From positions 224,001 through 288,000 of the forward strand of contig CAWDVP010000006.1 in NCBI GenBank assembly GCA_963805945.1: a stretch of 64,000 bases of DNA, in the 5' to 3' direction. The notes below the pieces were generated by a model that made no database searches, was not told where the DNA came from, and saw nothing but the letters and a program-made list of their open reading frames with translations. A program made the position numbers and the translations under genes. Source of the stretch: Vulcanimicrobiota bacterium (GTDB taxonomy: Bacteria; Vulcanimicrobiota; Vulcanimicrobiia; Eremiobacterales; Eremiobacteraceae). Below, piece by piece: positions 1-64,000 of this stretch; the stretch's first letter is position 1, and each line of letters begins with the position of its first letter.

Positions 1-220
1 TGGTCTCGTACTCGGCGTGGTACAGCTGGATCGTGATGCCGCGCTCTTTCTCCTCAGGCGCGTTGTCGATCTGGTCCACCACGAGCTTCTTGGTGCCCGT
101 GCCCGACTCCGACAACACCTTCGTGATCGCCGCCGTCAACGTCGTCTTGCCGTGGTCCACGTGACCGATCGTGCCGATGTTCACGTGCGGCTTGTTGCGC
201 TGATACTTTTCCTTCGCCAT
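1..220 (-). CDS. tuf: Elongation factor Tu, N-terminal part (runs off window)
   Basis: Manual translation from the ATG at 220 gives [33 protein letters not shown]...EEKERGITI, directly downstream of fusA. Confidence 0.97.
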
Positions 221-235
221 TGCTTTACTCCGTCT

Positions 236-2336
236 CTAACTCGCGGCAGCTTTGCCGGTGTTCTTAGCGACGATCTCTTCTTCGATCGATTTCGGGACCT
301 GGGCGTAGTGCGCGAACTCCATCGTATAGGTCGCGCGGCCTTGCGTGCGGCTGCGCAGATCGGTCGCGTAGCCGAACATCTCCGCCAGCGGCACGAACGC
401 GGTGATCTTCTGCGCGCCGCCGGCTCCGGCTTCCTGATGCTGCACCTTGCCGCGGCGCGCCGAGATATCGCCGATGACGTCGCCCATGTGCTGGTCCGGC
501 GTCACGACTTCGACCGCCATGACCGGCTCTTTGATGATCGGGCCTGCCGCGCGATTGCCTTCCTTGAACGCCATCGAGCCGGCGATCTTGAACGCCATCT
601 CGTTCGAGTCGACGTCGTGGTACGAGCCGTCGAACACGGTGGCCTTGAAGTCGAGCACCGGGTAGCCGGCGAGCACGCCCGCTTGCGCCGATTCGCGGAT
701 GCCTTGCTCGATCGGTTTGATGAACTCTTTGGGGATCGAGCCGCCGACGATCTCGTTCTCGAACTGGACGCCGGAGCCCGGCGGCAGCGGTTCGAGGCGG
801 ATCCAGCAGTCGCCGTACTGGCCTTTGCCGCCGGTCTGGCGGATGTAGCGGCCTTCCTTCTCGACGTGCGCGTGATGGTCTCTTTGTACGCGACCTGCGG
901 CTTGCCGACATTCGCCACGACCTTAAACTCGCGGCGCAGCCGGTCGACGATGATGTCGAGGTGCAGCTCGCCCATGCCGGAGATGATCGTCTGGCCGGTC
1001 TCTTCGTCGGTCCGCATCTTGAAGGTGGGATCTTCTTCGGCCAGAGCTTGACGAGCGACTGGCCGAGCTTCTCCTGGTCGGCCTTCGTCTTCGGCTCGAT
1101 CGCTTGGCTGATGACCGGCTCCGGGAAGGTGATGTTCTCGAGCACGATCGGGTGCTTCTCATCGCACAGCGTGTCGCCGGTGCGTCGTGTTCTTCAGGCC
1201 CACCGCCGCGGCGATGTCGCCCGCCTCGACGCTGTCGACGTCTTCGCGATGGTTGGCGTGCATGCGCAGGATGCGGCCGATGCGCTCCTTGTTGCCCTTG
1301 TTCGAGTTGTAGACGTACGAGCCGGCTTTGAGCGTGCCCGAGTACGTCCGGAAGAAGGTGAGCTTGCCGACGAACGGGTCGGTCATGATCTTGAAGGCGA
1401 GCGCGGAGAAGTGCTCGTCGTCGCTGGGCTTGCGTTCGATGATCTTGTCCGGATGGTCGGGATCGAAGCCGGTGACGGCCTCGAGGTCGAGCGGCGAGGG
1501 CAGGTAGTCGACGATGGCGTCCAGCAGCGGCTGCACGCCCTTGTTCTTGAAGGCCGAACCGCACAGCACGGGGATCGCGATGCCCTTGATGGTGGCGGCG
1601 CGCAGCGCGTTGCGCAGCTCGTCGGCCGTGATCTCCTTGCCCTCGAGGTACTTGTGGGTGAGATGGTCGTCGGTCTCGGCGACCGCCTCGATCAGCTCGG
1701 AGCGGTATTGGTGGATCTGGTCTTTCATCTCGGGCGGCGCGTCCACTTCGGACATCGCCTTGCCGAGGTCATCGGTGTAGATCGGTCGCCTTCTCGGTGA
1801 GCAGGTCGACGAAGCCTTTGAACAGGTCCTCTTGCCCGATAGGCAGCTGGACGGGTAGCGCGCGCGCGCCGAGCCGTTCGCGGATCTTGTCGACCGCGTT
1901 ATAGAAGTCGGCGCCGGTGCGGTCCATCTTATTGATGAAGATGAGACGCGGCACTTTGTATTTGTTCGCCTGGCGCCAGACGGTCTCGCGTCTGCGGCTG
2001 CACCGCGGCGACCGCGTCGAACAGCGCGACGAGGCCGTCGAGCACCCGCATGGAGCGCTCGACCTCGACCGTAAAGTCCACGTGGCCGGGCGTATCAATA
2101 ATGTTGATGCGCGCGTCGCGCCAGGTGCACGTCGTCGCGGCGGACGTGATCGTGATGCCGCGCTCCTGCTCTTGCTCCATCCAGTCCATCGTCGCCGCGC
2201 CTTCGTGCACTTCGCCCATCTTGTGGGTGCGGCCGGTATAGAAAAGGATGCGCTCCGTCGTCGTCGTCTTGCCGGCGTCGATGTGGGCTGCGATGCCGAT
2301 GTTGCGCGTGTTCGCGAGCGTGTATTGTCTGGCCAT
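236..2336 (-). CDS. fusA: Elongation factor G (about 5 frameshifts, probably sequencing errors)
   Basis: Fragments in different frames: [85 protein letters not shown]. Confidence 0.96.
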
Positions 2337-2343
2337 CGGAGCA

Positions 2344-2814
2344 TTACCAGCGGTAATGGGCGAACGCTTTGTTCGCCTCGGCCATGCGGTGCGTGTCCTC
2401 GCGCTTCTTGATCGCCTGGCCTTGGTTGCCTGCGGCGTCCATGATCTCGGCGGCGAGCTTGTCCGCCATCGTGCGGCCTGGGCGCGAACGCGAATATTGG
2501 ATGAGCCAGCGCATGCCCATCGCCTGGCGGCGATCCGGGCGGACCTCCATCGGCACCTGATAGGTCGCACCGCCGACGCGCCGCGGCCGCACTTCGATGA
2601 GCGGCATCACGTTGTTGAGCGCCTGGGTGAAGACTTCCATCGGGTCCTTGCTGGTCTTGCTGCCGACGATGTCGAGCGCTCCATAGACGATGCCTTCCGC
2701 GGTGGCTTTCTTTCCGCAGAGCATGATCTTGTTGATGAAGCGCGCCATGGTCCGCGAGTTGAAGCGCGGGTCGGGCAGCACTTGGCGCTTGGGCGCCGGT
2801 CCTTTACGCGGCAT
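2344..2814 (-). CDS. rpsG: 30S ribosomal protein S7
   Basis: Intact [13 protein letters not shown]...[11 protein letters not shown]...[15 protein letters not shown]. Confidence 0.98.
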
Positions 2815-2827
2815 ATCTTCCTTTAGA

Positions 2828-3265
2828 TCACTTCGGGCGCTTCGCGCCGTACTTCGAACGAGATTGCTTCCGGTTCTGCACGCCTTGCGTGTCGAGCGTG
2901 CCGCGGATGATGTGGTAGCGGATGCCCGGCAGATCTTTCACCTTGCCGCCGCGCACGAGCACCACCGAATGCTCCTGCAGATTGTGGCCGATGCCGGGGA
3001 TGTAGGCCGTCACTTCGATGCCGTTGGTGAGCCGCACGCGCGCGACTTTGCGCAGCGCTGAGTTCGGCTTCTTCGGCGTGATCGTCTTGACTTGGGTGCA
3101 GACCCCACGGCGCTGGGGGTTGCCCTTCTTTATATGCGTGGATCGCTGCGGCAGGTCGGGGTGGCCGGGCTTGGCGCCGGTCTGCGACACCAGGAACGCC
3201 GGCGACTTCGACTTCTTCTTGACCTTTTCGCGACCGCTGCGGACCAACTGGCTGATTGTCGGCAA
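2828..3265 (-). CDS. rpsL: 30S ribosomal protein S12 with a long N-proximal insertion
   Basis: Likely TTG start (MPTISQLVR) after GAGGGT; motifs [47 protein letters not shown]. Confidence 0.97.
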
Positions 3266-3467
3266 GACGACCCTCATCTGACAGAAAGCAAAAAGACAAC
3301 GTGCGCGCCGCGCAGCTGTCTCTCCCTGGGGTGTCCCGCCTAGGATCCTAAGGTGTGTCGATCGGTGGGGAGCAAACCTCCGGGGATTTTCCACCGGCAG
3401 CCGCCTGGGCGGCTGGGCCGGTCGGAATAGTACGGGCGCCTATGAGGGACACCCGCCCAACCAACGT

Positions 3468-3496
3468 ATTTTACCAAACGGTACGCCCCCGGTCAA
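3468..3496 (-). promoter_or_regulatory. Sigma70-type promoter of the rpsL-rpsG-fusA-tuf operon
   Basis: Minus strand TTGACC-17 bp-TAAAAT with TG upstream of the -10, about 200 bp before rpsL. Confidence 0.75.
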
Positions 3497-3600
3497 GCCA
3501 GACCGGCCGGATTGGTCTAGAACCCAGTTGCCGATAGTATCCGCATGGGCTGCCATGCCCGTCCCGGAGCCTATTCCCCCTTGCCGTTCAGGAGAATCCG

Positions 3601-4568
3601 ATGAAACGTCTCACCCTTCTGGCGCTCGCGTTGCTGGCCGTTGGCTGCAGCGCCAGCAACACCTCAAGCCCGGCGACCCCGACGCCCAGCAGATCTACGC
3701 GGGCAACGTGGGCAACAATTCGATCTCCGTCTTCGCCGCCGGCTCGAACGGCAACGTCGCGCCGACGTCGACCATCACCGGCGCTGCGACGCTCATCAAC
3801 CAGCCGTATTACCTGTGGGTCGACTCGAGTGGAAAGATCTGGTCGTCGAACTGGACCGGCGGCGCAGCTGGGTCGGTGACCGCGTACAGCGCGGGATCCA
3901 CCGGCAACGCCGCGCCCGTCGTGGACCTCACCGGCGCCGCGACCAACCTCGTCGGGCCATGCGGCATCTACGTCGACTCGACCGGCAAACTCTATGTCGC
4001 CAATTGCAGCAACGCCAGCGTCGCGGTGTTCGCTCCGGGAGCCACCGGTAACGTCGCGCCCGTTCAGTTCATCCAAGGCGCGACGTCGAACTTGAGCTTC
4101 CCTGAAGGCCTCGCCGTGGACACCGCCGGCAACATCTGGGTGGGCGATTGCGGGGCGGCCGGTCATGAGGCCATCTATAAGTGGCCCAATAACGCCACCG
4201 GCAACGTGGCGCCGTCCACGACGATCACGTACGCGCCGATGACGTGCGTCGACGGCGTCGCGGTCGATGGCGCCGGCCGGGTCTACGCCGCGCAGGAGTC
4301 GGGCGGCGCACCGGGCGCCGACGCGATCTATGTCTTCGCCAGCGGCGCGAGCGGCCTGACCACCCCCGTCCAGATCATCCAGGGCGTCAACACGAAGCTC
4401 AACGTCCCCTACAGCGTGCAACTCGACAACGCAGGCAACATCTGGGTGGGCAACGCCGACAACGTCGAGATGTTCCCGGGCAACGCGACGGGCAACGTGG
4501 CGCCGACCGTGTTCATCCAGGGCGCGAACACGTTGGTCAATGAGCCGTGGGGCGTGGCGCTGCACTAA
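3601..4568 (+). CDS. Lipoprotein with NHL-like/beta-propeller repeats (frameshift near 3685)
   Basis: AGGAG RBS and lipobox MKRLTLLALALLAVGC, then about 6 repeats of GNVAP...I.GA.T.L..P.G.A.D..G.IWV in the adjacent frame. Confidence 0.8.
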
Positions 4569-4578
4569 AGACAACGGC

Positions 4579-4602
4579 CGGTCGAGAAAACTCGACCGCT
4601 CC
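4579..4602 (-). repeat. REP-like hairpin, family A variant (GGAGCGGTCGAG-TTTT-CTCGACCG)
   Basis: Perfect 8-bp arms CGGTCGAG/CTCGACCG with the GGAG tail seen in other copies. Confidence 0.75.
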
Positions 4603-4608
4603 ACACAC

Positions 4609-4632
4609 AAGGGCCGGCACATGCCGGCCCTT
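4609..4632. terminator. Hairpin between convergent genes, probable terminator
   Basis: AAGGGCCGGCA-CA-TGCCGGCCCTT followed by CTTT, between the stops at 4568 (+) and 4642 (-). Confidence 0.6.
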
Positions 4633-4641
4633 CTTTCCACC

Positions 4642-5311
4642 CTACGTCGCCACCGCCAGCATACCGATCAAGTCCGCCAGCGCTTTGATGATCACGTCCG
4701 GCGCGACGAGCTTGCGTCGGATACGGCTTGTCCTCGAGGTCCGCCCAGCACGCCACCATGCCGGCGGCTTTCGCGCCCACGACGTCGGTCGCCGGCTCGT
4801 CGCCGACGTACATCGTAGTCTCGATCTTCATCCCCAATCGCGCGGCTGCCACCTCGAATGCACGCGGGTCCGGCTTGAAGAACCCGATCTCTTCGGACAC
4901 CACGACCGAGCCGGTGAAGCCGATGAGATCCGCCTTGAGGTACTGCAGTTCGGTCCAGCCGTTGGTGAGGATGCCGACCGGCACGTCGCGCTCGCGCAGC
5001 TCGCGCAGCATCGCCTCTGCGCCTTTCATCGGCGTGACGCGCCGCGGCGCTTCTTGCAGCGCTGCAAGACGGAAGGTGGCCGGGATCTCGCCGAGCTTCG
5101 ACTCAGGACAGCCCCAGGCGCGGAACGATTCGATGAGCGCGTCGTTCAGCCGGACTTCGCCGGAGCGGAACAGCGCGAGCGCCGTGGCGATCGCGGCCGC
5201 CGAGGGCGGCGTCGGGCACGTCTCTTTCGCGAGCTCCGTGAGCACGTCAAGTTCGAGATGGCGGTCGAAGCCCAGCGTGTGGTCGAAATCGAACATGACG
5301 GCCGAGATCAT
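4642..5311 (-). CDS. HAD-superfamily hydrolase (frameshift near 3' end)
   Basis: Motifs FDFDHTL, LTNG, KPDP, YVGDEPATDVVGA; the natural C-terminus (PDVIIKALADL...TAG at 4642) is in another frame. Confidence 0.85.
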
Positions 5312-5369
5312 GGCCTCGGCTTACGAGAAGGCCGCGGCGCGACCTTCAAGCCGCGCTTCACGGAAGACA

Positions 5370-5398
5370 TAGGGGCCGATCTAAAGATCGGCCCCTAC
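5370..5398 (-). repeat. GTAG REP-like hairpin, family B
   Basis: Minus strand GTAGGGGCCGATCT-TT-AGATCGGCCCCTA, located between rpoC and the HAD gene. Confidence 0.85.
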
Positions 5399-5429
5399 AT
5401 CAGGCCGCGTCGAGTTAGCGAGCCGTCGG

Positions 5430-9490
<4,061 letters not shown>

Positions 9491-9506
9491 ATACACCGTC
9501 TAAAGT

Positions 9507-13354
<3,848 letters not shown>

Positions 13355-13394
13355 CAGTTGTGGCTTACACCTTTAGCGCTGCGCGACCTAATAC

Positions 13395-13418
13395 GGAGCG
13401 GTCGATGGCGCTCGACCG
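13395..13418 (+). repeat. REP-like hairpin, family A variant, in the rpoB leader
   Basis: GGAGCGGTCGA-TGGCGC-TCGACCG. Confidence 0.7.
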
Positions 13419-13431
13419 TTTTTCTTGTTCT

Positions 13432-13457
13432 GTAGGGGTCGATCTTCAGATCGACCC
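13432..13457 (+). repeat. GTAG REP-like hairpin, family B, in the rpoB leader
   Basis: GTAGGGGTCGATCTTCAGATCGACCC. Confidence 0.88.
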
Positions 13458-13588
13458 GCGCGTGTGGTCGTGGTTCCTCGGGGATTAAAAAGACGACTTG
13501 CTCCGGCCACCGGTGGTCTGCTTCGCGAGGCTGCTTCTCGCTTGGTCCAACCGGTCGGCGCAATCGTCCCAATGTGACACAGACATGT

Positions 13589-13616
13589 ATTATATCACAA
13601 GCTGGACGCTTGTCAA
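13589..13616 (-). promoter_or_regulatory. Consensus sigma70 promoter for rpoBC
   Basis: Minus strand TTGACA-16 bp-TATAAT with extended -10 (TGnTATAAT), about 235 bp upstream of the rpoB ATG. Confidence 0.85.
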
Positions 13617-13650
13617 ACGGGACAGGGCGCGGGCCGATTCGCGACCCGGT

Positions 13651-15384
13651 CTAATCGGCTCCGGCGGGCGCCGGCACCAGCATCTGCTTCTCGTACAGGG
13701 ACGCGTACAGGCCGTGCCTCTGGAGCAGCTGGTCGTGCGTCCCGTTCTCCACGATCCGCCCCTCGTCCAGGACGAGGATGGTCGTGGCGCGCCGGATCGT
13801 CGAGAGCCGGTGGGCGATGACGAAGGTCGTCCGCCCCACCAGCAGATGGTCCAAGGCCTCGCCGATGAGCGCCTCGGCGTGCGCATCTAATGAAGAGGTC
13901 GCCTCGTCCAGGATCAGGATGCGCGGGTCGCGCAGGATGGCGCGGGCGATCGCCACCCGCTGGCGCTCGCCGCCGGAAAGCCGCATGCCGCGCGACCCGA
14001 CGAGCGTGTCGTAGCCCTCGGGCATCTTCACGATGAAGTCGTGGGCGTTGGCCAGGCGCGCCACCTCCTCGATCTCCGCCTGGGTCGCATCGAGCTTGGC
14101 GTAGCGGATGTTCTCGGCGATGGTGTCGGAGAAGAGCTGCGGATCCTGCGGCACGATAGCGATCGCGCCGCGCAGCGAACTCAAGGTGACCCCGGAGATG
14201 TCGTGGCCGTCCACCAACACCGCGCCGCTCGTCGGCTCGTAGAATCGCGGCACGAGATTCACCAGCGTCGTCTTACCGGCGCCTGACGGCCCGACGAGCG
14301 CGACGATCTCGCCCGGCTCGACCTTCGCCGAGATGCCCTTGAGCACGTCGTGGATGCCGTCGTAGGCGAAGCGCACGTCCTTGAACTCGACCGCGCCGTG
14401 CACGTCGGTGAGCACGGTCTTGTCCGGCTCTTCCGCCGCCTCGACCGGCAGGTCCAGCACCTCGAACACGCGCGTCGCCGCGGCATACGCTTTGTTGAGG
14501 TCGCCGATGTAGTTCGACAGCTGCGAGATCGGGTTGGCGACCGTCATGGCGACGGTGAAGAACATGAAGAACTGCGTGTAGCTGAGCCGCCCGATCACCA
14601 CCTGGTACAGTGAGAACGCGGCCAAGGCGAGCACGCCCACCATGATCACGAAATCGATGACCGGCGTCTGGGTGAGCGAGACCTGCGCGACCTTCATCGA
14701 GGCGCCGTAGTTCGCGGCGTTGCGCTCCGAGAAGCGCTCGATCTCGTACGGCTCGCGCGTGAAGGCCTTGATGATGCGCATCGACTCGAGCGATTCCTGG
14801 AGCGTCGAATTGAGGTCCGACACACGCCCGAGCGCGCTCGTCGTCACGCGTCGCAGCAGGGTCGAGAAGCGGTAGACGACCCACGACACGAGCGGCGCGA
14901 CCGCCATCGTCACCAGCGTGAGCTGCCAGTTGAGGTAGAACATGACGATGAGGCCGGCGAGCAGCGTGAGCGCGGCGCTCGCGAAAAGCGGCAGCGCGGA
15001 CACGCCGACGACGAGGATCAGCATGTCGTTGGAGAAGCGCGACAGGATGTCGCCGCCGCGCCACTTCTCGAAGGTGGGCAGCGTGAGGTATTGCACGCGC
15101 TTGAAGAGGTCGCCGCGCAGGATGGTGACGACTTGCTGGCCGACCGAGGTGAGGGTGTAGCCGCCGAAGTACTGCGACGCGTTCTTGATCACGTTGAGTC
15201 CGAGCGCCGCGGCCAGCGCGATCGCCAGCCCTTGCGCGCTCTTGTCGGACACCGCGTTCACGAGCAGCTTCACCGCGCCGGCGTAGCCCACGGTCGCGAG
15301 CGATGCGAGCGCGGTGAGCAGCAGGCCGCCGATCATCGGCGCGAGGAACGGCCGCACGTAGGCGAACAGGCGCTTATAACCCAT
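13651..15384 (-). CDS. ABC exporter, fused permease/ATPase (MsbA-like)
   Basis: N-terminal TM domain, Walker A GPSGAGKT, signature LSGGERQR, Walker B ILILDEATS, H-loop IAHRLST. Confidence 0.92.
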   Translation of the reverse strand: MGYKRLFAYVRPFLAPMIGGLLLTALASLATVGYAGAVKLLVNAVSDKSAQGLAIALAAALGLNVIKNASQYFGGYTLTSVGQQVVTILRGDLFKRVQYLTLPTFEKWRGGDILSRFSNDMLILVVGVSALPLFASAALTLLAGLIVMFYLNWQLTLVTMAVAPLVSWVVYRFSTLLRRVTTSALGRVSDLNSTLQESLESMRIIKAFTREPYEIERFSERNAANYGASMKVAQVSLTQTPVIDFVIMVGVLALAAFSLYQVVIGRLSYTQFFMFFTVAMTVANPISQLSNYIGDLNKAYAAATRVFEVLDLPVEAAEEPDKTVLTDVHGAVEFKDVRFAYDGIHDVLKGISAKVEPGEIVALVGPSGAGKTTLVNLVPRFYEPTSGAVLVDGHDISGVTLSSLRGAIAIVPQDPQLFSDTIAENIRYAKLDATQAEIEEVARLANAHDFIVKMPEGYDTLVGSRGMRLSGGERQRVAIARAILRDPRILILDEATSSLDAHAEALIGEALDHLLVGRTTFVIAHRLSTIRRATTILVLDEGRIVENGTHDQLLQRHGLYASLYEKQMLVPAPAGAD

Positions 15385-15508
15385 CGAATACCACGTTTCA
15401 GTCCCTAGGGTGGCCCGCCCTTGTCGCAGCGCGTTGAAACATTGCGCTGCCGCCGCCGGTAGCCATCGACGTCGGTCCGCAGACGCAGAAGCGATCAGGA
15501 GGCGAGCT

Positions 15509-16089
15509 ATGGGTTGCTATTACCATCCGAAATTGCCCACCGCGGTGCTGTGCCGCGATTGCCAGCGCGAGATCTGCTCGAGCTGCTCCGAAGGCAGGCG
15601 TGTGCCCGGGTTGCCGGCTCGGCCGCGCGATGAAGACGATGTCGTCGCAGATGCCGGCCAAGCCGTCGCCGCAGACGCAGGCCTATCGTCAGACAGCGGT
15701 GCAGGACAGACCCGCGCCGAGCGCGGCCGCCGCTCACGGTCGCGGCTGCTGACGAGACCAAGCCGAGCAGCGAAGAGCGTGTGCTCGCGGCGCTGTGCTA
15801 TCCGCTATGGCCGCTCGCGTTGCTGCTGCTGCTTCTGCCCGCCGCGCACGGCAAGTTCGTGCGCTTCCACGTGTTGCAGTCGCTCGGCGTCAACGCGCTC
15901 GGCGTCGCGCTTTATGCGGTGTACGCGCTTTCGGCCGGCCTGCCGGTCGTCGGCTGGCAGAGCGCCTTCGCGCTGCCGCTGCTGGTGCCGCTGTGGATGC
16001 TCGGCGATCTGTACTTGGCGATCCGCGCCGCGGTCGGCGAATCGCCGCGCGTGCCTTTCGCGGCGGACCTGGCCTCGAAGTTCGGCTAA
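15509..16089 (+). CDS. B-box-like zinc finger plus membrane domain protein (frameshifted)
   Basis: AGGAGG RBS, then MGCYYHP...CRDCQREICSSC...CPGC, a low-complexity linker, and a 3-TM DUF4870-like region (LAALCYP...FVRFHVLQS). Confidence 0.65.
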
Positions 16090-17514
16090 GCCTCGCCGGG
16101 GGACATCAGGTCCTGGCGCGGTTGAACTCGCGATAGCGGACGAGGAACTCGCGCGCGGCCTTGCTCGTGCTCGACGATCGGCTGCGGGTATTGTTGCGGC
16201 GTGAAGAAATTCAGCTCGATCTGATGCTGTTTGTCCATGCGCCAGGGCGCGAGCGCCGCGGCGGTCGGCAGTTTCCGCAGCTCCGGGATCCAGCGGCGCA
16301 CGTAGACCGCTTGCGCGTCGAACTGGCGCGCCTGCTTCTCGGGATTGTAGATGCGCGGATACGCCGCCTGATCGGAGCCGACGCCCGCCAGCCATTGCCA
16401 GTTGCCGTCGCACAGCGCCTCGTCGGCGGCGAGGTGCTCGCGCATCCAGGCGCTGCGCCCGAGCCGCCAATCCAAGCCGAGATCGAAACAGCAGAACGAA
16501 GCGGCGACGATCGCGGCGCGCTGATGCACGAGCCCTTGTTCGCGCAGCTGCCGCATCGCGGCATCCACGAGCGGATACCCGGTCCGGCCTTCGAGCCACG
16601 CCTGCAGCGCGGCCGCGTCGCTCGACCATGCGAAGCTGCGCATCTTCTCCTGAAGCGCCTCGTCGTGGACCTCCGGCACGTAGAAGGCGAGCTGGGTGAA
16701 GAAATCCCGCAGCGCGAGCTGGCGCAGGAACATCGCCATCGAGCTGCGCTCTTGCGCGAGCGTCCATGAGAACGCGCTGCGGCGCGCGATCGCATGATAG
16801 ACGGTGCGCGGACTGATGCAGCCGAAGCGCAGGTACGGCGCCAGGTTCGAGGTCCCATCGCGGGCCGGGTACGCGCCGCTCGTGGCGTAGTCAGCAGCAC
16901 GCGCGGTCGTGAACTTCTCGAGCGCGGCGAGTGCGGGCGCTTCGCCGGGCTGGACCGCGAACGACTCGTCGTACGCCGGAAACGCCCCCGGCTGATCGTC
17001 GCGCCCGGTCGGCGGCGAATCGCCGGACGGCACCGCGACCTCGAGCGTCTGCCACGCCGCCGCGAACGGCGGAAATACCCGATAACCTTCCCCCGCCGAT
17101 TGCTTGCGCTCGGCGACCGCCTCGGGTTCGTGGACGACGTCGCCCTTGTGCCCGTGCCACGCCACCCCGGCCGAACGCAGCGCCTGCGCCACCGCTTCTT
17201 CTACGGCGCGCTCGCTGCGCGCGTACGAGCGCGAGGAGTGCACCGTCGTCGCACCGAGCCGGCGCGCGGCCTCGACGAGCGCGCTGCTCGGCGGCCCGGA
17301 CAGCAAGCGAGAGCGTCGCATCGCTTTTGGCGAGCGTCGCCCGCAGCGCGCTCAGGCAGCCCAGCGCGAAAGCGCGCTGACGGGCGCTCAGACGCTCCAA
17401 CTCGTCCAGGCAGAACACCGCGTAGACCGGACCGCCGGCGGCGCACGCCGCGTGCAGCCCGACGTTGTCGCCGAGGCGCAGATCGCGGCGGAACCAGAAC
17501 AGCGTTGCGCTCAT
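16086..17514 (-). CDS. phrB: Deoxyribodipyrimidine photolyase/cryptochrome family (frameshifted)
   Basis: WFRRDLRLGDN, TSNLAPYLRFGCISPR, GRTGYPLVDAAMRQL, GNWQWLAG, RIYNPEKQ...YVRRWIPEL. Confidence 0.9.
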
Positions 17515-17536
17515 CCGCTCACCTCATCCCAAGACA

Positions 17537-17573
17537 AAACGCGCCGACCGGCGATGCACCGGCGGCGCGTTTT
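17537..17573. terminator. Probable intrinsic terminator downstream of the cytochrome c gene
   Basis: AAAACGCGCCG...CGGCGCGTTTT inverted repeat with A/T tails on both sides. Confidence 0.65.
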
Positions 17574-17593
17574 CGGACGAAGCGATGGTCGCG

Positions 17594-18070
17594 TTATTTC
17601 AGCGAGGCGACGTACGCGGCGATATCCGCCACCTGCTGCTTGGTCAGGTGCAGGTCCGGCATGCCCGAATCTTTGTCGACGGCTTGCGGGTGTTCTTCCA
17701 TCTCCGCGACTTGGCCCGCTTTCAGGCCGACGCCGGCGAGGCTCGGTCCGACCGTGCCGTTCTTGCCGCCCGCCCCGTGACAGCTCTCGCAGTTGGCGGC
17801 GAAGAGCTTCGCGCCGGAGGCGACGTTGCCCGCGGCGACGGGCTCGCTCGGCAGTTTGGCGAGCGGGATCGGCAGAGCGGCGGCTTTCATGGCGCCCGGC
17901 ATCGCCGAGGCGGCGGCCATCGCATTCGAGGCGGCGGTCGCGACGGCAGCGGCGGTCGCCGCGGTGTTCGCGGCGGTGTTCGACGACCCCGAATTATCGC
18001 TCTTCGAGCAGGCCACCGTGAGCGCGGCGCATGCCGCGATCGCGATGATCAATGATGCAACCTTCTTCAC
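17594..18070 (-). CDS. Lipoprotein c-type cytochrome
   Basis: Lipobox LTVAC, Ala-rich linker, CESCH heme motif, distal Met in SGMP. Confidence 0.9.
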   Translation of the reverse strand: MKKVASLIIAIAACAALTVACSKSDNSGSSNTAANTAATAAAVATAASNAMAAASAMPGAMKAAALPIPLAKLPSEPVAAGNVASGAKLFAANCESCHGAGGKNGTVGPSLAGVGLKAGQVAEMEEHPQAVDKDSGMPDLHLTKQQVADIAAYVASLK

Positions 18071-18118
18071 GGGAACGGCTCCTCTCTGAAGGGTTCGGCT
18101 GATGACTTCGCCCCGACC

Positions 18119-19381
18119 TTAGGGGGTGCGCGGTGGCACTCCTTCACGCGGCTCGCGCACGAATGTGAGCGCGAGTCCGCCCAGCACCATCCATACCGCG
18201 ACGAGCCCGAAGAGCGAGCGATAGCCGATGCCGAGATCGCCGGTGACGGCGCCCAAGTGGTCCACCAGCAGGCCGCCGATGATGGGCGCGGCGACCTGCG
18301 GCGCCGACGCGCCGATGTTCCACAGCGCCATGAGCGCGCCCGCGCGGCCCGGCGGCAAGAGATTGCACGCCAGCGCCCAGTCCACCGAATAGTACGCGCC
18401 CCAGCCGATCCCGAGGAACACCGACAGCACCGCGACCGGCGTCAGCGAGGTGGCGAACGCGACCGTGAGCGCGGCCGCGACGATCAGCGCGAGCGATATA
18501 TAGATGATGGATTTCTTCGATATCCGGTCGCCGAGCAAGCCCGCCGGCACGGTGCCGACGAGCGAGCATCCGACCATGAGCAGCAGCAGCGTGAGGCTGG
18601 TGGCCTGATAGCGATCGATCTTGAGGGCGAAGCGCAGATAAAAACCGAGGAACGGCAGGATCGAATACAGGCCCGCGCTCACCAGGGTGCGCGAACCGAT
18701 GAGCCACCAGAAGCTCGCGCGCAGCGGCCAGGCGGTCAGCACGGGCACGGCCTCGGGCACATCTTCCCTGCGCTCTTTGACGCCGAACACGGTGACCAGC
18801 AGCGCGGCGAGCATGATCACCGCGATCGCCGTGACGAGCCGCAAGAACCCGCTCGTGTACATCTCGGGCGTGACGTCCGGACCCGGCTGGTGGACGACGA
18901 GCTTCGCGAGCAGCAGGCCTCCCGCGGTGCCCGCCAAGCGCATCAGACCCATCACCGCGGAGGCGCTGCCCTGCGCGCTCTTGGCGACGCGGTCCGGGAT
19001 GAGCGCTTGGTACGCGCCACCGGCGATGTTGAGCAGCTGCAGCACGACGAAGGCGACCAGCACCGCCAAGAACGACGGCGCGAGCGCGAACATGTAGAGG
19101 CCGGCGAAGTTGATGAGCGTGCCGACGATGATGAACGGCATGCGCCGGCGCACGATGTCCGACCAGCGGCCGGCGCCGTACTGGATGACGATCGCGATGA
19201 GCGCCCCGCAGCCGAGCAGAATCGCCGACGCGCGGCCGTAGAACGTCGGCGGCACGAAGCGGGCGATCTCCGCTTGCAGCGCTGCGCCGAGCAGCGCGGC
19301 CCATTGCAGCTCCCAGGCGAACCAGTAGAACGACAGCGCGAACGGGTTCGGCGTCTTGACGCCTGGAGCGGTCGAATTCAT
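18119..19381 (-). CDS. MFS transporter
   Basis: About 12 hydrophobic segments; motif A GRWSDIVRRR and GLLGDRISKK. Confidence 0.88.
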   Translation of the reverse strand: MNSTAPGVKTPNPFALSFYWFAWELQWAALLGAALQAEIARFVPPTFYGRASAILLGCGALIAIVIQYGAGRWSDIVRRRMPFIIVGTLINFAGLYMFALAPSFLAVLVAFVVLQLLNIAGGAYQALIPDRVAKSAQGSASAVMGLMRLAGTAGGLLLAKLVVHQPGPDVTPEMYTSGFLRLVTAIAVIMLAALLVTVFGVKERREDVPEAVPVLTAWPLRASFWWLIGSRTLVSAGLYSILPFLGFYLRFALKIDRYQATSLTLLLLMVGCSLVGTVPAGLLGDRISKKSIIYISLALIVAAALTVAFATSLTPVAVLSVFLGIGWGAYYSVDWALACNLLPPGRAGALMALWNIGASAPQVAAPIIGGLLVDHLGAVTGDLGIGYRSLFGLVAVWMVLGGLALTFVREPREGVPPRTP

Positions 19382-19388
19382 TCGACCG
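19365..19388 (+). repeat. Family A REP-like hairpin spanning an ATGA stop/start overlap
   Basis: GGAGCGGTCGAATTCATTCGACCG; on the minus strand the apex reads GAATGAATTC, containing the TGA of the upstream gene and the ATG of the MFS gene. Confidence 0.88.
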
Positions 19389-20130
19389 TCACCTGCGCCG
19401 CGTGCACCCGCGCGTATTCGAAGTCCGCCGCCTCATCGCAATCCATCGCGAGCGCCGGATCCGCACCGCGCAGCGCGACGAGCGAGCCGCGCGTGAGCCG
19501 CTCGATGCGCGCCTTGACGTCGGCGACGCCTGCCTTGTTCGCCGCATAGCGCAGCGCGAGCTGCGGCCCGAGCAGGCTCGCCATCGCGACCAGGCTCTTG
19601 CGCGCCCCGAACGCCTTGCGGACGAGCTGCTCGTTGCGCAGGAATGCGCCCGCGTTGACGACGAGCGCGCTGCCGCCGGTCCACTGGCCGTCGCTCAGCC
19701 GTGCGAAACTGCTGCGCGCGCCCGGATACGCGGCCTCGAACTCCTCGCGCGTGAAGATCGGATAGACGCAGTCCGCGCTCGGCGGACTCGCCGCGAGCAG
19801 CCCGGCGATGCTCGCGCTGCGCACGAAGGGCATGTCCGACGCGCAGAAGACGACGCGTTCGTCGCCGGCATCGCGCAGCGCCGCGAGCACGTTCTCCTCG
19901 CCGCTGGCCTGTTCGTCGATCCAGCGATCCGCCGCGGCGCCGCATGCCTGCGCGGTGCGCGGCCCGACCACCGTCACGCGACCGATCTCCGGCACGCCGC
20001 GCAACGCCTCGATGACGATCGCCAGCAGGCTGCGGCCGCCGATGCGCACCAATGCTTTGATGTCGCTGCCATAGCGCTGCGCGTCCTCGGGCCCGAGCCG
20101 GCCTGCTGCGGTGATGACTGCGTTGAGCAC
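19378..20130 (-). CDS. MobA-like NTP transferase domain protein
   Basis: AVITAAGR...KALVRIGGRSLL, FCASDMPFV, MDCDEAAD. Confidence 0.8.
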   Translation of the reverse strand: MLNAVITAAGRLGPEDAQRYGSDIKALVRIGGRSLLAIVIEALRGVPEIGRVTVVGPRTAQACGAAADRWIDEQASGEENVLAALRDAGDERVVFCASDMPFVRSASIAGLLAASPPSADCVYPIFTREEFEAAYPGARSSFARLSDGQWTGGSALVVNAGAFLRNEQLVRKAFGARKSLVAMASLLGPQLALRYAANKAGVADVKARIERLTRGSLVALRGADPALAMDCDEAADFEYARVHAAQVTVE

Positions 20131-20183
20131 GCCCGCCCCGTTGGCGCATGCGCGGCCGAATCCATTCGAGCCCGCGTGCTCGT

Positions 20184-20207
20184 GGAGCGGTCGAATTTAT
20201 TCGACCG
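20184..20207 (+). repeat. Family A REP-like hairpin containing the stop codon of the methyltransferase gene
   Basis: GGAGCGGTCGAATTTATTCGACCG; TAA at 20197-20199 on the minus strand; a degenerate second copy lies at about 20152-20172. Confidence 0.88.
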
Positions 20208-21417
20208 ACGTTCGGGCAGCCTTGCACAGGATCGCCATCTTCTTCTCGCCGACGGTCGTGCACACCAACACCGCCGACGCCTCGCCGCGCGGTTTGAGCA
20301 GCGCCTCGATCGCCTCGGGCAGCAGCGGGAAGGCGCGCGTCTTGATGACGAGCGAGCCGATATCGCGTGCGCGCAGCAGCGCGCGCACCTTCTTCTCGTT
20401 GAACGGCATGGCCGCGAGCACTTCGTACCAGCGGAAGAACGGCGTCGCCGCGGCGCGCGAGGCGGTGACGTACGCGACGTTCGGATCGAGCGCGGCGGCG
20501 CCGATCGGCTCGCAGGCGGCACCGAGCAGCCCTGAGCGGATGACAGCGGCGTCCGGCTCGCCCAGCCAACCTTGGAGAAGACGCACCTCCGGCGCGCTCG
20601 CGGGATCGCCATCTAAAGGATGGACTCCGTCGGCCGCGATGACCGTCGCCCGGCGCGCGCCATGGCGGCGGGCGAGGTCGCCGCACCACGCGATCGCCTC
20701 TTTGCACACACCGCGCTCCGAGATGTACTCGAGCTCCACCGGGAAGCCGCACGCGTCGCGCAGCGCGTCCTCGGTGACGCGCAGCCCGGGCGCGATCTTC
20801 ACACCGAGCGCCGCCGCGCGCAGATCGCCGATGCGCGCGAGGATGCTGCGCAGCGGCGGGCTGTATTCCGCACCGGTCTTGGCCCGGCCGCTCGGCGTCC
20901 GCCGCGAGGGGTCCGCAAAAGCGGCGTCCATGTCCTGAAGCGGCCAGCGCAGCGCGTCGCCGATGCTGAACGCCGCTGACGGCTTCACGCCGTACACGAT
21001 CGCGTTGTGACGCGCGCAGACGAGCGCATCGGTGTCGACATCGACGCCCGAGACGGTGCCGCCCGGCGGCCGAACGCCGGCGATGGCGATGGAGTCTGAG
21101 CCGATGCCGCAGCACAGATCTGCCACCCGTTTGAAACGCGCGAAGCGCTCGGCCGTGTGGCGCGAGATCGCCTCTGACGACGCCTGCTCGTAGCCGGCGC
21201 GCGTGAAGAACATCTCGGCGGCGCGGCTGAACTTGCGCGACGCGAGCGCCCTGCGCCGCGCGAAGGCGGTCGACAGCGCTGCCGCCGCGAGCTCGGGGTC
21301 GGCCATGCGGCGGGCGAGCGCGGCGGCGGCGGGCACCTGCACTTCGGTGAACGGCGCGAGCGCGGCGAGCAGCCGTGCGCCGTCCGCGGATTCAAGCCGG
21401 TCGTACGCGTTGGTCAC
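20197..21417 (-). CDS. Class I SAM-dependent methyltransferase with THUMP-like C-terminal domain
   Basis: FFTRAGYEQASS, VADLCCGIGSDS, AFADPSRR, VKIAPG, EPDAAVIRSGL. Confidence 0.82.
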   Translation of the reverse strand: MTNAYDRLESADGARLLAALAPFTEVQVPAAAALARRMADPELAAAALSTAFARRRALASRKFSRAAEMFFTRAGYEQASSEAISRHTAERFARFKRVADLCCGIGSDSIAIAGVRPPGGTVSGVDVDTDALVCARHNAIVYGVKPSAAFSIGDALRWPLQDMDAAFADPSRRTPSGRAKTGAEYSPPLRSILARIGDLRAAALGVKIAPGLRVTEDALRDACGFPVELEYISERGVCKEAIAWCGDLARRHGARRATVIAADGVHPLDGDPASAPEVRLLQGWLGEPDAAVIRSGLLGAACEPIGAAALDPNVAYVTASRAAATPFFRWYEVLAAMPFNEKKVRALLRARDIGSLVIKTRAFPLLPEAIEALLKPRGEASAVLVCTTVGEKKMAILCKAARTSVE

Positions 21418-21435
21418 GCTTCTGGAGCGGCCGCT

Positions 21436-22035
21436 TCAGTCGGCCGAAGCCGGAATACGGATCGTATCCACGCCGCCGGACTCCCGCAGACACGAGACGA
21501 TCCCGTCGGCCGACGCGGCATCCGCGACGACCACGAGCGCGATGCCGTGATGCTCGATCTCATCGGCGATCCGATATGCGGCGTGCGTCGAGCGTTGCGG
21601 CGACAAGCCGCTGCCCAGCGTCGCGCCTGCCAGCGCACCAAGCACGAAGCACAGCAGCACGTCGGCGAGCACGCGATAGTGCGGGTCGGTGTCGACGAGC
21701 GTGAAGTTCGGCACATACGCGACGACAAGTCCGGCGGCCGCGCCCATCAGACCGCCCATCACGCCGCCGAGATTGATACCGGCCGCCGCGTCCGCAGCAG
21801 AGGCGAGGCCCGGCGCTCCGGCCAGGGGATCGATCGGATCGATATCCGAGCGGACGCCGAACTCGGCCGCAAGCACGCTCACGTCCTCCGCGCCTGACGG
21901 CTGCGCGCCCAGGCCGACCGCCGACGGCGCGACGCCGAGCGCGAGCAGCGCGCACAACGCGGCGTGCGCGGTGGCGCGATCGCGCGCGGCGCACGCGACG
22001 AACACGGAAGGGGCGACTGAAGGTCCCTGTGTCAA
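21436..22035 (-). CDS. Hypothetical membrane protein (Gly-rich TM hairpin)
   Basis: Two Gly/Ala-rich hydrophobic segments flanked by short alpha/beta regions. Confidence 0.6.
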   Translation of the reverse strand: MTQGPSVAPSVFVACAARDRATAHAALCALLALGVAPSAVGLGAQPSGAEDVSVLAAEFGVRSDIDPIDPLAGAPGLASAADAAAGINLGGVMGGLMGAAAGLVVAYVPNFTLVDTDPHYRVLADVLLCFVLGALAGATLGSGLSPQRSTHAAYRIADEIEHHGIALVVVADAASADGIVSCLRESGGVDTIRIPASAD

Positions 22036-22083
22036 CGCGCGTTAATTCCTTCGCATCACCGCAATTGCCTGGAACGTGAGAAC

Positions 22084-22374
22084 GTGGAAAAACCTGGAGT
22101 GCTCGTGGGCCGATCCGTCGTCGTCCGCTCGAATGCGGACGAGCCGGAATACTACACGGACGTCCATCGGGCGCGCGTCGGCCATGAGGGCCGCGTCCAT
22201 GCGATCGTGCCGACAGACGATCGCGCCAATCCGCTCGTCAAGGTCGGCTTTGATGCTGGCACCCAGATCGTCTTCTACCGGCTCGCCGATCTGCAAGTCG
22301 ACCCCGATGCCGGGCTCGATCTCTCGAAGAAGCACGGCGTGCGCGGCAGCCACTTACCGAAGGGCGCCGGCTAA
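22084..22374 (+). CDS. Small hypothetical protein
   Basis: 96-aa ORF with normal composition that fills the gap between two minus-strand genes. Confidence 0.55.
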   Translation: MEKPGVLVGRSVVVRSNADEPEYYTDVHRARVGHEGRVHAIVPTDDRANPLVKVGFDAGTQIVFYRLADLQVDPDAGLDLSKKHGVRGSHLPKGAG

Positions 22375-23196
22375 CCACTCCAGACCGTCGACCACGCGCG
22401 GCCCGTTGCGCTCTAGGATGGAATCGTTGGGCGGGCGCAGCACCTTGCCGTCGCGCACGGCGCGCAGACTGCGCCACGGTTCGCTCGCCCGCACCGCTGG
22501 GCCGAAGTGCGTGTCATCCGAGACGATGAGGACGTCGGGATCCGCTTTCAGGATCGCCTCCGCCGTGAGGCTCGGGTACGCCTCATCGACGTCCCCGGCG
22601 ACGTTGATGCCGCCCGCGAGGCTGATGAGATCGTTGAGATAGGAGCGACCGCCGGCGGTGAATCCTGGCAACCCCAACAGATAGAGCACCGTCGGCTTGT
22701 GCCGCCGATCCTTGGTCTGTGCGGCGACGCGTTCGATGCGACGCCGTAATGCCGCTGCCAAGACCACGCCCTTCTTGATGCTCCCGCAGGCCTTGGCGAC
22801 GCCCGCGATGTCCGCGTAGAGGTCGCCGATATTCCGGTTCGGCAGATACACGACCGGCACGCGCAGCCGTAGTGCGACAGCGGACCCTTCATTCTCTTGA
22901 TCGTGCAAGGCGACGACGACGGTGGGCCGCAGCTGCGCGATCCGCTCTAGGTCCACATGCGCGAGATCGCCGACGTGCGGCAGCGCTTTGGCGGGCGCGG
23001 GATAGTCGTCGTAGGTCGTGTCGGCGACGAGATGGCGGCCGCAGTCGACGGCATACGCGATCTCGGTGAGCGACGGCGCCAGCGAGATGACTCTGATCTT
23101 ACCCGCTTGGTCTGTAGCGGTCGAATTTATTCGACCGTGAGATGCGCACCCGCCAACGAGCGCGCACGCAGCCGCGGCGATGAGGAAGCGTCTCAA
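22354..23196 (-). CDS. btuF: Cobalamin ABC transporter substrate-binding lipoprotein (BtuF-like)
   Basis: Lipobox LVGGC, RVISLAPSLTEI, DLERIAQLRP, AEAILKADPDV, RNGPRVVDGLE; last gene of the riboswitch operon. Confidence 0.85.
   Translation of the reverse strand: MRRFLIAAAACALVGGCASHGRINSTATDQAGKIRVISLAPSLTEIAYAVDCGRHLVADTTYDDYPAPAKALPHVGDLAHVDLERIAQLRPTVVVALHDQENEGSAVALRLRVPVVYLPNRNIGDLYADIAGVAKACGSIKKGVVLAAALRRRIERVAAQTKDRRHKPTVLYLLGLPGFTAGGRSYLNDLISLAGGINVAGDVDEAYPSLTAEAILKADPDVLIVSDDTHFGPAVRASEPWRSLRAVRDGKVLRPPNDSILERNGPRVVDGLEWLAGALR
23114..23137 (+). repeat. Family A REP-like hairpin in-frame in btuF
   Basis: GTAGCGGTCGAATTTATTCGACCG; encodes GRINSTAT just after the lipidated Cys. Confidence 0.9.
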
Positions 23197-25202
23197 TGCG
23201 CGGTCAGCCTCACCGAGAACGTCGTGCCGAGCACCGGATATCCATATGCCTCTTCGACTCGTTGACCGGTCAGATTGTTCAAGCGCAGCGTCACCGTCAG
23301 ATGCTTGCTCACGAGCCGTGAGATGTGGGCGCCGACCGTCACATACGCGGGCAGGAAGTGGGTGTTCTCCTCGTCGCCATAGCGGCTTCCGACATAGAGC
23401 AGGTCGAGGCCGTCATCGCCCGTCGCCTGGCCCGCATCCGGCGTCGGCCCGCTCTTGCGCCAGATCTCGAAACTGCCCGTAGACGTCGGTCGGTAGAGCA
23501 GCCGGTTGCCGTTGGTGACGACGCCGTTGATGTCCGGCACCGTGCTCTCGTCACGCGCAACCGGAAAGCCGGTGTAGGAGGCTTGCGCACCGACGCGGAC
23601 GTTCTGCGCGTTCGAGATGTGCAGGCTGTAGCCGCGCACGCGCGCCCGGCCGACGTTGAAGGGCAGGAAGTCGCCCATCGTGTCGATCGCCTGATTGACG
23701 ATCAAATTATTCGTGTCGCTGCCGAACAGCGTCGCCGAACCTTGGAAGCGGTTGTTGCCGGTGAACATCCCGATGTCGAACGTCGCGGCATACTCCGGCT
23801 GCAGATGCGGGTTGCCGAAGCCCGGGAAGTAGAGCTCGTCGAGGTTCGGCACGCGGAACGAACGCTCGTAGCTGCCGCGCAACGACGTTCCCTCGTCTGC
23901 GCTCGAGCCGCCCACCGATTTCTTGAGCGAGAAGCTCGGCACGGTCGTCGCCTGCGTGCCCTGCGTGTCATCGGTGCGCAGGCCGGCGACGGCCTCGAAA
24001 CCGCCGTCGGGCGAATCGTACGTGTCGTTGGCGTAGAGGTACGTGGTTGAAGACGCCGCGACGACCTGGGGCGGCGCGTCGATCGTCCCTTGGAACAGCG
24101 CGCGATCGGCGCGGCCCTGGTAGCCGACCAGCAGCACATCGCCGCGCGAGAGCCGCACCGACTGCGTCAGCTTGTAGCCGCGCGCCGTGGCTTCCGTCAG
24201 CGTATCGTACGGAAACGCCGGCGTCGGGTCATAGAAATGGACCCGTCGCCCGTCCGCAAAGACCTCGACCTGCGTGAGCGCATCGGAGCCGCCGGCGAAG
24301 TCCAGGTTGAGCGCGCTCCGGTTGACGTCGCGCTGCTGGCGCGCGAACGCGCTCACGAACGCCGATCCGAATTCCGTGCTGCCCGGCGCACCTACGTCCG
24401 ACGTGTTGTCTTCCAAATGCAAGGCCGCGCCGAGATGTCCGAAGCCGTAGCAGACGCACGCGGTGACGTCAGACGCCCTGACGTCGTTGTTCGACCGCGT
24501 GCCACCCGCGATGCCGTTGAAGGACGGGTAGTCGAACGTGTTGAGCTCGGAGCGCGTCAGTGCGTCGACGTGCAGCCCGCCGCGAGGGAAATCGCCGGCT
24601 GACGCGCCGACGCCGCCCTCAAAGGCGCCTTGATATCCGATCTGCGCGAACGCGGACGTTTGATCGCGGCCCGGATACTTCGAAGTGAGCAGCACGACGC
24701 CGCCGACCGCGCCCGAGCCGTAGCGCGCGGAGAGCCCGCCCTCGATGACGGTGATCGCCTGGATGCTGTTGAGCGGTATCGATGAGAAGTCGGTGACGCC
24801 TGTGTCACCTTCGTTGACGGGCCGCCCGTCGAGAAGCACGAGCGTCTGTTCGCTGCTGGCGCCGCGCAGCGCGACGGTCTGCAGCGTGCCAGTCGTGCCG
24901 TATTGCTGCACGAAAGCCCCCGGCACGTAACGCAGGGCGTCCGCGACGGACTTCGCGCCCAGCCGCTGCAGCTCGATGATCGGTACGCTGTAGCCTTCGC
25001 GGGTGTTGCCGCGAACGACTATCTTGCCGAGCGGATTGGGCGCCGGGCTCGCCGACGGCGTCGGCGATGCGGTCGGTTTCGGCGACGGCGCCGGCGTTGC
25101 GCCATCAGCGTGCGCGGCCGCGCAGGAGAGTGCGAGCAGAGCCGCCGTCGCGAGCGCAGCCGGCAGTAGCTGCGTCGCGCGGACGTTTAGCGCGGCGTGC
25201 AT
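23193..25202 (-). CDS. btuB: TonB-dependent receptor (BtuB-like)
   Basis: Plug motifs SVADALRYVPG, LRGASSEQTLVLLDGRP, YGSGAVGGVV; barrel motifs PNLDELY, NPHLQPE, NNLTG. Confidence 0.85.
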   Translation of the reverse strand: MHAALNVRATQLLPAALATAALLALSCAAAHADGATPAPSPKPTASPTPSASPAPNPLGKIVVRGNTREGYSVPIIELQRLGAKSVADALRYVPGAFVQQYGTTGTLQTVALRGASSEQTLVLLDGRPVNEGDTGVTDFSSIPLNSIQAITVIEGGLSARYGSGAVGGVVLLTSKYPGRDQTSAFAQIGYQGAFEGGVGASAGDFPRGGLHVDALTRSELNTFDYPSFNGIAGGTRSNNDVRASDVTACVCYGFGHLGAALHLEDNTSDVGAPGSTEFGSAFVSAFARQQRDVNRSALNLDFAGGSDALTQVEVFADGRRVHFYDPTPAFPYDTLTEATARGYKLTQSVRLSRGDVLLVGYQGRADRALFQGTIDAPPQVVAASSTTYLYANDTYDSPDGGFEAVAGLRTDDTQGTQATTVPSFSLKKSVGGSSADEGTSLRGSYERSFRVPNLDELYFPGFGNPHLQPEYAATFDIGMFTGNNRFQGSATLFGSDTNNLIVNQAIDTMGDFLPFNVGRARVRGYSLHISNAQNVRVGAQASYTGFPVARDESTVPDINGVVTNGNRLLYRPTSTGSFEIWRKSGPTPDAGQATGDDGLDLLYVGSRYGDEENTHFLPAYVTVGAHISRLVSKHLTVTLRLNNLTGQRVEEAYGYPVLGTTFSVRLTAH

Positions 25203-25918
25203 ACGACGTATCCCTCCGGATCCTTGTGCGTGCGCACGTCCACGCCGAACGCGCGGGAGAGCGCTGCCGCTTCGAAGACTTCTTCAGGTGGGCCGACAGC
25301 CAGCGCTCCGCCGGCCAGCAGCGCGATCGAGTCCGCGAAGCGCGCCGCAAGGGTGAGGTCGTGGATGGCGGCGACGACGGCGACGCCGGCGCGCGTCAGG
25401 GTCTTGAGCAGCCGCAGCACCTCGAGCTGATAGCGCAGGTCGAGGTGCGTCGTCGGCTCGTCGATGAGCAGCACGCCGGCTTCGGCCGCGAGCGCCGCGG
25501 CGATCCACGCACGTTGCAATTCGCCGGCGCTCAAGCCCGACGCGGCATCGTGCGCGCGCTCGCTCAGGCCCGTGCGCTCCAATGCGTCGCCGATGGTGGC
25601 GCGTTCGGCATCGGTGAACGAGAAGCGCCACCATGGCCTGCGCAGTGCGAGCACGTAGCCGGCGAGTTCCGCCGGCGATACGTCCGATGGCAACGCCAGC
25701 GCGGTCGCCACCAACGCGACCTTTGCGTCGCGCGCGACTGCTCCGGCTTGCGAACGTTGCGTGCCGGCAAGCACGCGCAGCAAGCTCGACTTGCCGGCGC
25801 CGTTGGGACCGACGAGCGCCGTCAAGCGGCCAGGCTCGATCGTCACGTCCAGGTCTGCGAAGATGTCGCGCGCGCCATAGGCGACCTGAAGTCCGCGACC
25901 TGCCAGCACGGCGCTCAC
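25187..25918 (-). CDS. Cobalamin/iron ABC transporter ATPase (BtuD-like)
   Basis: GPNGAGKS, LSAGELQR, LLIDEPTTHLD, AAIHDL; GTG start overlaps the permease stop. Confidence 0.9.
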   Translation of the reverse strand: MSAVLAGRGLQVAYGARDIFADLDVTIEPGRLTALVGPNGAGKSSLLRVLAGTQRSQAGAVARDAKVALVATALALPSDVSPAELAGYVLALRRPWWRFSFTDAERATIGDALERTGLSERAHDAASGLSAGELQRAWIAAALAAEAGVLLIDEPTTHLDLRYQLEVLRLLKTLTRAGVAVVAAIHDLTLAARFADSIALLAGGALAVGPPEEVFEAAALSRAFGVDVRTHKDPEGYVVCTPR

Positions 25919-26934
25919 AGCTCCACCGGCCGGCGCGCTATTATAAGGAAGAACGGCACCCCGACGAACGCCAGCAGGACGCCGAGCGGCAGCTCGCTCG
26001 GCGACAGGATCGTCCGCGCGAAAGTGTCCGCCACGATCACCACCGCCGCGCCGCCGGCGGCGCTCGCCGGCAGCAGCCACGCGGCGTCCCCGCCGACGAG
26101 CTTGCGCGCGCCGTGCGGCACCATCAAGCCGACGAATCCAACGATGCCCGACACCGCGACGCACGCTGCGGCGATGAGCGCCGCCGCTGCGAGCACGAAG
26201 AAGCGCGCGCGGCCGACGCGGATGCCCAATCCTGCCGCCGCGTCCGCGCCGAGGCGCAGCACGTTGAGCGCCGGCAGCAGCAGCAGCGCCGCGAGAAATC
26301 CGGCCGCCAAGTACGCGGCGATCCACGCGACGTCGCCCCAGCTTCTGCCGCCGATGCCGCCCGCGAGCCAGCCAAGGATGGTGAGGCTATCCGACGCGCC
26401 GCTGCGCAGCAGCACGATCGTCACCATGGCGGCGCATAGCGACGAGATCGCGATGCCGCACAGCACGAGACGCAGATTGCCGCTCGGACCGCTGCCGGCG
26501 CCGAACAGCGAGACGACCGACGCGCACGCCAGGCCGCCACCGAACGCGAGAGCGGGTACGAGCGCGAACGAGACGCCGAGCCCGATGCTCACGCTCGCGG
26601 CGAGCGCGGCACCCGCGGAGACGCCGGTGACATACGGGTCGACGAGCGGATTGCGGAAGAGCGCCTGCAGCATCGCGCCCGCGACGCCCAGCCCGGCGCC
26701 GACGCAGGCGCCGATGAGCAGCCTCGGCAGGCGGATATCCCACACCACGGTGTGCGGCAGGCCTGAGGCTGCCGGGTGCGCCAGCGCGTAGACGATCGCG
26801 TCCGGTGAGATCGGCACGCTGCCGACGCCAAGCGATATGACGCCCGCCAGCAGCGCGACCGCGCTCAAGCCCACGAGCCACAATGCTCGGGGAACTGCTA
26901 CGTCAGACCGAAGTTCGGGATAGGTTGCGACCAT
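25915..26934 (-). CDS. FecCD/BtuC-family permease
   Basis: DIRLPR, LQALFRNPLVDP, GIVGFVGLMVPH, ELPLGV. Confidence 0.92.
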   Translation of the reverse strand: MVATYPELRSDVAVPRALWLVGLSAVALLAGVISLGVGSVPISPDAIVYALAHPAASGLPHTVVWDIRLPRLLIGACVGAGLGVAGAMLQALFRNPLVDPYVTGVSAGAALAASVSIGLGVSFALVPALAFGGGLACASVVSLFGAGSGPSGNLRLVLCGIAISSLCAAMVTIVLLRSGASDSLTILGWLAGGIGGRSWGDVAWIAAYLAAGFLAALLLLPALNVLRLGADAAAGLGIRVGRARFFVLAAAALIAAACVAVSGIVGFVGLMVPHGARKLVGGDAAWLLPASAAGGAAVVIVADTFARTILSPSELPLGVLLAFVGVPFFLIIARRPVEL

Positions 26935-26996
26935 CGCCCAGCTCCCTTATCGCGAAGAGCTATGCAGCGGCGCGACCTTGCGGCCGCGCGCATCTG

Positions 26997-27142
26997 ACTC
27001 GGGGCAGGTCTCCTGACTTCCGGATCTTTGCCTTGCGCCGCGCCTTCCCATCTCGTGCGAGACAGTGGCGATGTCGGCGGCTCCCCGGTTACAGTGGCGC
27101 GACCGCGCCGGAATCACACCGGCTTCCCTGTCGCCCCGAGCC
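26997..27142 (-). ncRNA. Cobalamin riboswitch
   Basis: Minus strand AGGGAAGCCGGTG-TGATTCCGGCGCGGTCGCGCCACTGT...GCCACTG...GGGAAGG...AGTCAGGAGACCTGCC (B12 box); P1 pairs GCTCGGGGCG with TGCCCCGAGT; sits upstream of btuC. Confidence 0.95.
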
Positions 27143-27238
27143 ACGTTGCCGTGTGGTTTACACGAATGCGGCGAGGCGACCTTTTCGGGCGTGGCGGCGA
27201 GAATGTTTCTGCCGGCCGACGACTGAAACGTCGGGCGG

Positions 27239-28660
27239 ATGAAGCGGCTGAGCATCGCCGTCCTCGCCTTTTGCGGGCTCATGGCGATCGTGCAGAGCTA
27301 TCGCTGGCATATCTGGACGTTCGGCGCCGACACCGGCACCTTTTCGCAGATCGCGCTCAGCGCGTTCAGCGGCTTTCAAGGCGGCCCCGAAGCCGCTTCG
27401 CACTTCCGCTACCACTGGTCGCCCATCATCGCGACGCTCTTCCCGCTCGTCGCCGTCACGCACTCCGCGCTCTCCCTGCAATTCGTGCAGTTCATGCTCG
27501 TCGCGCTATGCGCGTTTCCGCTGTACGCCATCGCACGCGCCTATGCGAGCGAGCGCACCGCGCTCTATTGCGGCCTGCTCCCGCTCATCTACCCGCCGCT
27601 GGTCGCGGTGGCCTTCGGCGAATTCCATGAGCTCGCGTTCTATCCGCTCATCGCGCTCGCGCTCTTCTGGACCGCCGACCGCGAGCGTTGGGCGGCGTTC
27701 GCGGCGCTGGCCCTCGTCTCGGCCCTGGTGAAAGAGGATTGCTGCATCGTCTTCGTCGCGGTCGGGCTTGCGCTCACGGCGATGGGCATCGCGCGCCGCG
27801 ACACGCAGCGCGGCGGCCTGTTGCTCTTCGAGCCCAAGACGCCGCGCGCGCTCGCCATAGCCGGCATCGGACTTGCGGCGGTCAACGCGCTCGCGCTCGT
27901 CGTCTATTTCATCGTCGTGGTGCCGCGCGTCGGCGGCTTGTGGCAGCCTGCGCACTTCTTCGACTATCCCTTCGGCTACGGACCGGCCGCTATCACCGTG
28001 GCGCTGCTGCTCCATCCCTGGCTCCTCGGCCGCGTCATCACGTACGCGAAGATCGGCTATCTGCTCGAGGCGTTCGCGCCGCTGGCGTTCCTTCCGCTGC
28101 GCTCGTGGTGGACGCTGCTCGCGCTCCCCGGCCTTGCCGAACTCGTGCTCTCAAGCGAATGGGGCGCTTTTCGCATGGGCTCGCACTACGCCGCCATCTG
28201 GATCCCGTGGTTGGTGCTCGCGGCTGCGGCGGTGCTCGTCGGGTTCGAGCGCGCCGGCGGCCTTCGACGCGCGACACGCGCGTTCGCCGCGACGGCAGCC
28301 ATCTGCGCGCTCTTCTTCATCGCGTTCGACCCCGTGCATCCGCTCCATTTCATGCGCCAGATCTATCCACATGACGCCGTGAGGCCGCTTGCCGCGCTCG
28401 TCCCGCGCGATGCGAGCCTCATCACCCACGACGAATGGTTCGCCCAGCTCGCGATCGACTTCCCGAAGGCGACGATCTTCCCGTACACCGCGCATGAGTA
28501 CGCGCTCTTCGCAGACGACTATCCCAACGCATACTACCAGACCGTCTCGCGCGCGCAGCTGCTCGCCGATCTCGCCAGCGGGAGAGCGAAGCAGATCCGA
28601 CGCATCGGCCACGTCGCGCTGTACCGCCTCGAGCCGCCTCGCGGGGTCACCCAACCCTGA
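27239..28660 (+). CDS. DUF2079-like membrane protein (GT-C-like glycosyltransferase candidate)
   Basis: DTGTFSQ, HFRYHWSP, EFHE, VKED, HYAA motifs and many TM helices. Confidence 0.75.
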   Translation: MKRLSIAVLAFCGLMAIVQSYRWHIWTFGADTGTFSQIALSAFSGFQGGPEAASHFRYHWSPIIATLFPLVAVTHSALSLQFVQFMLVALCAFPLYAIARAYASERTALYCGLLPLIYPPLVAVAFGEFHELAFYPLIALALFWTADRERWAAFAALALVSALVKEDCCIVFVAVGLALTAMGIARRDTQRGGLLLFEPKTPRALAIAGIGLAAVNALALVVYFIVVVPRVGGLWQPAHFFDYPFGYGPAAITVALLLHPWLLGRVITYAKIGYLLEAFAPLAFLPLRSWWTLLALPGLAELVLSSEWGAFRMGSHYAAIWIPWLVLAAAAVLVGFERAGGLRRATRAFAATAAICALFFIAFDPVHPLHFMRQIYPHDAVRPLAALVPRDASLITHDEWFAQLAIDFPKATIFPYTAHEYALFADDYPNAYYQTVSRAQLLADLASGRAKQIRRIGHVALYRLEPPRGVTQP

Positions 28661-28715
28661 CGCTGGCCGGCGAGAATGTTTCCGGCACGGCGGAGGCGTA
28701 GAGACGCCCACCGGC

Positions 28716-29570
28716 ATGCAGTATTTCGAACCGAACTTCGTCGAGGAAGCCCTCGCCTTGCTCGAACAGCTCGGTCCGAGCGCGCGCGTGCTCGCCGGCG
28801 GCACGCTGCTCGGTCCGGAGGTGCGCGCAGCGTCCGGATCGACGAGCGCGATCGTCAACATCAAACGCATCTCCGAACTGCGCGATATCGACTTCGATGG
28901 CCAGGCGCTGCACATCGGCGCGCTCGCGACGGCCCGCGATCTCGCCGAGAACGATTTGGTCCGGCGGCACGCGCCGTTGCTCTCGCTGGCCGCCGCCTCG
29001 CTGGGTGCGACGCAATTGCGCAACGTCGCCACCATCGGCGGCAACCTCTGCTCGGGCCATCACGCGGCGGATCTCGGCGCTGCGCTGCTCGCCTGCGACG
29101 CGCGGTGCGTCATCGCGAACCTCATCACGGGGCCGGCGACGATGCCGGTGGCGGAGTTCTTCCGGCCCGGCGGGCACGCTCTCGAAGAGGGCGCGATCCT
29201 CACCGCGATCGAGATCCCGGCGAGCTCGGCGCACGTCTCCTATGTGAAGATGCAGACGCGCCGCGCGTTCGAGATGGCGATCATCGCGGTGGGCGTCGTC
29301 CTGGCGCATGACTCAGTACGGATCGCTCTCGGCGGCGCCGCGCCGACGCCGGTGCGTGCCGTCCACGGCGAAAAGACGTGGACCGACGGTCGAATACATT
29401 CGACCGCTCCAGACGCGGTAGGGCGTGAGGCCGGTCGCGTCGCCGCGGCGAAGGACTGCGATCCGGTCACCGACCACCGCGCCTCAGCCGAATATCGTCG
29501 GCATCTCGTCGCTGTGCTCACGGAGCGCGCGCTGCTCGAGGCTGCCGCCGCGCACGGATCTGGGCGCTGA
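28716..29570 (+). CDS. Xanthine dehydrogenase/CoxM-family FAD-binding subunit
   Basis: VLAGGT, HIGALAT, QLRNVATIGGNL, DHRASAEYRRHL. Confidence 0.9.
   Translation: MQYFEPNFVEEALALLEQLGPSARVLAGGTLLGPEVRAASGSTSAIVNIKRISELRDIDFDGQALHIGALATARDLAENDLVRRHAPLLSLAAASLGATQLRNVATIGGNLCSGHHAADLGAALLACDARCVIANLITGPATMPVAEFFRPGGHALEEGAILTAIEIPASSAHVSYVKMQTRRAFEMAIIAVGVVLAHDSVRIALGGAAPTPVRAVHGEKTWTDGRIHSTAPDAVGREAGRVAAAKDCDPVTDHRASAEYRRHLVAVLTERALLEAAAAHGSGR
29387..29410 (-). repeat. Family A REP-like hairpin in-frame in the FAD subunit gene
   Basis: Plus strand CGGTCGAATACATTCGACCGCTCC; encodes GRIHSTAP. Confidence 0.88.
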
Positions 29571-30094
29571 TGCAGCCCGTCACCATCTACGTCAACGGCG
29601 AAGAGCGCGAAGTCGTCGTCGAGCCGCTGCAGCCGCTCTTGCACGTGCTGCGCTGGCAGCTGCACCTCACCGGCACCAAAGAAGGCTGTGGCACGGGCTA
29701 CTGCGGCGCATGCACCGTGCTCGTCGACGGCCAAGCGGTCAATTCGTGTCTCTATCCGGCGGTCGACGCCGATCGGCGCGAGGTCACGACGATCGAGGGG
29801 TTGGCGGCTGCGGACGGCACGCTCCATCCGGTTCAAAGCGCATTCGTCGACGACTTCGCGCTGCAATGCGGCTACTGCACGCCGGGCATGATCCTCGCCG
29901 CCGCGGCGCTGCTCGCCGATGACCCTGAGCCGACCGACGAGTCGATCCGTCGCGCGCTCGCGGGCAACCTCTGCCGCTGCACCGGTTACCAGCCGATCGT
30001 CAACGCCGTGCTCGACGCCGCCAAGCGGCTGCGCGATCAGGGCAGAGCCGGTGAGCGGCCGGGCAGACGCACCGACATCCGGTCGAGGGCATAG
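29570..30094 (+). CDS. 2x[2Fe-2S] subunit (CoxS family)
   Basis: [33 protein letters not shown]. Confidence 0.93.
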
Positions 30095-30097
30095 GCG

Positions 30098-32371
30098 ATG
30101 ACGAACTACGTCGGCACCACGCGCCCACGCCACGACGCCGTCGGCAAAGTCACCGGCGAGACCAAGTACACCGCCGACATCGCGCTTGACGGAGCGCTCG
30201 TCGGCCTGGTGGTCCGCTCGCCCCACGCCTTCGCGCGCGTGAGCAAGATCGACGTCGCCGCGGCCAAAGCGATGCCCGGCGTCCACGCGATCGCCTATGC
30301 GGGCAACACGCCGGACACGCCCTTCGCGCACGGCATCAAAGACGAGCACCTCTTCCCGCGACCCTACGTGCGCTATATCGGCGAGCCGATCGCCGCCATC
30401 GCGGCCGAGACGATCGGCCAGGCGCGCGCGGCGTCACGCGCGATCGTGGTGGAGTACGACGTGCTCGAGCCGGTGCTCGACGCCAAGCGCGCGCTTGAGC
30501 CGAACGCTCCGCTGGTCCACCCGGATTGGAAGACATACGACAAGGCCGCGACGCGGGTCCTCAAGGGCAACATCTGCCACTATAGCCGCATCAAGCGCGG
30601 CGATGTGGAGAAGGCGTTCGCGCTGCCCGGCGCGATCATCCACGAATCGGAGTTCCGTTTCGCACCCGGCATGGCGGGCTACCTCGAACCGCGCGCGGCG
30701 TTGGCGCGGCGCGAACCGGACGGCGGTCTTACCGTGTGGTGCGGCTCGCAATCGCCATACGACAATCGGGATGAACTCGCCGAGTTCTTCGGGCTCGACC
30801 CGAAGCGCGTCCGCTTCATCAACCAGTTCGTGGGCGGCGCCTTCGGCGCCAAGATCCTGATGGCGGCCGAGTGGTACGCTGCGGCGCTGGCGTTGCAGTG
30901 CGAGCGGCCGGTGCGGGTCGTGTGGTCGCGGCATGAGGACGGGCTGCACGTCTTCCCGCGTCATGGCGGCTTCGCGACGTTCAAGACGGCGGCGAAACCA
31001 GACGGCACGCTGCTCGCGATGCGCGCTTCGTTCCTGTACGATAGCGGCGCATACATCGGCTATGCCGGCGGCACCGCGCTCCTCTCGACCATGCTCGCAA
31101 GCGCGCCATATCGCATTCCCGATCTCGACATCGAAGCGACGCTTGCGTACACGAACAAGCAGCCCGCTGGTCCGGTGCGCGCGCCAGGTGGGCCGCAGGC
31201 CAACTACGCGAAGGAACTGCATCTGGACGAGCTCGCCGCGAAGTTGAAGATCGATGCGCTCGAGTTCCGCCTGCACAACGCGTGGGAGGACGGCGACGTC
31301 GGACCGACCGGCCAGAAGCTCGCCGGCGTGCGCGTGAAAGAGACGCTGCAACGCGCCGCAGACGCGATCGGCTGGGGAACGCCGCTCGCGCGCGACCGCG
31401 GACGCGGGCTCGCTTGCACGTGGTGGTTTTCGGCCTGCGGTGATTCGAAGGCGCGCGTCGAGGTGCTCCAAGACGGCGCGGTCCGCGTGCTCGCCGGCAA
31501 CCCGGAGGTCGGCACGGGCGCTTCTTCTAGCGCCCTGCCGATGATGGTCGCTGAGGTGCTCGGGGTCGCGCCCGAGCAGATCGAGGTCGTGCTGTCGGAC
31601 ACCGCGACGGATACCTACGACAGCGGCGTCGGAGGGAGCTCATCGACGTTCGGCATCGGCGTGGCGGCGACGGCCGCCGCCAAGGACGTGCGCGCGAAGC
31701 TGCTCGCGCGCGCGGAAAACGCGCTCGAGGCCCGCTCGGAGGACATCGAGTTGCGTGACGGGCGTGCCGCGGTGCGCGGCGCGCCCGAGCACGCGGTGAG
31801 CCTCGGCGATCTGGCGCGGGCCGCGGGCGGGTCCATCGAAGGCCGCGGCGAGAGCACCGAGATCGAAGATCCGGAGTTCGACGAGACGCTGACCGAGACG
31901 CACGGCTTCGCGAGTTTTCTCGCGCCGTCGTTCACCGCCAGCGCCGCGGAGGTCATCGTCGATCGCGGCACGGGCCGCGTCGAAGTCCGCAAGATCGTCA
32001 CAGCGCAGGACGTCGGCTTCGCGATCAATCCGACCGGTGTCATCGGTCAGTCCGAAGGCGGCGCGGTCATGGGCGTCGGCTGGGCGCTCACCGAGGATCT
32101 GCAGCGCGACGAGCATGGCAGCGTCGAGCCCGGTTTCAAAGACTACCTGTTGCCGACCGCGGTCGACGCGCCGACGATCGAGACTATCATCGTGGACTCA
32201 CCGTCGGGCGTCGGCCCCTATGGCATGAAGGGCGCGGGCGAGCCGCCGATCACGACGCCGCCTGCGGCGATCGCGTGCGCGATCCGCGCCGCCGTCGGCG
32301 CGGCACCGCATATTACGCCGATGACGCCGCAGGAAGTCGTCCGGACCGCTCCTTCAAAGCCCGGGGACTGA
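30098..32371 (+). CDS. Molybdopterin-binding large subunit, xanthine dehydrogenase family
   Basis: KVTGETKYTAD, YLEPRA, GGAFGAK, EVGTG, GQSEGGAVMGVGWAL, GPYGMKGAGEP. Confidence 0.92.
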   Translation: MTNYVGTTRPRHDAVGKVTGETKYTADIALDGALVGLVVRSPHAFARVSKIDVAAAKAMPGVHAIAYAGNTPDTPFAHGIKDEHLFPRPYVRYIGEPIAAIAAETIGQARAASRAIVVEYDVLEPVLDAKRALEPNAPLVHPDWKTYDKAATRVLKGNICHYSRIKRGDVEKAFALPGAIIHESEFRFAPGMAGYLEPRAALARREPDGGLTVWCGSQSPYDNRDELAEFFGLDPKRVRFINQFVGGAFGAKILMAAEWYAAALALQCERPVRVVWSRHEDGLHVFPRHGGFATFKTAAKPDGTLLAMRASFLYDSGAYIGYAGGTALLSTMLASAPYRIPDLDIEATLAYTNKQPAGPVRAPGGPQANYAKELHLDELAAKLKIDALEFRLHNAWEDGDVGPTGQKLAGVRVKETLQRAADAIGWGTPLARDRGRGLACTWWFSACGDSKARVEVLQDGAVRVLAGNPEVGTGASSSALPMMVAEVLGVAPEQIEVVLSDTATDTYDSGVGGSSSTFGIGVAATAAAKDVRAKLLARAENALEARSEDIELRDGRAAVRGAPEHAVSLGDLARAAGGSIEGRGESTEIEDPEFDETLTETHGFASFLAPSFTASAAEVIVDRGTGRVEVRKIVTAQDVGFAINPTGVIGQSEGGAVMGVGWALTEDLQRDEHGSVEPGFKDYLLPTAVDAPTIETIIVDSPSGVGPYGMKGAGEPPITTPPAAIACAIRAAVGAAPHITPMTPQEVVRTAPSKPGD

Positions 32372-34942
32372 CCGGCCTTCCAACGCGATCGACACCTTGC
32401 TCTGCAGGTTCGCGAGATGCGCCCGCGATAGCGGGTCGAGCGAACCCGACGCCAGCGCGCCGCGCAACGTGCCCGAGAGGCTCACGAGCTTCGCGCGCGC
32501 GAGCGCCTGCGCGTCGCTCGGCGTGTCCTTCGCCGGCGATAGCGTCATCGCGATGAGCATGCGCGTGTAGCTCGCCTGCAGATTGCGCGTCAGCAGCGGC
32601 ACGTTCGTGAGGCTGCCGGAGCGCAGGTCGCCATACACGCTGTCTTGCGTCCAGTCGAATAGGTCGGCGAGCGTCATCGTGCTGCCTGTCTTGGCGCGCA
32701 CGCCGATCTCATCGATGCGCTGCAGCCGCAGCGGTTGGTAGAGCGTCTTGAGCACGTTGTTCTGCATGGTACCGATGATCTCGACGATCGGCACGTCGTG
32801 GCGCGCCGGCGGATCGTACGCCCACTTGCCGTTCTCTAGCGGCTCCCACTCCTGGTAGGTCATGCGGTTGAGCGTCGCCGGCGACAGCTGCAGCGCGGTG
32901 CTCGAGAAGACGTAGCGGTCGAGATTCTGCCACGCCCGGCGCTCGGTGGCACGCGACACCGGCGTGAGCGGCTGCGTCGCCTTGGGATCGCCTGGCCGCG
33001 CGCGCGAGAGGTACTCGCCGCCGATGTAGTGCTCGAACACATTGCTGCAGCGCCTGAAATCGATGAAGAGCAAGCCGAACGCGGTCGTCTCCTCTTCATA
33101 GGGATGCTGCGCGCGCGGCACGCGCGTGTCGAGCTTGCCCATGAGAGAGCGCGCCAGGCCGAGCCGCATGTCGCACCAGCCGATGTTGTCGTCCGTCAGA
33201 TCGAACTGGTCGACGCGCGGGTCGATCGCGTGCGCGTCGCCCCACGACACGTCTTCATCGGAGGCGAAGCGGTACCACGGGTTGGTCCACTGCGACGCCC
33301 ATTGATGCAGCGTCGGCAGCTCGTCGTCCGGCGTGCGTGCACCCGGCACCGGCGCGTACGCCCAGTGGATCGCGTAGTAGTCGTACGGACCGATCGTGGT
33401 CATGAAGAGAGCGCCATGCGACTGCCCCTTGGGCCACAGGTTGATCGGGTTGTACTCCATGACCGACGACGACATGCCGTGCTTGGCGGTGAACTCCGCG
33501 CTCCTCACCTGCGCAGCCGTGTACGCCTGCGAGCCGATGAAGTTGTGCATCATCCCCATGTCGTGGCCGACTTCGTGCAGTGTGCCGTCGATGATGAAGT
33601 CATCGACGTACTGCTGCGGCACGTCGCCGCCCGGCCAGTCGCCGGTGAGACCAAACGCCACCGCGCCGAACCCTGCTTGCATCCGTTTCTCGGCTGCGTA
33701 CAGCTGCTCGCGCCCACCGAACGTTCTGGCGCGCGATGGATCCACGTAGAACGGATATTCGACGTCGAAGAAGTTGATGTAATCGGCATCGAACACGACG
33801 CCGGTGCGGAATTCCTGGCCGGTCCGCGGATCCCAGTAGAGCTGCGCCTCGAGGAAGCCGCCTGAGTTCGAGTCCGTGAGCCAGCGCAGCATGCTGTGGC
33901 GCACGTCGTCGGGATCCCAGCTCGGATCATCCGGCTGGTCTTTCACCTGGACCGCGTCGGTGATGCCGAGCGGGAGAAACGCCTTGTTCCACTCCAGCAC
34001 CGCGCGCTTGACCGGCGCGCGATACGCCTCCGGCATCGTGTTGCTCATGTAGAACACCATCGGATGCTTGGCCGGCGACATCGCCGCGTTCGGATCCGTC
34101 TTCTGCATGTTCCAGCGGAGGATATAGCGCTGGTGGCGGTTCGTCAGCTTATCGGTGCCGAAGTTGAGGCGCACGTTATCGAAGAAGCCGACGCGGTCGT
34201 CCGCGAGGCGCGGCATGTAGTCGCCGTCGTTCGGCGGCTCGATGAAATTGTAATCGATCTTGAACTCGATCGCGCGCGGGTCGGGCACGTTGTCGATGAT
34301 CGACGCGTCGTCGGTGGTCCAGGTCTGGCGCACGTCGACGAGCGTGTTGTCGGGGAACGACTTGGTCGGGCCGAAGTAGCTTCGATCGGCGTCGAGGTGA
34401 TACAGCTTGCCGGGATCGGGGTTGCCGAGCGACGCCTTGAGCGTGTCGGCGAAGTCGATGACGTCCCCGAGGAACGCCGACATGTCGACGATGATCTTGC
34501 CGGATGCGTCATCGGTGGCCGCGACCTTCGCCACCCCCACGACGGATTTCGCAGTTTGGTCCTCGATCGCGCGCGCATCCGCCGTGTTCGCGGGCGCGAC
34601 GAAGAACTCGTTCGGGAAGAGGATCGCGACCTTATCGTCCTGGCGCGTGAAGCGGATGATGCGCGGCGGGAAGTAATCGCCGCCGCCCGCGATGATGAAA
34701 TACCCGCCCAGGCCGTTGCGCGGCACCGCGCTGAGGATGTAGTCGTGATCGAGCTGCGCTTTACTGAGCTCGAAATAGATCTTGCCGCTCTTGCGCCACA
34801 CGGTGAACAGCCCGGGCTGTGACGTCAACCCGGTCGTGAACTTGGCGTACGCCGCCGGCGCGTCGTCGTCGGCCATCGCCATCGGGAGCATGCTCAACAC
34901 AGCGACGGCATACAGTGCCGCCGCAATACCAAAGCGTTTCAT
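32354..34942 (-). CDS. Secreted zinc-dependent metalloprotease (DUF5117/DUF4953, EcxA-like)
   Basis: Signal peptide, YMPRLADDRVGFF, HEVGHDMGMMHNF zincin motif, SSVMEY, GPYDYYAI. Confidence 0.88.
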   Translation of the reverse strand: MKRFGIAAALYAVAVLSMLPMAMADDDAPAAYAKFTTGLTSQPGLFTVWRKSGKIYFELSKAQLDHDYILSAVPRNGLGGYFIIAGGGDYFPPRIIRFTRQDDKVAILFPNEFFVAPANTADARAIEDQTAKSVVGVAKVAATDDASGKIIVDMSAFLGDVIDFADTLKASLGNPDPGKLYHLDADRSYFGPTKSFPDNTLVDVRQTWTTDDASIIDNVPDPRAIEFKIDYNFIEPPNDGDYMPRLADDRVGFFDNVRLNFGTDKLTNRHQRYILRWNMQKTDPNAAMSPAKHPMVFYMSNTMPEAYRAPVKRAVLEWNKAFLPLGITDAVQVKDQPDDPSWDPDDVRHSMLRWLTDSNSGGFLEAQLYWDPRTGQEFRTGVVFDADYINFFDVEYPFYVDPSRARTFGGREQLYAAEKRMQAGFGAVAFGLTGDWPGGDVPQQYVDDFIIDGTLHEVGHDMGMMHNFIGSQAYTAAQVRSAEFTAKHGMSSSVMEYNPINLWPKGQSHGALFMTTIGPYDYYAIHWAYAPVPGARTPDDELPTLHQWASQWTNPWYRFASDEDVSWGDAHAIDPRVDQFDLTDDNIGWCDMRLGLARSLMGKLDTRVPRAQHPYEEETTAFGLLFIDFRRCSNVFEHYIGGEYLSRARPGDPKATQPLTPVSRATERRAWQNLDRYVFSSTALQLSPATLNRMTYQEWEPLENGKWAYDPPARHDVPIVEIIGTMQNNVLKTLYQPLRLQRIDEIGVRAKTGSTMTLADLFDWTQDSVYGDLRSGSLTNVPLLTRNLQASYTRMLIAMTLSPAKDTPSDAQALARAKLVSLSGTLRGALASGSLDPLSRAHLANLQSKVSIALEGRSVPGL

Positions 34943-35093
34943 CGGTGAACCTTTCGCGTGGATAGTATCGCCGCGTGCTTGTGCTTCGTCTGGGTCGAGG
35001 GTCGATACCTCCGGCGCCGCAGCGCCAGGGCCGCCCCCGCAGGCTCGTCGAAGGCGCGTGCATCCTGCACCTGACTAAAGGGGGTCTTCGCCT

Positions 35094-35555
35094 GTGCATC
35101 AAGCCGCGCTCGTGGCCCACGTCTTCTTCGGAACCCTCGCGTTCGGCTTCGCGATCACGTTCGAGCTGCTGATGAAGTCGATCGGGAGGTCCGGCGACGT
35201 CCGGACGATCCGCACGGCCTTCACTCTCGCCGTGCGCTACGCCATATGGATCGGACCGCTCTTCGGCATCGCAGTGCTGCTCGGCTTCGGTGTGGCGATC
35301 GACCGCCACGAGCCGCTGCTGCAGACGTGGCTTGTGATCTCCTACGTGCTCGCCGCCATCGGCTTGTTTCTCGGCACCGGCCTCAACCGGCCCGCATTTA
35401 TGGGGATCCTTGAAGCCGCCAAGGTCTCGCCCGACGACGCGCCCTCGCCGGAACTGAAGGCCGCCGTGGCGCGCTTTAATCCGGCGACGTGGCTCATGGT
35501 GTTGCTCATGATCGCGCTCATCACGCTGATGTTCGTGAAGCCCTTCTCGAACTAG
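35094..35555 (+). CDS. DUF2269-like 4-TM membrane protein
   Basis: Conserved His in TM1 (VAHV), WL..SYVL, C-terminal LMFVKPF. Confidence 0.7.
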   Translation: MHQAALVAHVFFGTLAFGFAITFELLMKSIGRSGDVRTIRTAFTLAVRYAIWIGPLFGIAVLLGFGVAIDRHEPLLQTWLVISYVLAAIGLFLGTGLNRPAFMGILEAAKVSPDDAPSPELKAAVARFNPATWLMVLLMIALITLMFVKPFSN

Positions 35556-35637
35556 GCACGCGCGCCGGCGCAGGTTTACGCCCCGACAAGCGTGGGTACC
35601 ATGGCAGCAACCCGCGGTCATGAGGGGGACCCCCACT

Positions 35638-36183
35638 ATGTCAGATGTGAAGACGGTCGGTTCGCCGACCCTGTACGCGGCTTTTCCCAGCGGTGAAATC
35701 GCGCAGCGGGCGTACGGCGCGCTGCTCGACCGTGGTGTCCACAAAGAGGACATCAGCATCATCGCTCCCGTCGCGCACGACGGTCGTGTGCCCGAGGCCG
35801 CTCGTCTCGTGATCGGCACGACGACGCGCTCGGACGTCGCGGTGAGGGCGGCGAAGGGTGCTGGGTTCGGGGTCGCAGTCGGCACCGCCGCGGCGCTCGC
35901 AGCTTTGTTCATCCCGGGAGTCGGTTTGGTGCTCGGCGCGGGCGCGCTCGCCACGGCGCTGGCGGCTACCGCCGGAACCATCGCCGGCGGGGCGGCGATC
36001 GGAGCCGTGGTCGGCTGCCTGATGGATCAGGGCGTGCCGGCGGAGATCGCCGCGCGCTACAAGGACTCGCTTCGCACCGGCGGCGCGATGCTCGCTGTGA
36101 CGGTCCCATACGGCGATGCGGACCAAGCGGCCATCGAAGACGCGCTCGTGAAGTTCGACGCCACCGACATCAACCTATACTAG
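35638..36183 (+). CDS. General stress protein-like, glycine-zipper membrane protein
   Basis: A..AY..L...G....DISII, IPGVG, GA.IG.L.D.GVP...A..Y...L..GG.ML.V. Confidence 0.7.
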   Translation: MSDVKTVGSPTLYAAFPSGEIAQRAYGALLDRGVHKEDISIIAPVAHDGRVPEAARLVIGTTTRSDVAVRAAKGAGFGVAVGTAAALAALFIPGVGLVLGAGALATALAATAGTIAGGAAIGAVVGCLMDQGVPAEIAARYKDSLRTGGAMLAVTVPYGDADQAAIEDALVKFDATDINLY

Positions 36184-38355
36184 GCCGCCCATGAGGTCGG
36201 CGTCCTTGGCCCAGCGCGGCGGCTTGCCGAAGCCGGTCGCAGACGCGCTCACAAGGCCTCGCGACAGACCGTAGCGCAGCGCGCGCCGCTCTTCCGCCAG
36301 ATAGAGCTGCTTGGCCTCGAAGCGCGCGTAGTACCACGCAAATTTCGCCGTCTGCGACGCACCGGGCGCGACGTTCTCGCGCACGATGAGGCCATAGGTG
36401 CGCGAGAACGCCATGGCGCGGGACACGTAGATGCGCGGGAAGCGCTCGTGTGCGAGGCCGATGACGAACACGTGCGGCCAGCGCTCGCCTTTGGCCGCGC
36501 TGATCGTGTCGCAGGCGATCGCCTCGCGCGTGCGCAGCGCCGGCCGCAGCAACGCCATGTCGTCTTCCAACGCCCTCACGAGCTCGCTCACACCGCGCTG
36601 CGCGCCGCTCGCGCCGGCCGCGGCGAAGGCTTCGAGCACCCGCTGCGCATCATCGAGCAGGCGCGGGCGGCGGTGCTGTGGCGCCGACTCCCAGCGCCGC
36701 ATGAAGCCGCCTGCCCGCGCGAGCCCGGCGATCTGCGCGGCGGGCGAGGCCCCAGCGAACCGCGTGCGCCACGCCTCGAGCTGCGCGCGGAAACGCGCGA
36801 CGGTCTCGCGCGTCGCCTCCGGCAGCCGCTTGTCCACCGTCCCCTCGAGCATGTTGCGCGCGAGCGCGGTGCGTTGACGCCCCTTGCCCGGTCGCTTGCG
36901 TTCGTCGTTGACGCCGACTTCGAGCGCCAGCTGCGTCACCGCAGTCGTATCCTCGCACAGCGCGTAGATGCTCGCGTCGGAGAGACCGAGCAGCGGCGAC
37001 GCGAGCACGCGCAGCATGTGCTCGTGGTCGTAGGGGTCGTCGACGACCGCCGCGAGGGCGAGCCAGTCGGCGATATCGTTGGGCGTCTCGAAGCGCGCCA
37101 GCGGCGCGTCGACCGGCAATCCTCGCCGCTGCGAGCAGATCGGCATACACGGCCGCCGCGTCATCGCTGCGCGTCAGCAGCGCGATGTCGCTCGGCGCCG
37201 CGCCTTGGCGGAGCAGATCCTCGATCGCCGCCCCGAGATGCTCGACCTCTTCCGCCTCGTCAGAGAAGCGCTGCGCACGCGGCTGGGGCGACGCGGGGTT
37301 CGGCGCGAGCTCGATGCGCTGCGTCGGCTCCATCGCGGACAGCACCGAACGGCGGCCATGGAGCCCGTCGACCGCCGCGTCCGGCCAGCCCGCGATGGTG
37401 ATGCCTCGCAGCCCGGCGGCGCTCAGCGCGATGAGCAGATCGCCGACGCCCGCATGCGCGTCCTCCGCGTCGTCCACCATCACGTGCGCGATGCTGCGCG
37501 CGATCGCCCGAGCACGAGCGGCCGTCTTCGACCAGCCAGCGCAGGCACTCATCGACGATATCCTCGTCGCTGGCCAGCGGCGCGCTCCGCGCGACCGTGA
37601 GATACTCGCGATACAGCCGCGCGAGCAGGATGCCGAGATCGCGCTCGGCGCGCTTTTGCGATTGCAACACGTCGGGGCCGGCGCGCAGCGCCTCTCTGCC
37701 GCGTTTGCTGACGCGCCCGAGCACTGCCGGGTCGCGCGCCTTGGCGAGCGCCGCCTCGACCTCGTCGCCGTAGAACGCCTGCAGCCCGGCGACGCTGCCG
37801 CGCTCGAACTCCTCCGGGCTCACCCGCGAGCCGCGCAATTGCGTCATGAGCGCTGCGGCTTCGTCCAAGAACTTGTCCGGCCGGCTCAGGAACGGGATGT
37901 TCAGATCGAGCTCGCCGTCGCCCAACTCGGGCCACGTCAGGTCGAGCAGCCCGGCGGCCGCTTCGCGGACGATCTCGCGGGCGGCGGCAGGACCGCCGTT
38001 GCGCAGGTCCGGACGCACGCCGGCCAATGCATAGTGCGAGCGCAGCAGCTGCAACAAGTGATTCGGCGCAGTGTCGACGCGGATGTTGTCAGGCGCGTCG
38101 AACGACGCAAGGGCGCGGCGAAATGCGCGCACGCCCGACTCGTGCGAGCAGATGACGAGCAGAGAACCCGAGCTTCGCTCGGGCACTACAGGATAACGTG
38201 GCGGCGAGGTGCGCGGCGCGCGCGGCGAGCGCCGCGGTCTTGCCTGAGCCGGGCGGGCCGGTGATCTGCAAGACGCCGTCCTGCGGTGCGGCGACCGCCG
38301 CGTTCAGCATCGCGGCTCCCGGTGCCGTATCCGACGGCGCTCGCTCAACGCGCAA
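36175..38355 (-). CDS. Divergent UvrD/PcrA/AddA-like SF1 helicase (frameshifted)
   Basis: Walker A GPPGSGKT, Walker B-like VMVDDAED, DIALLTRS, motif V TISAAKGERWPHVFV, motif VI EERRALRYGLSRG, spread over several frames. Confidence 0.75.
38167..38189 (-). repeat. GTAG REP-like hairpin, family C, within the helicase gene
   Basis: Minus strand GTAGTGCCCGAGC-GAA-GCTCGGG, identical to the copy at 54912-54934. Confidence 0.88.
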
Positions 38356-39959
38356 AGACGCGCTCGCGATCGACAGGCTGTTCGCGGCAGCCGCGCGCGT
38401 ACGCGCAGTACGCGCACGGCGGGTCGACGCCGGCTTCGAAATGGGCGACGCCTTGTTTCGTGAGCATGTCGGCGCGCGCGAGCAGCACGTCGACGGAGGC
38501 CGCCATGTCGGCCGGCGAGGCGACGCCGCGCACCACGCCGCTGCGCGCCGCCCGCTCCACGACCGCCTTGCCCTGGTCGTCGACGATGTCGAGCGCGAGC
38601 ACCCACACCGGATCGCGCGGGTCGCGCAGCGAGATGAGCGCGAGCCGGCCGACGTCGTCGCCCCGCATGCGCCGCACCGTATAGTACAGCGCGAGCTGCC
38701 CCTCCTCGCCGCGGCGGATCTTCCTTATGTACTCGTCGGGATTCTCATCGATGCGGCCGGTCTTGTAATCGTAGATCGTCACCGCACCGCCTGCCGCCGG
38801 CCGGTCGATGCGGTCGATGTAGCCGACGAACTCGTGGCCGCCCATCGACCAGCGCTGCAGTGCTTCGACCGACTCGACCTCCATCGGATGATCGTCCGCC
38901 TCTGCTTTGAGCCAACGCGCGTAGTGAGCGGCGACCGCATGCGCCTTGAGGCGGCTCACCTCGAACTCGAGGCGCGAGGCGAACTCCTCGCGATTGCGCT
39001 CGAAGGCGAAGTCGAGCTGTGAGTGCAGCCGTTCGAGGATCGCGTTGCCGGAATACTCCGCGGGCACGCGGATCTCGCGATGCAGCGCCTCGAGCGCTTC
39101 GTGGAAGACCTTGCCGTAGGTCGCCGCCGCAGAGCCGTCGTCTTCGACCGCATCGCAGAGGTACTCGAAGAACCAGCGGCGCGGGCACTTCACGAAACCG
39201 TTGAGCCGCGAGGCGGAAAACGCCATCGCCGGCGCCACCAGCGGGCGCGGTTCTTCCGGTATCGGCCAGGCCCACGCTTCTTCTACTTCGATTTCTTCGG
39301 TCGCGTCGCTGAAGTGCCGCGCCAAAGCTGCGTGTGCCGGCGCGGTGACCGTGATCTGAAGCGCCGCGCCACGCGGCTCGAGCGCGCCTGCATCCGCGCC
39401 CAGCGCATACGCGAGCGAGCCTGGACCCGCCGGACTGCTCGCCGCTTCCGCGAAGACGATCTCAAGCGTCTCGTCGCCGGCCTCGTCGTCGCCGCACGAC
39501 AGCACGCGCAGGCCGGCCGGCGCTTGCAGCGACTGCGCGACCCAACGCGGCAACACGACGCCGCTTTTCCCGGAGCGCCGAGCGATTTCGAATGCTTCCT
39601 CGAGGGTTGCCGCTTGTCGTTGCGAGGGTTGATCTGAAGATCGATCGGGCCGACCTGAAGGTCGGCCCGCTACATGGGCCGTCGGCGCGAGAACCATGAG
39701 AAGACGGGCGAGAGCGCTGTAAGGCAGCGTTCTCGTCGGCGACCGCAGCCGCCAGAGCGAGCTCGTCGATGTCGGCGCGCGCGCACGCGTCCGCCAACGC
39801 GCAGATCCCGTCGACGAACGCCGCGTCGCTGCGCAGCTCGAGCGGCCACGGCCAGTCGCCGGCGGCAAGGGCGCGCACCAGGGCCGCGCGGCAACCGCCG
39901 CCCGAACTCGAATCCATGGTCGCGTGCTTAGACGTCGCGGAGGCTGCGTACTGCGGCAT
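38345..39959 (-). CDS. PD-(D/E)XK RecB/AddB-type nuclease with 4Fe-4S staple (frameshift near 39720)
   Basis: FSASRLNGFVKCPRRWF, GKVFHEALE, GYIDRID...IYDYKTG, QLALY, CAYCAYARGC. Confidence 0.85.
39626..39673 (-). repeat. Tandem family B REP-like hairpins in-frame in the nuclease gene
   Basis: Minus strand GTAGCGGGCCGACCT-TC-AGGTCGGCCCG followed by ATCGATCT-TC-AGATCAACCC; encodes VAGRPSGRPDRSSDQP. Confidence 0.82.
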
Positions 39960-41136
39960 TGAGCCGCTCGAGCGAATTCTCGACGCAATCGATGAGCAAC
40001 GCGAGCAGACCGCTCATGTCGCCGGCGTCGGCCTCGCTCAGGCCGTCGTAGTAGCGCGCGCGGTCTTCCACCCGCACGATGGCCGGCGGGTAGCCGTTCG
40101 CGTCCAGGATCAGATTGGAGAGGAGGCGGCCGACGCGGCCGTTGCCGTCCAGGAACGGCGCGATGTTGAGGATCTTCGCCTGTGCGGCCGCGGCCTTAGC
40201 CACCGGATCGGCCGCGGAATCCTCGAGCCACTCGGTGAACTCCCGCAGCAGCGCGGGGACGAGAACGCTCTCCGGCGGCAGATAATCGCGCCCGACGATG
40301 CCGCCGTCGGTGCGCCGGTACTCGCCCGCCTGCTCGTCGTCGATCGAGGCGAAGAGCTGTGCGTGCAGCTCGCGGATCGCGTGCTCGGTGAGCGGCGCGT
40401 CGCTGATCGCGAGCACGGACGCGCGGTCGAGCGCCTTGTTCAAGTTGACCGCCTCGAGGTGCGCGCGCAGCGTCAGACCGCCGACCGTCGTGCCCTGTTC
40501 GATAAGCTCTTGCGTCTGCGCACGATCGAGCGTGTTGCCGCGCAGCGCGTTCGAGTGATATATCTCATCGAGGCGCATCTCTTTGCGCAGCGACTCGCGC
40601 GCCCGCGCCGCCTTCTCGCCGTGCGCCTCGAAGAGCCGGACGTGCTCGCGCAGTTCTCGCAGGCGGCCTTCCAGCTCGGGCGCGAAACGCAGACCGGTCG
40701 CTTGCTCTTCGGAGCGCGCGGCTTGCTCCAAACCGAAGGCCGCCGGGTCGATCTCGTGCTCGCGCAGCCAGTCGAGCGCGAGCGCTTCCAGCCGGCGCTG
40801 CCGGTAGGACAGCCAGGAGCGGCGCGCACGCGGATAGGCGCTCAAGGTCTGGAGGAAGCGCGCCGGATTGGCGGAGCCGGTGGACGCGGCGCGCAGGCGG
40901 TCGGCGAGTTCGCCGTCGAGCAGCGTTTCGATGAAGTCGGAGACGAGCGCCGCCGCCTCGGCATGCGACACCGCCCGCACCGGGACGGCGTCCGCGCGAG
41001 AGGCCACCCGCAGGGCGGCCGGATCTTCAGCCGCGTATGGCTCGACCCGCCCGGCCGCTGTCAGGAAGAAATAGCGGAACTGGCCGCTGCGGTCGTCGAG
41101 CGCGTCGGCCAGTTCTTCAAGCAAGAAGTTTCGCAC
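39928..41136 (-). CDS. UPF0158 domain fused to a Fic domain with degenerate active site
   Basis: N-terminus LEELADAL...DFIETL...L.DRL...F...L..YP..R.SW..YRQRRL...A.DWLREHEI; Fic region YHSNALRGNTL, GEYRR, NIAPFLDGNGRVGRLL, RARYYDGL. Confidence 0.82.
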   Translation of the reverse strand: MRNFLLEELADALDDRSGQFRYFFLTAAGRVEPYAAEDPAALRVASRADAVPVRAVSHAEAAALVSDFIETLLDGELADRLRAASTGSANPARFLQTLSAYPRARRSWLSYRQRRLEALALDWLREHEIDPAAFGLEQAARSEEQATGLRFAPELEGRLRELREHVRLFEAHGEKAARARESLRKEMRLDEIYHSNALRGNTLDRAQTQELIEQGTTVGGLTLRAHLEAVNLNKALDRASVLAISDAPLTEHAIRELHAQLFASIDDEQAGEYRRTDGGIVGRDYLPPESVLVPALLREFTEWLEDSAADPVAKAAAAQAKILNIAPFLDGNGRVGRLLSNLILDANGYPPAIVRVEDRARYYDGLSEADAGDMSGLLALLIDCVENSLERLNAAVRSLRDV

Positions 41137-41367
41137 GATAGCGGGCGCGATTTCGCCCGGTCGTCCCGACGCGCCTGGTCTGCGTCGCAAGAAACGTGAC
41201 CCCGCGCACTCGCGTCGGGCCGGGGAATCGCGCAGAATCAAAGAACCTGGATCTCAAGAGCGTCGGGGGGCACGCTTCTCATCCGCGCCGCCCGCGTCCC
41301 GTTCTACAGCACGGAAGTGATGCCGGATGCCGCTTTTCTACGGACCAGCCGATAGCAGCATGTAACA

Positions 41368-41952
41368 ATGTTGAACGCGGTCCGGTCCAAACAATTGGAA
41401 CCAGTCTCGTCGGGGCAAGACTACGCCCTGATGCAGCGCATCGCCAAAGGGGATGGGGATGCGTTCGCCGAGTTGGTGCGGCGATACACGAGAATGCTGT
41501 ACAACGTTGCCTATCGATATAATGCGGCGTCCGCCGAGGACCTCGTTCAAGAGGCATTTCTCCGGGCGTTTCAGCATGCCAACACCTATTCGGGCCGCTC
41601 CAAGGTATCGAGCTGGCTCTATCGCATCTGCGTCAACGTCTGCCTGACCAACATGGGTCGGGCGAACCTGCAGACGACCGACATCGAAGAGATCCCTGAA
41701 GCGGAGCTGACCGCCTCTTTCAACGAGCGGCCTGAGTCGCGCGCCCAGGGCAAAGAGACCTACAAGGCGATCGAAGAAGGCCTGCGACTGCTGCCGAGCC
41801 AGGAGCGCATGGTCTTCATCTTGCGCGAGCTGCAGGGGCTCGCGTACTCCGAGATCTCCGACCTGCTCGGCATGACCGAGCAGGCGGCTCGCACCAACCT
41901 GCATCGCGCCAAGCGACGGCTCCAGTCGTGGCTGAGCCCGTTGCTGACATGA
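41368..41952 (+). CDS. ECF RNA polymerase sigma factor
   Basis: AEDLVQEAFLRAF, SWLYRICVN, LP..ERMVFILRELQGLAYSEIS...RTNLHRAK. Confidence 0.93.
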   Translation: MLNAVRSKQLEPVSSGQDYALMQRIAKGDGDAFAELVRRYTRMLYNVAYRYNAASAEDLVQEAFLRAFQHANTYSGRSKVSSWLYRICVNVCLTNMGRANLQTTDIEEIPEAELTASFNERPESRAQGKETYKAIEEGLRLLPSQERMVFILRELQGLAYSEISDLLGMTEQAARTNLHRAKRRLQSWLSPLLT

Positions 41953-41965
41953 GAGGACACGTATA

Positions 41966-42868
41966 GTGGAGTGCTCTGAAGCGCTCGACTTCCTGTACCT
42001 GTCCTTCGACGGTTCGTTGACGGCGCAGCAGCAGATGCTGCTCGACGCGCACCGCCGGACGTGTTTCGCATGCGCAAACACGCTCTCGCGCGCGCAGCGC
42101 TTCCAGCAAATCCTGGTGCAGGTGCCGCAACTGAGCGTGCCGCGCGGTCTCGAAGATCGCATCATCGAAAGCGTCTTCGCCGCCAGCGGCATGACGAACA
42201 AGCGCGAGGAGACGTTCCGCACCGTCGTCGATTCTTTCACCAATTGGCGCTCGTTCGGGCTCGCCTTCGGCACAGCCGCAGCGGCGCTGGCATTGATCTT
42301 GATCAGCCGCAACGTCATGCAGCAGGCGGCCATGAACCATCAGACGCCCGAGCGCACTTTGACCGCCGCGGTCGACGGCACGCTCCAGATCCAGCCGGCT
42401 GCAGGCCAGCCGGAGCAAGCGGGCTCGAACGTGGCGATTGCGCCTGGTGAGACGTTGACGAGCGGCGACGCGCGCCCGGCGACCGTGGCGCTCGCGTCAG
42501 GCCTGGCGATCACATTGAGCGGCGGCACGCAAGTCCGCGTGGGCACCGTCAAGGTGGATCAGCAGACCGGCGATCCCGATGTGATCGCGCTGCGCGTCGA
42601 TCATGGCACCGTCGGCGTGCGTGAGAATCTCAGCCGCGGCGGCAGCGCCGTGCACGTGGCCACCGACCAGGCGACCGTCGTGCCGACCGGCACGATCTTC
42701 ACCGTGTCGGCGAATCCCGGCGTGACCCAGGTCGCGGTGGGCGAAGGCAGCGTCGAAGTGTATCTGCCGGGCGAGACGTTCAACGTGACCGCCGGCAGCG
42801 AAGCGCGCATCACCAAGGACAAGCATACGGTCGGCAAGATCAAACCGACCGAGCGCATCTCCCACTAG
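41966..42868 (+). CDS. Zinc-finger anti-sigma factor with TM helix and FecR-like extracytoplasmic domain
   Basis: C...HRRTCFAC (HxxxCxxC), one TM segment, GT.F.V...T.V.V.EGSVEV. Confidence 0.82.
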   Translation: MECSEALDFLYLSFDGSLTAQQQMLLDAHRRTCFACANTLSRAQRFQQILVQVPQLSVPRGLEDRIIESVFAASGMTNKREETFRTVVDSFTNWRSFGLAFGTAAAALALILISRNVMQQAAMNHQTPERTLTAAVDGTLQIQPAAGQPEQAGSNVAIAPGETLTSGDARPATVALASGLAITLSGGTQVRVGTVKVDQQTGDPDVIALRVDHGTVGVRENLSRGGSAVHVATDQATVVPTGTIFTVSANPGVTQVAVGEGSVEVYLPGETFNVTAGSEARITKDKHTVGKIKPTERISH

Positions 42869-42902
42869 GGGCCCTTCCGCTTCGAGCGCGAAGCCCGCGC
42901 TC

Positions 42903-44082
42903 ATGACACACTATCGCTTATCATGGGCGGTCGTTCGCGCTTGTCGCGACCGCATCGCTGTTCGGCTGCGCCGGACGCACCACAGCGCCCGGTCAGAACG
43001 CGAGCCCGCAGGCCGGCAAAGTCCGCACGTATTACATCGCGGCCGACGAGGTGAACTGGGACTACGCGCCCACCGGCATCGACCAGATCACCGGCAAGCC
43101 GTTCGACGCGATGGCGAGGATCTACACCGCGCGCGGACCGCATCACATCGGCAGGGTCTACCGCAAGGCGGTCTACCACGAATACACCGACGCGTCGTTC
43201 ACGACGCTCAAACCCCGACCGCCGGACCAGCAGTATCTGGGCATCCTCGGGCCGATCATCCATGCCGAGGTCGGCGACACCATCAAAGTCGTGTTCAAGA
43301 ACAACGCGTCGCACCCGTACAGCATGCACCCGCACGGCGTCTTCTATGATAAGGATTCCGAAGGCGTCGTGTATCAGGGTGCTTCACCCGCCGGTAGACT
43401 CGGCGGTGCAGTGCCGCCTGGCCGCACCTACACGTACACCTGGCAGGTGCCCGAGCGCGCAGGCCCGGGTCCGGGCGATCCGAGCTCCATCGTGTGGCTG
43501 TACCACTCGCACGTCGTCGAGCTGAAGGACGTCAATGCAGGGCTGGTCGGCGCGATCATCGTGACCGCGCGCGGCATGGCCAAGCCGGACGGCACGCCGC
43601 AAGACGTCGATCGGGAATTCGTCGTGTTGTACAACATCTTCGACGAGAACGAAAGCTGGTATCTGGCCCAGAACATCGCGACCTATGCCCCCAGCGTGAA
43701 AGGCGCGGTCAAACTCGAGACCATTCCGGTGGACAGTGACGGCGCGTTCACCCTCAATGGCAGCGGCTTTGTGGATACCAATTTCAAATCCAGCATCAAC
43801 GGCTACCTCTATGGCAACAACCCCATGATGACGATGAAGAAAGGCGATCGCGTCCGCTGGTACGTCATGACCATCGGGATCGGCTTCAACTTCCACACGC
43901 CGCACTGGCATGGCAACACGGTGCTGCTCAACAAGCAGCGCACCGATGTGATCGCGTTGTCGCCCGCGCAGATGGTGACCGTGGATATGGTGCCGGACGA
44001 CCCCGGCGTCTGGATGTTCCACTGCCATGTCAGCGACCACATGATGGCCGGCATGACCGCCCTCTACCAGGTCGACCCTTAG
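42903..44082 (+). CDS. Two-domain multicopper oxidase lipoprotein (frameshift in signal peptide)
   Basis: Lipobox LFGC; HPHG, WLYHSH, HTPHWHG, HCHVSDHMMAGM. Confidence 0.88.
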
Positions 44083-44086
44083 GCGT

Positions 44087-45707
44087 TCACCAGCCCGCTG
44101 CGGCGCCGTCGCTGCGCGGGTCCGCGGCGCCCACGAACGTCCCCTGCTCCTTGTCGACGACGATGGCGCCCGCGTGGCCCATCGATTCTTCCCAATCGTC
44201 CATGACGATGACGTTGTGCCCGCGCGCGCGCAGGCCCGCGATGCACGCCTCACCAGCGCGCGCCTCGATCGCGACGCCGGGAACTTCTGCGCCCCACGTC
44301 CTGCCATAGCGCCAGCGCGGCGCGTCTAGCGCGGTCTGCGGATCCCATCCGCGCTCCCCGATCTTGATCGAGTTCTGGAGGCAGGTCTGCGGCTGGCCCT
44401 CGCCGCCCATGGTGCCGTAGACGAGGCGCGGCGCGCCGTCGTCAAGCAGCATCGCTGCCATCAGCGTGTGGAACGGCAAACGCTTCGGCTCGAGCGAGGT
44501 GGGGCGGCCCTCGTCGAGCGTGAACGCGCAGCCGCGGTCCTGCAGCACGATGCCGAGTTCGGGCACCCCGACGCACGAGCCGAAATGGTAGTACAGCGAC
44601 TGGATCATGGACAGCGCATTGCCGGCCTGATCGACGCAGGCGAAGTATGTCGTGTCGCCGCCCGCGCCGCCCGTCTTCTTCTCTCCTGACGCACGCTGCG
44701 CGTCCATTCGACCGGCGTATTCGCGCGCGTGCTCGGGCGACAGCAGCTCGCTCAGCGGCGCCTTGACGACATCTGGGTCGCCGATCCACCGATCGCGATC
44801 CGAAAACGCGAGCTTGATCGCTTCGATGCACGTGTGCGCGAGCTCGGCGCTGCCGTCGGGCAGCCGCCGCGTGGCCATCGACCGCGTCATAGATGCCCTG
44901 TGCGATCGGCAGCACGATGCCTTGCGAATTCGGCGGCGTCGTCAGCGACGCATAGCGCCCGAAGACGCCGTGCGCCGGCTCCGCGTAGAAACCGCGATGC
45001 GCCGCGCAATCCGCCGCGCGCAGCGGACTGCCCACCCGCTTGCAGGTCGCCTCGATGTGCGCGGCGCCTTCACCCTCGTACCAGAACTCGCGTCCCTCGC
45101 GGGCGATGCGTTCGAGGGTCTTCGCCAGCGCCGGCTGCGCGAAGCGCTCGCCGATCTCGTATTCGGGTTTCGCCGCATAGAGCTGTTTTGCGCCCGCATC
45201 CGACTCAAGCGCGGCATGCTCTTCGTGCAATGCGCGCACCATGCTGCGCGCCAGCGGCGCGCCGAGGCGCGCGAGATCGATCGCGGGCACGAGGACGTGC
45301 TCGAGGGGCAATGCGCCGAAGCGCTCGTGGAGCGCGAACCACGCATCGACCGCGCCGGGCACGGTGAGCGCTGCGGGGCCGCCCTGTGCGGGAATCGTGT
45401 GCAGCCGGGCGCTTTCATAGAAACCGCGGGTCGCAAGCGCCGCGGATCTGCCCGATCCGTTGTACGCGTGCACGTGGCGCGTCGCCGCGTCATGGTACAG
45501 GAAGAACGCGTCGCCGCCGATGCCGGTCATGTGCGGATAGACGACGCTCAATGCTGCCGCCACCGCCACGCCCGCGTCCGCCGCCGTGCCGCCGGCGCGC
45601 AGGATCGCGACGCCCGCCTGCGTCGCGAGCGCGTTGGGCGCGGTGACCATGCCGCGGACGCTGCGCGCGCTCGGCCGCGTGCCGTCCGGCTTGCGCGAGC
45701 CGTTCAT
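44087..45707 (-). CDS. ggt: Gamma-glutamyltransferase family (frameshift near 44880)
   Basis: GGTAADA, PHMTGIGGDAF, TVPGAVDAW, PPNSQG, GDTTYF nucleophile Thr, PFHTL, GTMGGEGQPQ, ADPRSDG. Confidence 0.9.
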
Positions 45708-46451
45708 GCGCCGGGCACGATGATGCTCGAGGCGCGCGATCCCGCTGCGGCCTCTTCATCGAGCGCGACGGGGGCGACCCGCAGGAACTCGTCGATGCCG
45801 ATGATGCGCTGCGAGCGGACGAAATGCGAGGTGGCGTCCGCGCACCGCTTGCGCGACCTCTTCCGCCTGTCGCGCGCCGAACTGCGTCGGCCGTCCGATG
45901 CACACCGCCGTGTCGACCGCCGGCAGCGCGCGTAACGCCGCGGGCGCGCCGTCGTTGATGAGCCCGGCATCGCGCCCCAAGGGCCAGACGCGGATCTCCG
46001 CCGCTTCTTCGGTCAGAAGGTCGCTGCATCGCAGAAACCCGGCCGACCAGCCGTCGACGCGATACAGCCGGCGGCGCGCCGCCTGCCAGTCCGCCAGCAT
46101 CCGGCGCTCGTCTTCGCGCAGCGCATGCGCCCGCTCGAGCACGAACTCGTCGATCGCCGTCCTGCCGTAGCGTTCGAGACGGGCGTCGAACATGAGATGC
46201 TCGACGACCCGCGATGCCTTCGTCTCGTCGAACGCGCCATGCCAGAAGGGGAAATCCGCGGCGGCGACCGACTCGAGCGGCGCGCGCATCGCCGTTTCGG
46301 CGAATTTCAGCAGCCCGGACAGCAGCGGCAACGCGCTCGCCTCCAATGCAGCCGCGTAGGCGTCATGCTCTGCTTCGTGCCCGAGACAACAGCGTTTGTA
46401 CTTGCGACCGCTGCCGCACGGGCACGGGTCGTTCCGCCCTGGTTTGCTCAT
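45704..46451 (-). CDS. SEC-C metal-binding motif protein (frameshift near 3' end)
   Basis: MSKPGRNDPCPCGSGRKYKRCC followed by a helical/OB-like region. Confidence 0.78.
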
Positions 46452-46473
46452 ATCTGCCGATAATCGACTTACG

Positions 46474-47259
46474 ATGACATCGAGACTTGTCCTCGCGGCG
46501 TCGGCCGCGGCGGCGGCGTTCTCGCTCTCGGCGGGCGCGCCGCCGGACGGCCACCTCCTGGCGCTGCGCCTCCAGGCGGGCGAGCGCATCCAGCAACGCA
46601 GCGATCTGGTGGATCGGATCCAGTGGGTGCTGCCGCAAAAACGCCTCGACGCCTTCATCGCCCAAGGCATCGTCATCAACGAGGAGATGCGCACCACGAC
46701 CGCCGCGATAGGCGTCGTCACGTCGACCACGAGCACCGCGGCGACGCTGCAAGGCTCGTCTTTCACGACGGTGCGTGACGTCCCGCGCCATCGCTCTGCG
46801 TCATCGAGCGACAGCGGCGCGTCGCGCGTGACGCCGCGCAACGTCAACGTCGGCACGACCGTCTATGCGATCGAGAGCGCCCCGATGGTGGACCTGCCGG
46901 ACGTCCCCGTGACGCTCGGCAGCCGATGGACGACGCGGCAACGGGTGCTCACCACGATGGGCAGCGGGGTCGCGACCTTCGACCACGTCGTCAGCGACAT
47001 CAGTGATGGGCGCGTGCGGATCGACGTCAGCGGCCGTGGCGAGATCACCGGCAAGGAATACAATCTTCCGCACCTGCTGCCCGGCACGATTTCGCTGAAC
47101 GGCTCGGCCTGGTTCGATCTCGACAGCGGGCTTGTCTCTTTAGAGAGCTACCGCATCGAGAACACCCTCATCAAGCCCGCGGGCGCCGAGCGGATCGGCT
47201 TTCTCGAGGTGCTTGACGTCTCCATCGACGTGCGCAAGGAGTCGCAGACCAGCCCTTAG
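46474..47259 (+). CDS. Secreted hypothetical protein (DUF6263-like)
   Basis: Signal peptide; LPDVPVTLGSRW and GSAWFDLDSG motifs shared with 52717-53538. Confidence 0.6.
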   Translation: MTSRLVLAASAAAAAFSLSAGAPPDGHLLALRLQAGERIQQRSDLVDRIQWVLPQKRLDAFIAQGIVINEEMRTTTAAIGVVTSTTSTAATLQGSSFTTVRDVPRHRSASSSDSGASRVTPRNVNVGTTVYAIESAPMVDLPDVPVTLGSRWTTRQRVLTTMGSGVATFDHVVSDISDGRVRIDVSGRGEITGKEYNLPHLLPGTISLNGSAWFDLDSGLVSLESYRIENTLIKPAGAERIGFLEVLDVSIDVRKESQTSP

Positions 47260-47326
47260 CCGCACGGGGAAGAGCCGGCCGCTTCTTGAAGGCCTCCGGC
47301 CCTCTCGTTTCTCAGGAGACACTCTC

Positions 47327-47773
47327 GTGCGAATCGTTCTCGGCGCGCTCATCATCGTATGCGCCCTACTGCTGGCCGGCGCACCCCAGGCTGATGCCAA
47401 AGGGACGGTGCTCGTCCAGCAAAGCGATGGATCGACGCAGTCCTATGCCGGCGTCGACATCCGGATCACCAACAAGACGTTGAGGGTCACGACGGCAGAC
47501 GGCAAAGGCACGCTCGTCATCGACAAGGCCGCGTGCTCGTACGCCGGCGATCTGCTACGCTGCCTGCCGTACAGCATCACGCTGGACCAAGGCGGCGGGA
47601 CGCATCCGCTCGACTTCGAGCGAGGGACGATCTACGCCAACCTCACCGACACGAAGCAGCAGCTGCCATTCTCTTCAACGCAAGTACCGCCGAAGGGCAT
47701 CCTGCTCGCGCTGAAGACGAAGATCGGCACGATCGTCACGATGACCGGCGAAATCGATGAGGTGTCGAAGTGA
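47327..47773 (+). CDS. Secreted hypothetical protein
   Basis: AGGAG RBS, GTG start, signal peptide ending QADA, two Cys; stop overlaps the next gene's start. Confidence 0.7.
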   Translation: MRIVLGALIIVCALLLAGAPQADAKGTVLVQQSDGSTQSYAGVDIRITNKTLRVTTADGKGTLVIDKAACSYAGDLLRCLPYSITLDQGGGTHPLDFERGTIYANLTDTKQQLPFSSTQVPPKGILLALKTKIGTIVTMTGEIDEVSK

Positions 47774-48567
47774 AGCGCATAGCTATCGCGATCTCGATCC
47801 TCCTGTTGCTTGGTGCTCCGCTTAGCGCAGCCGCTCGCCCCGGCGGTGGTGGTGGCGGCGGCGGCGGACGGCCCGCGGGCGGCGGCGGTCGGCCGGCAGC
47901 CGCAGCTCCGGCAGCTCGACCTGCAGCGCCTGCCTCACGGCCTTCCGGCGGTGGCGGCGGCGGCGGCTTCAATCTCAACCAGGACGTCAACGCGGGCAAG
48001 CGTCCCAACCCGCCATCCGGCGGCAACATGGCGAATCGCCCCAACGGATCTGGCAACGGCAATCTCAACAACAATAACAACATCAACCGCAATCCCAATA
48101 ACAATAACAACAATACCAACCGCAATATCAACAACAACAACCTAAACAACAACAATATCAACCGCAACGTCAACAACGTCAACGTGAATCGCGCGGTCGT
48201 GGTCAACCCCGTGTATCATGGGCCGGCCTGGGGCTGGAATCGCGGCGTCGCGTGGTATCCGGCGCCCAACTACTGGGGCGGCGGTTTCTGGGGCGCATGG
48301 GCGATCGGCGCCACGACGGCCATCATCTACGGTTCGATCGTCAATTCGACGACCCATCAGACCGTCACGTCCTACCAGGTGGCGCCGGACAGCCCTGGCG
48401 CGACGCTGCTCCAGAACTACAGCCTGACCCAGACCCAGTGCGGCCCTCCGAATCTCGTCGTCATCTACGGTCCGAACGACAGCGTCATCTGCGCGGTCCC
48501 GAACAACCTGGTCACGGCCGGCCAGTACACCCTCGACACCTCGAACTTGTCCATCGTGTCTATGTGA
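47770..48567 (+). CDS. Secreted Gly-rich/Asn-rich low-complexity protein
   Basis: Signal peptide, poly-Gly, about 45-aa Asn-rich tract, Trp/Gly-rich segment, C-terminal 2-Cys domain. Confidence 0.78.
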   Translation: MKRIAIAISILLLLGAPLSAAARPGGGGGGGGGRPAGGGGRPAAAAPAARPAAPASRPSGGGGGGGFNLNQDVNAGKRPNPPSGGNMANRPNGSGNGNLNNNNNINRNPNNNNNNTNRNINNNNLNNNNINRNVNNVNVNRAVVVNPVYHGPAWGWNRGVAWYPAPNYWGGGFWGAWAIGATTAIIYGSIVNSTTHQTVTSYQVAPDSPGATLLQNYSLTQTQCGPPNLVVIYGPNDSVICAVPNNLVTAGQYTLDTSNLSIVSM

Positions 48568-48577
48568 TCACGCCTAT

Positions 48578-48600
48578 GTAGCGCTCGAGCGAAGCTCGGG
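48578..48600 (+). repeat. GTAG REP-like hairpin, family C variant, upstream of panB
   Basis: GTAGCGCTCGAGC-GAA-GCTCGGG. Confidence 0.8.
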
Positions 48601-48621
48601 TCGGCTCCCGGAGGAACCCCA

Positions 48622-49467
48622 ATGCCAGACAAGATCACCGCGCCGGCAATCCGGTTGCGAAAAGGCGGCAGCAAGATTGCCGTGATCACCGCATACGACG
48701 CGCCCTCGGCGCGCATCGCCGACCGCGCCGGCGCCGACATCATCCTGGTCGGCGATTCGCTCGGCAACGCTGTGCTCGGCTACGACGACACGTTGTCGGT
48801 GACGGTCGATATCATGGTCCGCCACACCGCGGCGGTCACGCGCACCAAACCGCGCGCGCTCGTCGTCGGCGACATGCCGTGGCTGAGCTACCACCTCTCC
48901 CCTGCCGACAGCGTCCGCAACGCCGCGCGCTTCATCGTCGAAGGCGGCGCCGGAGCGATCAAGCTCGAGGGTGGACGCAAGCGGTTGCCGATGGTCGAAG
49001 CGATCCTCGCGGCCGAGATACCGGTGATGGGTCATCTCGGGCTGACGCCGCAATCCGTGCACGCCATGGGCGGCTTCAAGGTGCAGGCGAAACTCGCCGA
49101 GGCGGCCGCCGAGCTGGTGGACGACGCACGCGCGCTCGCCGAGGCCGGCGTGTTCGCCGTCGTGCTCGAGGGCATCCCCGATATCGTCGCCGCGCGCGTC
49201 ACGCGCGAGATCCCCGTGCCGACGATCGGTATAGGCGCGGGACCGCAATGCGACGGTCAAGTGCTCGTGTTCCACGACGTGCTGGGTTTGAGCGCGGGCA
49301 CCCCGCCGAAGTTCGTGCGGCGCTACGCGTCCCTGGGCGATGAGGCGGTTGCGGCGGTCAAGCACTTCTTCGATGACGTCCGCTCCGGCGAGTTCCCCAA
49401 CGAAGCCGAGACCTATCACATGCCGGACGCCGACGCGCAGGAGTTCCAAGCCGGCCGACGCGGTTGA
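48622..49467 (+). CDS. panB: 3-methyl-2-oxobutanoate hydroxymethyltransferase
   Basis: TAYDAP, LVGDSLG, GDMPW, KLEGG, MGHLGLTPQSV, GIGAG..CDGQVLV.HD. Confidence 0.96.
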   Translation: MPDKITAPAIRLRKGGSKIAVITAYDAPSARIADRAGADIILVGDSLGNAVLGYDDTLSVTVDIMVRHTAAVTRTKPRALVVGDMPWLSYHLSPADSVRNAARFIVEGGAGAIKLEGGRKRLPMVEAILAAEIPVMGHLGLTPQSVHAMGGFKVQAKLAEAAAELVDDARALAEAGVFAVVLEGIPDIVAARVTREIPVPTIGIGAGPQCDGQVLVFHDVLGLSAGTPPKFVRRYASLGDEAVAAVKHFFDDVRSGEFPNEAETYHMPDADAQEFQAGRRG

Positions 49468-50423
49468 AGATCCTCTTCTGCGACGAGGGCTACTCGGAGG
49501 CGCGCCGGCAGCTGGCTGCGCTCGTGCCTGCGCATGAGATCGCGTGGTGCGCGCGCGACGCGGTCGCCAGGCACCTCGGCGGCGTCGACGTCATCGTGCC
49601 CTACATGGCGGCGATAGACGCGCATATCATCGGGACCGGCTCGTTCGGTCTCGTCCAGCAGTTCGGCGTCGGTTTGGAGAGCGTCGACGTCGAAACCGCG
49701 ACGCGCGCAGGGGTGTGGGTCGCACGCGTGCCGAGCGGGCAGACCGGCAACGCCGAATCGGTGGCCGAGCATGCGGTTCTTCTCGTGCTCATGCTCGCCC
49801 GTCATACCTCTGATGCCCGCAGTGCCCGAGCGAAGCTCGGGGAGCCATCGGGCCTTGCGCTTTTGGGCAAGACGGCGTGCATCGTCGGCGTGGGCGCGGC
49901 CGGCGGCGCGCTCGCGACTCGTCTCACCGCGTTCGGCATGCGCCTCATCGCGGTGCGCAAGAACGCCGCCGGCACACCGCCGCCGGGTGTCCGCTTCGAA
50001 AAGGTCTACCCGCTGGCTCAGCTCTCCGACGCGGTACGCGAGGCGGACTTCGTCGTCATCACAGCGCGCTATGAACCAGACGCGCATCATCTCGTGGATC
50101 GCCGTGTGCTGGAGTCGATGCGCCAAGGCTCGTTCATCGTCAACGTCGCGCGAGGCGGTTTCGTCGACCGCGCGGCGCTCGAGGCAGCGCTGCGCTCCGG
50201 GCGTGTCGCCGGTGCCGGTCTCGATGTTGTCGAAGGCGAACCGCTCGATCCTGGTGATCCGCTCTTGTGTTTGAACGTTATCGTCACGCCGCATATCGCG
50301 GGAGTGACTGACGTGTCCTATGCCGGCATCGCTCGCGTGGTCGGCGAGAACATCCGGCGTTATGAGAGCGGCGAAGCTCCCTTGCACGCGGTCAACAAAC
50401 CGCCCAGACCACGCGGCAGATGA
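49464..50423 (+). CDS. D-isomer-specific 2-hydroxyacid dehydrogenase
   Basis: NAESVAEH, GKTACIVGVGAAG, VNVARGG, AGLDV..EP, TPHIAG. Confidence 0.9.
   Translation: MKILFCDEGYSEARRQLAALVPAHEIAWCARDAVARHLGGVDVIVPYMAAIDAHIIGTGSFGLVQQFGVGLESVDVETATRAGVWVARVPSGQTGNAESVAEHAVLLVLMLARHTSDARSARAKLGEPSGLALLGKTACIVGVGAAGGALATRLTAFGMRLIAVRKNAAGTPPPGVRFEKVYPLAQLSDAVREADFVVITARYEPDAHHLVDRRVLESMRQGSFIVNVARGGFVDRAALEAALRSGRVAGAGLDVVEGEPLDPGDPLLCLNVIVTPHIAGVTDVSYAGIARVVGENIRRYESGEAPLHAVNKPPRPRGR
49819..49841 (+). repeat. Family C REP-like hairpin in-frame in the dehydrogenase gene
   Basis: GCAGTGCCCGAGCGAAGCTCGGG; encodes RSARAKLG. Confidence 0.82.
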
Positions 50424-50433
50424 GATCGCCGTG

Positions 50434-52716
50434 CTACATCCTCGAAGCGCGCTGATCCGTTCCGGGGCCGGCATACCACGCGCCGAAACCCCGCAGCCAT
50501 AGGTCGCCGGCCGCCTTGTCCGGCGGCGGTGCGACGACGTAGAACCTCGTCCAGGTGATCGGCCAGCGCGCCTGCACCGGCACGACGAGATTGATCGTGC
50601 GCCAGCCGTTCCAATCGACGTGGCGCGCCAATGTCAGCGACTCGTTGATGCCGTCGCCGTTGCGGTACGCACCGCGCAGCCAGGCGCCGCTCGCATCGCC
50701 ATAGACCTCGATGTTCACCACGAGCGGTTCGCCCGGGATCGCTATCTCGCTTTGAACGCCGGCCGCGCGAGAGCCGCCCGGCGCGCCGAGATCGAAGCTC
50801 AGATGGAGCGCGCTCGCTCCGTCAGGCGCTTTGCCCGACTCCAATGAAGCGCTGAGCTCGGCAGGACTGCGATACAGGTGCCATTCGCCGGCGGCTTCTC
50901 CCAGCGGGAGCGCAGACTGCAGGGCCACTTTGTGCGCGCCGACGAGCAGTTCCGCGTCCGCGCGCGCTCCGCCGGCGCGGGCGATCACCACCGACTTCGA
51001 CGGCTGCGCGGCCGTCTTGAACACGCCGTTCCCGCCCAACACACCGGCATCGCCCGCCGCGCTCCACGCCACCTTGTCGCGATCGACCGCGATCGCGGCG
51101 CCGTTGCCCGCGCTGGCGACCGCGCTCAGTTCGACGAGCACCGAGGGAGGATACGCGCGCTCGAGCCGCGCGACGGCCAGCTGCGCGACCGATGCGACGA
51201 CGCTCGTCTTGAACTCGCCGCGGATAGCGCCGCTCTGCGCGACCACGTCGACCTCACCAGGCCGCAGCGCGGCGAGAACGCCGTTCGCGTCGATCGTCGC
51301 CGGACCGCTCGCGACCGAGAACGTGACGGGACCGCTCGCGGGCACCGGCTGGTCGTTCGCGTCCACGCCCTGCGCGGTGATCGCGAGATGGCTGCCTGCC
51401 AGCACCGCTTGCGCGTCGGCGCGCAGCACGAGGCGCGCGGGAGGTCCGGGCGACGCGCTATTGACGACGAACAAGCCGTCGGCGATCGAACGCTCCCGGC
51501 CGTCCGACGGCACGTTCGCGACGCTCACTTTCGCATCGCCCAAACGCCGCACCACCATCTCGGTCGAGCCGCCGCTGTCGAACGCCATAGCGTCGCTCGC
51601 GCCTAGCGACGCGAGCAGCGCGCCGAGCATCGGGCGCGTCACGCCTACCGAGCGGCTTGGCGCGCGCCCGTCGATCGCCACGAGCCACAGCGTCGCGCCA
51701 TCGGCGGAGATCCCCGCGCCGGTGAGCGGATAGCGGACGTCGCGTTCCTCCGGAGACGGTGCGTTTGGATCCTCATACGCGACGCCGCCTTTCAGGAGCA
51801 GCGGTCCGCCACCCACCCCTTCGCGCGGTCCGATCAAACCGGGCGTCCATTGTTGGCTCAGCCGGACGGAATCGCCGGCGTGGAAGTTCTGGAGCAGCGC
51901 AACGCCCGCCGCGCCGCGCGCCGCGATGCCAAGATCATCCGGCCGCAACGGGAAGAACGTAGGCTGGTCCGCTGCGGCCTTCGCCACGCGATAACCGCCG
52001 TCGCCCTGCGGCTCCAGGATCACCTCGGTGGCGCCGCCGGCCGCCCCCGGCAATCCGAAGCGTTGCGTGAAGAGCATGAGCTGCGTGCTGGCCGACCAAT
52101 CGTTCACGGTATCGATGGTCGTCGTCACGCCGCTGGAGCCGGTGACGACGAGCTGCCAGGCCACGGGTCCCAACGACACGCTCTTGTCTTGGCCGACCAC
52201 AAAGGCGGCTCGGCCGTTCGGCTGATGCTGCACGACGCCGTTCGAGAGCACGAGATTGGTCGGCATGCCGCTCCCGCTGATATCGTAGTAGTCCGCGTTG
52301 ATACCCGCTTCTGCCCCGCTGCGGTCGGCCATCGTCGAGAGCGCTTCGCCGAAGCCGATGATCTGGTCGTTGCGCGTGCCGATCCTCAGGTCGACATCAG
52401 GGTTGCGCAGATCGACGCGGGTGATGGAAAGCGTCAGCGGACCCGTCGCCGTGTCGAGGTGCCAGCGCTCGAAGTCGACGCCCGGCCCGAGATGCTCGCT
52501 CGCACGAAGCGATCTGACGACCGCCGGCCAGCCTGCCGGATGCACGAACGCCGCAGATGAGAAGACATACGTCCCATCGTTATCGACGCTAGTGCGCTGC
52601 GGTTCCACGATCGTCGTGGTCGTGCTGTTCGTGGACGTGGCCGCCGCCGCTGCGAGCGCGGCGCAGGCGGTAAACGCGAGGGCGGCGGTGAACACGCGCC
52701 GTGCATGGACGAACAT
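50434..52716 (-). CDS. Secreted phosphodiester glycosidase (NAGPA-like) family protein with Ig-like/carbohydrate-binding domains
   Basis: AGINADYY, GGGPLLL, YPLTGAG, IDGR..SVG, FDSGGST, NVPSDGRERSIADGL, VDWNGWR. Confidence 0.8.
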   Translation of the reverse strand: MFVHARRVFTAALAFTACAALAAAAATSTNSTTTTIVEPQRTSVDNDGTYVFSSAAFVHPAGWPAVVRSLRASEHLGPGVDFERWHLDTATGPLTLSITRVDLRNPDVDLRIGTRNDQIIGFGEALSTMADRSGAEAGINADYYDISGSGMPTNLVLSNGVVQHQPNGRAAFVVGQDKSVSLGPVAWQLVVTGSSGVTTTIDTVNDWSASTQLMLFTQRFGLPGAAGGATEVILEPQGDGGYRVAKAAADQPTFFPLRPDDLGIAARGAAGVALLQNFHAGDSVRLSQQWTPGLIGPREGVGGGPLLLKGGVAYEDPNAPSPEERDVRYPLTGAGISADGATLWLVAIDGRAPSRSVGVTRPMLGALLASLGASDAMAFDSGGSTEMVVRRLGDAKVSVANVPSDGRERSIADGLFVVNSASPGPPARLVLRADAQAVLAGSHLAITAQGVDANDQPVPASGPVTFSVASGPATIDANGVLAALRPGEVDVVAQSGAIRGEFKTSVVASVAQLAVARLERAYPPSVLVELSAVASAGNGAAIAVDRDKVAWSAAGDAGVLGGNGVFKTAAQPSKSVVIARAGGARADAELLVGAHKVALQSALPLGEAAGEWHLYRSPAELSASLESGKAPDGASALHLSFDLGAPGGSRAAGVQSEIAIPGEPLVVNIEVYGDASGAWLRGAYRNGDGINESLTLARHVDWNGWRTINLVVPVQARWPITWTRFYVVAPPPDKAAGDLWLRGFGAWYAGPGTDQRASRM

Positions 52717-53538
52717 ATGCCTGTGGTGCGTCGCGGTCCGGGGCGGTCCCTGCGCGCGCTCATCGTGGTGATCGGGCTCGCAGTGCCGGCGTTGCCGTTG
52801 CGCGCCGACGACGCGGTGCCCATCGCGCTGCATCTCATCCCAGGGACCTACGTGACGAGCGAGTCGCTCGTGCATCTCGTGACGATCGACATCAACAAGA
52901 CGCTCAAGGCCATGGCGGCCGGCCGCGCGGAGGATAAGACGGTGCTCGAAGACCGCGCGATCGTGCTCACCGTCCAAGCCGCCGGTGCGGTGAGCGAGAT
53001 CGAGACCAACACGCGGCGCTACGGCGGCAATTCGAAGGACACGGACACCAAGGAGCGCACCAACTCGTACCAAGGGACCATCGCGCCGGACGGCGTGCGC
53101 ACGCCGCCGCAACCCGTCCTCGAGGATGCGGGCGACGGCGCGCTCGACCAGCTGCCGGACATCCCGCTCGCGCCCGGGCAGCAATGGACGTTCACGCGGC
53201 CGATCAAGACGGACCGAGACCTCGGTCAGGGCACGATGACCTACACGGACAAGGTCGTGCGCGTCGACGATCGAGCCGGCCACAAGATCGCGACCATCGA
53301 GGTCACCGGCGTGGGGCGCATCGACCCCGCGTCGGATCTCGCGGCGCATGGCTTCAAGACCGCGGAGATGAAATTCGGCGGCACCGCCGAGTTCGACACC
53401 ACGGCCGGCTTGCCGGGCGTGCAGCATTACACCGGCAAGGTCACCTGGACGACGGTCGTGATGATGCAACACATCCCGGTCACGTTCAACGACGCCTACG
53501 ACGCGACGCCGCTCGTCCCGAGACCGCCCAAGACTTGA
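52717..53538 (+). CDS. Secreted hypothetical protein (DUF6263-like)
   Basis: Signal peptide; LPDIPLAPGQQW and GTAEFDTTAG motifs. Confidence 0.62.
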   Translation: MPVVRRGPGRSLRALIVVIGLAVPALPLRADDAVPIALHLIPGTYVTSESLVHLVTIDINKTLKAMAAGRAEDKTVLEDRAIVLTVQAAGAVSEIETNTRRYGGNSKDTDTKERTNSYQGTIAPDGVRTPPQPVLEDAGDGALDQLPDIPLAPGQQWTFTRPIKTDRDLGQGTMTYTDKVVRVDDRAGHKIATIEVTGVGRIDPASDLAAHGFKTAEMKFGGTAEFDTTAGLPGVQHYTGKVTWTTVVMMQHIPVTFNDAYDATPLVPRPPKT

Positions 53539-54365
53539 CCGCGTTCGCCGACCTCACCGAGAGCCCGCGGCTGACCGCGGCGCTGCTCGGCGCGCTCGAT
53601 AGCGCGGGTCTGCGCGATATCGCATCCGCGTGTGTGGTCGATATCGGATCGTCCGCGTTCGCCCATTGGCGCGGCGACGAGGATATCTATCCTGCGAGCG
53701 TCATCAAGATCGCGCTGATGGCGGAAGCATATCGGCGCTACGCGACGGGCGATATCACGCCCGACGATCGCGTCGTCATCGAAGCGCGCAATCTCACGCC
53801 GACCGCCGAGGCGACGCCGCTCGTCGCCGGCTACGAGGCGCGCCTCCGCGAACTCGTCGAGCTCATGATCGCGCGCTCGGACAACATCGCGACCAATCAG
53901 CTCATCGATGTGCTGCGGCGCGAGCGGGTCACCGCCGCGATGCGCGCGCTTGGTCTCGAAGGATTTCTGCTGGGCCGCAAGCTCTCCGGCGCCGATCCGC
54001 TCATCGACGATCCGGAGATGACGGGCCGCAATTCGATGAGCGCGATGAACGCGGCTCGCTTGCTGCATCTGATCGCGACGGACGCCGTTCCCGGCGCGGC
54101 AACGCAACGCGACATCCTCGCCCGCTGCGTGGACGACGACAAGCTCGCGCCTGGTCTGCACGAGAGCGACCGCTTCATGCACAAGACGGGAGAGACGAGC
54201 ACGGTGAGCCACGACGCGGGCATCGTGATGACCGCGCGCGGCGATCCCTACGTCGTCGTGCTCTACACGACGCCCGAACCCGCGCCCGGCGGCGGGGATG
54301 CGTCGCACGTGAACCCGCGCATGGTGCGATGGATGAGCGCGCTGCGGCCGGCTTTGGTGCGATAG
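53535..54365 (+). CDS. Class A beta-lactamase-like serine hydrolase
   Basis: SxxK (ASVIK), SDN, HKTG, HDAG; TTG start overlaps the upstream TGA. Confidence 0.85.
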   Translation: MTAFADLTESPRLTAALLGALDSAGLRDIASACVVDIGSSAFAHWRGDEDIYPASVIKIALMAEAYRRYATGDITPDDRVVIEARNLTPTAEATPLVAGYEARLRELVELMIARSDNIATNQLIDVLRRERVTAAMRALGLEGFLLGRKLSGADPLIDDPEMTGRNSMSAMNAARLLHLIATDAVPGAATQRDILARCVDDDKLAPGLHESDRFMHKTGETSTVSHDAGIVMTARGDPYVVVLYTTPEPAPGGGDASHVNPRMVRWMSALRPALVR

Positions 54366-54413
54366 GTCACACGCGTGCCAGGGTGCCGAGGGGCAGAGGC
54401 GAATGTATGATTT

Positions 54414-57400
54414 GTGCCTGACACCCCTATCGTCGTCACCCTTCCTGAAATGGGCGAATCCGTCGCCGAAGGCACCGTCACGAGCTGGCGCAAGCGGCTC
54501 GGCGATGAGGTGAAAAGCGGCGAAGCGCTCGTCGACGTGACCACCGATAAGGTGGACGTCGAGGTGCCGTCGCCCGCGGCCGGCCGCGTTTCGAAGATCC
54601 TCGCGCAAGAGGGCGCCACCGTCAAAGTCGGTGCACCGCTCGCGGAGATCGACCCGTCCGCCAACGGCGCGGCCGAAACCCGACCGCCCAAAGCCGCAGA
54701 GGCGAAATCCAGCGCAGCACCCGCGACGAAGATCGAGCAAGCCCGACCGGCGCAACGCCCGACACAGGAGCCGGCGACGTCTCGCGACGCGTCACCGCTC
54801 GCACGCCGCGCCGCCGCGATCCGCGGCGTCGATCTTGCGAAAGTGGCCGGCAACGGCCCCGGCGCGACGATCCGTCGCGATGACGTGCTGAACGGCGAGG
54901 CGGCGCCCGCCCCCGAGCTTCGCTCGGGCACTACGGACACCGCCCCCGTTGCCAAACCGCCCGCGATCGCGGCGCCGCCCCGCGTGACGCTGCCCGCTGC
55001 GGTTCCCACGGCAGCGACGCCGCAAGCAGTCGAACAAACTCGACCACAACAAACGCCGCCCGACAAACCGGTCGAACAAGTTCGACCGCTACAGCCCTCT
55101 TCAAGAGCCGAGGCCGCGCCGCCGCTTCCCCCGGGCGCGACAGCAACGCCGATCAAAGGCCCTGCCGCGTCGCTCGTCACGTATATGGAAGAGAGCTTGT
55201 CGATCCCCACCGCGACGAGCTTCCGCACGATGTCGGTCGGACACGCTTGAAGTGCGGCGCCGCGATCTCAACGCGGCGCTGCGGACCGCCGGCCGCGACG
55301 AGAAAGTCTCCTTCACCCATCTGATCGGTTTTGCGCTCGCGCAGGCGACGCATCAGGTCCCCGCGATGACGGCGGCGTTTCGGCGCGAAGACGGACAACC
55401 GACGCGGGTGGAGCAGGGCTGCAACCTCGGCCTCGCCGTCGACATGCAGCGTAAAGACGGCAGCCGTTTTCTCGTGGTGCCGGTGATCCGCGACGCGGAC
55501 AAGCTCGATTTCGCGGCGTTCCACAAGACCTACGAATCGCTCGTCGCGCGTGCGCGCGGCAACACGCTCACACCCGCGGATATGGCGGGCGCCAGCATCA
55601 CGCTGACCAATCCGGGCGGCATCGGCACCGTCGCCTCCGTGCCGCGGCTCATGCCGGGCCAAGGCGCGATCATCGCAACCGGCGCGATCGGCTATCCGCC
55701 CGGCTTGGGCTCCGTGCCCGAATCGTCGTTGCGCGCCATGGGCGTCGCCAAAGTCATGACGCTCACCAGCACGTACGACCATCGCGTCATCCAGGGCGCG
55801 CAGTCAGGCGAGTTCTTGCGCCGCATCGAAGAGCTGCTCAACGGCGCGGACGGCTTCTACGACGCGCTCTTCGTCAGCCTGGGCCTGCCCAGGCCGACCG
55901 CCGCGCCGAACCTCGAAACGCGCGCGCCGGGGACCGAGCCCTCGACGGTCAGTCCGGACGTCATCCGTGCCGCCACCGCCGCCGCCTCGCTCATCGCCCG
56001 GTACCGCACGTTCGGCCACACGGCGGCCACGCTCGATCCGCTCGGCGAGCCGCCGGCAGGCGATCCGGCGCTCGATCCGGCCAGCCTCGGTTTGACACCA
56101 CCGCTCATGGAGTCGGTACCCGCGTCGGCGCTGCGCCTCCATCTGCCCGGCAACACGCTGGCGGAGCTGCTGCCGCGCTTGCGTGAGACATATTGCTCGA
56201 CCATCGCCTATCAGATGGAGCACATCTCCAGCCACGAGCAGCGCGGCTGGCTGCGCGAGCAGATCGAGTCAGGCGCGCACACACGGCCGCTCACCCGCGA
56301 GGAAGCGCTCAAGCTGCTCGACGCGCTCACCAGCGTCGAAGTCTTCGAACGCTACTTGCGCAAGTCGTTCCTCGGCCAGAAGACCTTCTCGATCGAGGGT
56401 CTGGACGCGATGATCCCGATGCTCGAAGAGATGGTCGACCTCATGGCGGCCGACGGCATCGGCGAAGTCGATCTCGGCATGGCGCACCGCGGCCGGCTCG
56501 CGGTCATCACGCACGTCGTCGGACGGCCGTTCGAGGAGGCGCTGCGCGAGTTCGAGCTCGCCGACAAGCGCGGCGACACCGACCTGCCGGGCGATGTCAC
56601 GGGCGACGTCAAGTACCATCAGGGCGCCGAAGGCGTGCGCCAGTCGCCAGCGGGCAAGAACGTGCGCGTCGTGCTGGCGCACAACCCTTCGCATCTCGAA
56701 GCGGTGAACTCGGTCGTCGAGGGCCGCACGCGCGCCTCGCAGACCGACCGCTCGCGCAACATCGCGACCCAGGACACGCGCAAAGCCGCCGCCGTGCTGA
56801 TCCATGGCGATGCGGCGTTCCCAGCGCAAGGCAGCGTCGCCGAGGTGCTCAACATGCAGTCGCTGCCCGGCTACACTACCGGCGGCACCGTCCACATCAT
56901 CGCCAACAACCAGATCGGCTTCACCACGACGCCCGGCGAGGGCCGTTCCACGCGTTACGCGAGCGATCTCGCCAAAGGCTTCGACATCCCCATCATCCAT
57001 GTCAACGCGGATGACATCGAAGCGTGCATCGCAGCGGTCCGGCTGTCGGTGGGCTTCCGCCGCACCTTCAAGCGGGATATCCTCATCGACGTGGTCGGCT
57101 ACCGGCGCTCCGGCCACAACGAGACCGACGAGCCCGCGTACACCCAGCCCATCATGTACGAGCGCATCAAGAACCATCCGACCGTGCGCGAGATCTTCGC
57201 GCGGCGTCTGGTGGAGCACGGCACGATCGGCGAGGACGATGTCGCGCGCCTGCTCGAAAACGCGCAGCGGCGTCTCGCCGGCGCGCATGCCGCCGTCAAG
57301 GCGGGCGCCGGTGCAGCCGCTGCGGAGCCTTCGAGCGCCCCGGCGAGCGATGGCGCGGCGGTCGACACGCGCATCTCGGCCGCCACCCTGCGCGCGCTCA

Positions 57401-58551
57401 ACGAGCAGCTGCTCGCGGTGCCCGACGGCTTCACCGTGCATCCCAAGCTCGTCCGCCAACTCGACCGGCGGCGCGCGTCGCTCGCCTCGGGCAGCGAGAT
57501 CGATTGGGCGACCGGCGAATCGCTCGCGTTCGGCTCGCTGCTGCTCGCCGCCAAGCCGGTCCGGCTGACCGGCCAGGACACCGAGCGCGGCACCTTCAGC
57601 CATCGGCATCTCGTGCTGCACGACCCGCGCAGCGGCGCGTCGTGGACGCCGATGCAGCACCTCAAGGAGGCGCGCGCCTCGTTCGAGGTCTTCAACAGCC
57701 CGCTCTCCGAGCTCGCCTGCGTCGGCTTCGAGTACGGCTATAGCGCCTCGGCACCCGATGCGCTCGTGCTGTGGGAAGCGCAGTTCGGCGACTTCTTCAA
57801 CGGCGCACAGGTCATCATCGATCAGTTCATCTCGGCCGGCCACGCGAAGTGGGGTCAGCTCTCGCGCCTGACGCTGCTGCTGCCGCACGGCTACGAGGGG
57901 GCGGGACCCGAGCACTCGAGCGCGCGGCTCGAACGCTTTCTCCAGCTCGCCGCGCAGGGCAACTTGCGCATCGCCAATTGCACCACGCCCGCGCAGTACT
58001 TCCATCTCTTGCGCGACCAGGCGCTGTCCGCCAAGGGACGCCCGCTCGTCGTCATGACGCCGAAGAGCCTGCTGCGGCTCAAGGCGGCCAGCTCCACGCT
58101 CGGCGACATGACCGAGCACGGCTTCATGCCGGTCATCGACGATCCCGAGGTCCGCGATCGCAAGAAGATCGAGCGGCTCATCTTGTGCAGCGGCAAGATC
58201 TACTACGACCTCACGCTCGACCCGCTGCGCCCGGCGGCGAACAACCTGGCGATCGCGCGCGTCGAACTGCTCGAGCCGTTCCCGCTCGACGACGTGCTCG
58301 CGCTGGTGAAATCCTACCCCTCGCTCAAGACGGTCGCGTGGGTGCAGGAAGAGCCGAAGAACATGGGCGCGCGCGCTTTCGTGTCGCGCCGCCTGCGCGA
58401 GCGCCTGACGCCGATGAAGATCGCCTTCGGCTACGTCGGCCGGCCGGACCGCGCGAGCCCGAGCGAAGGCTACCCGGGTCCGCACGCGGTCGAGCAGGAG
58501 CGCATCGTGCGCGAAGCGCTCTCGCAGTCCATCTATAAGGAAGCGCAATGA
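54414..58551 (+). CDS. sucA: Multifunctional 2-oxoglutarate dehydrogenase: lipoyl domain + peripheral subunit-binding domain + E2 acyltransferase + E1 (one frameshift near 55240)
   Basis: TDKVDVEVPSP lipoyl-Lys, SPLARR...VDL..V.G.GPGA.I...DV, TYDHRVIQG, GMAHRGRL, GDVKYH, HGDAAF, LWEAQFGDF, LPHGYEG.GPEHSSAR. Confidence 0.9.
54912..54934 (-). repeat. Family C REP-like hairpin in-frame in the sucA linker
   Basis: Plus strand CCCGAGCTTCGCTCGGGCACTAC; encodes PELRSGTT. Confidence 0.88.
55024..55092. repeat. Two family A REP-like units in the sucA linker
   Basis: AAGCAGTCGAACAAACTCGACC (QAVEQTRP) and CGGTCGAACAAGTTCGACCGCTAC (PVEQVRPL; GTAG on the minus strand). Confidence 0.8.
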
Positions 58552-59918
58552 CGTTGAGCGTCGTCGTGCTCGGCGGCGGGCCTGCCGGCGATGTCGCCGC
58601 GCTACGCGCGGCGCAGTTGGGCGCGCAGGTCACGCTTATCGAACGCGCCCAGCTCGGCGGCACGTGTCTCAATTGGGGCTGCATCCCCACCAAGGCGCTG
58701 CTCGCGAGCGCAGACCTGCTGCGCAAGATCCGCCGCGCCGAGGAGTTCGGCATCGACGTCCCCGAGCCGAAGATCAACTTCGCCAAGATGATGTCGCGCA
58801 AGGAAGACATCGTCCTCAAGCAGCGCACCGGCGTCGAGAACGCGTGCAAGCGCAAGAAGGTCGAAGTGGTGCACGGCCAGGGCGTCGTGGCGTCGGATGC
58901 GGTCGTCGTCAACGGCAAGCGCTATCCATACGATTTCCTCATCATCGCGGTCGGCACCGAGCCATCCGGCCTGCCGGTCGTCGAGCTCGATCAGCCGGCG
59001 GTCATCACCTCGAACGGCGTGCTGCGCCTGGAGTCCGTGCCGAAGACGATGCTCGTCGTCGGCGGCGGCGTCGTGGGTTGCGAGTTCGCCAGTCTCTTCG
59101 CGGCGCTCGGCACGCAGATCACGATCGTCGAGCTGCTGCCGCGCATCCTCACCGGCATCGACTCGCGCACCGCCGCGCAGTTCCAGAAGATGCTCGAGAA
59201 GGAAGGCGTGCGCGTCCTCACGGGCCGCAGCGTCAAGGAGATCCTGCAATACCGCCGCGACGGCTTGGTCGCGCAGCTCGATGACGACGAGAAGATCGAC
59301 GTCGAAAAGCTGCTCGTGTCCGTGGGCCGCGTGTCGCAGACGCGCGACATCGGACTCGAGGGCGCCGGCGTGAAGGTGGACAAACGCGGCTTCGTCGAGA
59401 CCGATGACTACCTGCGCACCGCCAACCCGAAGATCTACGCGATCGGCGATTGCCGCGGCGGGCCCCAGCTGGCGCACAAGGCGTCGGCCGAGGGCGCGCG
59501 CGCCGTCGAGAACGCGCTCGGCCATCACCCCATGCCGATGGATTGGAGCGTCATCCCGAGCTGCATCTACACACACCCGGAGATCGCCTCGATCGGGCTC
59601 AACGCGGATACCGCCAAAGAGGCCGGCCGCGAAGTGAAGCTCGGGATCGCGCGCGTCGTCGGCAACGGCAAAGCGCTCGGCGAAGGCGAGTCGGAAGGCT
59701 ACGTGCAGATCGTCGCGGACGCGAAGACCGACCGGATACTCGGCGCGACCATCATGGGCATCCATGCGGTGGAGATCGTGCATGAGATCGCGGTCGCGAT
59801 GGCGGACGCGCTCACCATGGACGAACTCGGATCCATCATCCACGCGCACCCGACGGTCAGCGAACTGGTCATGGACGCCGCCGAACAAGGCGAGGGCGTC
59901 GCCCCCTATCTGTCCTGA
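58548..59918 (+). CDS. lpdA: Dihydrolipoyl dehydrogenase
   Basis: GGGPAG, GGTCLNWGCIPTK, GGGVVGCE, QLAHKA, HAHPTVSE. Confidence 0.95.
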   Translation: MTLSVVVLGGGPAGDVAALRAAQLGAQVTLIERAQLGGTCLNWGCIPTKALLASADLLRKIRRAEEFGIDVPEPKINFAKMMSRKEDIVLKQRTGVENACKRKKVEVVHGQGVVASDAVVVNGKRYPYDFLIIAVGTEPSGLPVVELDQPAVITSNGVLRLESVPKTMLVVGGGVVGCEFASLFAALGTQITIVELLPRILTGIDSRTAAQFQKMLEKEGVRVLTGRSVKEILQYRRDGLVAQLDDDEKIDVEKLLVSVGRVSQTRDIGLEGAGVKVDKRGFVETDDYLRTANPKIYAIGDCRGGPQLAHKASAEGARAVENALGHHPMPMDWSVIPSCIYTHPEIASIGLNADTAKEAGREVKLGIARVVGNGKALGEGESEGYVQIVADAKTDRILGATIMGIHAVEIVHEIAVAMADALTMDELGSIIHAHPTVSELVMDAAEQGEGVAPYLS

Positions 59919-59951
59919 GGCGCGCGCGCCGTCGCCGACCGCCTCGTCTGT

Positions 59952-60344
59952 CTACTCAGTCGTCTTGCCGTCGAAGTGCTCGTTGTCGGCCTCGGCCTCG
60001 GCGCGGGTATGGTGGACGATGCCGTCCCGATGATTCGGCGGCGCATACAGCGTGTAGAGCTTCAACGGAACATCGCCCGTGTTGATGATGTTGTGATTCG
60101 CCCCCGCAGGGACGATCACCGCGAAGCCCGCCCGGATCGCCGTCCGAACGCCATCGAGAACCGCCACGCCGGTGCCCTCCTCCACGCGGAAGAACTGGTC
60201 GAGCCTATGCACCTCTGCCCCGATCTCTTCTTCGGGCTTTAACGCCATCACGACGAGCTGGCAGTTCTTCGCTGTGTATAGCACGCGGCGGAACTCGTCG
60301 TTCTTGACTGCGAGATCCTCGATGTCTTGCACGAAGCCTTTCAT
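59952..60344 (-). CDS. Cupin domain protein
   Basis: FRRVLYT, EIGAEVH..DQFFRVEEG, VPAGANHN, LKLYTLYAPP. Confidence 0.9.
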   Translation of the reverse strand: MKGFVQDIEDLAVKNDEFRRVLYTAKNCQLVVMALKPEEEIGAEVHRLDQFFRVEEGTGVAVLDGVRTAIRAGFAVIVPAGANHNIINTGDVPLKLYTLYAPPNHRDGIVHHTRAEAEADNEHFDGKTTE

Positions 60345-60517
60345 GACGACTCCTCTCCCGGCCGCCCGACGCTTCCAGGACTGAGCGGCGGCCGCAGGCG
60401 GGTTCGCCGGAGCGCTGTGGTCCGTCTCCATACGGAGAGATGGAAGTCGCAAGAGGGGCTGTCGGAATCCGAGGCAAACGCTGTGCGGCGTCCCCCAAAT
60501 TCGAAAGGAAGTCATCC

Positions 60518-61015
60518 ATGCGTTTCCCAGTCGCGCTCTCGCTCGTCGCTTTGCTCCTCGTGCTGCCGGCATGCGAGAAACAGTCCACCAGCAGCGGCAA
60601 TGCGCCCGCTCCCGGGGCAGGTGCCGCATCCCCCGGCGATTACACCACGAAATCGGTGACGATCAAGAGCGAAGCGGGCAATCTCGAGATGGGCCAAGGA
60701 GCGGTCGATCCGGCGTCGATCGGACTTCCCGTCTACCCGGGAGCGGAGCCCAGCGTCGGCGGTTCGCTCGCGACGTCGAACAAGGAAGGCAGCTCGAAGA
60801 TCCTCGTGCTCACCACCAAGGACCCCTTTGACAAAGTCTATGCGTTCTACAAACAGAACATGCCGGCGGGCTCTGAGCTCGCGCACGCCGCGGTCGGCCC
60901 GCATATGGCCACGTTCCAGGTGGGCAAAGACGGCGACAAAGTCGTCAAGCGGCTCAACGTGCAGCAGCTGGGCGATAAGATCAACATCACGATGATCGTC
61001 GGCACGAAGAACTAG
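60518..61015 (+). CDS. Hypothetical lipoprotein
   Basis: AAGGAAG RBS, lipobox LPAC, GLPVYPGA, T.DPFDKV.AFYK. Confidence 0.75.
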   Translation: MRFPVALSLVALLLVLPACEKQSTSSGNAPAPGAGAASPGDYTTKSVTIKSEAGNLEMGQGAVDPASIGLPVYPGAEPSVGGSLATSNKEGSSKILVLTTKDPFDKVYAFYKQNMPAGSELAHAAVGPHMATFQVGKDGDKVVKRLNVQQLGDKINITMIVGTKN

Positions 61016-61025
61016 ACTGTCGCGG

Positions 61026-64000
61026 CTAGCGCGGCTGCGGCTGATCGGCGCCCAGGAGGTCGCCGTTCCCGTGGCCGACGTCGTCGAGGGCCGCCTGGAG
61101 CGGCGGGATGTGCTCGGGGATCTCTTCTTCTTCCACGAATTTGTCGGGCGCGAAGCGCATGTACGCGATCGGCACGAGCACAAGGGTGAGCAGCAGCGAG
61201 CTGATCAGTCCGCCGATGACGACGATACCCAGCGACTGCCGCACCTGCGAGCCCTCGACCAGCCCGAGCGCGAGCGGCGTCATGCCCGCGACCATCGAGG
61301 CGGTCGTCATCACGATCGGCCGAAATCGCGTGCGCGCGCTCCTGCGCAGCGCTTCGAGCTTGCCGTAGCCGCGTTTGCGCAATGTGTTCGCATAGTCGAC
61401 CAAGAGGATGCCGTTCTTGGACACCAGTCCCACCAACATGATCACGCCGATGAGCGAGAACAAATTGAGCGTCTGGCGTGTGAGCGCCAGCGCGCCGAAC
61501 GCGCCGACGGCGGCGACCGGCACTGAGAACATGATGATGAACGGCGTCATGTAGCCGTTGTAGAGCGCCACCATCAGCAAGTAGACCAGCAGGAACGACA
61601 GCGCCAGCGCGGCGCCCATGCCGAAGACGGTGTCTTGCAGGTTCTGTTGGTTGCCGTTGGGGTTGGCCCGCACGAGCACGAATGTCGGGAGTTTGAGCGC
61701 CTTGAGCCTGGTCTGGAAATCGCGTTGGACGTTCGACAGCGCGATGCCCGGCACCGTGTTCGCAGTGATGTGGATGACGGTCTGGCGATTGACGCGGGTG
61801 ATGACGAGCTGCGTCGGCTTCCAGGTGAGCGTCGCGACGTCGCCCACCCGCGCGAGCGTTCCGTTGTTGGCCCGCACGGCGATCGTGCCGATCTCATCGA
61901 GGTTGGTGCGGTCCTGCAGTGGGTAGATCACCTGCACGTCTTTGAGCCCGTTCTGCGCCTCGATCTGCGTCGCCACCGTGCCGCCGAGCGCGGCGCGGAT
62001 GGCGGTCGACGCCGAGCCGATGCTCACGCCTTCCGCTTGCGCGGCGTTGCGATCGAACGTCACCTCCACCTGCGGCGCCACTTGCTGCGCGGAGCTGGTG
62101 ACGTTGGTCGTGCCGGGCACGCCGCGCAGCATCTGGTACACCTTCTCGGCGTAGGGCAGCGGATCGCCCTGGAGGCTGGTGACGAGGTAGTCGATCGGCT
62201 GGGCGTTGCCGCCGCCCGTGCTCGTCGCGGGGATCACGACGATGGTCGCGGCAGGCTCGGCCGCCCTCACTTTGGGCTTGAGGAATTCCACCCAATAGTT
62301 GGTGTCGTGCGAGCGGCCGTCTTTCAGCCACAGGTGGACCTGACCGACGTTGCCCTCGTTGATGAAGCCGCCAAACGGCGACGAGTACGCACCCGCGACC
62401 GCAGTCACTGCCTTGGCGTCCGGCACCGTCATGGTGATGTTGTTGATCTTCACCACCGCGGCTTTCGTCGTCGTCAGCGGCGTGCCGGCAGGAAACGTGA
62501 TCTGGACGAACAGCTCGCCGCGGTCGACCGGCGGAATGAACGTGGCGCCGACCACGCCGAGCGGCACCAGCGAGACCGCGAGCACCAGCGAGCCGAACGC
62601 GATGGCTGCGACCATGCGCGGACGCGCCAGCCCCGCCGGCAGCAGCCGTTCCACGTACCAGGTGCGGGCCTGCTCGAAGCGCTCTTCGAATGCACGCATG
62701 ATCGGCCACGGCCGCCAGCCTGCTCATGAGCGACCAGCGGCCGGCGAGCGTCGGTGTGACGGTGAACGACACGAACAGCGAGGTGAGCGTCGCGACCACG
62801 ACGCATAGCGAGAATTCGACCAAGAACTTGCCGACGACGCCCGGCAGAAACGCGATCGGCAAGAACACGACCACGTCGACGAGGGTGATGACGATCGCCG
62901 CGAAGCCGATCTCCGAGCGGCCGTTCACGGCCGCGATGAGCGGCGGCTCACCCTCTTTGTGGTGGCGCTCGATGTTCTCGAGCACGACGATCGAGTCATC
63001 GACCAGGATGCCGACGACGAGCGTCATCGCGAGCAGCGAGACCGTGTCGATGGTGAAGTTCGCTATCTTCATCACGGTGAGCGTGATGAACAGCGAGGTG
63101 GGTATCGCGATGAGCACGACGACCGAACTGCGCCACGATCCGAGGAAGAACAGCATCACGATGGCGGTGAGCGCGATGCCTTCCAGCAGCGTGTGCAGCA
63201 CGCCGGTCAGCTGCGCCTTCGTGTACGCGGACTGAACGTTGACGATCGAGAAATCGACGCCCGGGAACTGCGCGCGCAGCCGCGGCAGCTGCTTGAGGAC
63301 GTTGTCCGAAGTCGTCACCTCGTTAGCCTGGGTCGTCTTCTGCACCTGGAGGAACGAGCGCAGCGCGCCGTCGACGAACGCGTAGACGCGCCGTTCCTCG
63401 TATGCATCGGTCACGGCGGCGACATCGCCGATGCGGATCACGTTCGAGGTCGCCGTCCAGGGATTGACGCCGGTCGGCGGGGCGCCGGCCGCAGCGGGCG
63501 CGGCGGCGGGCAGTAATACCGGGAGGCTCGCGACAGAGTCAGGGGTCCGAAGGTCGCCGCGCACGTCGACCGTCGTCTCGCGCCCGGGCTGGTAGACGAT
63601 TCCGCCCGGCTCGCGCGTGTTGTTCGTCGCAAGTGTGTTGACGATATCGTTGATAGCATAGCCGCCGGCCCGCAGCGCCGCGGGATCCACCGTCACTTGG
63701 AACGACGGCGTCACCGTGCCGTTCGCGGTGACGAAGCCGACACCGTCCACCTGCTCGAGCGCCGGGATGATCTGGTTGTTCACGACGTCGGAAAGGCCGG
63801 CCACCGAGTACGTGCGCGACGCGACGCCGAGCGTCACCACGGTCGACTGGCTGGGGTCGACCGTCGAGATGGTCGGCGTCCGCAGATCGGTCGGCAGCTG
63901 CGACTGCGCGGCCTGCACGCGCTGCTGCACCTGGACGAGCGCGGTGTTCACGTCCGCGCCGAGGTTGAAGACGGCGGAGATCGTCGCCCTGCCTTGCAGG
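61026..64000 (-). CDS. RND efflux permease (AcrB/AcrD/AcrF family); 5' end outside window; frameshift near 62710
   Basis: GILVDDSIVVLENI, VFLPIAF, SFTVTP, GLVSKNGILLVDYA, RFRPIVMTT, VVIGGLISS. Confidence 0.93.

What the first reader, a model, noticed from the sequence alone, without database searches (positions are those of the whole stretch)
4579..55092. Three families of G(T/G)AG-tailed REP-like hairpins that sit inside proteins and gene junctions
Seen in sequence: about 17 clear 23-29 bp hairpins in 64 kb, plus degenerate copies. Family A is G(G/T)AGCGGTCGAAT-nn-ATTCGACCG (4579, 5623, 5667, 13395, 19365, 20184, 23114, 29387, 55069). Family B is GTAG(G/C)GGGYCGAYCT-TY-AGRTCGRCCC (5370, 9465, 13432, 39646). 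Family C is GTAGTGCCCGAGC-GAA-GCTCGGG (38167, 48578, 49819, 54912). The arms co-vary: GAAT/ATTC vs GAAC/GTTC vs GAG/CTC in A, and GCCGATCT/AGATCGGC vs GTCGATCT/AGATCGAC vs GCCGACCT/AGGTCGGC in B. The conserved unit is therefore the hairpin rather than a peptide. More than half of the copies lie within unrelated CDSs, in either orientation and different frames ([39 protein letters not shown]), mostly in linkers and tails. Established: a 5' GTAG plus palindrome is the REP signature recognised by RAYT/TnpA(REP) HUH transposases; REPs are normally extragenic, and in-frame palindromes are known mainly from Rickettsia RPEs. Inference: this lineage has a REP system that routinely colonises coding sequence and creates new protein segments. 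No RAYT gene is present in this window.
Basis: partly seen in the sequence, partly recalled or inferred. Interest (0 to 1): 0.9.

Follow-up and report, generated by a model that had tools for sequence, protein, structure and literature searches.

The report
REP hairpin repeats, some inside genes
These are three families of small mobile-type DNA hairpins (REP elements) in an uncultured soil bacterium of the Eremiobacterota group, and about four in ten of them sit in frame inside real genes, a known but uncommon habit of such repeats.

Summary
All 17 hairpins are at the stated coordinates, and each family is far above chance (A: 9 sites against 0.01 expected; C: 4 against 0.00). The stems co-vary.

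They fit GTAG-tagged REP elements: a perfect 7-11 bp palindrome directly behind a shared ATG(T/G)AG tag. Family A also fills two Candidatus Eremiobacteraeota MAGs that are 69-89% identical to the window.

Gene context is less extreme than claimed:
- 7 of 17 copies are truly intragenic and in frame: RpoC acidic tail (2), BtuF-like lipoprotein tether, CoxM-like flavoprotein loop, 2-hydroxyacid dehydrogenase loop, and the E2 linker of 2-oxoglutarate dehydrogenase (2).
- 2 straddle gene ends.
- 8 are extragenic.

Orthologue alignments show the peptides are lineage-specific. In relatives, at least 11 of 140 copies lie inside or between Pfam domains.

No RAYT gene was found in the window or in about 537 kb of relatives, so the mobilising enzyme is inferred only.

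Intragenic GTAG REPs are already published (PMC3733652). This is therefore a new member of a known kind, found in an undescribed phylum.

The parts
4579..4602 (-). Family A copy with a GAG/CTC stem variant. Extragenic, between the convergent NHL-repeat gene (ends 4568) and the HAD hydrolase gene.
   Evidence: 3 mismatches; 35.1 bits. The HAD coding signal stops near 4700. Pfam HAD covers residues 2-189 of the 248-aa ORF.
5373..5398 (-). Family B copy, intergenic between the HAD start (5311) and the rpoC stop (5430).
5541..5792 (-). RpoC C-terminal tail segment with five same-strand, same-frame family A units. Two are intact: 5667-5690 and 5622-5645, both read GAVEFIRP. Three are decayed: 5769-5792 GPVELARP, 5592-5615 GAIEFMGP, 5541-5564 RAIERARP.
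   Evidence: The ORF 5430-6758(-) carries RNA_pol_Rpb1_5. The conserved RpoC core ends near query residue 260-275. Relatives have acidic tails, and the closest one, P0001 (75% identical), lacks these units. The codon score is positive on both sides.
9465..9490 (-). Family B copy, intergenic between the rpoB stop (9507) and the rpoC start (9426).
13395..13457 (+). Direct pair of family A (13395-13418) and family B (13432-13457), upstream of rpoB. Extragenic.
   Evidence: Both are absent from the orthologous spacer of L075.
19365..19388 (+). Family A copy at a gene junction. Its loop ATGA supplies the TGA stop of the NTP-transferase ORF (19378-20130, -) and the ATG of the MFS transporter ORF (18119-19381, -).
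   Evidence: Orthologues L075 and L019 keep the ATG but have different, partly similar sequence there.
20150..20207 (+). Direct pair of a decayed A unit (20150-20176) and an intact A unit (20184-20207). The loop TAA of the intact unit is the stop codon of the THUMP-like methyltransferase ORF (20197-21417, -).
   Evidence: The whole block of about 59 bp is missing in the orthologous junction of L019.
21424..21446 (+). Decayed A-like unit (GGAG plus a GGCCG-type stem), between two minus-strand ORFs.
   Evidence: (18.3 bits, E 0.017).
23114..23137 (+). Family A copy inside the BtuF-like periplasmic binding lipoprotein gene (22354-23196, -). It is read GRINSTAT, directly after the lipobox Cys.
   Evidence: (Peripla_BP_2 36-254). 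An identical 27-nt stretch sits at the same site in L019, whose flanks are about 70% identical. 11 of 120 orthologues, counting the window's own, carry an A-type peptide at this place.
29387..29410 (-). Family A copy inside the CoxM-like FAD-binding subunit gene (28716-29570, +), read GRIHSTAP in a loop of the C-terminal domain.
   Evidence: Solved homologues align on both sides. The 87%-identical orthologue P0152 has GRINSTAP. 13 more distant orthologues have a 4-residue gap there.
38167..38189 (-). Family C copy, between the PD-(D/E)XK nuclease gene stop (38345) and the start of the next minus-strand gene. Extragenic or 5' leader.
   Evidence: no coding signal over the element.
39626..39673 (-). 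Direct pair of a decayed B unit (39626-39646) and an intact B unit (39647-39673). Extragenic, between the Fic gene and the PD-(D/E)XK gene.
   Evidence: (no coding signal from 39560 to 39720).
48578..48600 (+). Family C copy, intergenic, 11 nt after a stop (48567) and 22 nt before the panB start (48622).
49819..49841 (+). Family C copy (tag GCAG) inside the D-2-hydroxyacid dehydrogenase gene (49464-50423, +), read SARAKLG just before the NAD-binding glycine motif.
   Evidence: Solved homologues align on both sides. It is shared with the 87%-identical P0272. 15 other orthologues have unrelated sequence there that is 2 residues longer, and the right arm overlaps the conserved LGE codons.
54912..54934 (-). 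Family C copy in the Pro/Ala-rich linker of the E2 part of the 2-oxoglutarate dehydrogenase gene (54414-55250, +), read PELRSGTT.
   Evidence: (lipoyl 8-79 and E3-binding 126-159 upstream; the acyltransferase domain downstream).
55027..55092 (-). Two family A units in the same E2 linker: decayed 55027-55050 (AVEQTRP) and intact 55069-55092 (PVEQVRP). The GAAC/GTTC stem variant removes the TAA that the usual loop would give in this frame.
   Evidence: The orthologous linker of L035 holds two perfect A units and a partial one at other positions, inside a single 1344-aa ORF.

Best explanation
These are REP elements, that is, repetitive palindromic DNA of the GTAG-tagged class. Three sequence families share one layout: a 5' ATG(T/G)AG tag followed directly by a perfect palindrome (A 9+2+9 nt, B 10-11+2, C 7+3).

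The host lineage is an uncultured Candidatus Eremiobacteraeota bacterium. Most copies sit just outside genes, often as short direct arrays.

A sizeable minority survive inside genes. Family A is 24 nt long and open in 5 of 6 frames, and insertions persist only at permissive sites: disordered tails, inter-domain linkers, the lipoprotein tether and surface loops. There they are translated into 7-9 residue segments, mostly in the hydrophilic frame GR(I/M)NSTA(P/T).

Shown here:
- the repeat families and their excess over chance;
- the hairpin and its co-variation;
- presence in related genomes;
- the gene context of each copy;
- the lineage-specific nature of the peptides;
- gain and loss between species.

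Inferred, not shown:
- that the copies are spread by a RAYT-type (TnpA-REP, HUH Y1) enzyme acting on the folded single strand;
- that the in-gene copies are passengers filtered by selection rather than functional parts.

The confidence of 0.8 is for the REP classification and the gene contexts. For the RAYT step alone I would give about 0.5.
For: Anatomy:
- Perfect hairpins sit behind a conserved tag. At the two positions before the tag, A occurs in 88 of 140 and T in 114 of 140 family A copies. The tag G is in 139 of 140, and its second base is T in 74 and G in 66. B and C show the same ATGTAG.
- Published group 3 REPs are likewise perfect palindromes directly preceded by GTAG (PMC8266576, passages read).

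Copy number:
- 17 copies in 64 kb against 0.01 or fewer expected per family.
The 80 listed rows comprise 78 from two Eremiobacteraeota MAGs, one Bryobacteraceae and one Actinoplanes contig.
- 131 distinct A copies lie in about 537 kb of those MAGs.

Hairpin constraint: 13 double-change cells, reached by 0 of 500 shuffles.

DNA unit rather than peptide: the same unit lies in non-coding spacers and is read in four different frames in relatives.

Intragenic status:
- Homology flanks the copy on both sides for CoxM, the dehydrogenase and E2.
- The lipoprotein copy has a signal peptide with lipobox before it and the binding domain after it.
- The acidic RpoC tail is shared with relatives.

Lineage-specific peptides.

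Turnover:
- The 20150-20207 block is absent in L019, and 13395/13432 are absent in L075.
- 9 of 15 mappable A sites are shared between the two MAGs and 6 are not.

In relatives, 11 of 140 Eremiobacteraeota copies lie inside or between Pfam domains, in LarC, MutS2, the E2 linker (2), TilS, an RDD protein (2), PMT, PBP1, an amidase and MetE. 85 of 142 copies have no supported spanning ORF.

Precedent for intragenic GTAG REPs and for REP ends giving stop codons: PMC3733652 (section 15 read).
Against: - No RAYT or Y1 transposase domain was found in 89 window ORFs or in 340 ORFs of the related loci (48, 88, 110 and 94 ORFs). A recalled-motif screen also found nothing. Only about 537 kb of two genomes was available.
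- Nearly half of the A tags are GGAG (57 against 68 GTAG among the 131 copies in relatives). Position 2 changes nearly abolished cleavage in one tested RAYT system, although another tolerated them (PMC8266576, passages).
- Close neighbours are direct repeats in 22 of 24 pairs, unlike the inverted dimers that predominate in published families (PMC3733652, Table 1 text).
- Two intragenic copies replace ancestral sequence instead of adding 8 codons, and one arm overlaps pre-existing similar sequence. Cut-and-paste insertion does not predict this.
- The copy at 23114 is identical over 27 nt to its orthologue, although the flanks are about 70% identical. This hints at maintenance or re-insertion rather than neutral passengers.
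Confidence: 0.8

Rival explanations
1. The hairpins are kept inside and beside genes because they work as nucleic-acid signals. They might act as RNA stabilisers or pause sites, or as binding sites for a DNA-binding protein. Their spread would then owe more to gene conversion or template switching between copies than to a transposase.
For: - The copy at 23114 is identical over 27 nt to its orthologue, amid flanks about 70% identical.
- A-type peptides sit at the same lipoprotein site in 11 of 120 orthologues. This includes GRVNSTAT, which fits the compensated GAGT/ACTC stem variant.
- Double changes keep the stem.
- The copy at 55069 keeps its stem while losing the in-frame TAA.
- Some copies replace ancestral sequence and overlap it by one arm.
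- No RAYT was found.
Against: - Decayed copies are common (5541, 5592, 5769, 20150, 55027), so many copies are not maintained.
- Host sites are unrelated proteins and spacers with no shared function.
- 6 of 15 orthologous sites differ between two related species.
- Co-variation among copies of a palindrome can also arise from copying of variant masters, without selection on each copy.
Confidence: 0.15
2. The palindrome is a pair of inverted DNA uptake-type or recombination-type words (ATTCGACCG and its complement) enriched by biased uptake or repair. It would not be a transposable unit.
For: From recall, not tested here: uptake sequences of Neisseria and Haemophilus occur as inverted pairs after genes, and within genes in favoured frames. 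The strong frame bias of intragenic copies (15 of 22 read as GR.NSTA) resembles that pattern.
Against: - The unit is asymmetric. A conserved ATG(T/G)AG tag lies on one side only, and the same tag is shared by three families with unrelated stems.
- The spacing of the two arms is fixed at 2 nt.
- Half-sites on their own were not seen among the model hits.
Confidence: 0.03
3. The repeats are artefacts of an error-rich long-read metagenome assembly.
For: The window carries many frame breaks in essential genes: fusA at least 3, rpoC at least 5, rpoB at least 4.
Against: - The same elements occur in two other assemblies.
- REP-encoded peptides occur in proteins from several independent public sources, namely P0152, P0272, P0392-P0395 and others.
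- The copies are perfect palindromes with orderly variants.
Confidence: 0.01

Closest known systems
GTAG-tagged REP families with intragenic members (Di Nocera, De Gregorio and Rocco 2013, PMC3733652; most intragenic copies in Opitutus terrae)
   Same: - Short palindrome behind a GTAG-type tag.
- Several families in one genome.
- The tag is degenerate at its second or third base in some families.
- Clusters occur.
- Copies abut genes and supply stop codons.
- Some copies lie wholly inside ORFs of known proteins, including DNA repair proteins. Here these include MutS2 in L009.
   Different: - A different phylum and different stem sequences.
- The tag extends to ATG(T/G)AG, with GGAG nearly as common as GTAG.
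- Close neighbours are direct rather than inverted.
- 7 of 17 copies are intragenic in this window. I could not compare rates, because the published counts are in a figure and a supplement that I did not read.
Group 3 REPtrons, such as the Stenotrophomonas maltophilia REP with TnpA-REP (PMC8266576)
   Same: A perfect palindrome directly preceded by the tetranucleotide. The single-stranded hairpin plus tag is the substrate layout.
   Different: No cognate tnpA-REP gene was found in the DNA available. Cleavage was not tested.
Rickettsia palindromic elements (RPE)
   Same: Palindromic repeats inserted in frame in functional genes, adding peptide segments at tolerated sites (as summarised in PMC3733652, Background).
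   Different: From recall, RPE-1 type elements are about 100-150 bp and encode 30-50 residues. These units are 23-27 bp and encode 7-9 residues. The tag also differs: the short RPE-4 and RPE-6 are filed with CGTC repeats in PMC3733652.
REPINs / BIMEs (inverted REP doublets)
   Same: Built from REP units. They are dispersed and long-lived.
   Different: The defining inverted pair is missing. Only 2 of 24 close pairs are inverted.

Membership tests
REP (GTAG-tagged repetitive palindromes) | Short (about 20-40 bp) palindromic unit able to form a stem-loop | tested here: met
   Units are 23-27 nt with stems of 7-11 bp. Single-stranded DNA folds at -7.4 to -13.9 kcal/mol. 94.2% of cells pair, with 13 double changes.
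REP (GTAG-tagged repetitive palindromes) | Conserved GTAG tetranucleotide at the 5' foot of the hairpin | tested here: met
   B and C carry GTAG. In A of the relatives, 68 copies have GTAG, 57 have GGAG and 6 have other tags, out of 131. The last two tag bases (AG) are near-invariant. GGAG is a departure at position 2.
REP (GTAG-tagged repetitive palindromes) | High copy number, dispersed over the genome | tested here: met
   17 copies in 64 kb. The window organism's whole genome could not be counted.
REP (GTAG-tagged repetitive palindromes) | Mainly extragenic, close to gene ends | tested here: inconclusive
   In the window, 8 copies are extragenic, 2 sit at gene ends and 7 are intragenic. 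In relatives, 85 of 142 have no supported spanning ORF, 23 lie upstream of the first domain in a stop-to-stop frame, and 13 lie inside or between domains; 2 of those 13 are chance hits in other phyla. My own frame classifier called only 58% of random positions coding, so the fractions are rough.
REPtron (REP plus RAYT) | A RAYT / TnpA-REP gene (Y1 HUH transposase, Pfam Y1_Tnp) in the genome, usually flanked by its REPs | tested here: inconclusive
   None was found among 89 window ORFs or 340 ORFs from about 537 kb of the two MAGs. ORFs longer than 420 aa outside the REP-spanning set were not scanned, and most of each genome was not available.
REPtron (REP plus RAYT) | Cleavage of the single-stranded REP by the RAYT at a CT (or CA) dinucleotide | not testable with these tools
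   This is a biochemical assay.
REPIN / BIME | Two REPs in inverted orientation forming a larger hairpin | tested here: not met
   22 of 24 pairs closer than 120 nt are direct repeats. One pair is tail-in and one is tail-out.
Rickettsia palindromic elements | Long palindromic unit (recalled: about 100-150 bp) inserted in frame, in Rickettsia | tested here: not met
   Units are 23-27 nt, and the host is Eremiobacteraeota by nearest genomes.

The most novel reading that the evidence does not exclude
In this lineage REP hairpins may be long-lived, actively maintained components of coding sequence, not merely tolerated inside genes. On this reading they enter by homology-assisted replacement of existing codons rather than by simple insertion. 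They are then kept as hairpins for long periods, by selection or by conversion from other copies. Repeated rounds build new protein segments, such as an RpoC tail with five tandem units and the tether of a cobalamin-type binding lipoprotein shared across many orthologues.
Probability: 0.2. Interest if true: 0.7.

Novelty: new member of a known kind. Interest (0 to 1): 0.45.

Why it matters
REPs are among the commonest bacterial repeats, yet how they spread and what they cost or give their hosts is still debated.

This window adds a candidate phylum with no cultured model and no published REP description. Full-text searches for Eremiobacter with 'repetitive extragenic' found 0 papers. Nothing relevant appeared among the 10 listed of 71 papers for 'Eremiobacterota' plus 'repeat'.

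It also offers unusually clean natural experiments:
- the same element in spacers and in five unrelated proteins;
- orthologues with and without it;
- a series from intact to decayed copies inside one essential protein tail.

This material can be used to measure how long such hairpins last in coding DNA, and whether they are maintained.

For annotation, it warns that 8-residue motifs such as GRINSTAP or GAVEFIRP in these genomes are repeat-derived. It also warns that open frames running through REPs are often not genes.

Tried and rejected
I used my own hairpin scan instead.
- My first family B pattern required an extra base and missed 2 of 4 copies.
- A codon-usage classifier of gene context proved insensitive. 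Only 1741 of 3000 random positions were called coding, and it mislabelled 23114, 29387, 54912 and 55069. I therefore relied on Pfam, solved-structure and orthologue alignments for the window copies.
- A regex screen for recalled RAYT motifs found nothing. It is weak evidence.
- Four Pfam scans of locus ORFs found no Y1 transposase.
- The Rfam gathering search gave no family at any hairpin, only a cobalamin riboswitch.
- The idea that the GAAC/GTTC stem variant exists to avoid an in-frame stop holds for 55069 only. The same variant in L045 is read in another frame.
- The Bryobacteraceae (L038) and Actinoplanes (L064) hits lie inside PspA and histidine-kinase domains. I treat them as chance matches of coding sequence.
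- A peptide-level motif, an intrinsic terminator and an assembly artefact were considered and rejected, for the reasons given under the rival explanations.

Full report
**1. The observation**

- Family A is G(G/T)AG + CGGTCGAAT-nn-ATTCGACCG. With up to 3 mismatches it has 9 sites; the 13 rows include 4 opposite-strand re-hits of the palindrome. The mean over shuffles was 0.01.
- Family C has 4 sites against 0.00 expected.
- Family B has 4 sites. My first B pattern was too strict and returned only 2 of them.

A blind scan for perfect hairpins listed 40, of which 11 are A or B copies. Ten copies fold as single-stranded DNA at -7.4 to -13.9 kcal/mol. Eight are well beyond shuffled controls and two are weaker.

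A covariance model built from 44 A sequences recovered all nine A copies at 31-43 bits. It also pointed to decayed copies at 5541, 5592, 5769, 21424 and 55027. Further decayed units lie at 20150 and 39626.

**2. Whose genome, and are the repeats real elsewhere**

The 80 listed rows comprise 78 from two Candidatus Eremiobacteraeota MAGs, one Bryobacteraceae and one Actinoplanes contig.

The window is not either MAG. It aligns to four of their loci at 69-89% nucleotide identity. The closest named proteins are also from Eremiobacteraeota. The two hits outside the phylum lie inside PspA and histidine-kinase domains and look like chance.

About 537 kb of unique MAG sequence holds 131 distinct A copies and 9 C copies. 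Family B was seen only in the window.

GTAG and GGAG tags are about equally common in A, at 68 and 57 of 131.

**3. The hairpin, not a peptide, is the unit**

On 42 distinct A sequences, 94.2% of stem cells pair. Four of nine pairs show changes on both sides, in 13 cells. None of 500 shuffles reached the observed cell count or covariation score, and slid controls pair at 6-43%.

Recurrent compensated variants are GAGT/ACTC, GAAC/GTTC and GGCC/GGCC-type stems.

The same DNA occurs in non-coding spacers, and in genes it is read in four frames.

**4. Gene context in the window**

Gene calling is hampered because this assembly is rich in indels. Frame tracking shows at least 3 frame changes in fusA, 5 in rpoC and 4 in rpoB, and one each in ggt and acrB. 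The E2/E1 junction carries one more, an extra G against L035. I therefore judged each copy by homology on both sides.

*Intragenic, 7 of 17:*

(a) 5622 and 5667 lie in the RpoC C-terminal tail.
- The conserved core ends near residue 260-275 of the 442-residue fragment.
- Relatives also have long acidic tails, but the closest one, P0001 (75% identical), lacks the units.
- With the decayed copies, the tail holds five same-frame units: [40 protein letters not shown].

(b) 23114 lies in a BtuF-like lipoprotein, directly after the lipobox Cys and before the Peripla_BP_2 domain.
- The orthologue in L019 has an identical 27-nt stretch at the same site, although its flanks are about 70% identical.
- 11 of 120 orthologues, counting the window's own, carry an A-type peptide there.
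- 5 carry AELRSA, which fits a C-like unit.

(c) 29387 lies in a CoxM-like flavoprotein.
- Solved homologues align on both sides.
- The 87%-identical P0152 has GRINSTAP.
- 13 more distant orthologues show a 4-residue gap.

(d) 49819 lies in a D-2-hydroxyacid dehydrogenase.
- The copy is shared with the 87%-identical P0272.
- The other 15 aligned orthologues have unrelated sequence that is 2 residues longer.
- The right arm coincides with the conserved LGE codons.

(e) 54912 (family C) and 55069 (family A) lie in the Pro/Ala linker between the E3-binding domain and the acyltransferase domain of a fused E2-E1 2-oxoglutarate dehydrogenase.
- The orthologous linker in L035 holds two perfect A units and a partial one at other positions.
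- These sit inside one 1344-residue ORF.

*At gene ends, 2 of 17:*
- The loop ATGA of 19365 gives both the stop of one ORF and the ATG of the next.
- The loop TAA of 20184 is a stop codon.
- The block of about 59 bp at 20150-20207 is absent from L019.

*Extragenic, 8 of 17:*
- 5373, 9465, 13395, 13432 and 48578 lie in plain spacers.
- 4579, 38167 and 39647 lie in stretches with no coding signal, although chance open frames run through them.

So 'more than half in CDS' is an overcount, but the core claim survives.

**5. Relatives**

For the 142 A and C copies in the loci:
- 85 have no supported spanning ORF.
- 23 lie upstream of the first Pfam domain in a stop-to-stop frame, and many are probably leaders.
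- 15 lie in ORFs without a Pfam match.
- 6 lie downstream of the last listed domain.
- 13 lie inside or between domains, of which 11 are in Eremiobacteraeota: LarC, MutS2, the E2 linker (2), TilS, an RDD protein (2), PMT, PBP1, an amidase and MetE.

PurL also carries an inverted pair with more than 350 residues of ORF on either side.

Among 22 candidate intragenic A copies, 15 are read as GR(I/M)NSTA(P/T), a hydrophilic frame, with the tag strand opposite to the gene.

Close neighbours are direct repeats in 22 of 24 pairs.

Between the two MAGs, 9 of 15 mappable sites are shared and 6 are not. Shared sites are favoured by how the loci were chosen.

**6. What it most likely is**

The anatomy matches GTAG-type REPs, in particular the perfect palindromes directly behind the tag that group 3 TnpA-REP enzymes use (PMC8266576, passages read).

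I did not find the enzyme. There was no Y1 transposase domain in 89 window ORFs or in 340 locus ORFs. That covers only a fraction of the genomes, so the RAYT step is inference.

Three things do not fit a plain cut-and-paste passenger model:
- the abundance of GGAG tags;
- direct rather than inverted neighbours;
- copies that replace rather than add codons, with one arm overlapping older sequence.

The strict identity at 23114 and the wide sharing of the lipoprotein site leave room for maintenance by selection or conversion. The decayed copies in RpoC and E2 show that many copies simply erode.

**7. Comparison with what is known**

PMC3733652 (abstract, passages and section 15 read; figures and supplements not seen) already reports the following:
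- GTAG REPs wholly inside ORFs of known proteins in several species, most in Opitutus terrae, often in repair genes;
- REP ends giving stop codons;
- several families per genome;
- degenerate tags.

It also cautions that N-terminal cases are often misannotation, which I also found.

Rickettsia RPEs are the older in-frame example. No paper in the searched library links REPs with Eremiobacter (one search found nothing closer). Rfam has no family at these sites.

**8. Verdict**

The feature is real and correctly recognised as REP-like. The intragenic habit is real for 7 of 17 copies and recurs in relatives. The phenomenon is already described elsewhere, and the transposase link is untested.

It is a new member of a known kind, of moderate interest. 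The RpoC tail and the lipoprotein tether are the most instructive cases.

**Left unchecked:**
- whole-genome counts;
- the metagenome and viral collections, which were closed;
- DNA of most orthologues;
- the supplements of PMC3733652.

Noticed in passing
window 1-13360; also 44087-45707, 55243-55252, 61026-63951: Essential genes are split by frame changes: fusA at least 3, rpoC at least 5, rpoB at least 4, and one each in ggt, acrB and the E2/E1 junction (an extra G relative to L035). Many other long genes are intact. This looks like indel errors of a long-read metagenome assembly, concentrated in the most conserved genes, rather than pseudogenes.
   Followed up: partly
window 26986-27153 (-): A cobalamin riboswitch (RF00174, 99 bits) lies upstream of the FecCD permease, ABC ATPase, TonB-dependent receptor and BtuF-like binding protein operon (22354-26883). 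The REP-bearing lipoprotein is therefore probably a cobalamin-binding protein.
   Followed up: no
window 54414-58551; L035 526-4557 (-): 2-oxoglutarate dehydrogenase E2 (lipoyl, E3-binding, acyltransferase) and E1 are fused in one reading frame. In L035 this is a single 1344-residue ORF. In the window it is split by one frame change. The gene order is E2-E1 followed by lpd.
   Followed up: partly
window 4609-4632: A perfect 11-bp G+C-rich hairpin (loop 2) lies between the convergent NHL-repeat and HAD genes, next to the A copy at 4579. It belongs to none of the three families and may be a bidirectional terminator.
   Followed up: no
L027 3996-4895, L047 3953-5380, L069 5494-6291 and others: Because the conserved tag begins with ATG, several genes of the relatives have an open frame starting MERSNLFDR within a REP just upstream of the first domain. 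REP copies may sometimes donate start codons, or mislead start prediction.
   Followed up: no
L046 4001-7386; L069-L071: Family A copies fill nearly every spacer of the secE-nusG-rplK-rplA-rplJ-rplL ribosomal protein cluster in both related MAGs. Some are shared and some are not.
   Followed up: partly
window 13240-13340 (rpoB 5' end, minus strand): The N-terminal extension of the rpoB ORF is a Lys/Ala/Pro-rich low-complexity stretch. It is longer than in L075, which lacks about 20 nt of it in the alignment.
   Followed up: no
L014, L020, L036, L049, L050, L074: Several DUF4760 proteins are encoded in the REP-rich loci of the related MAGs, an unusually frequent small family.
   Followed up: no
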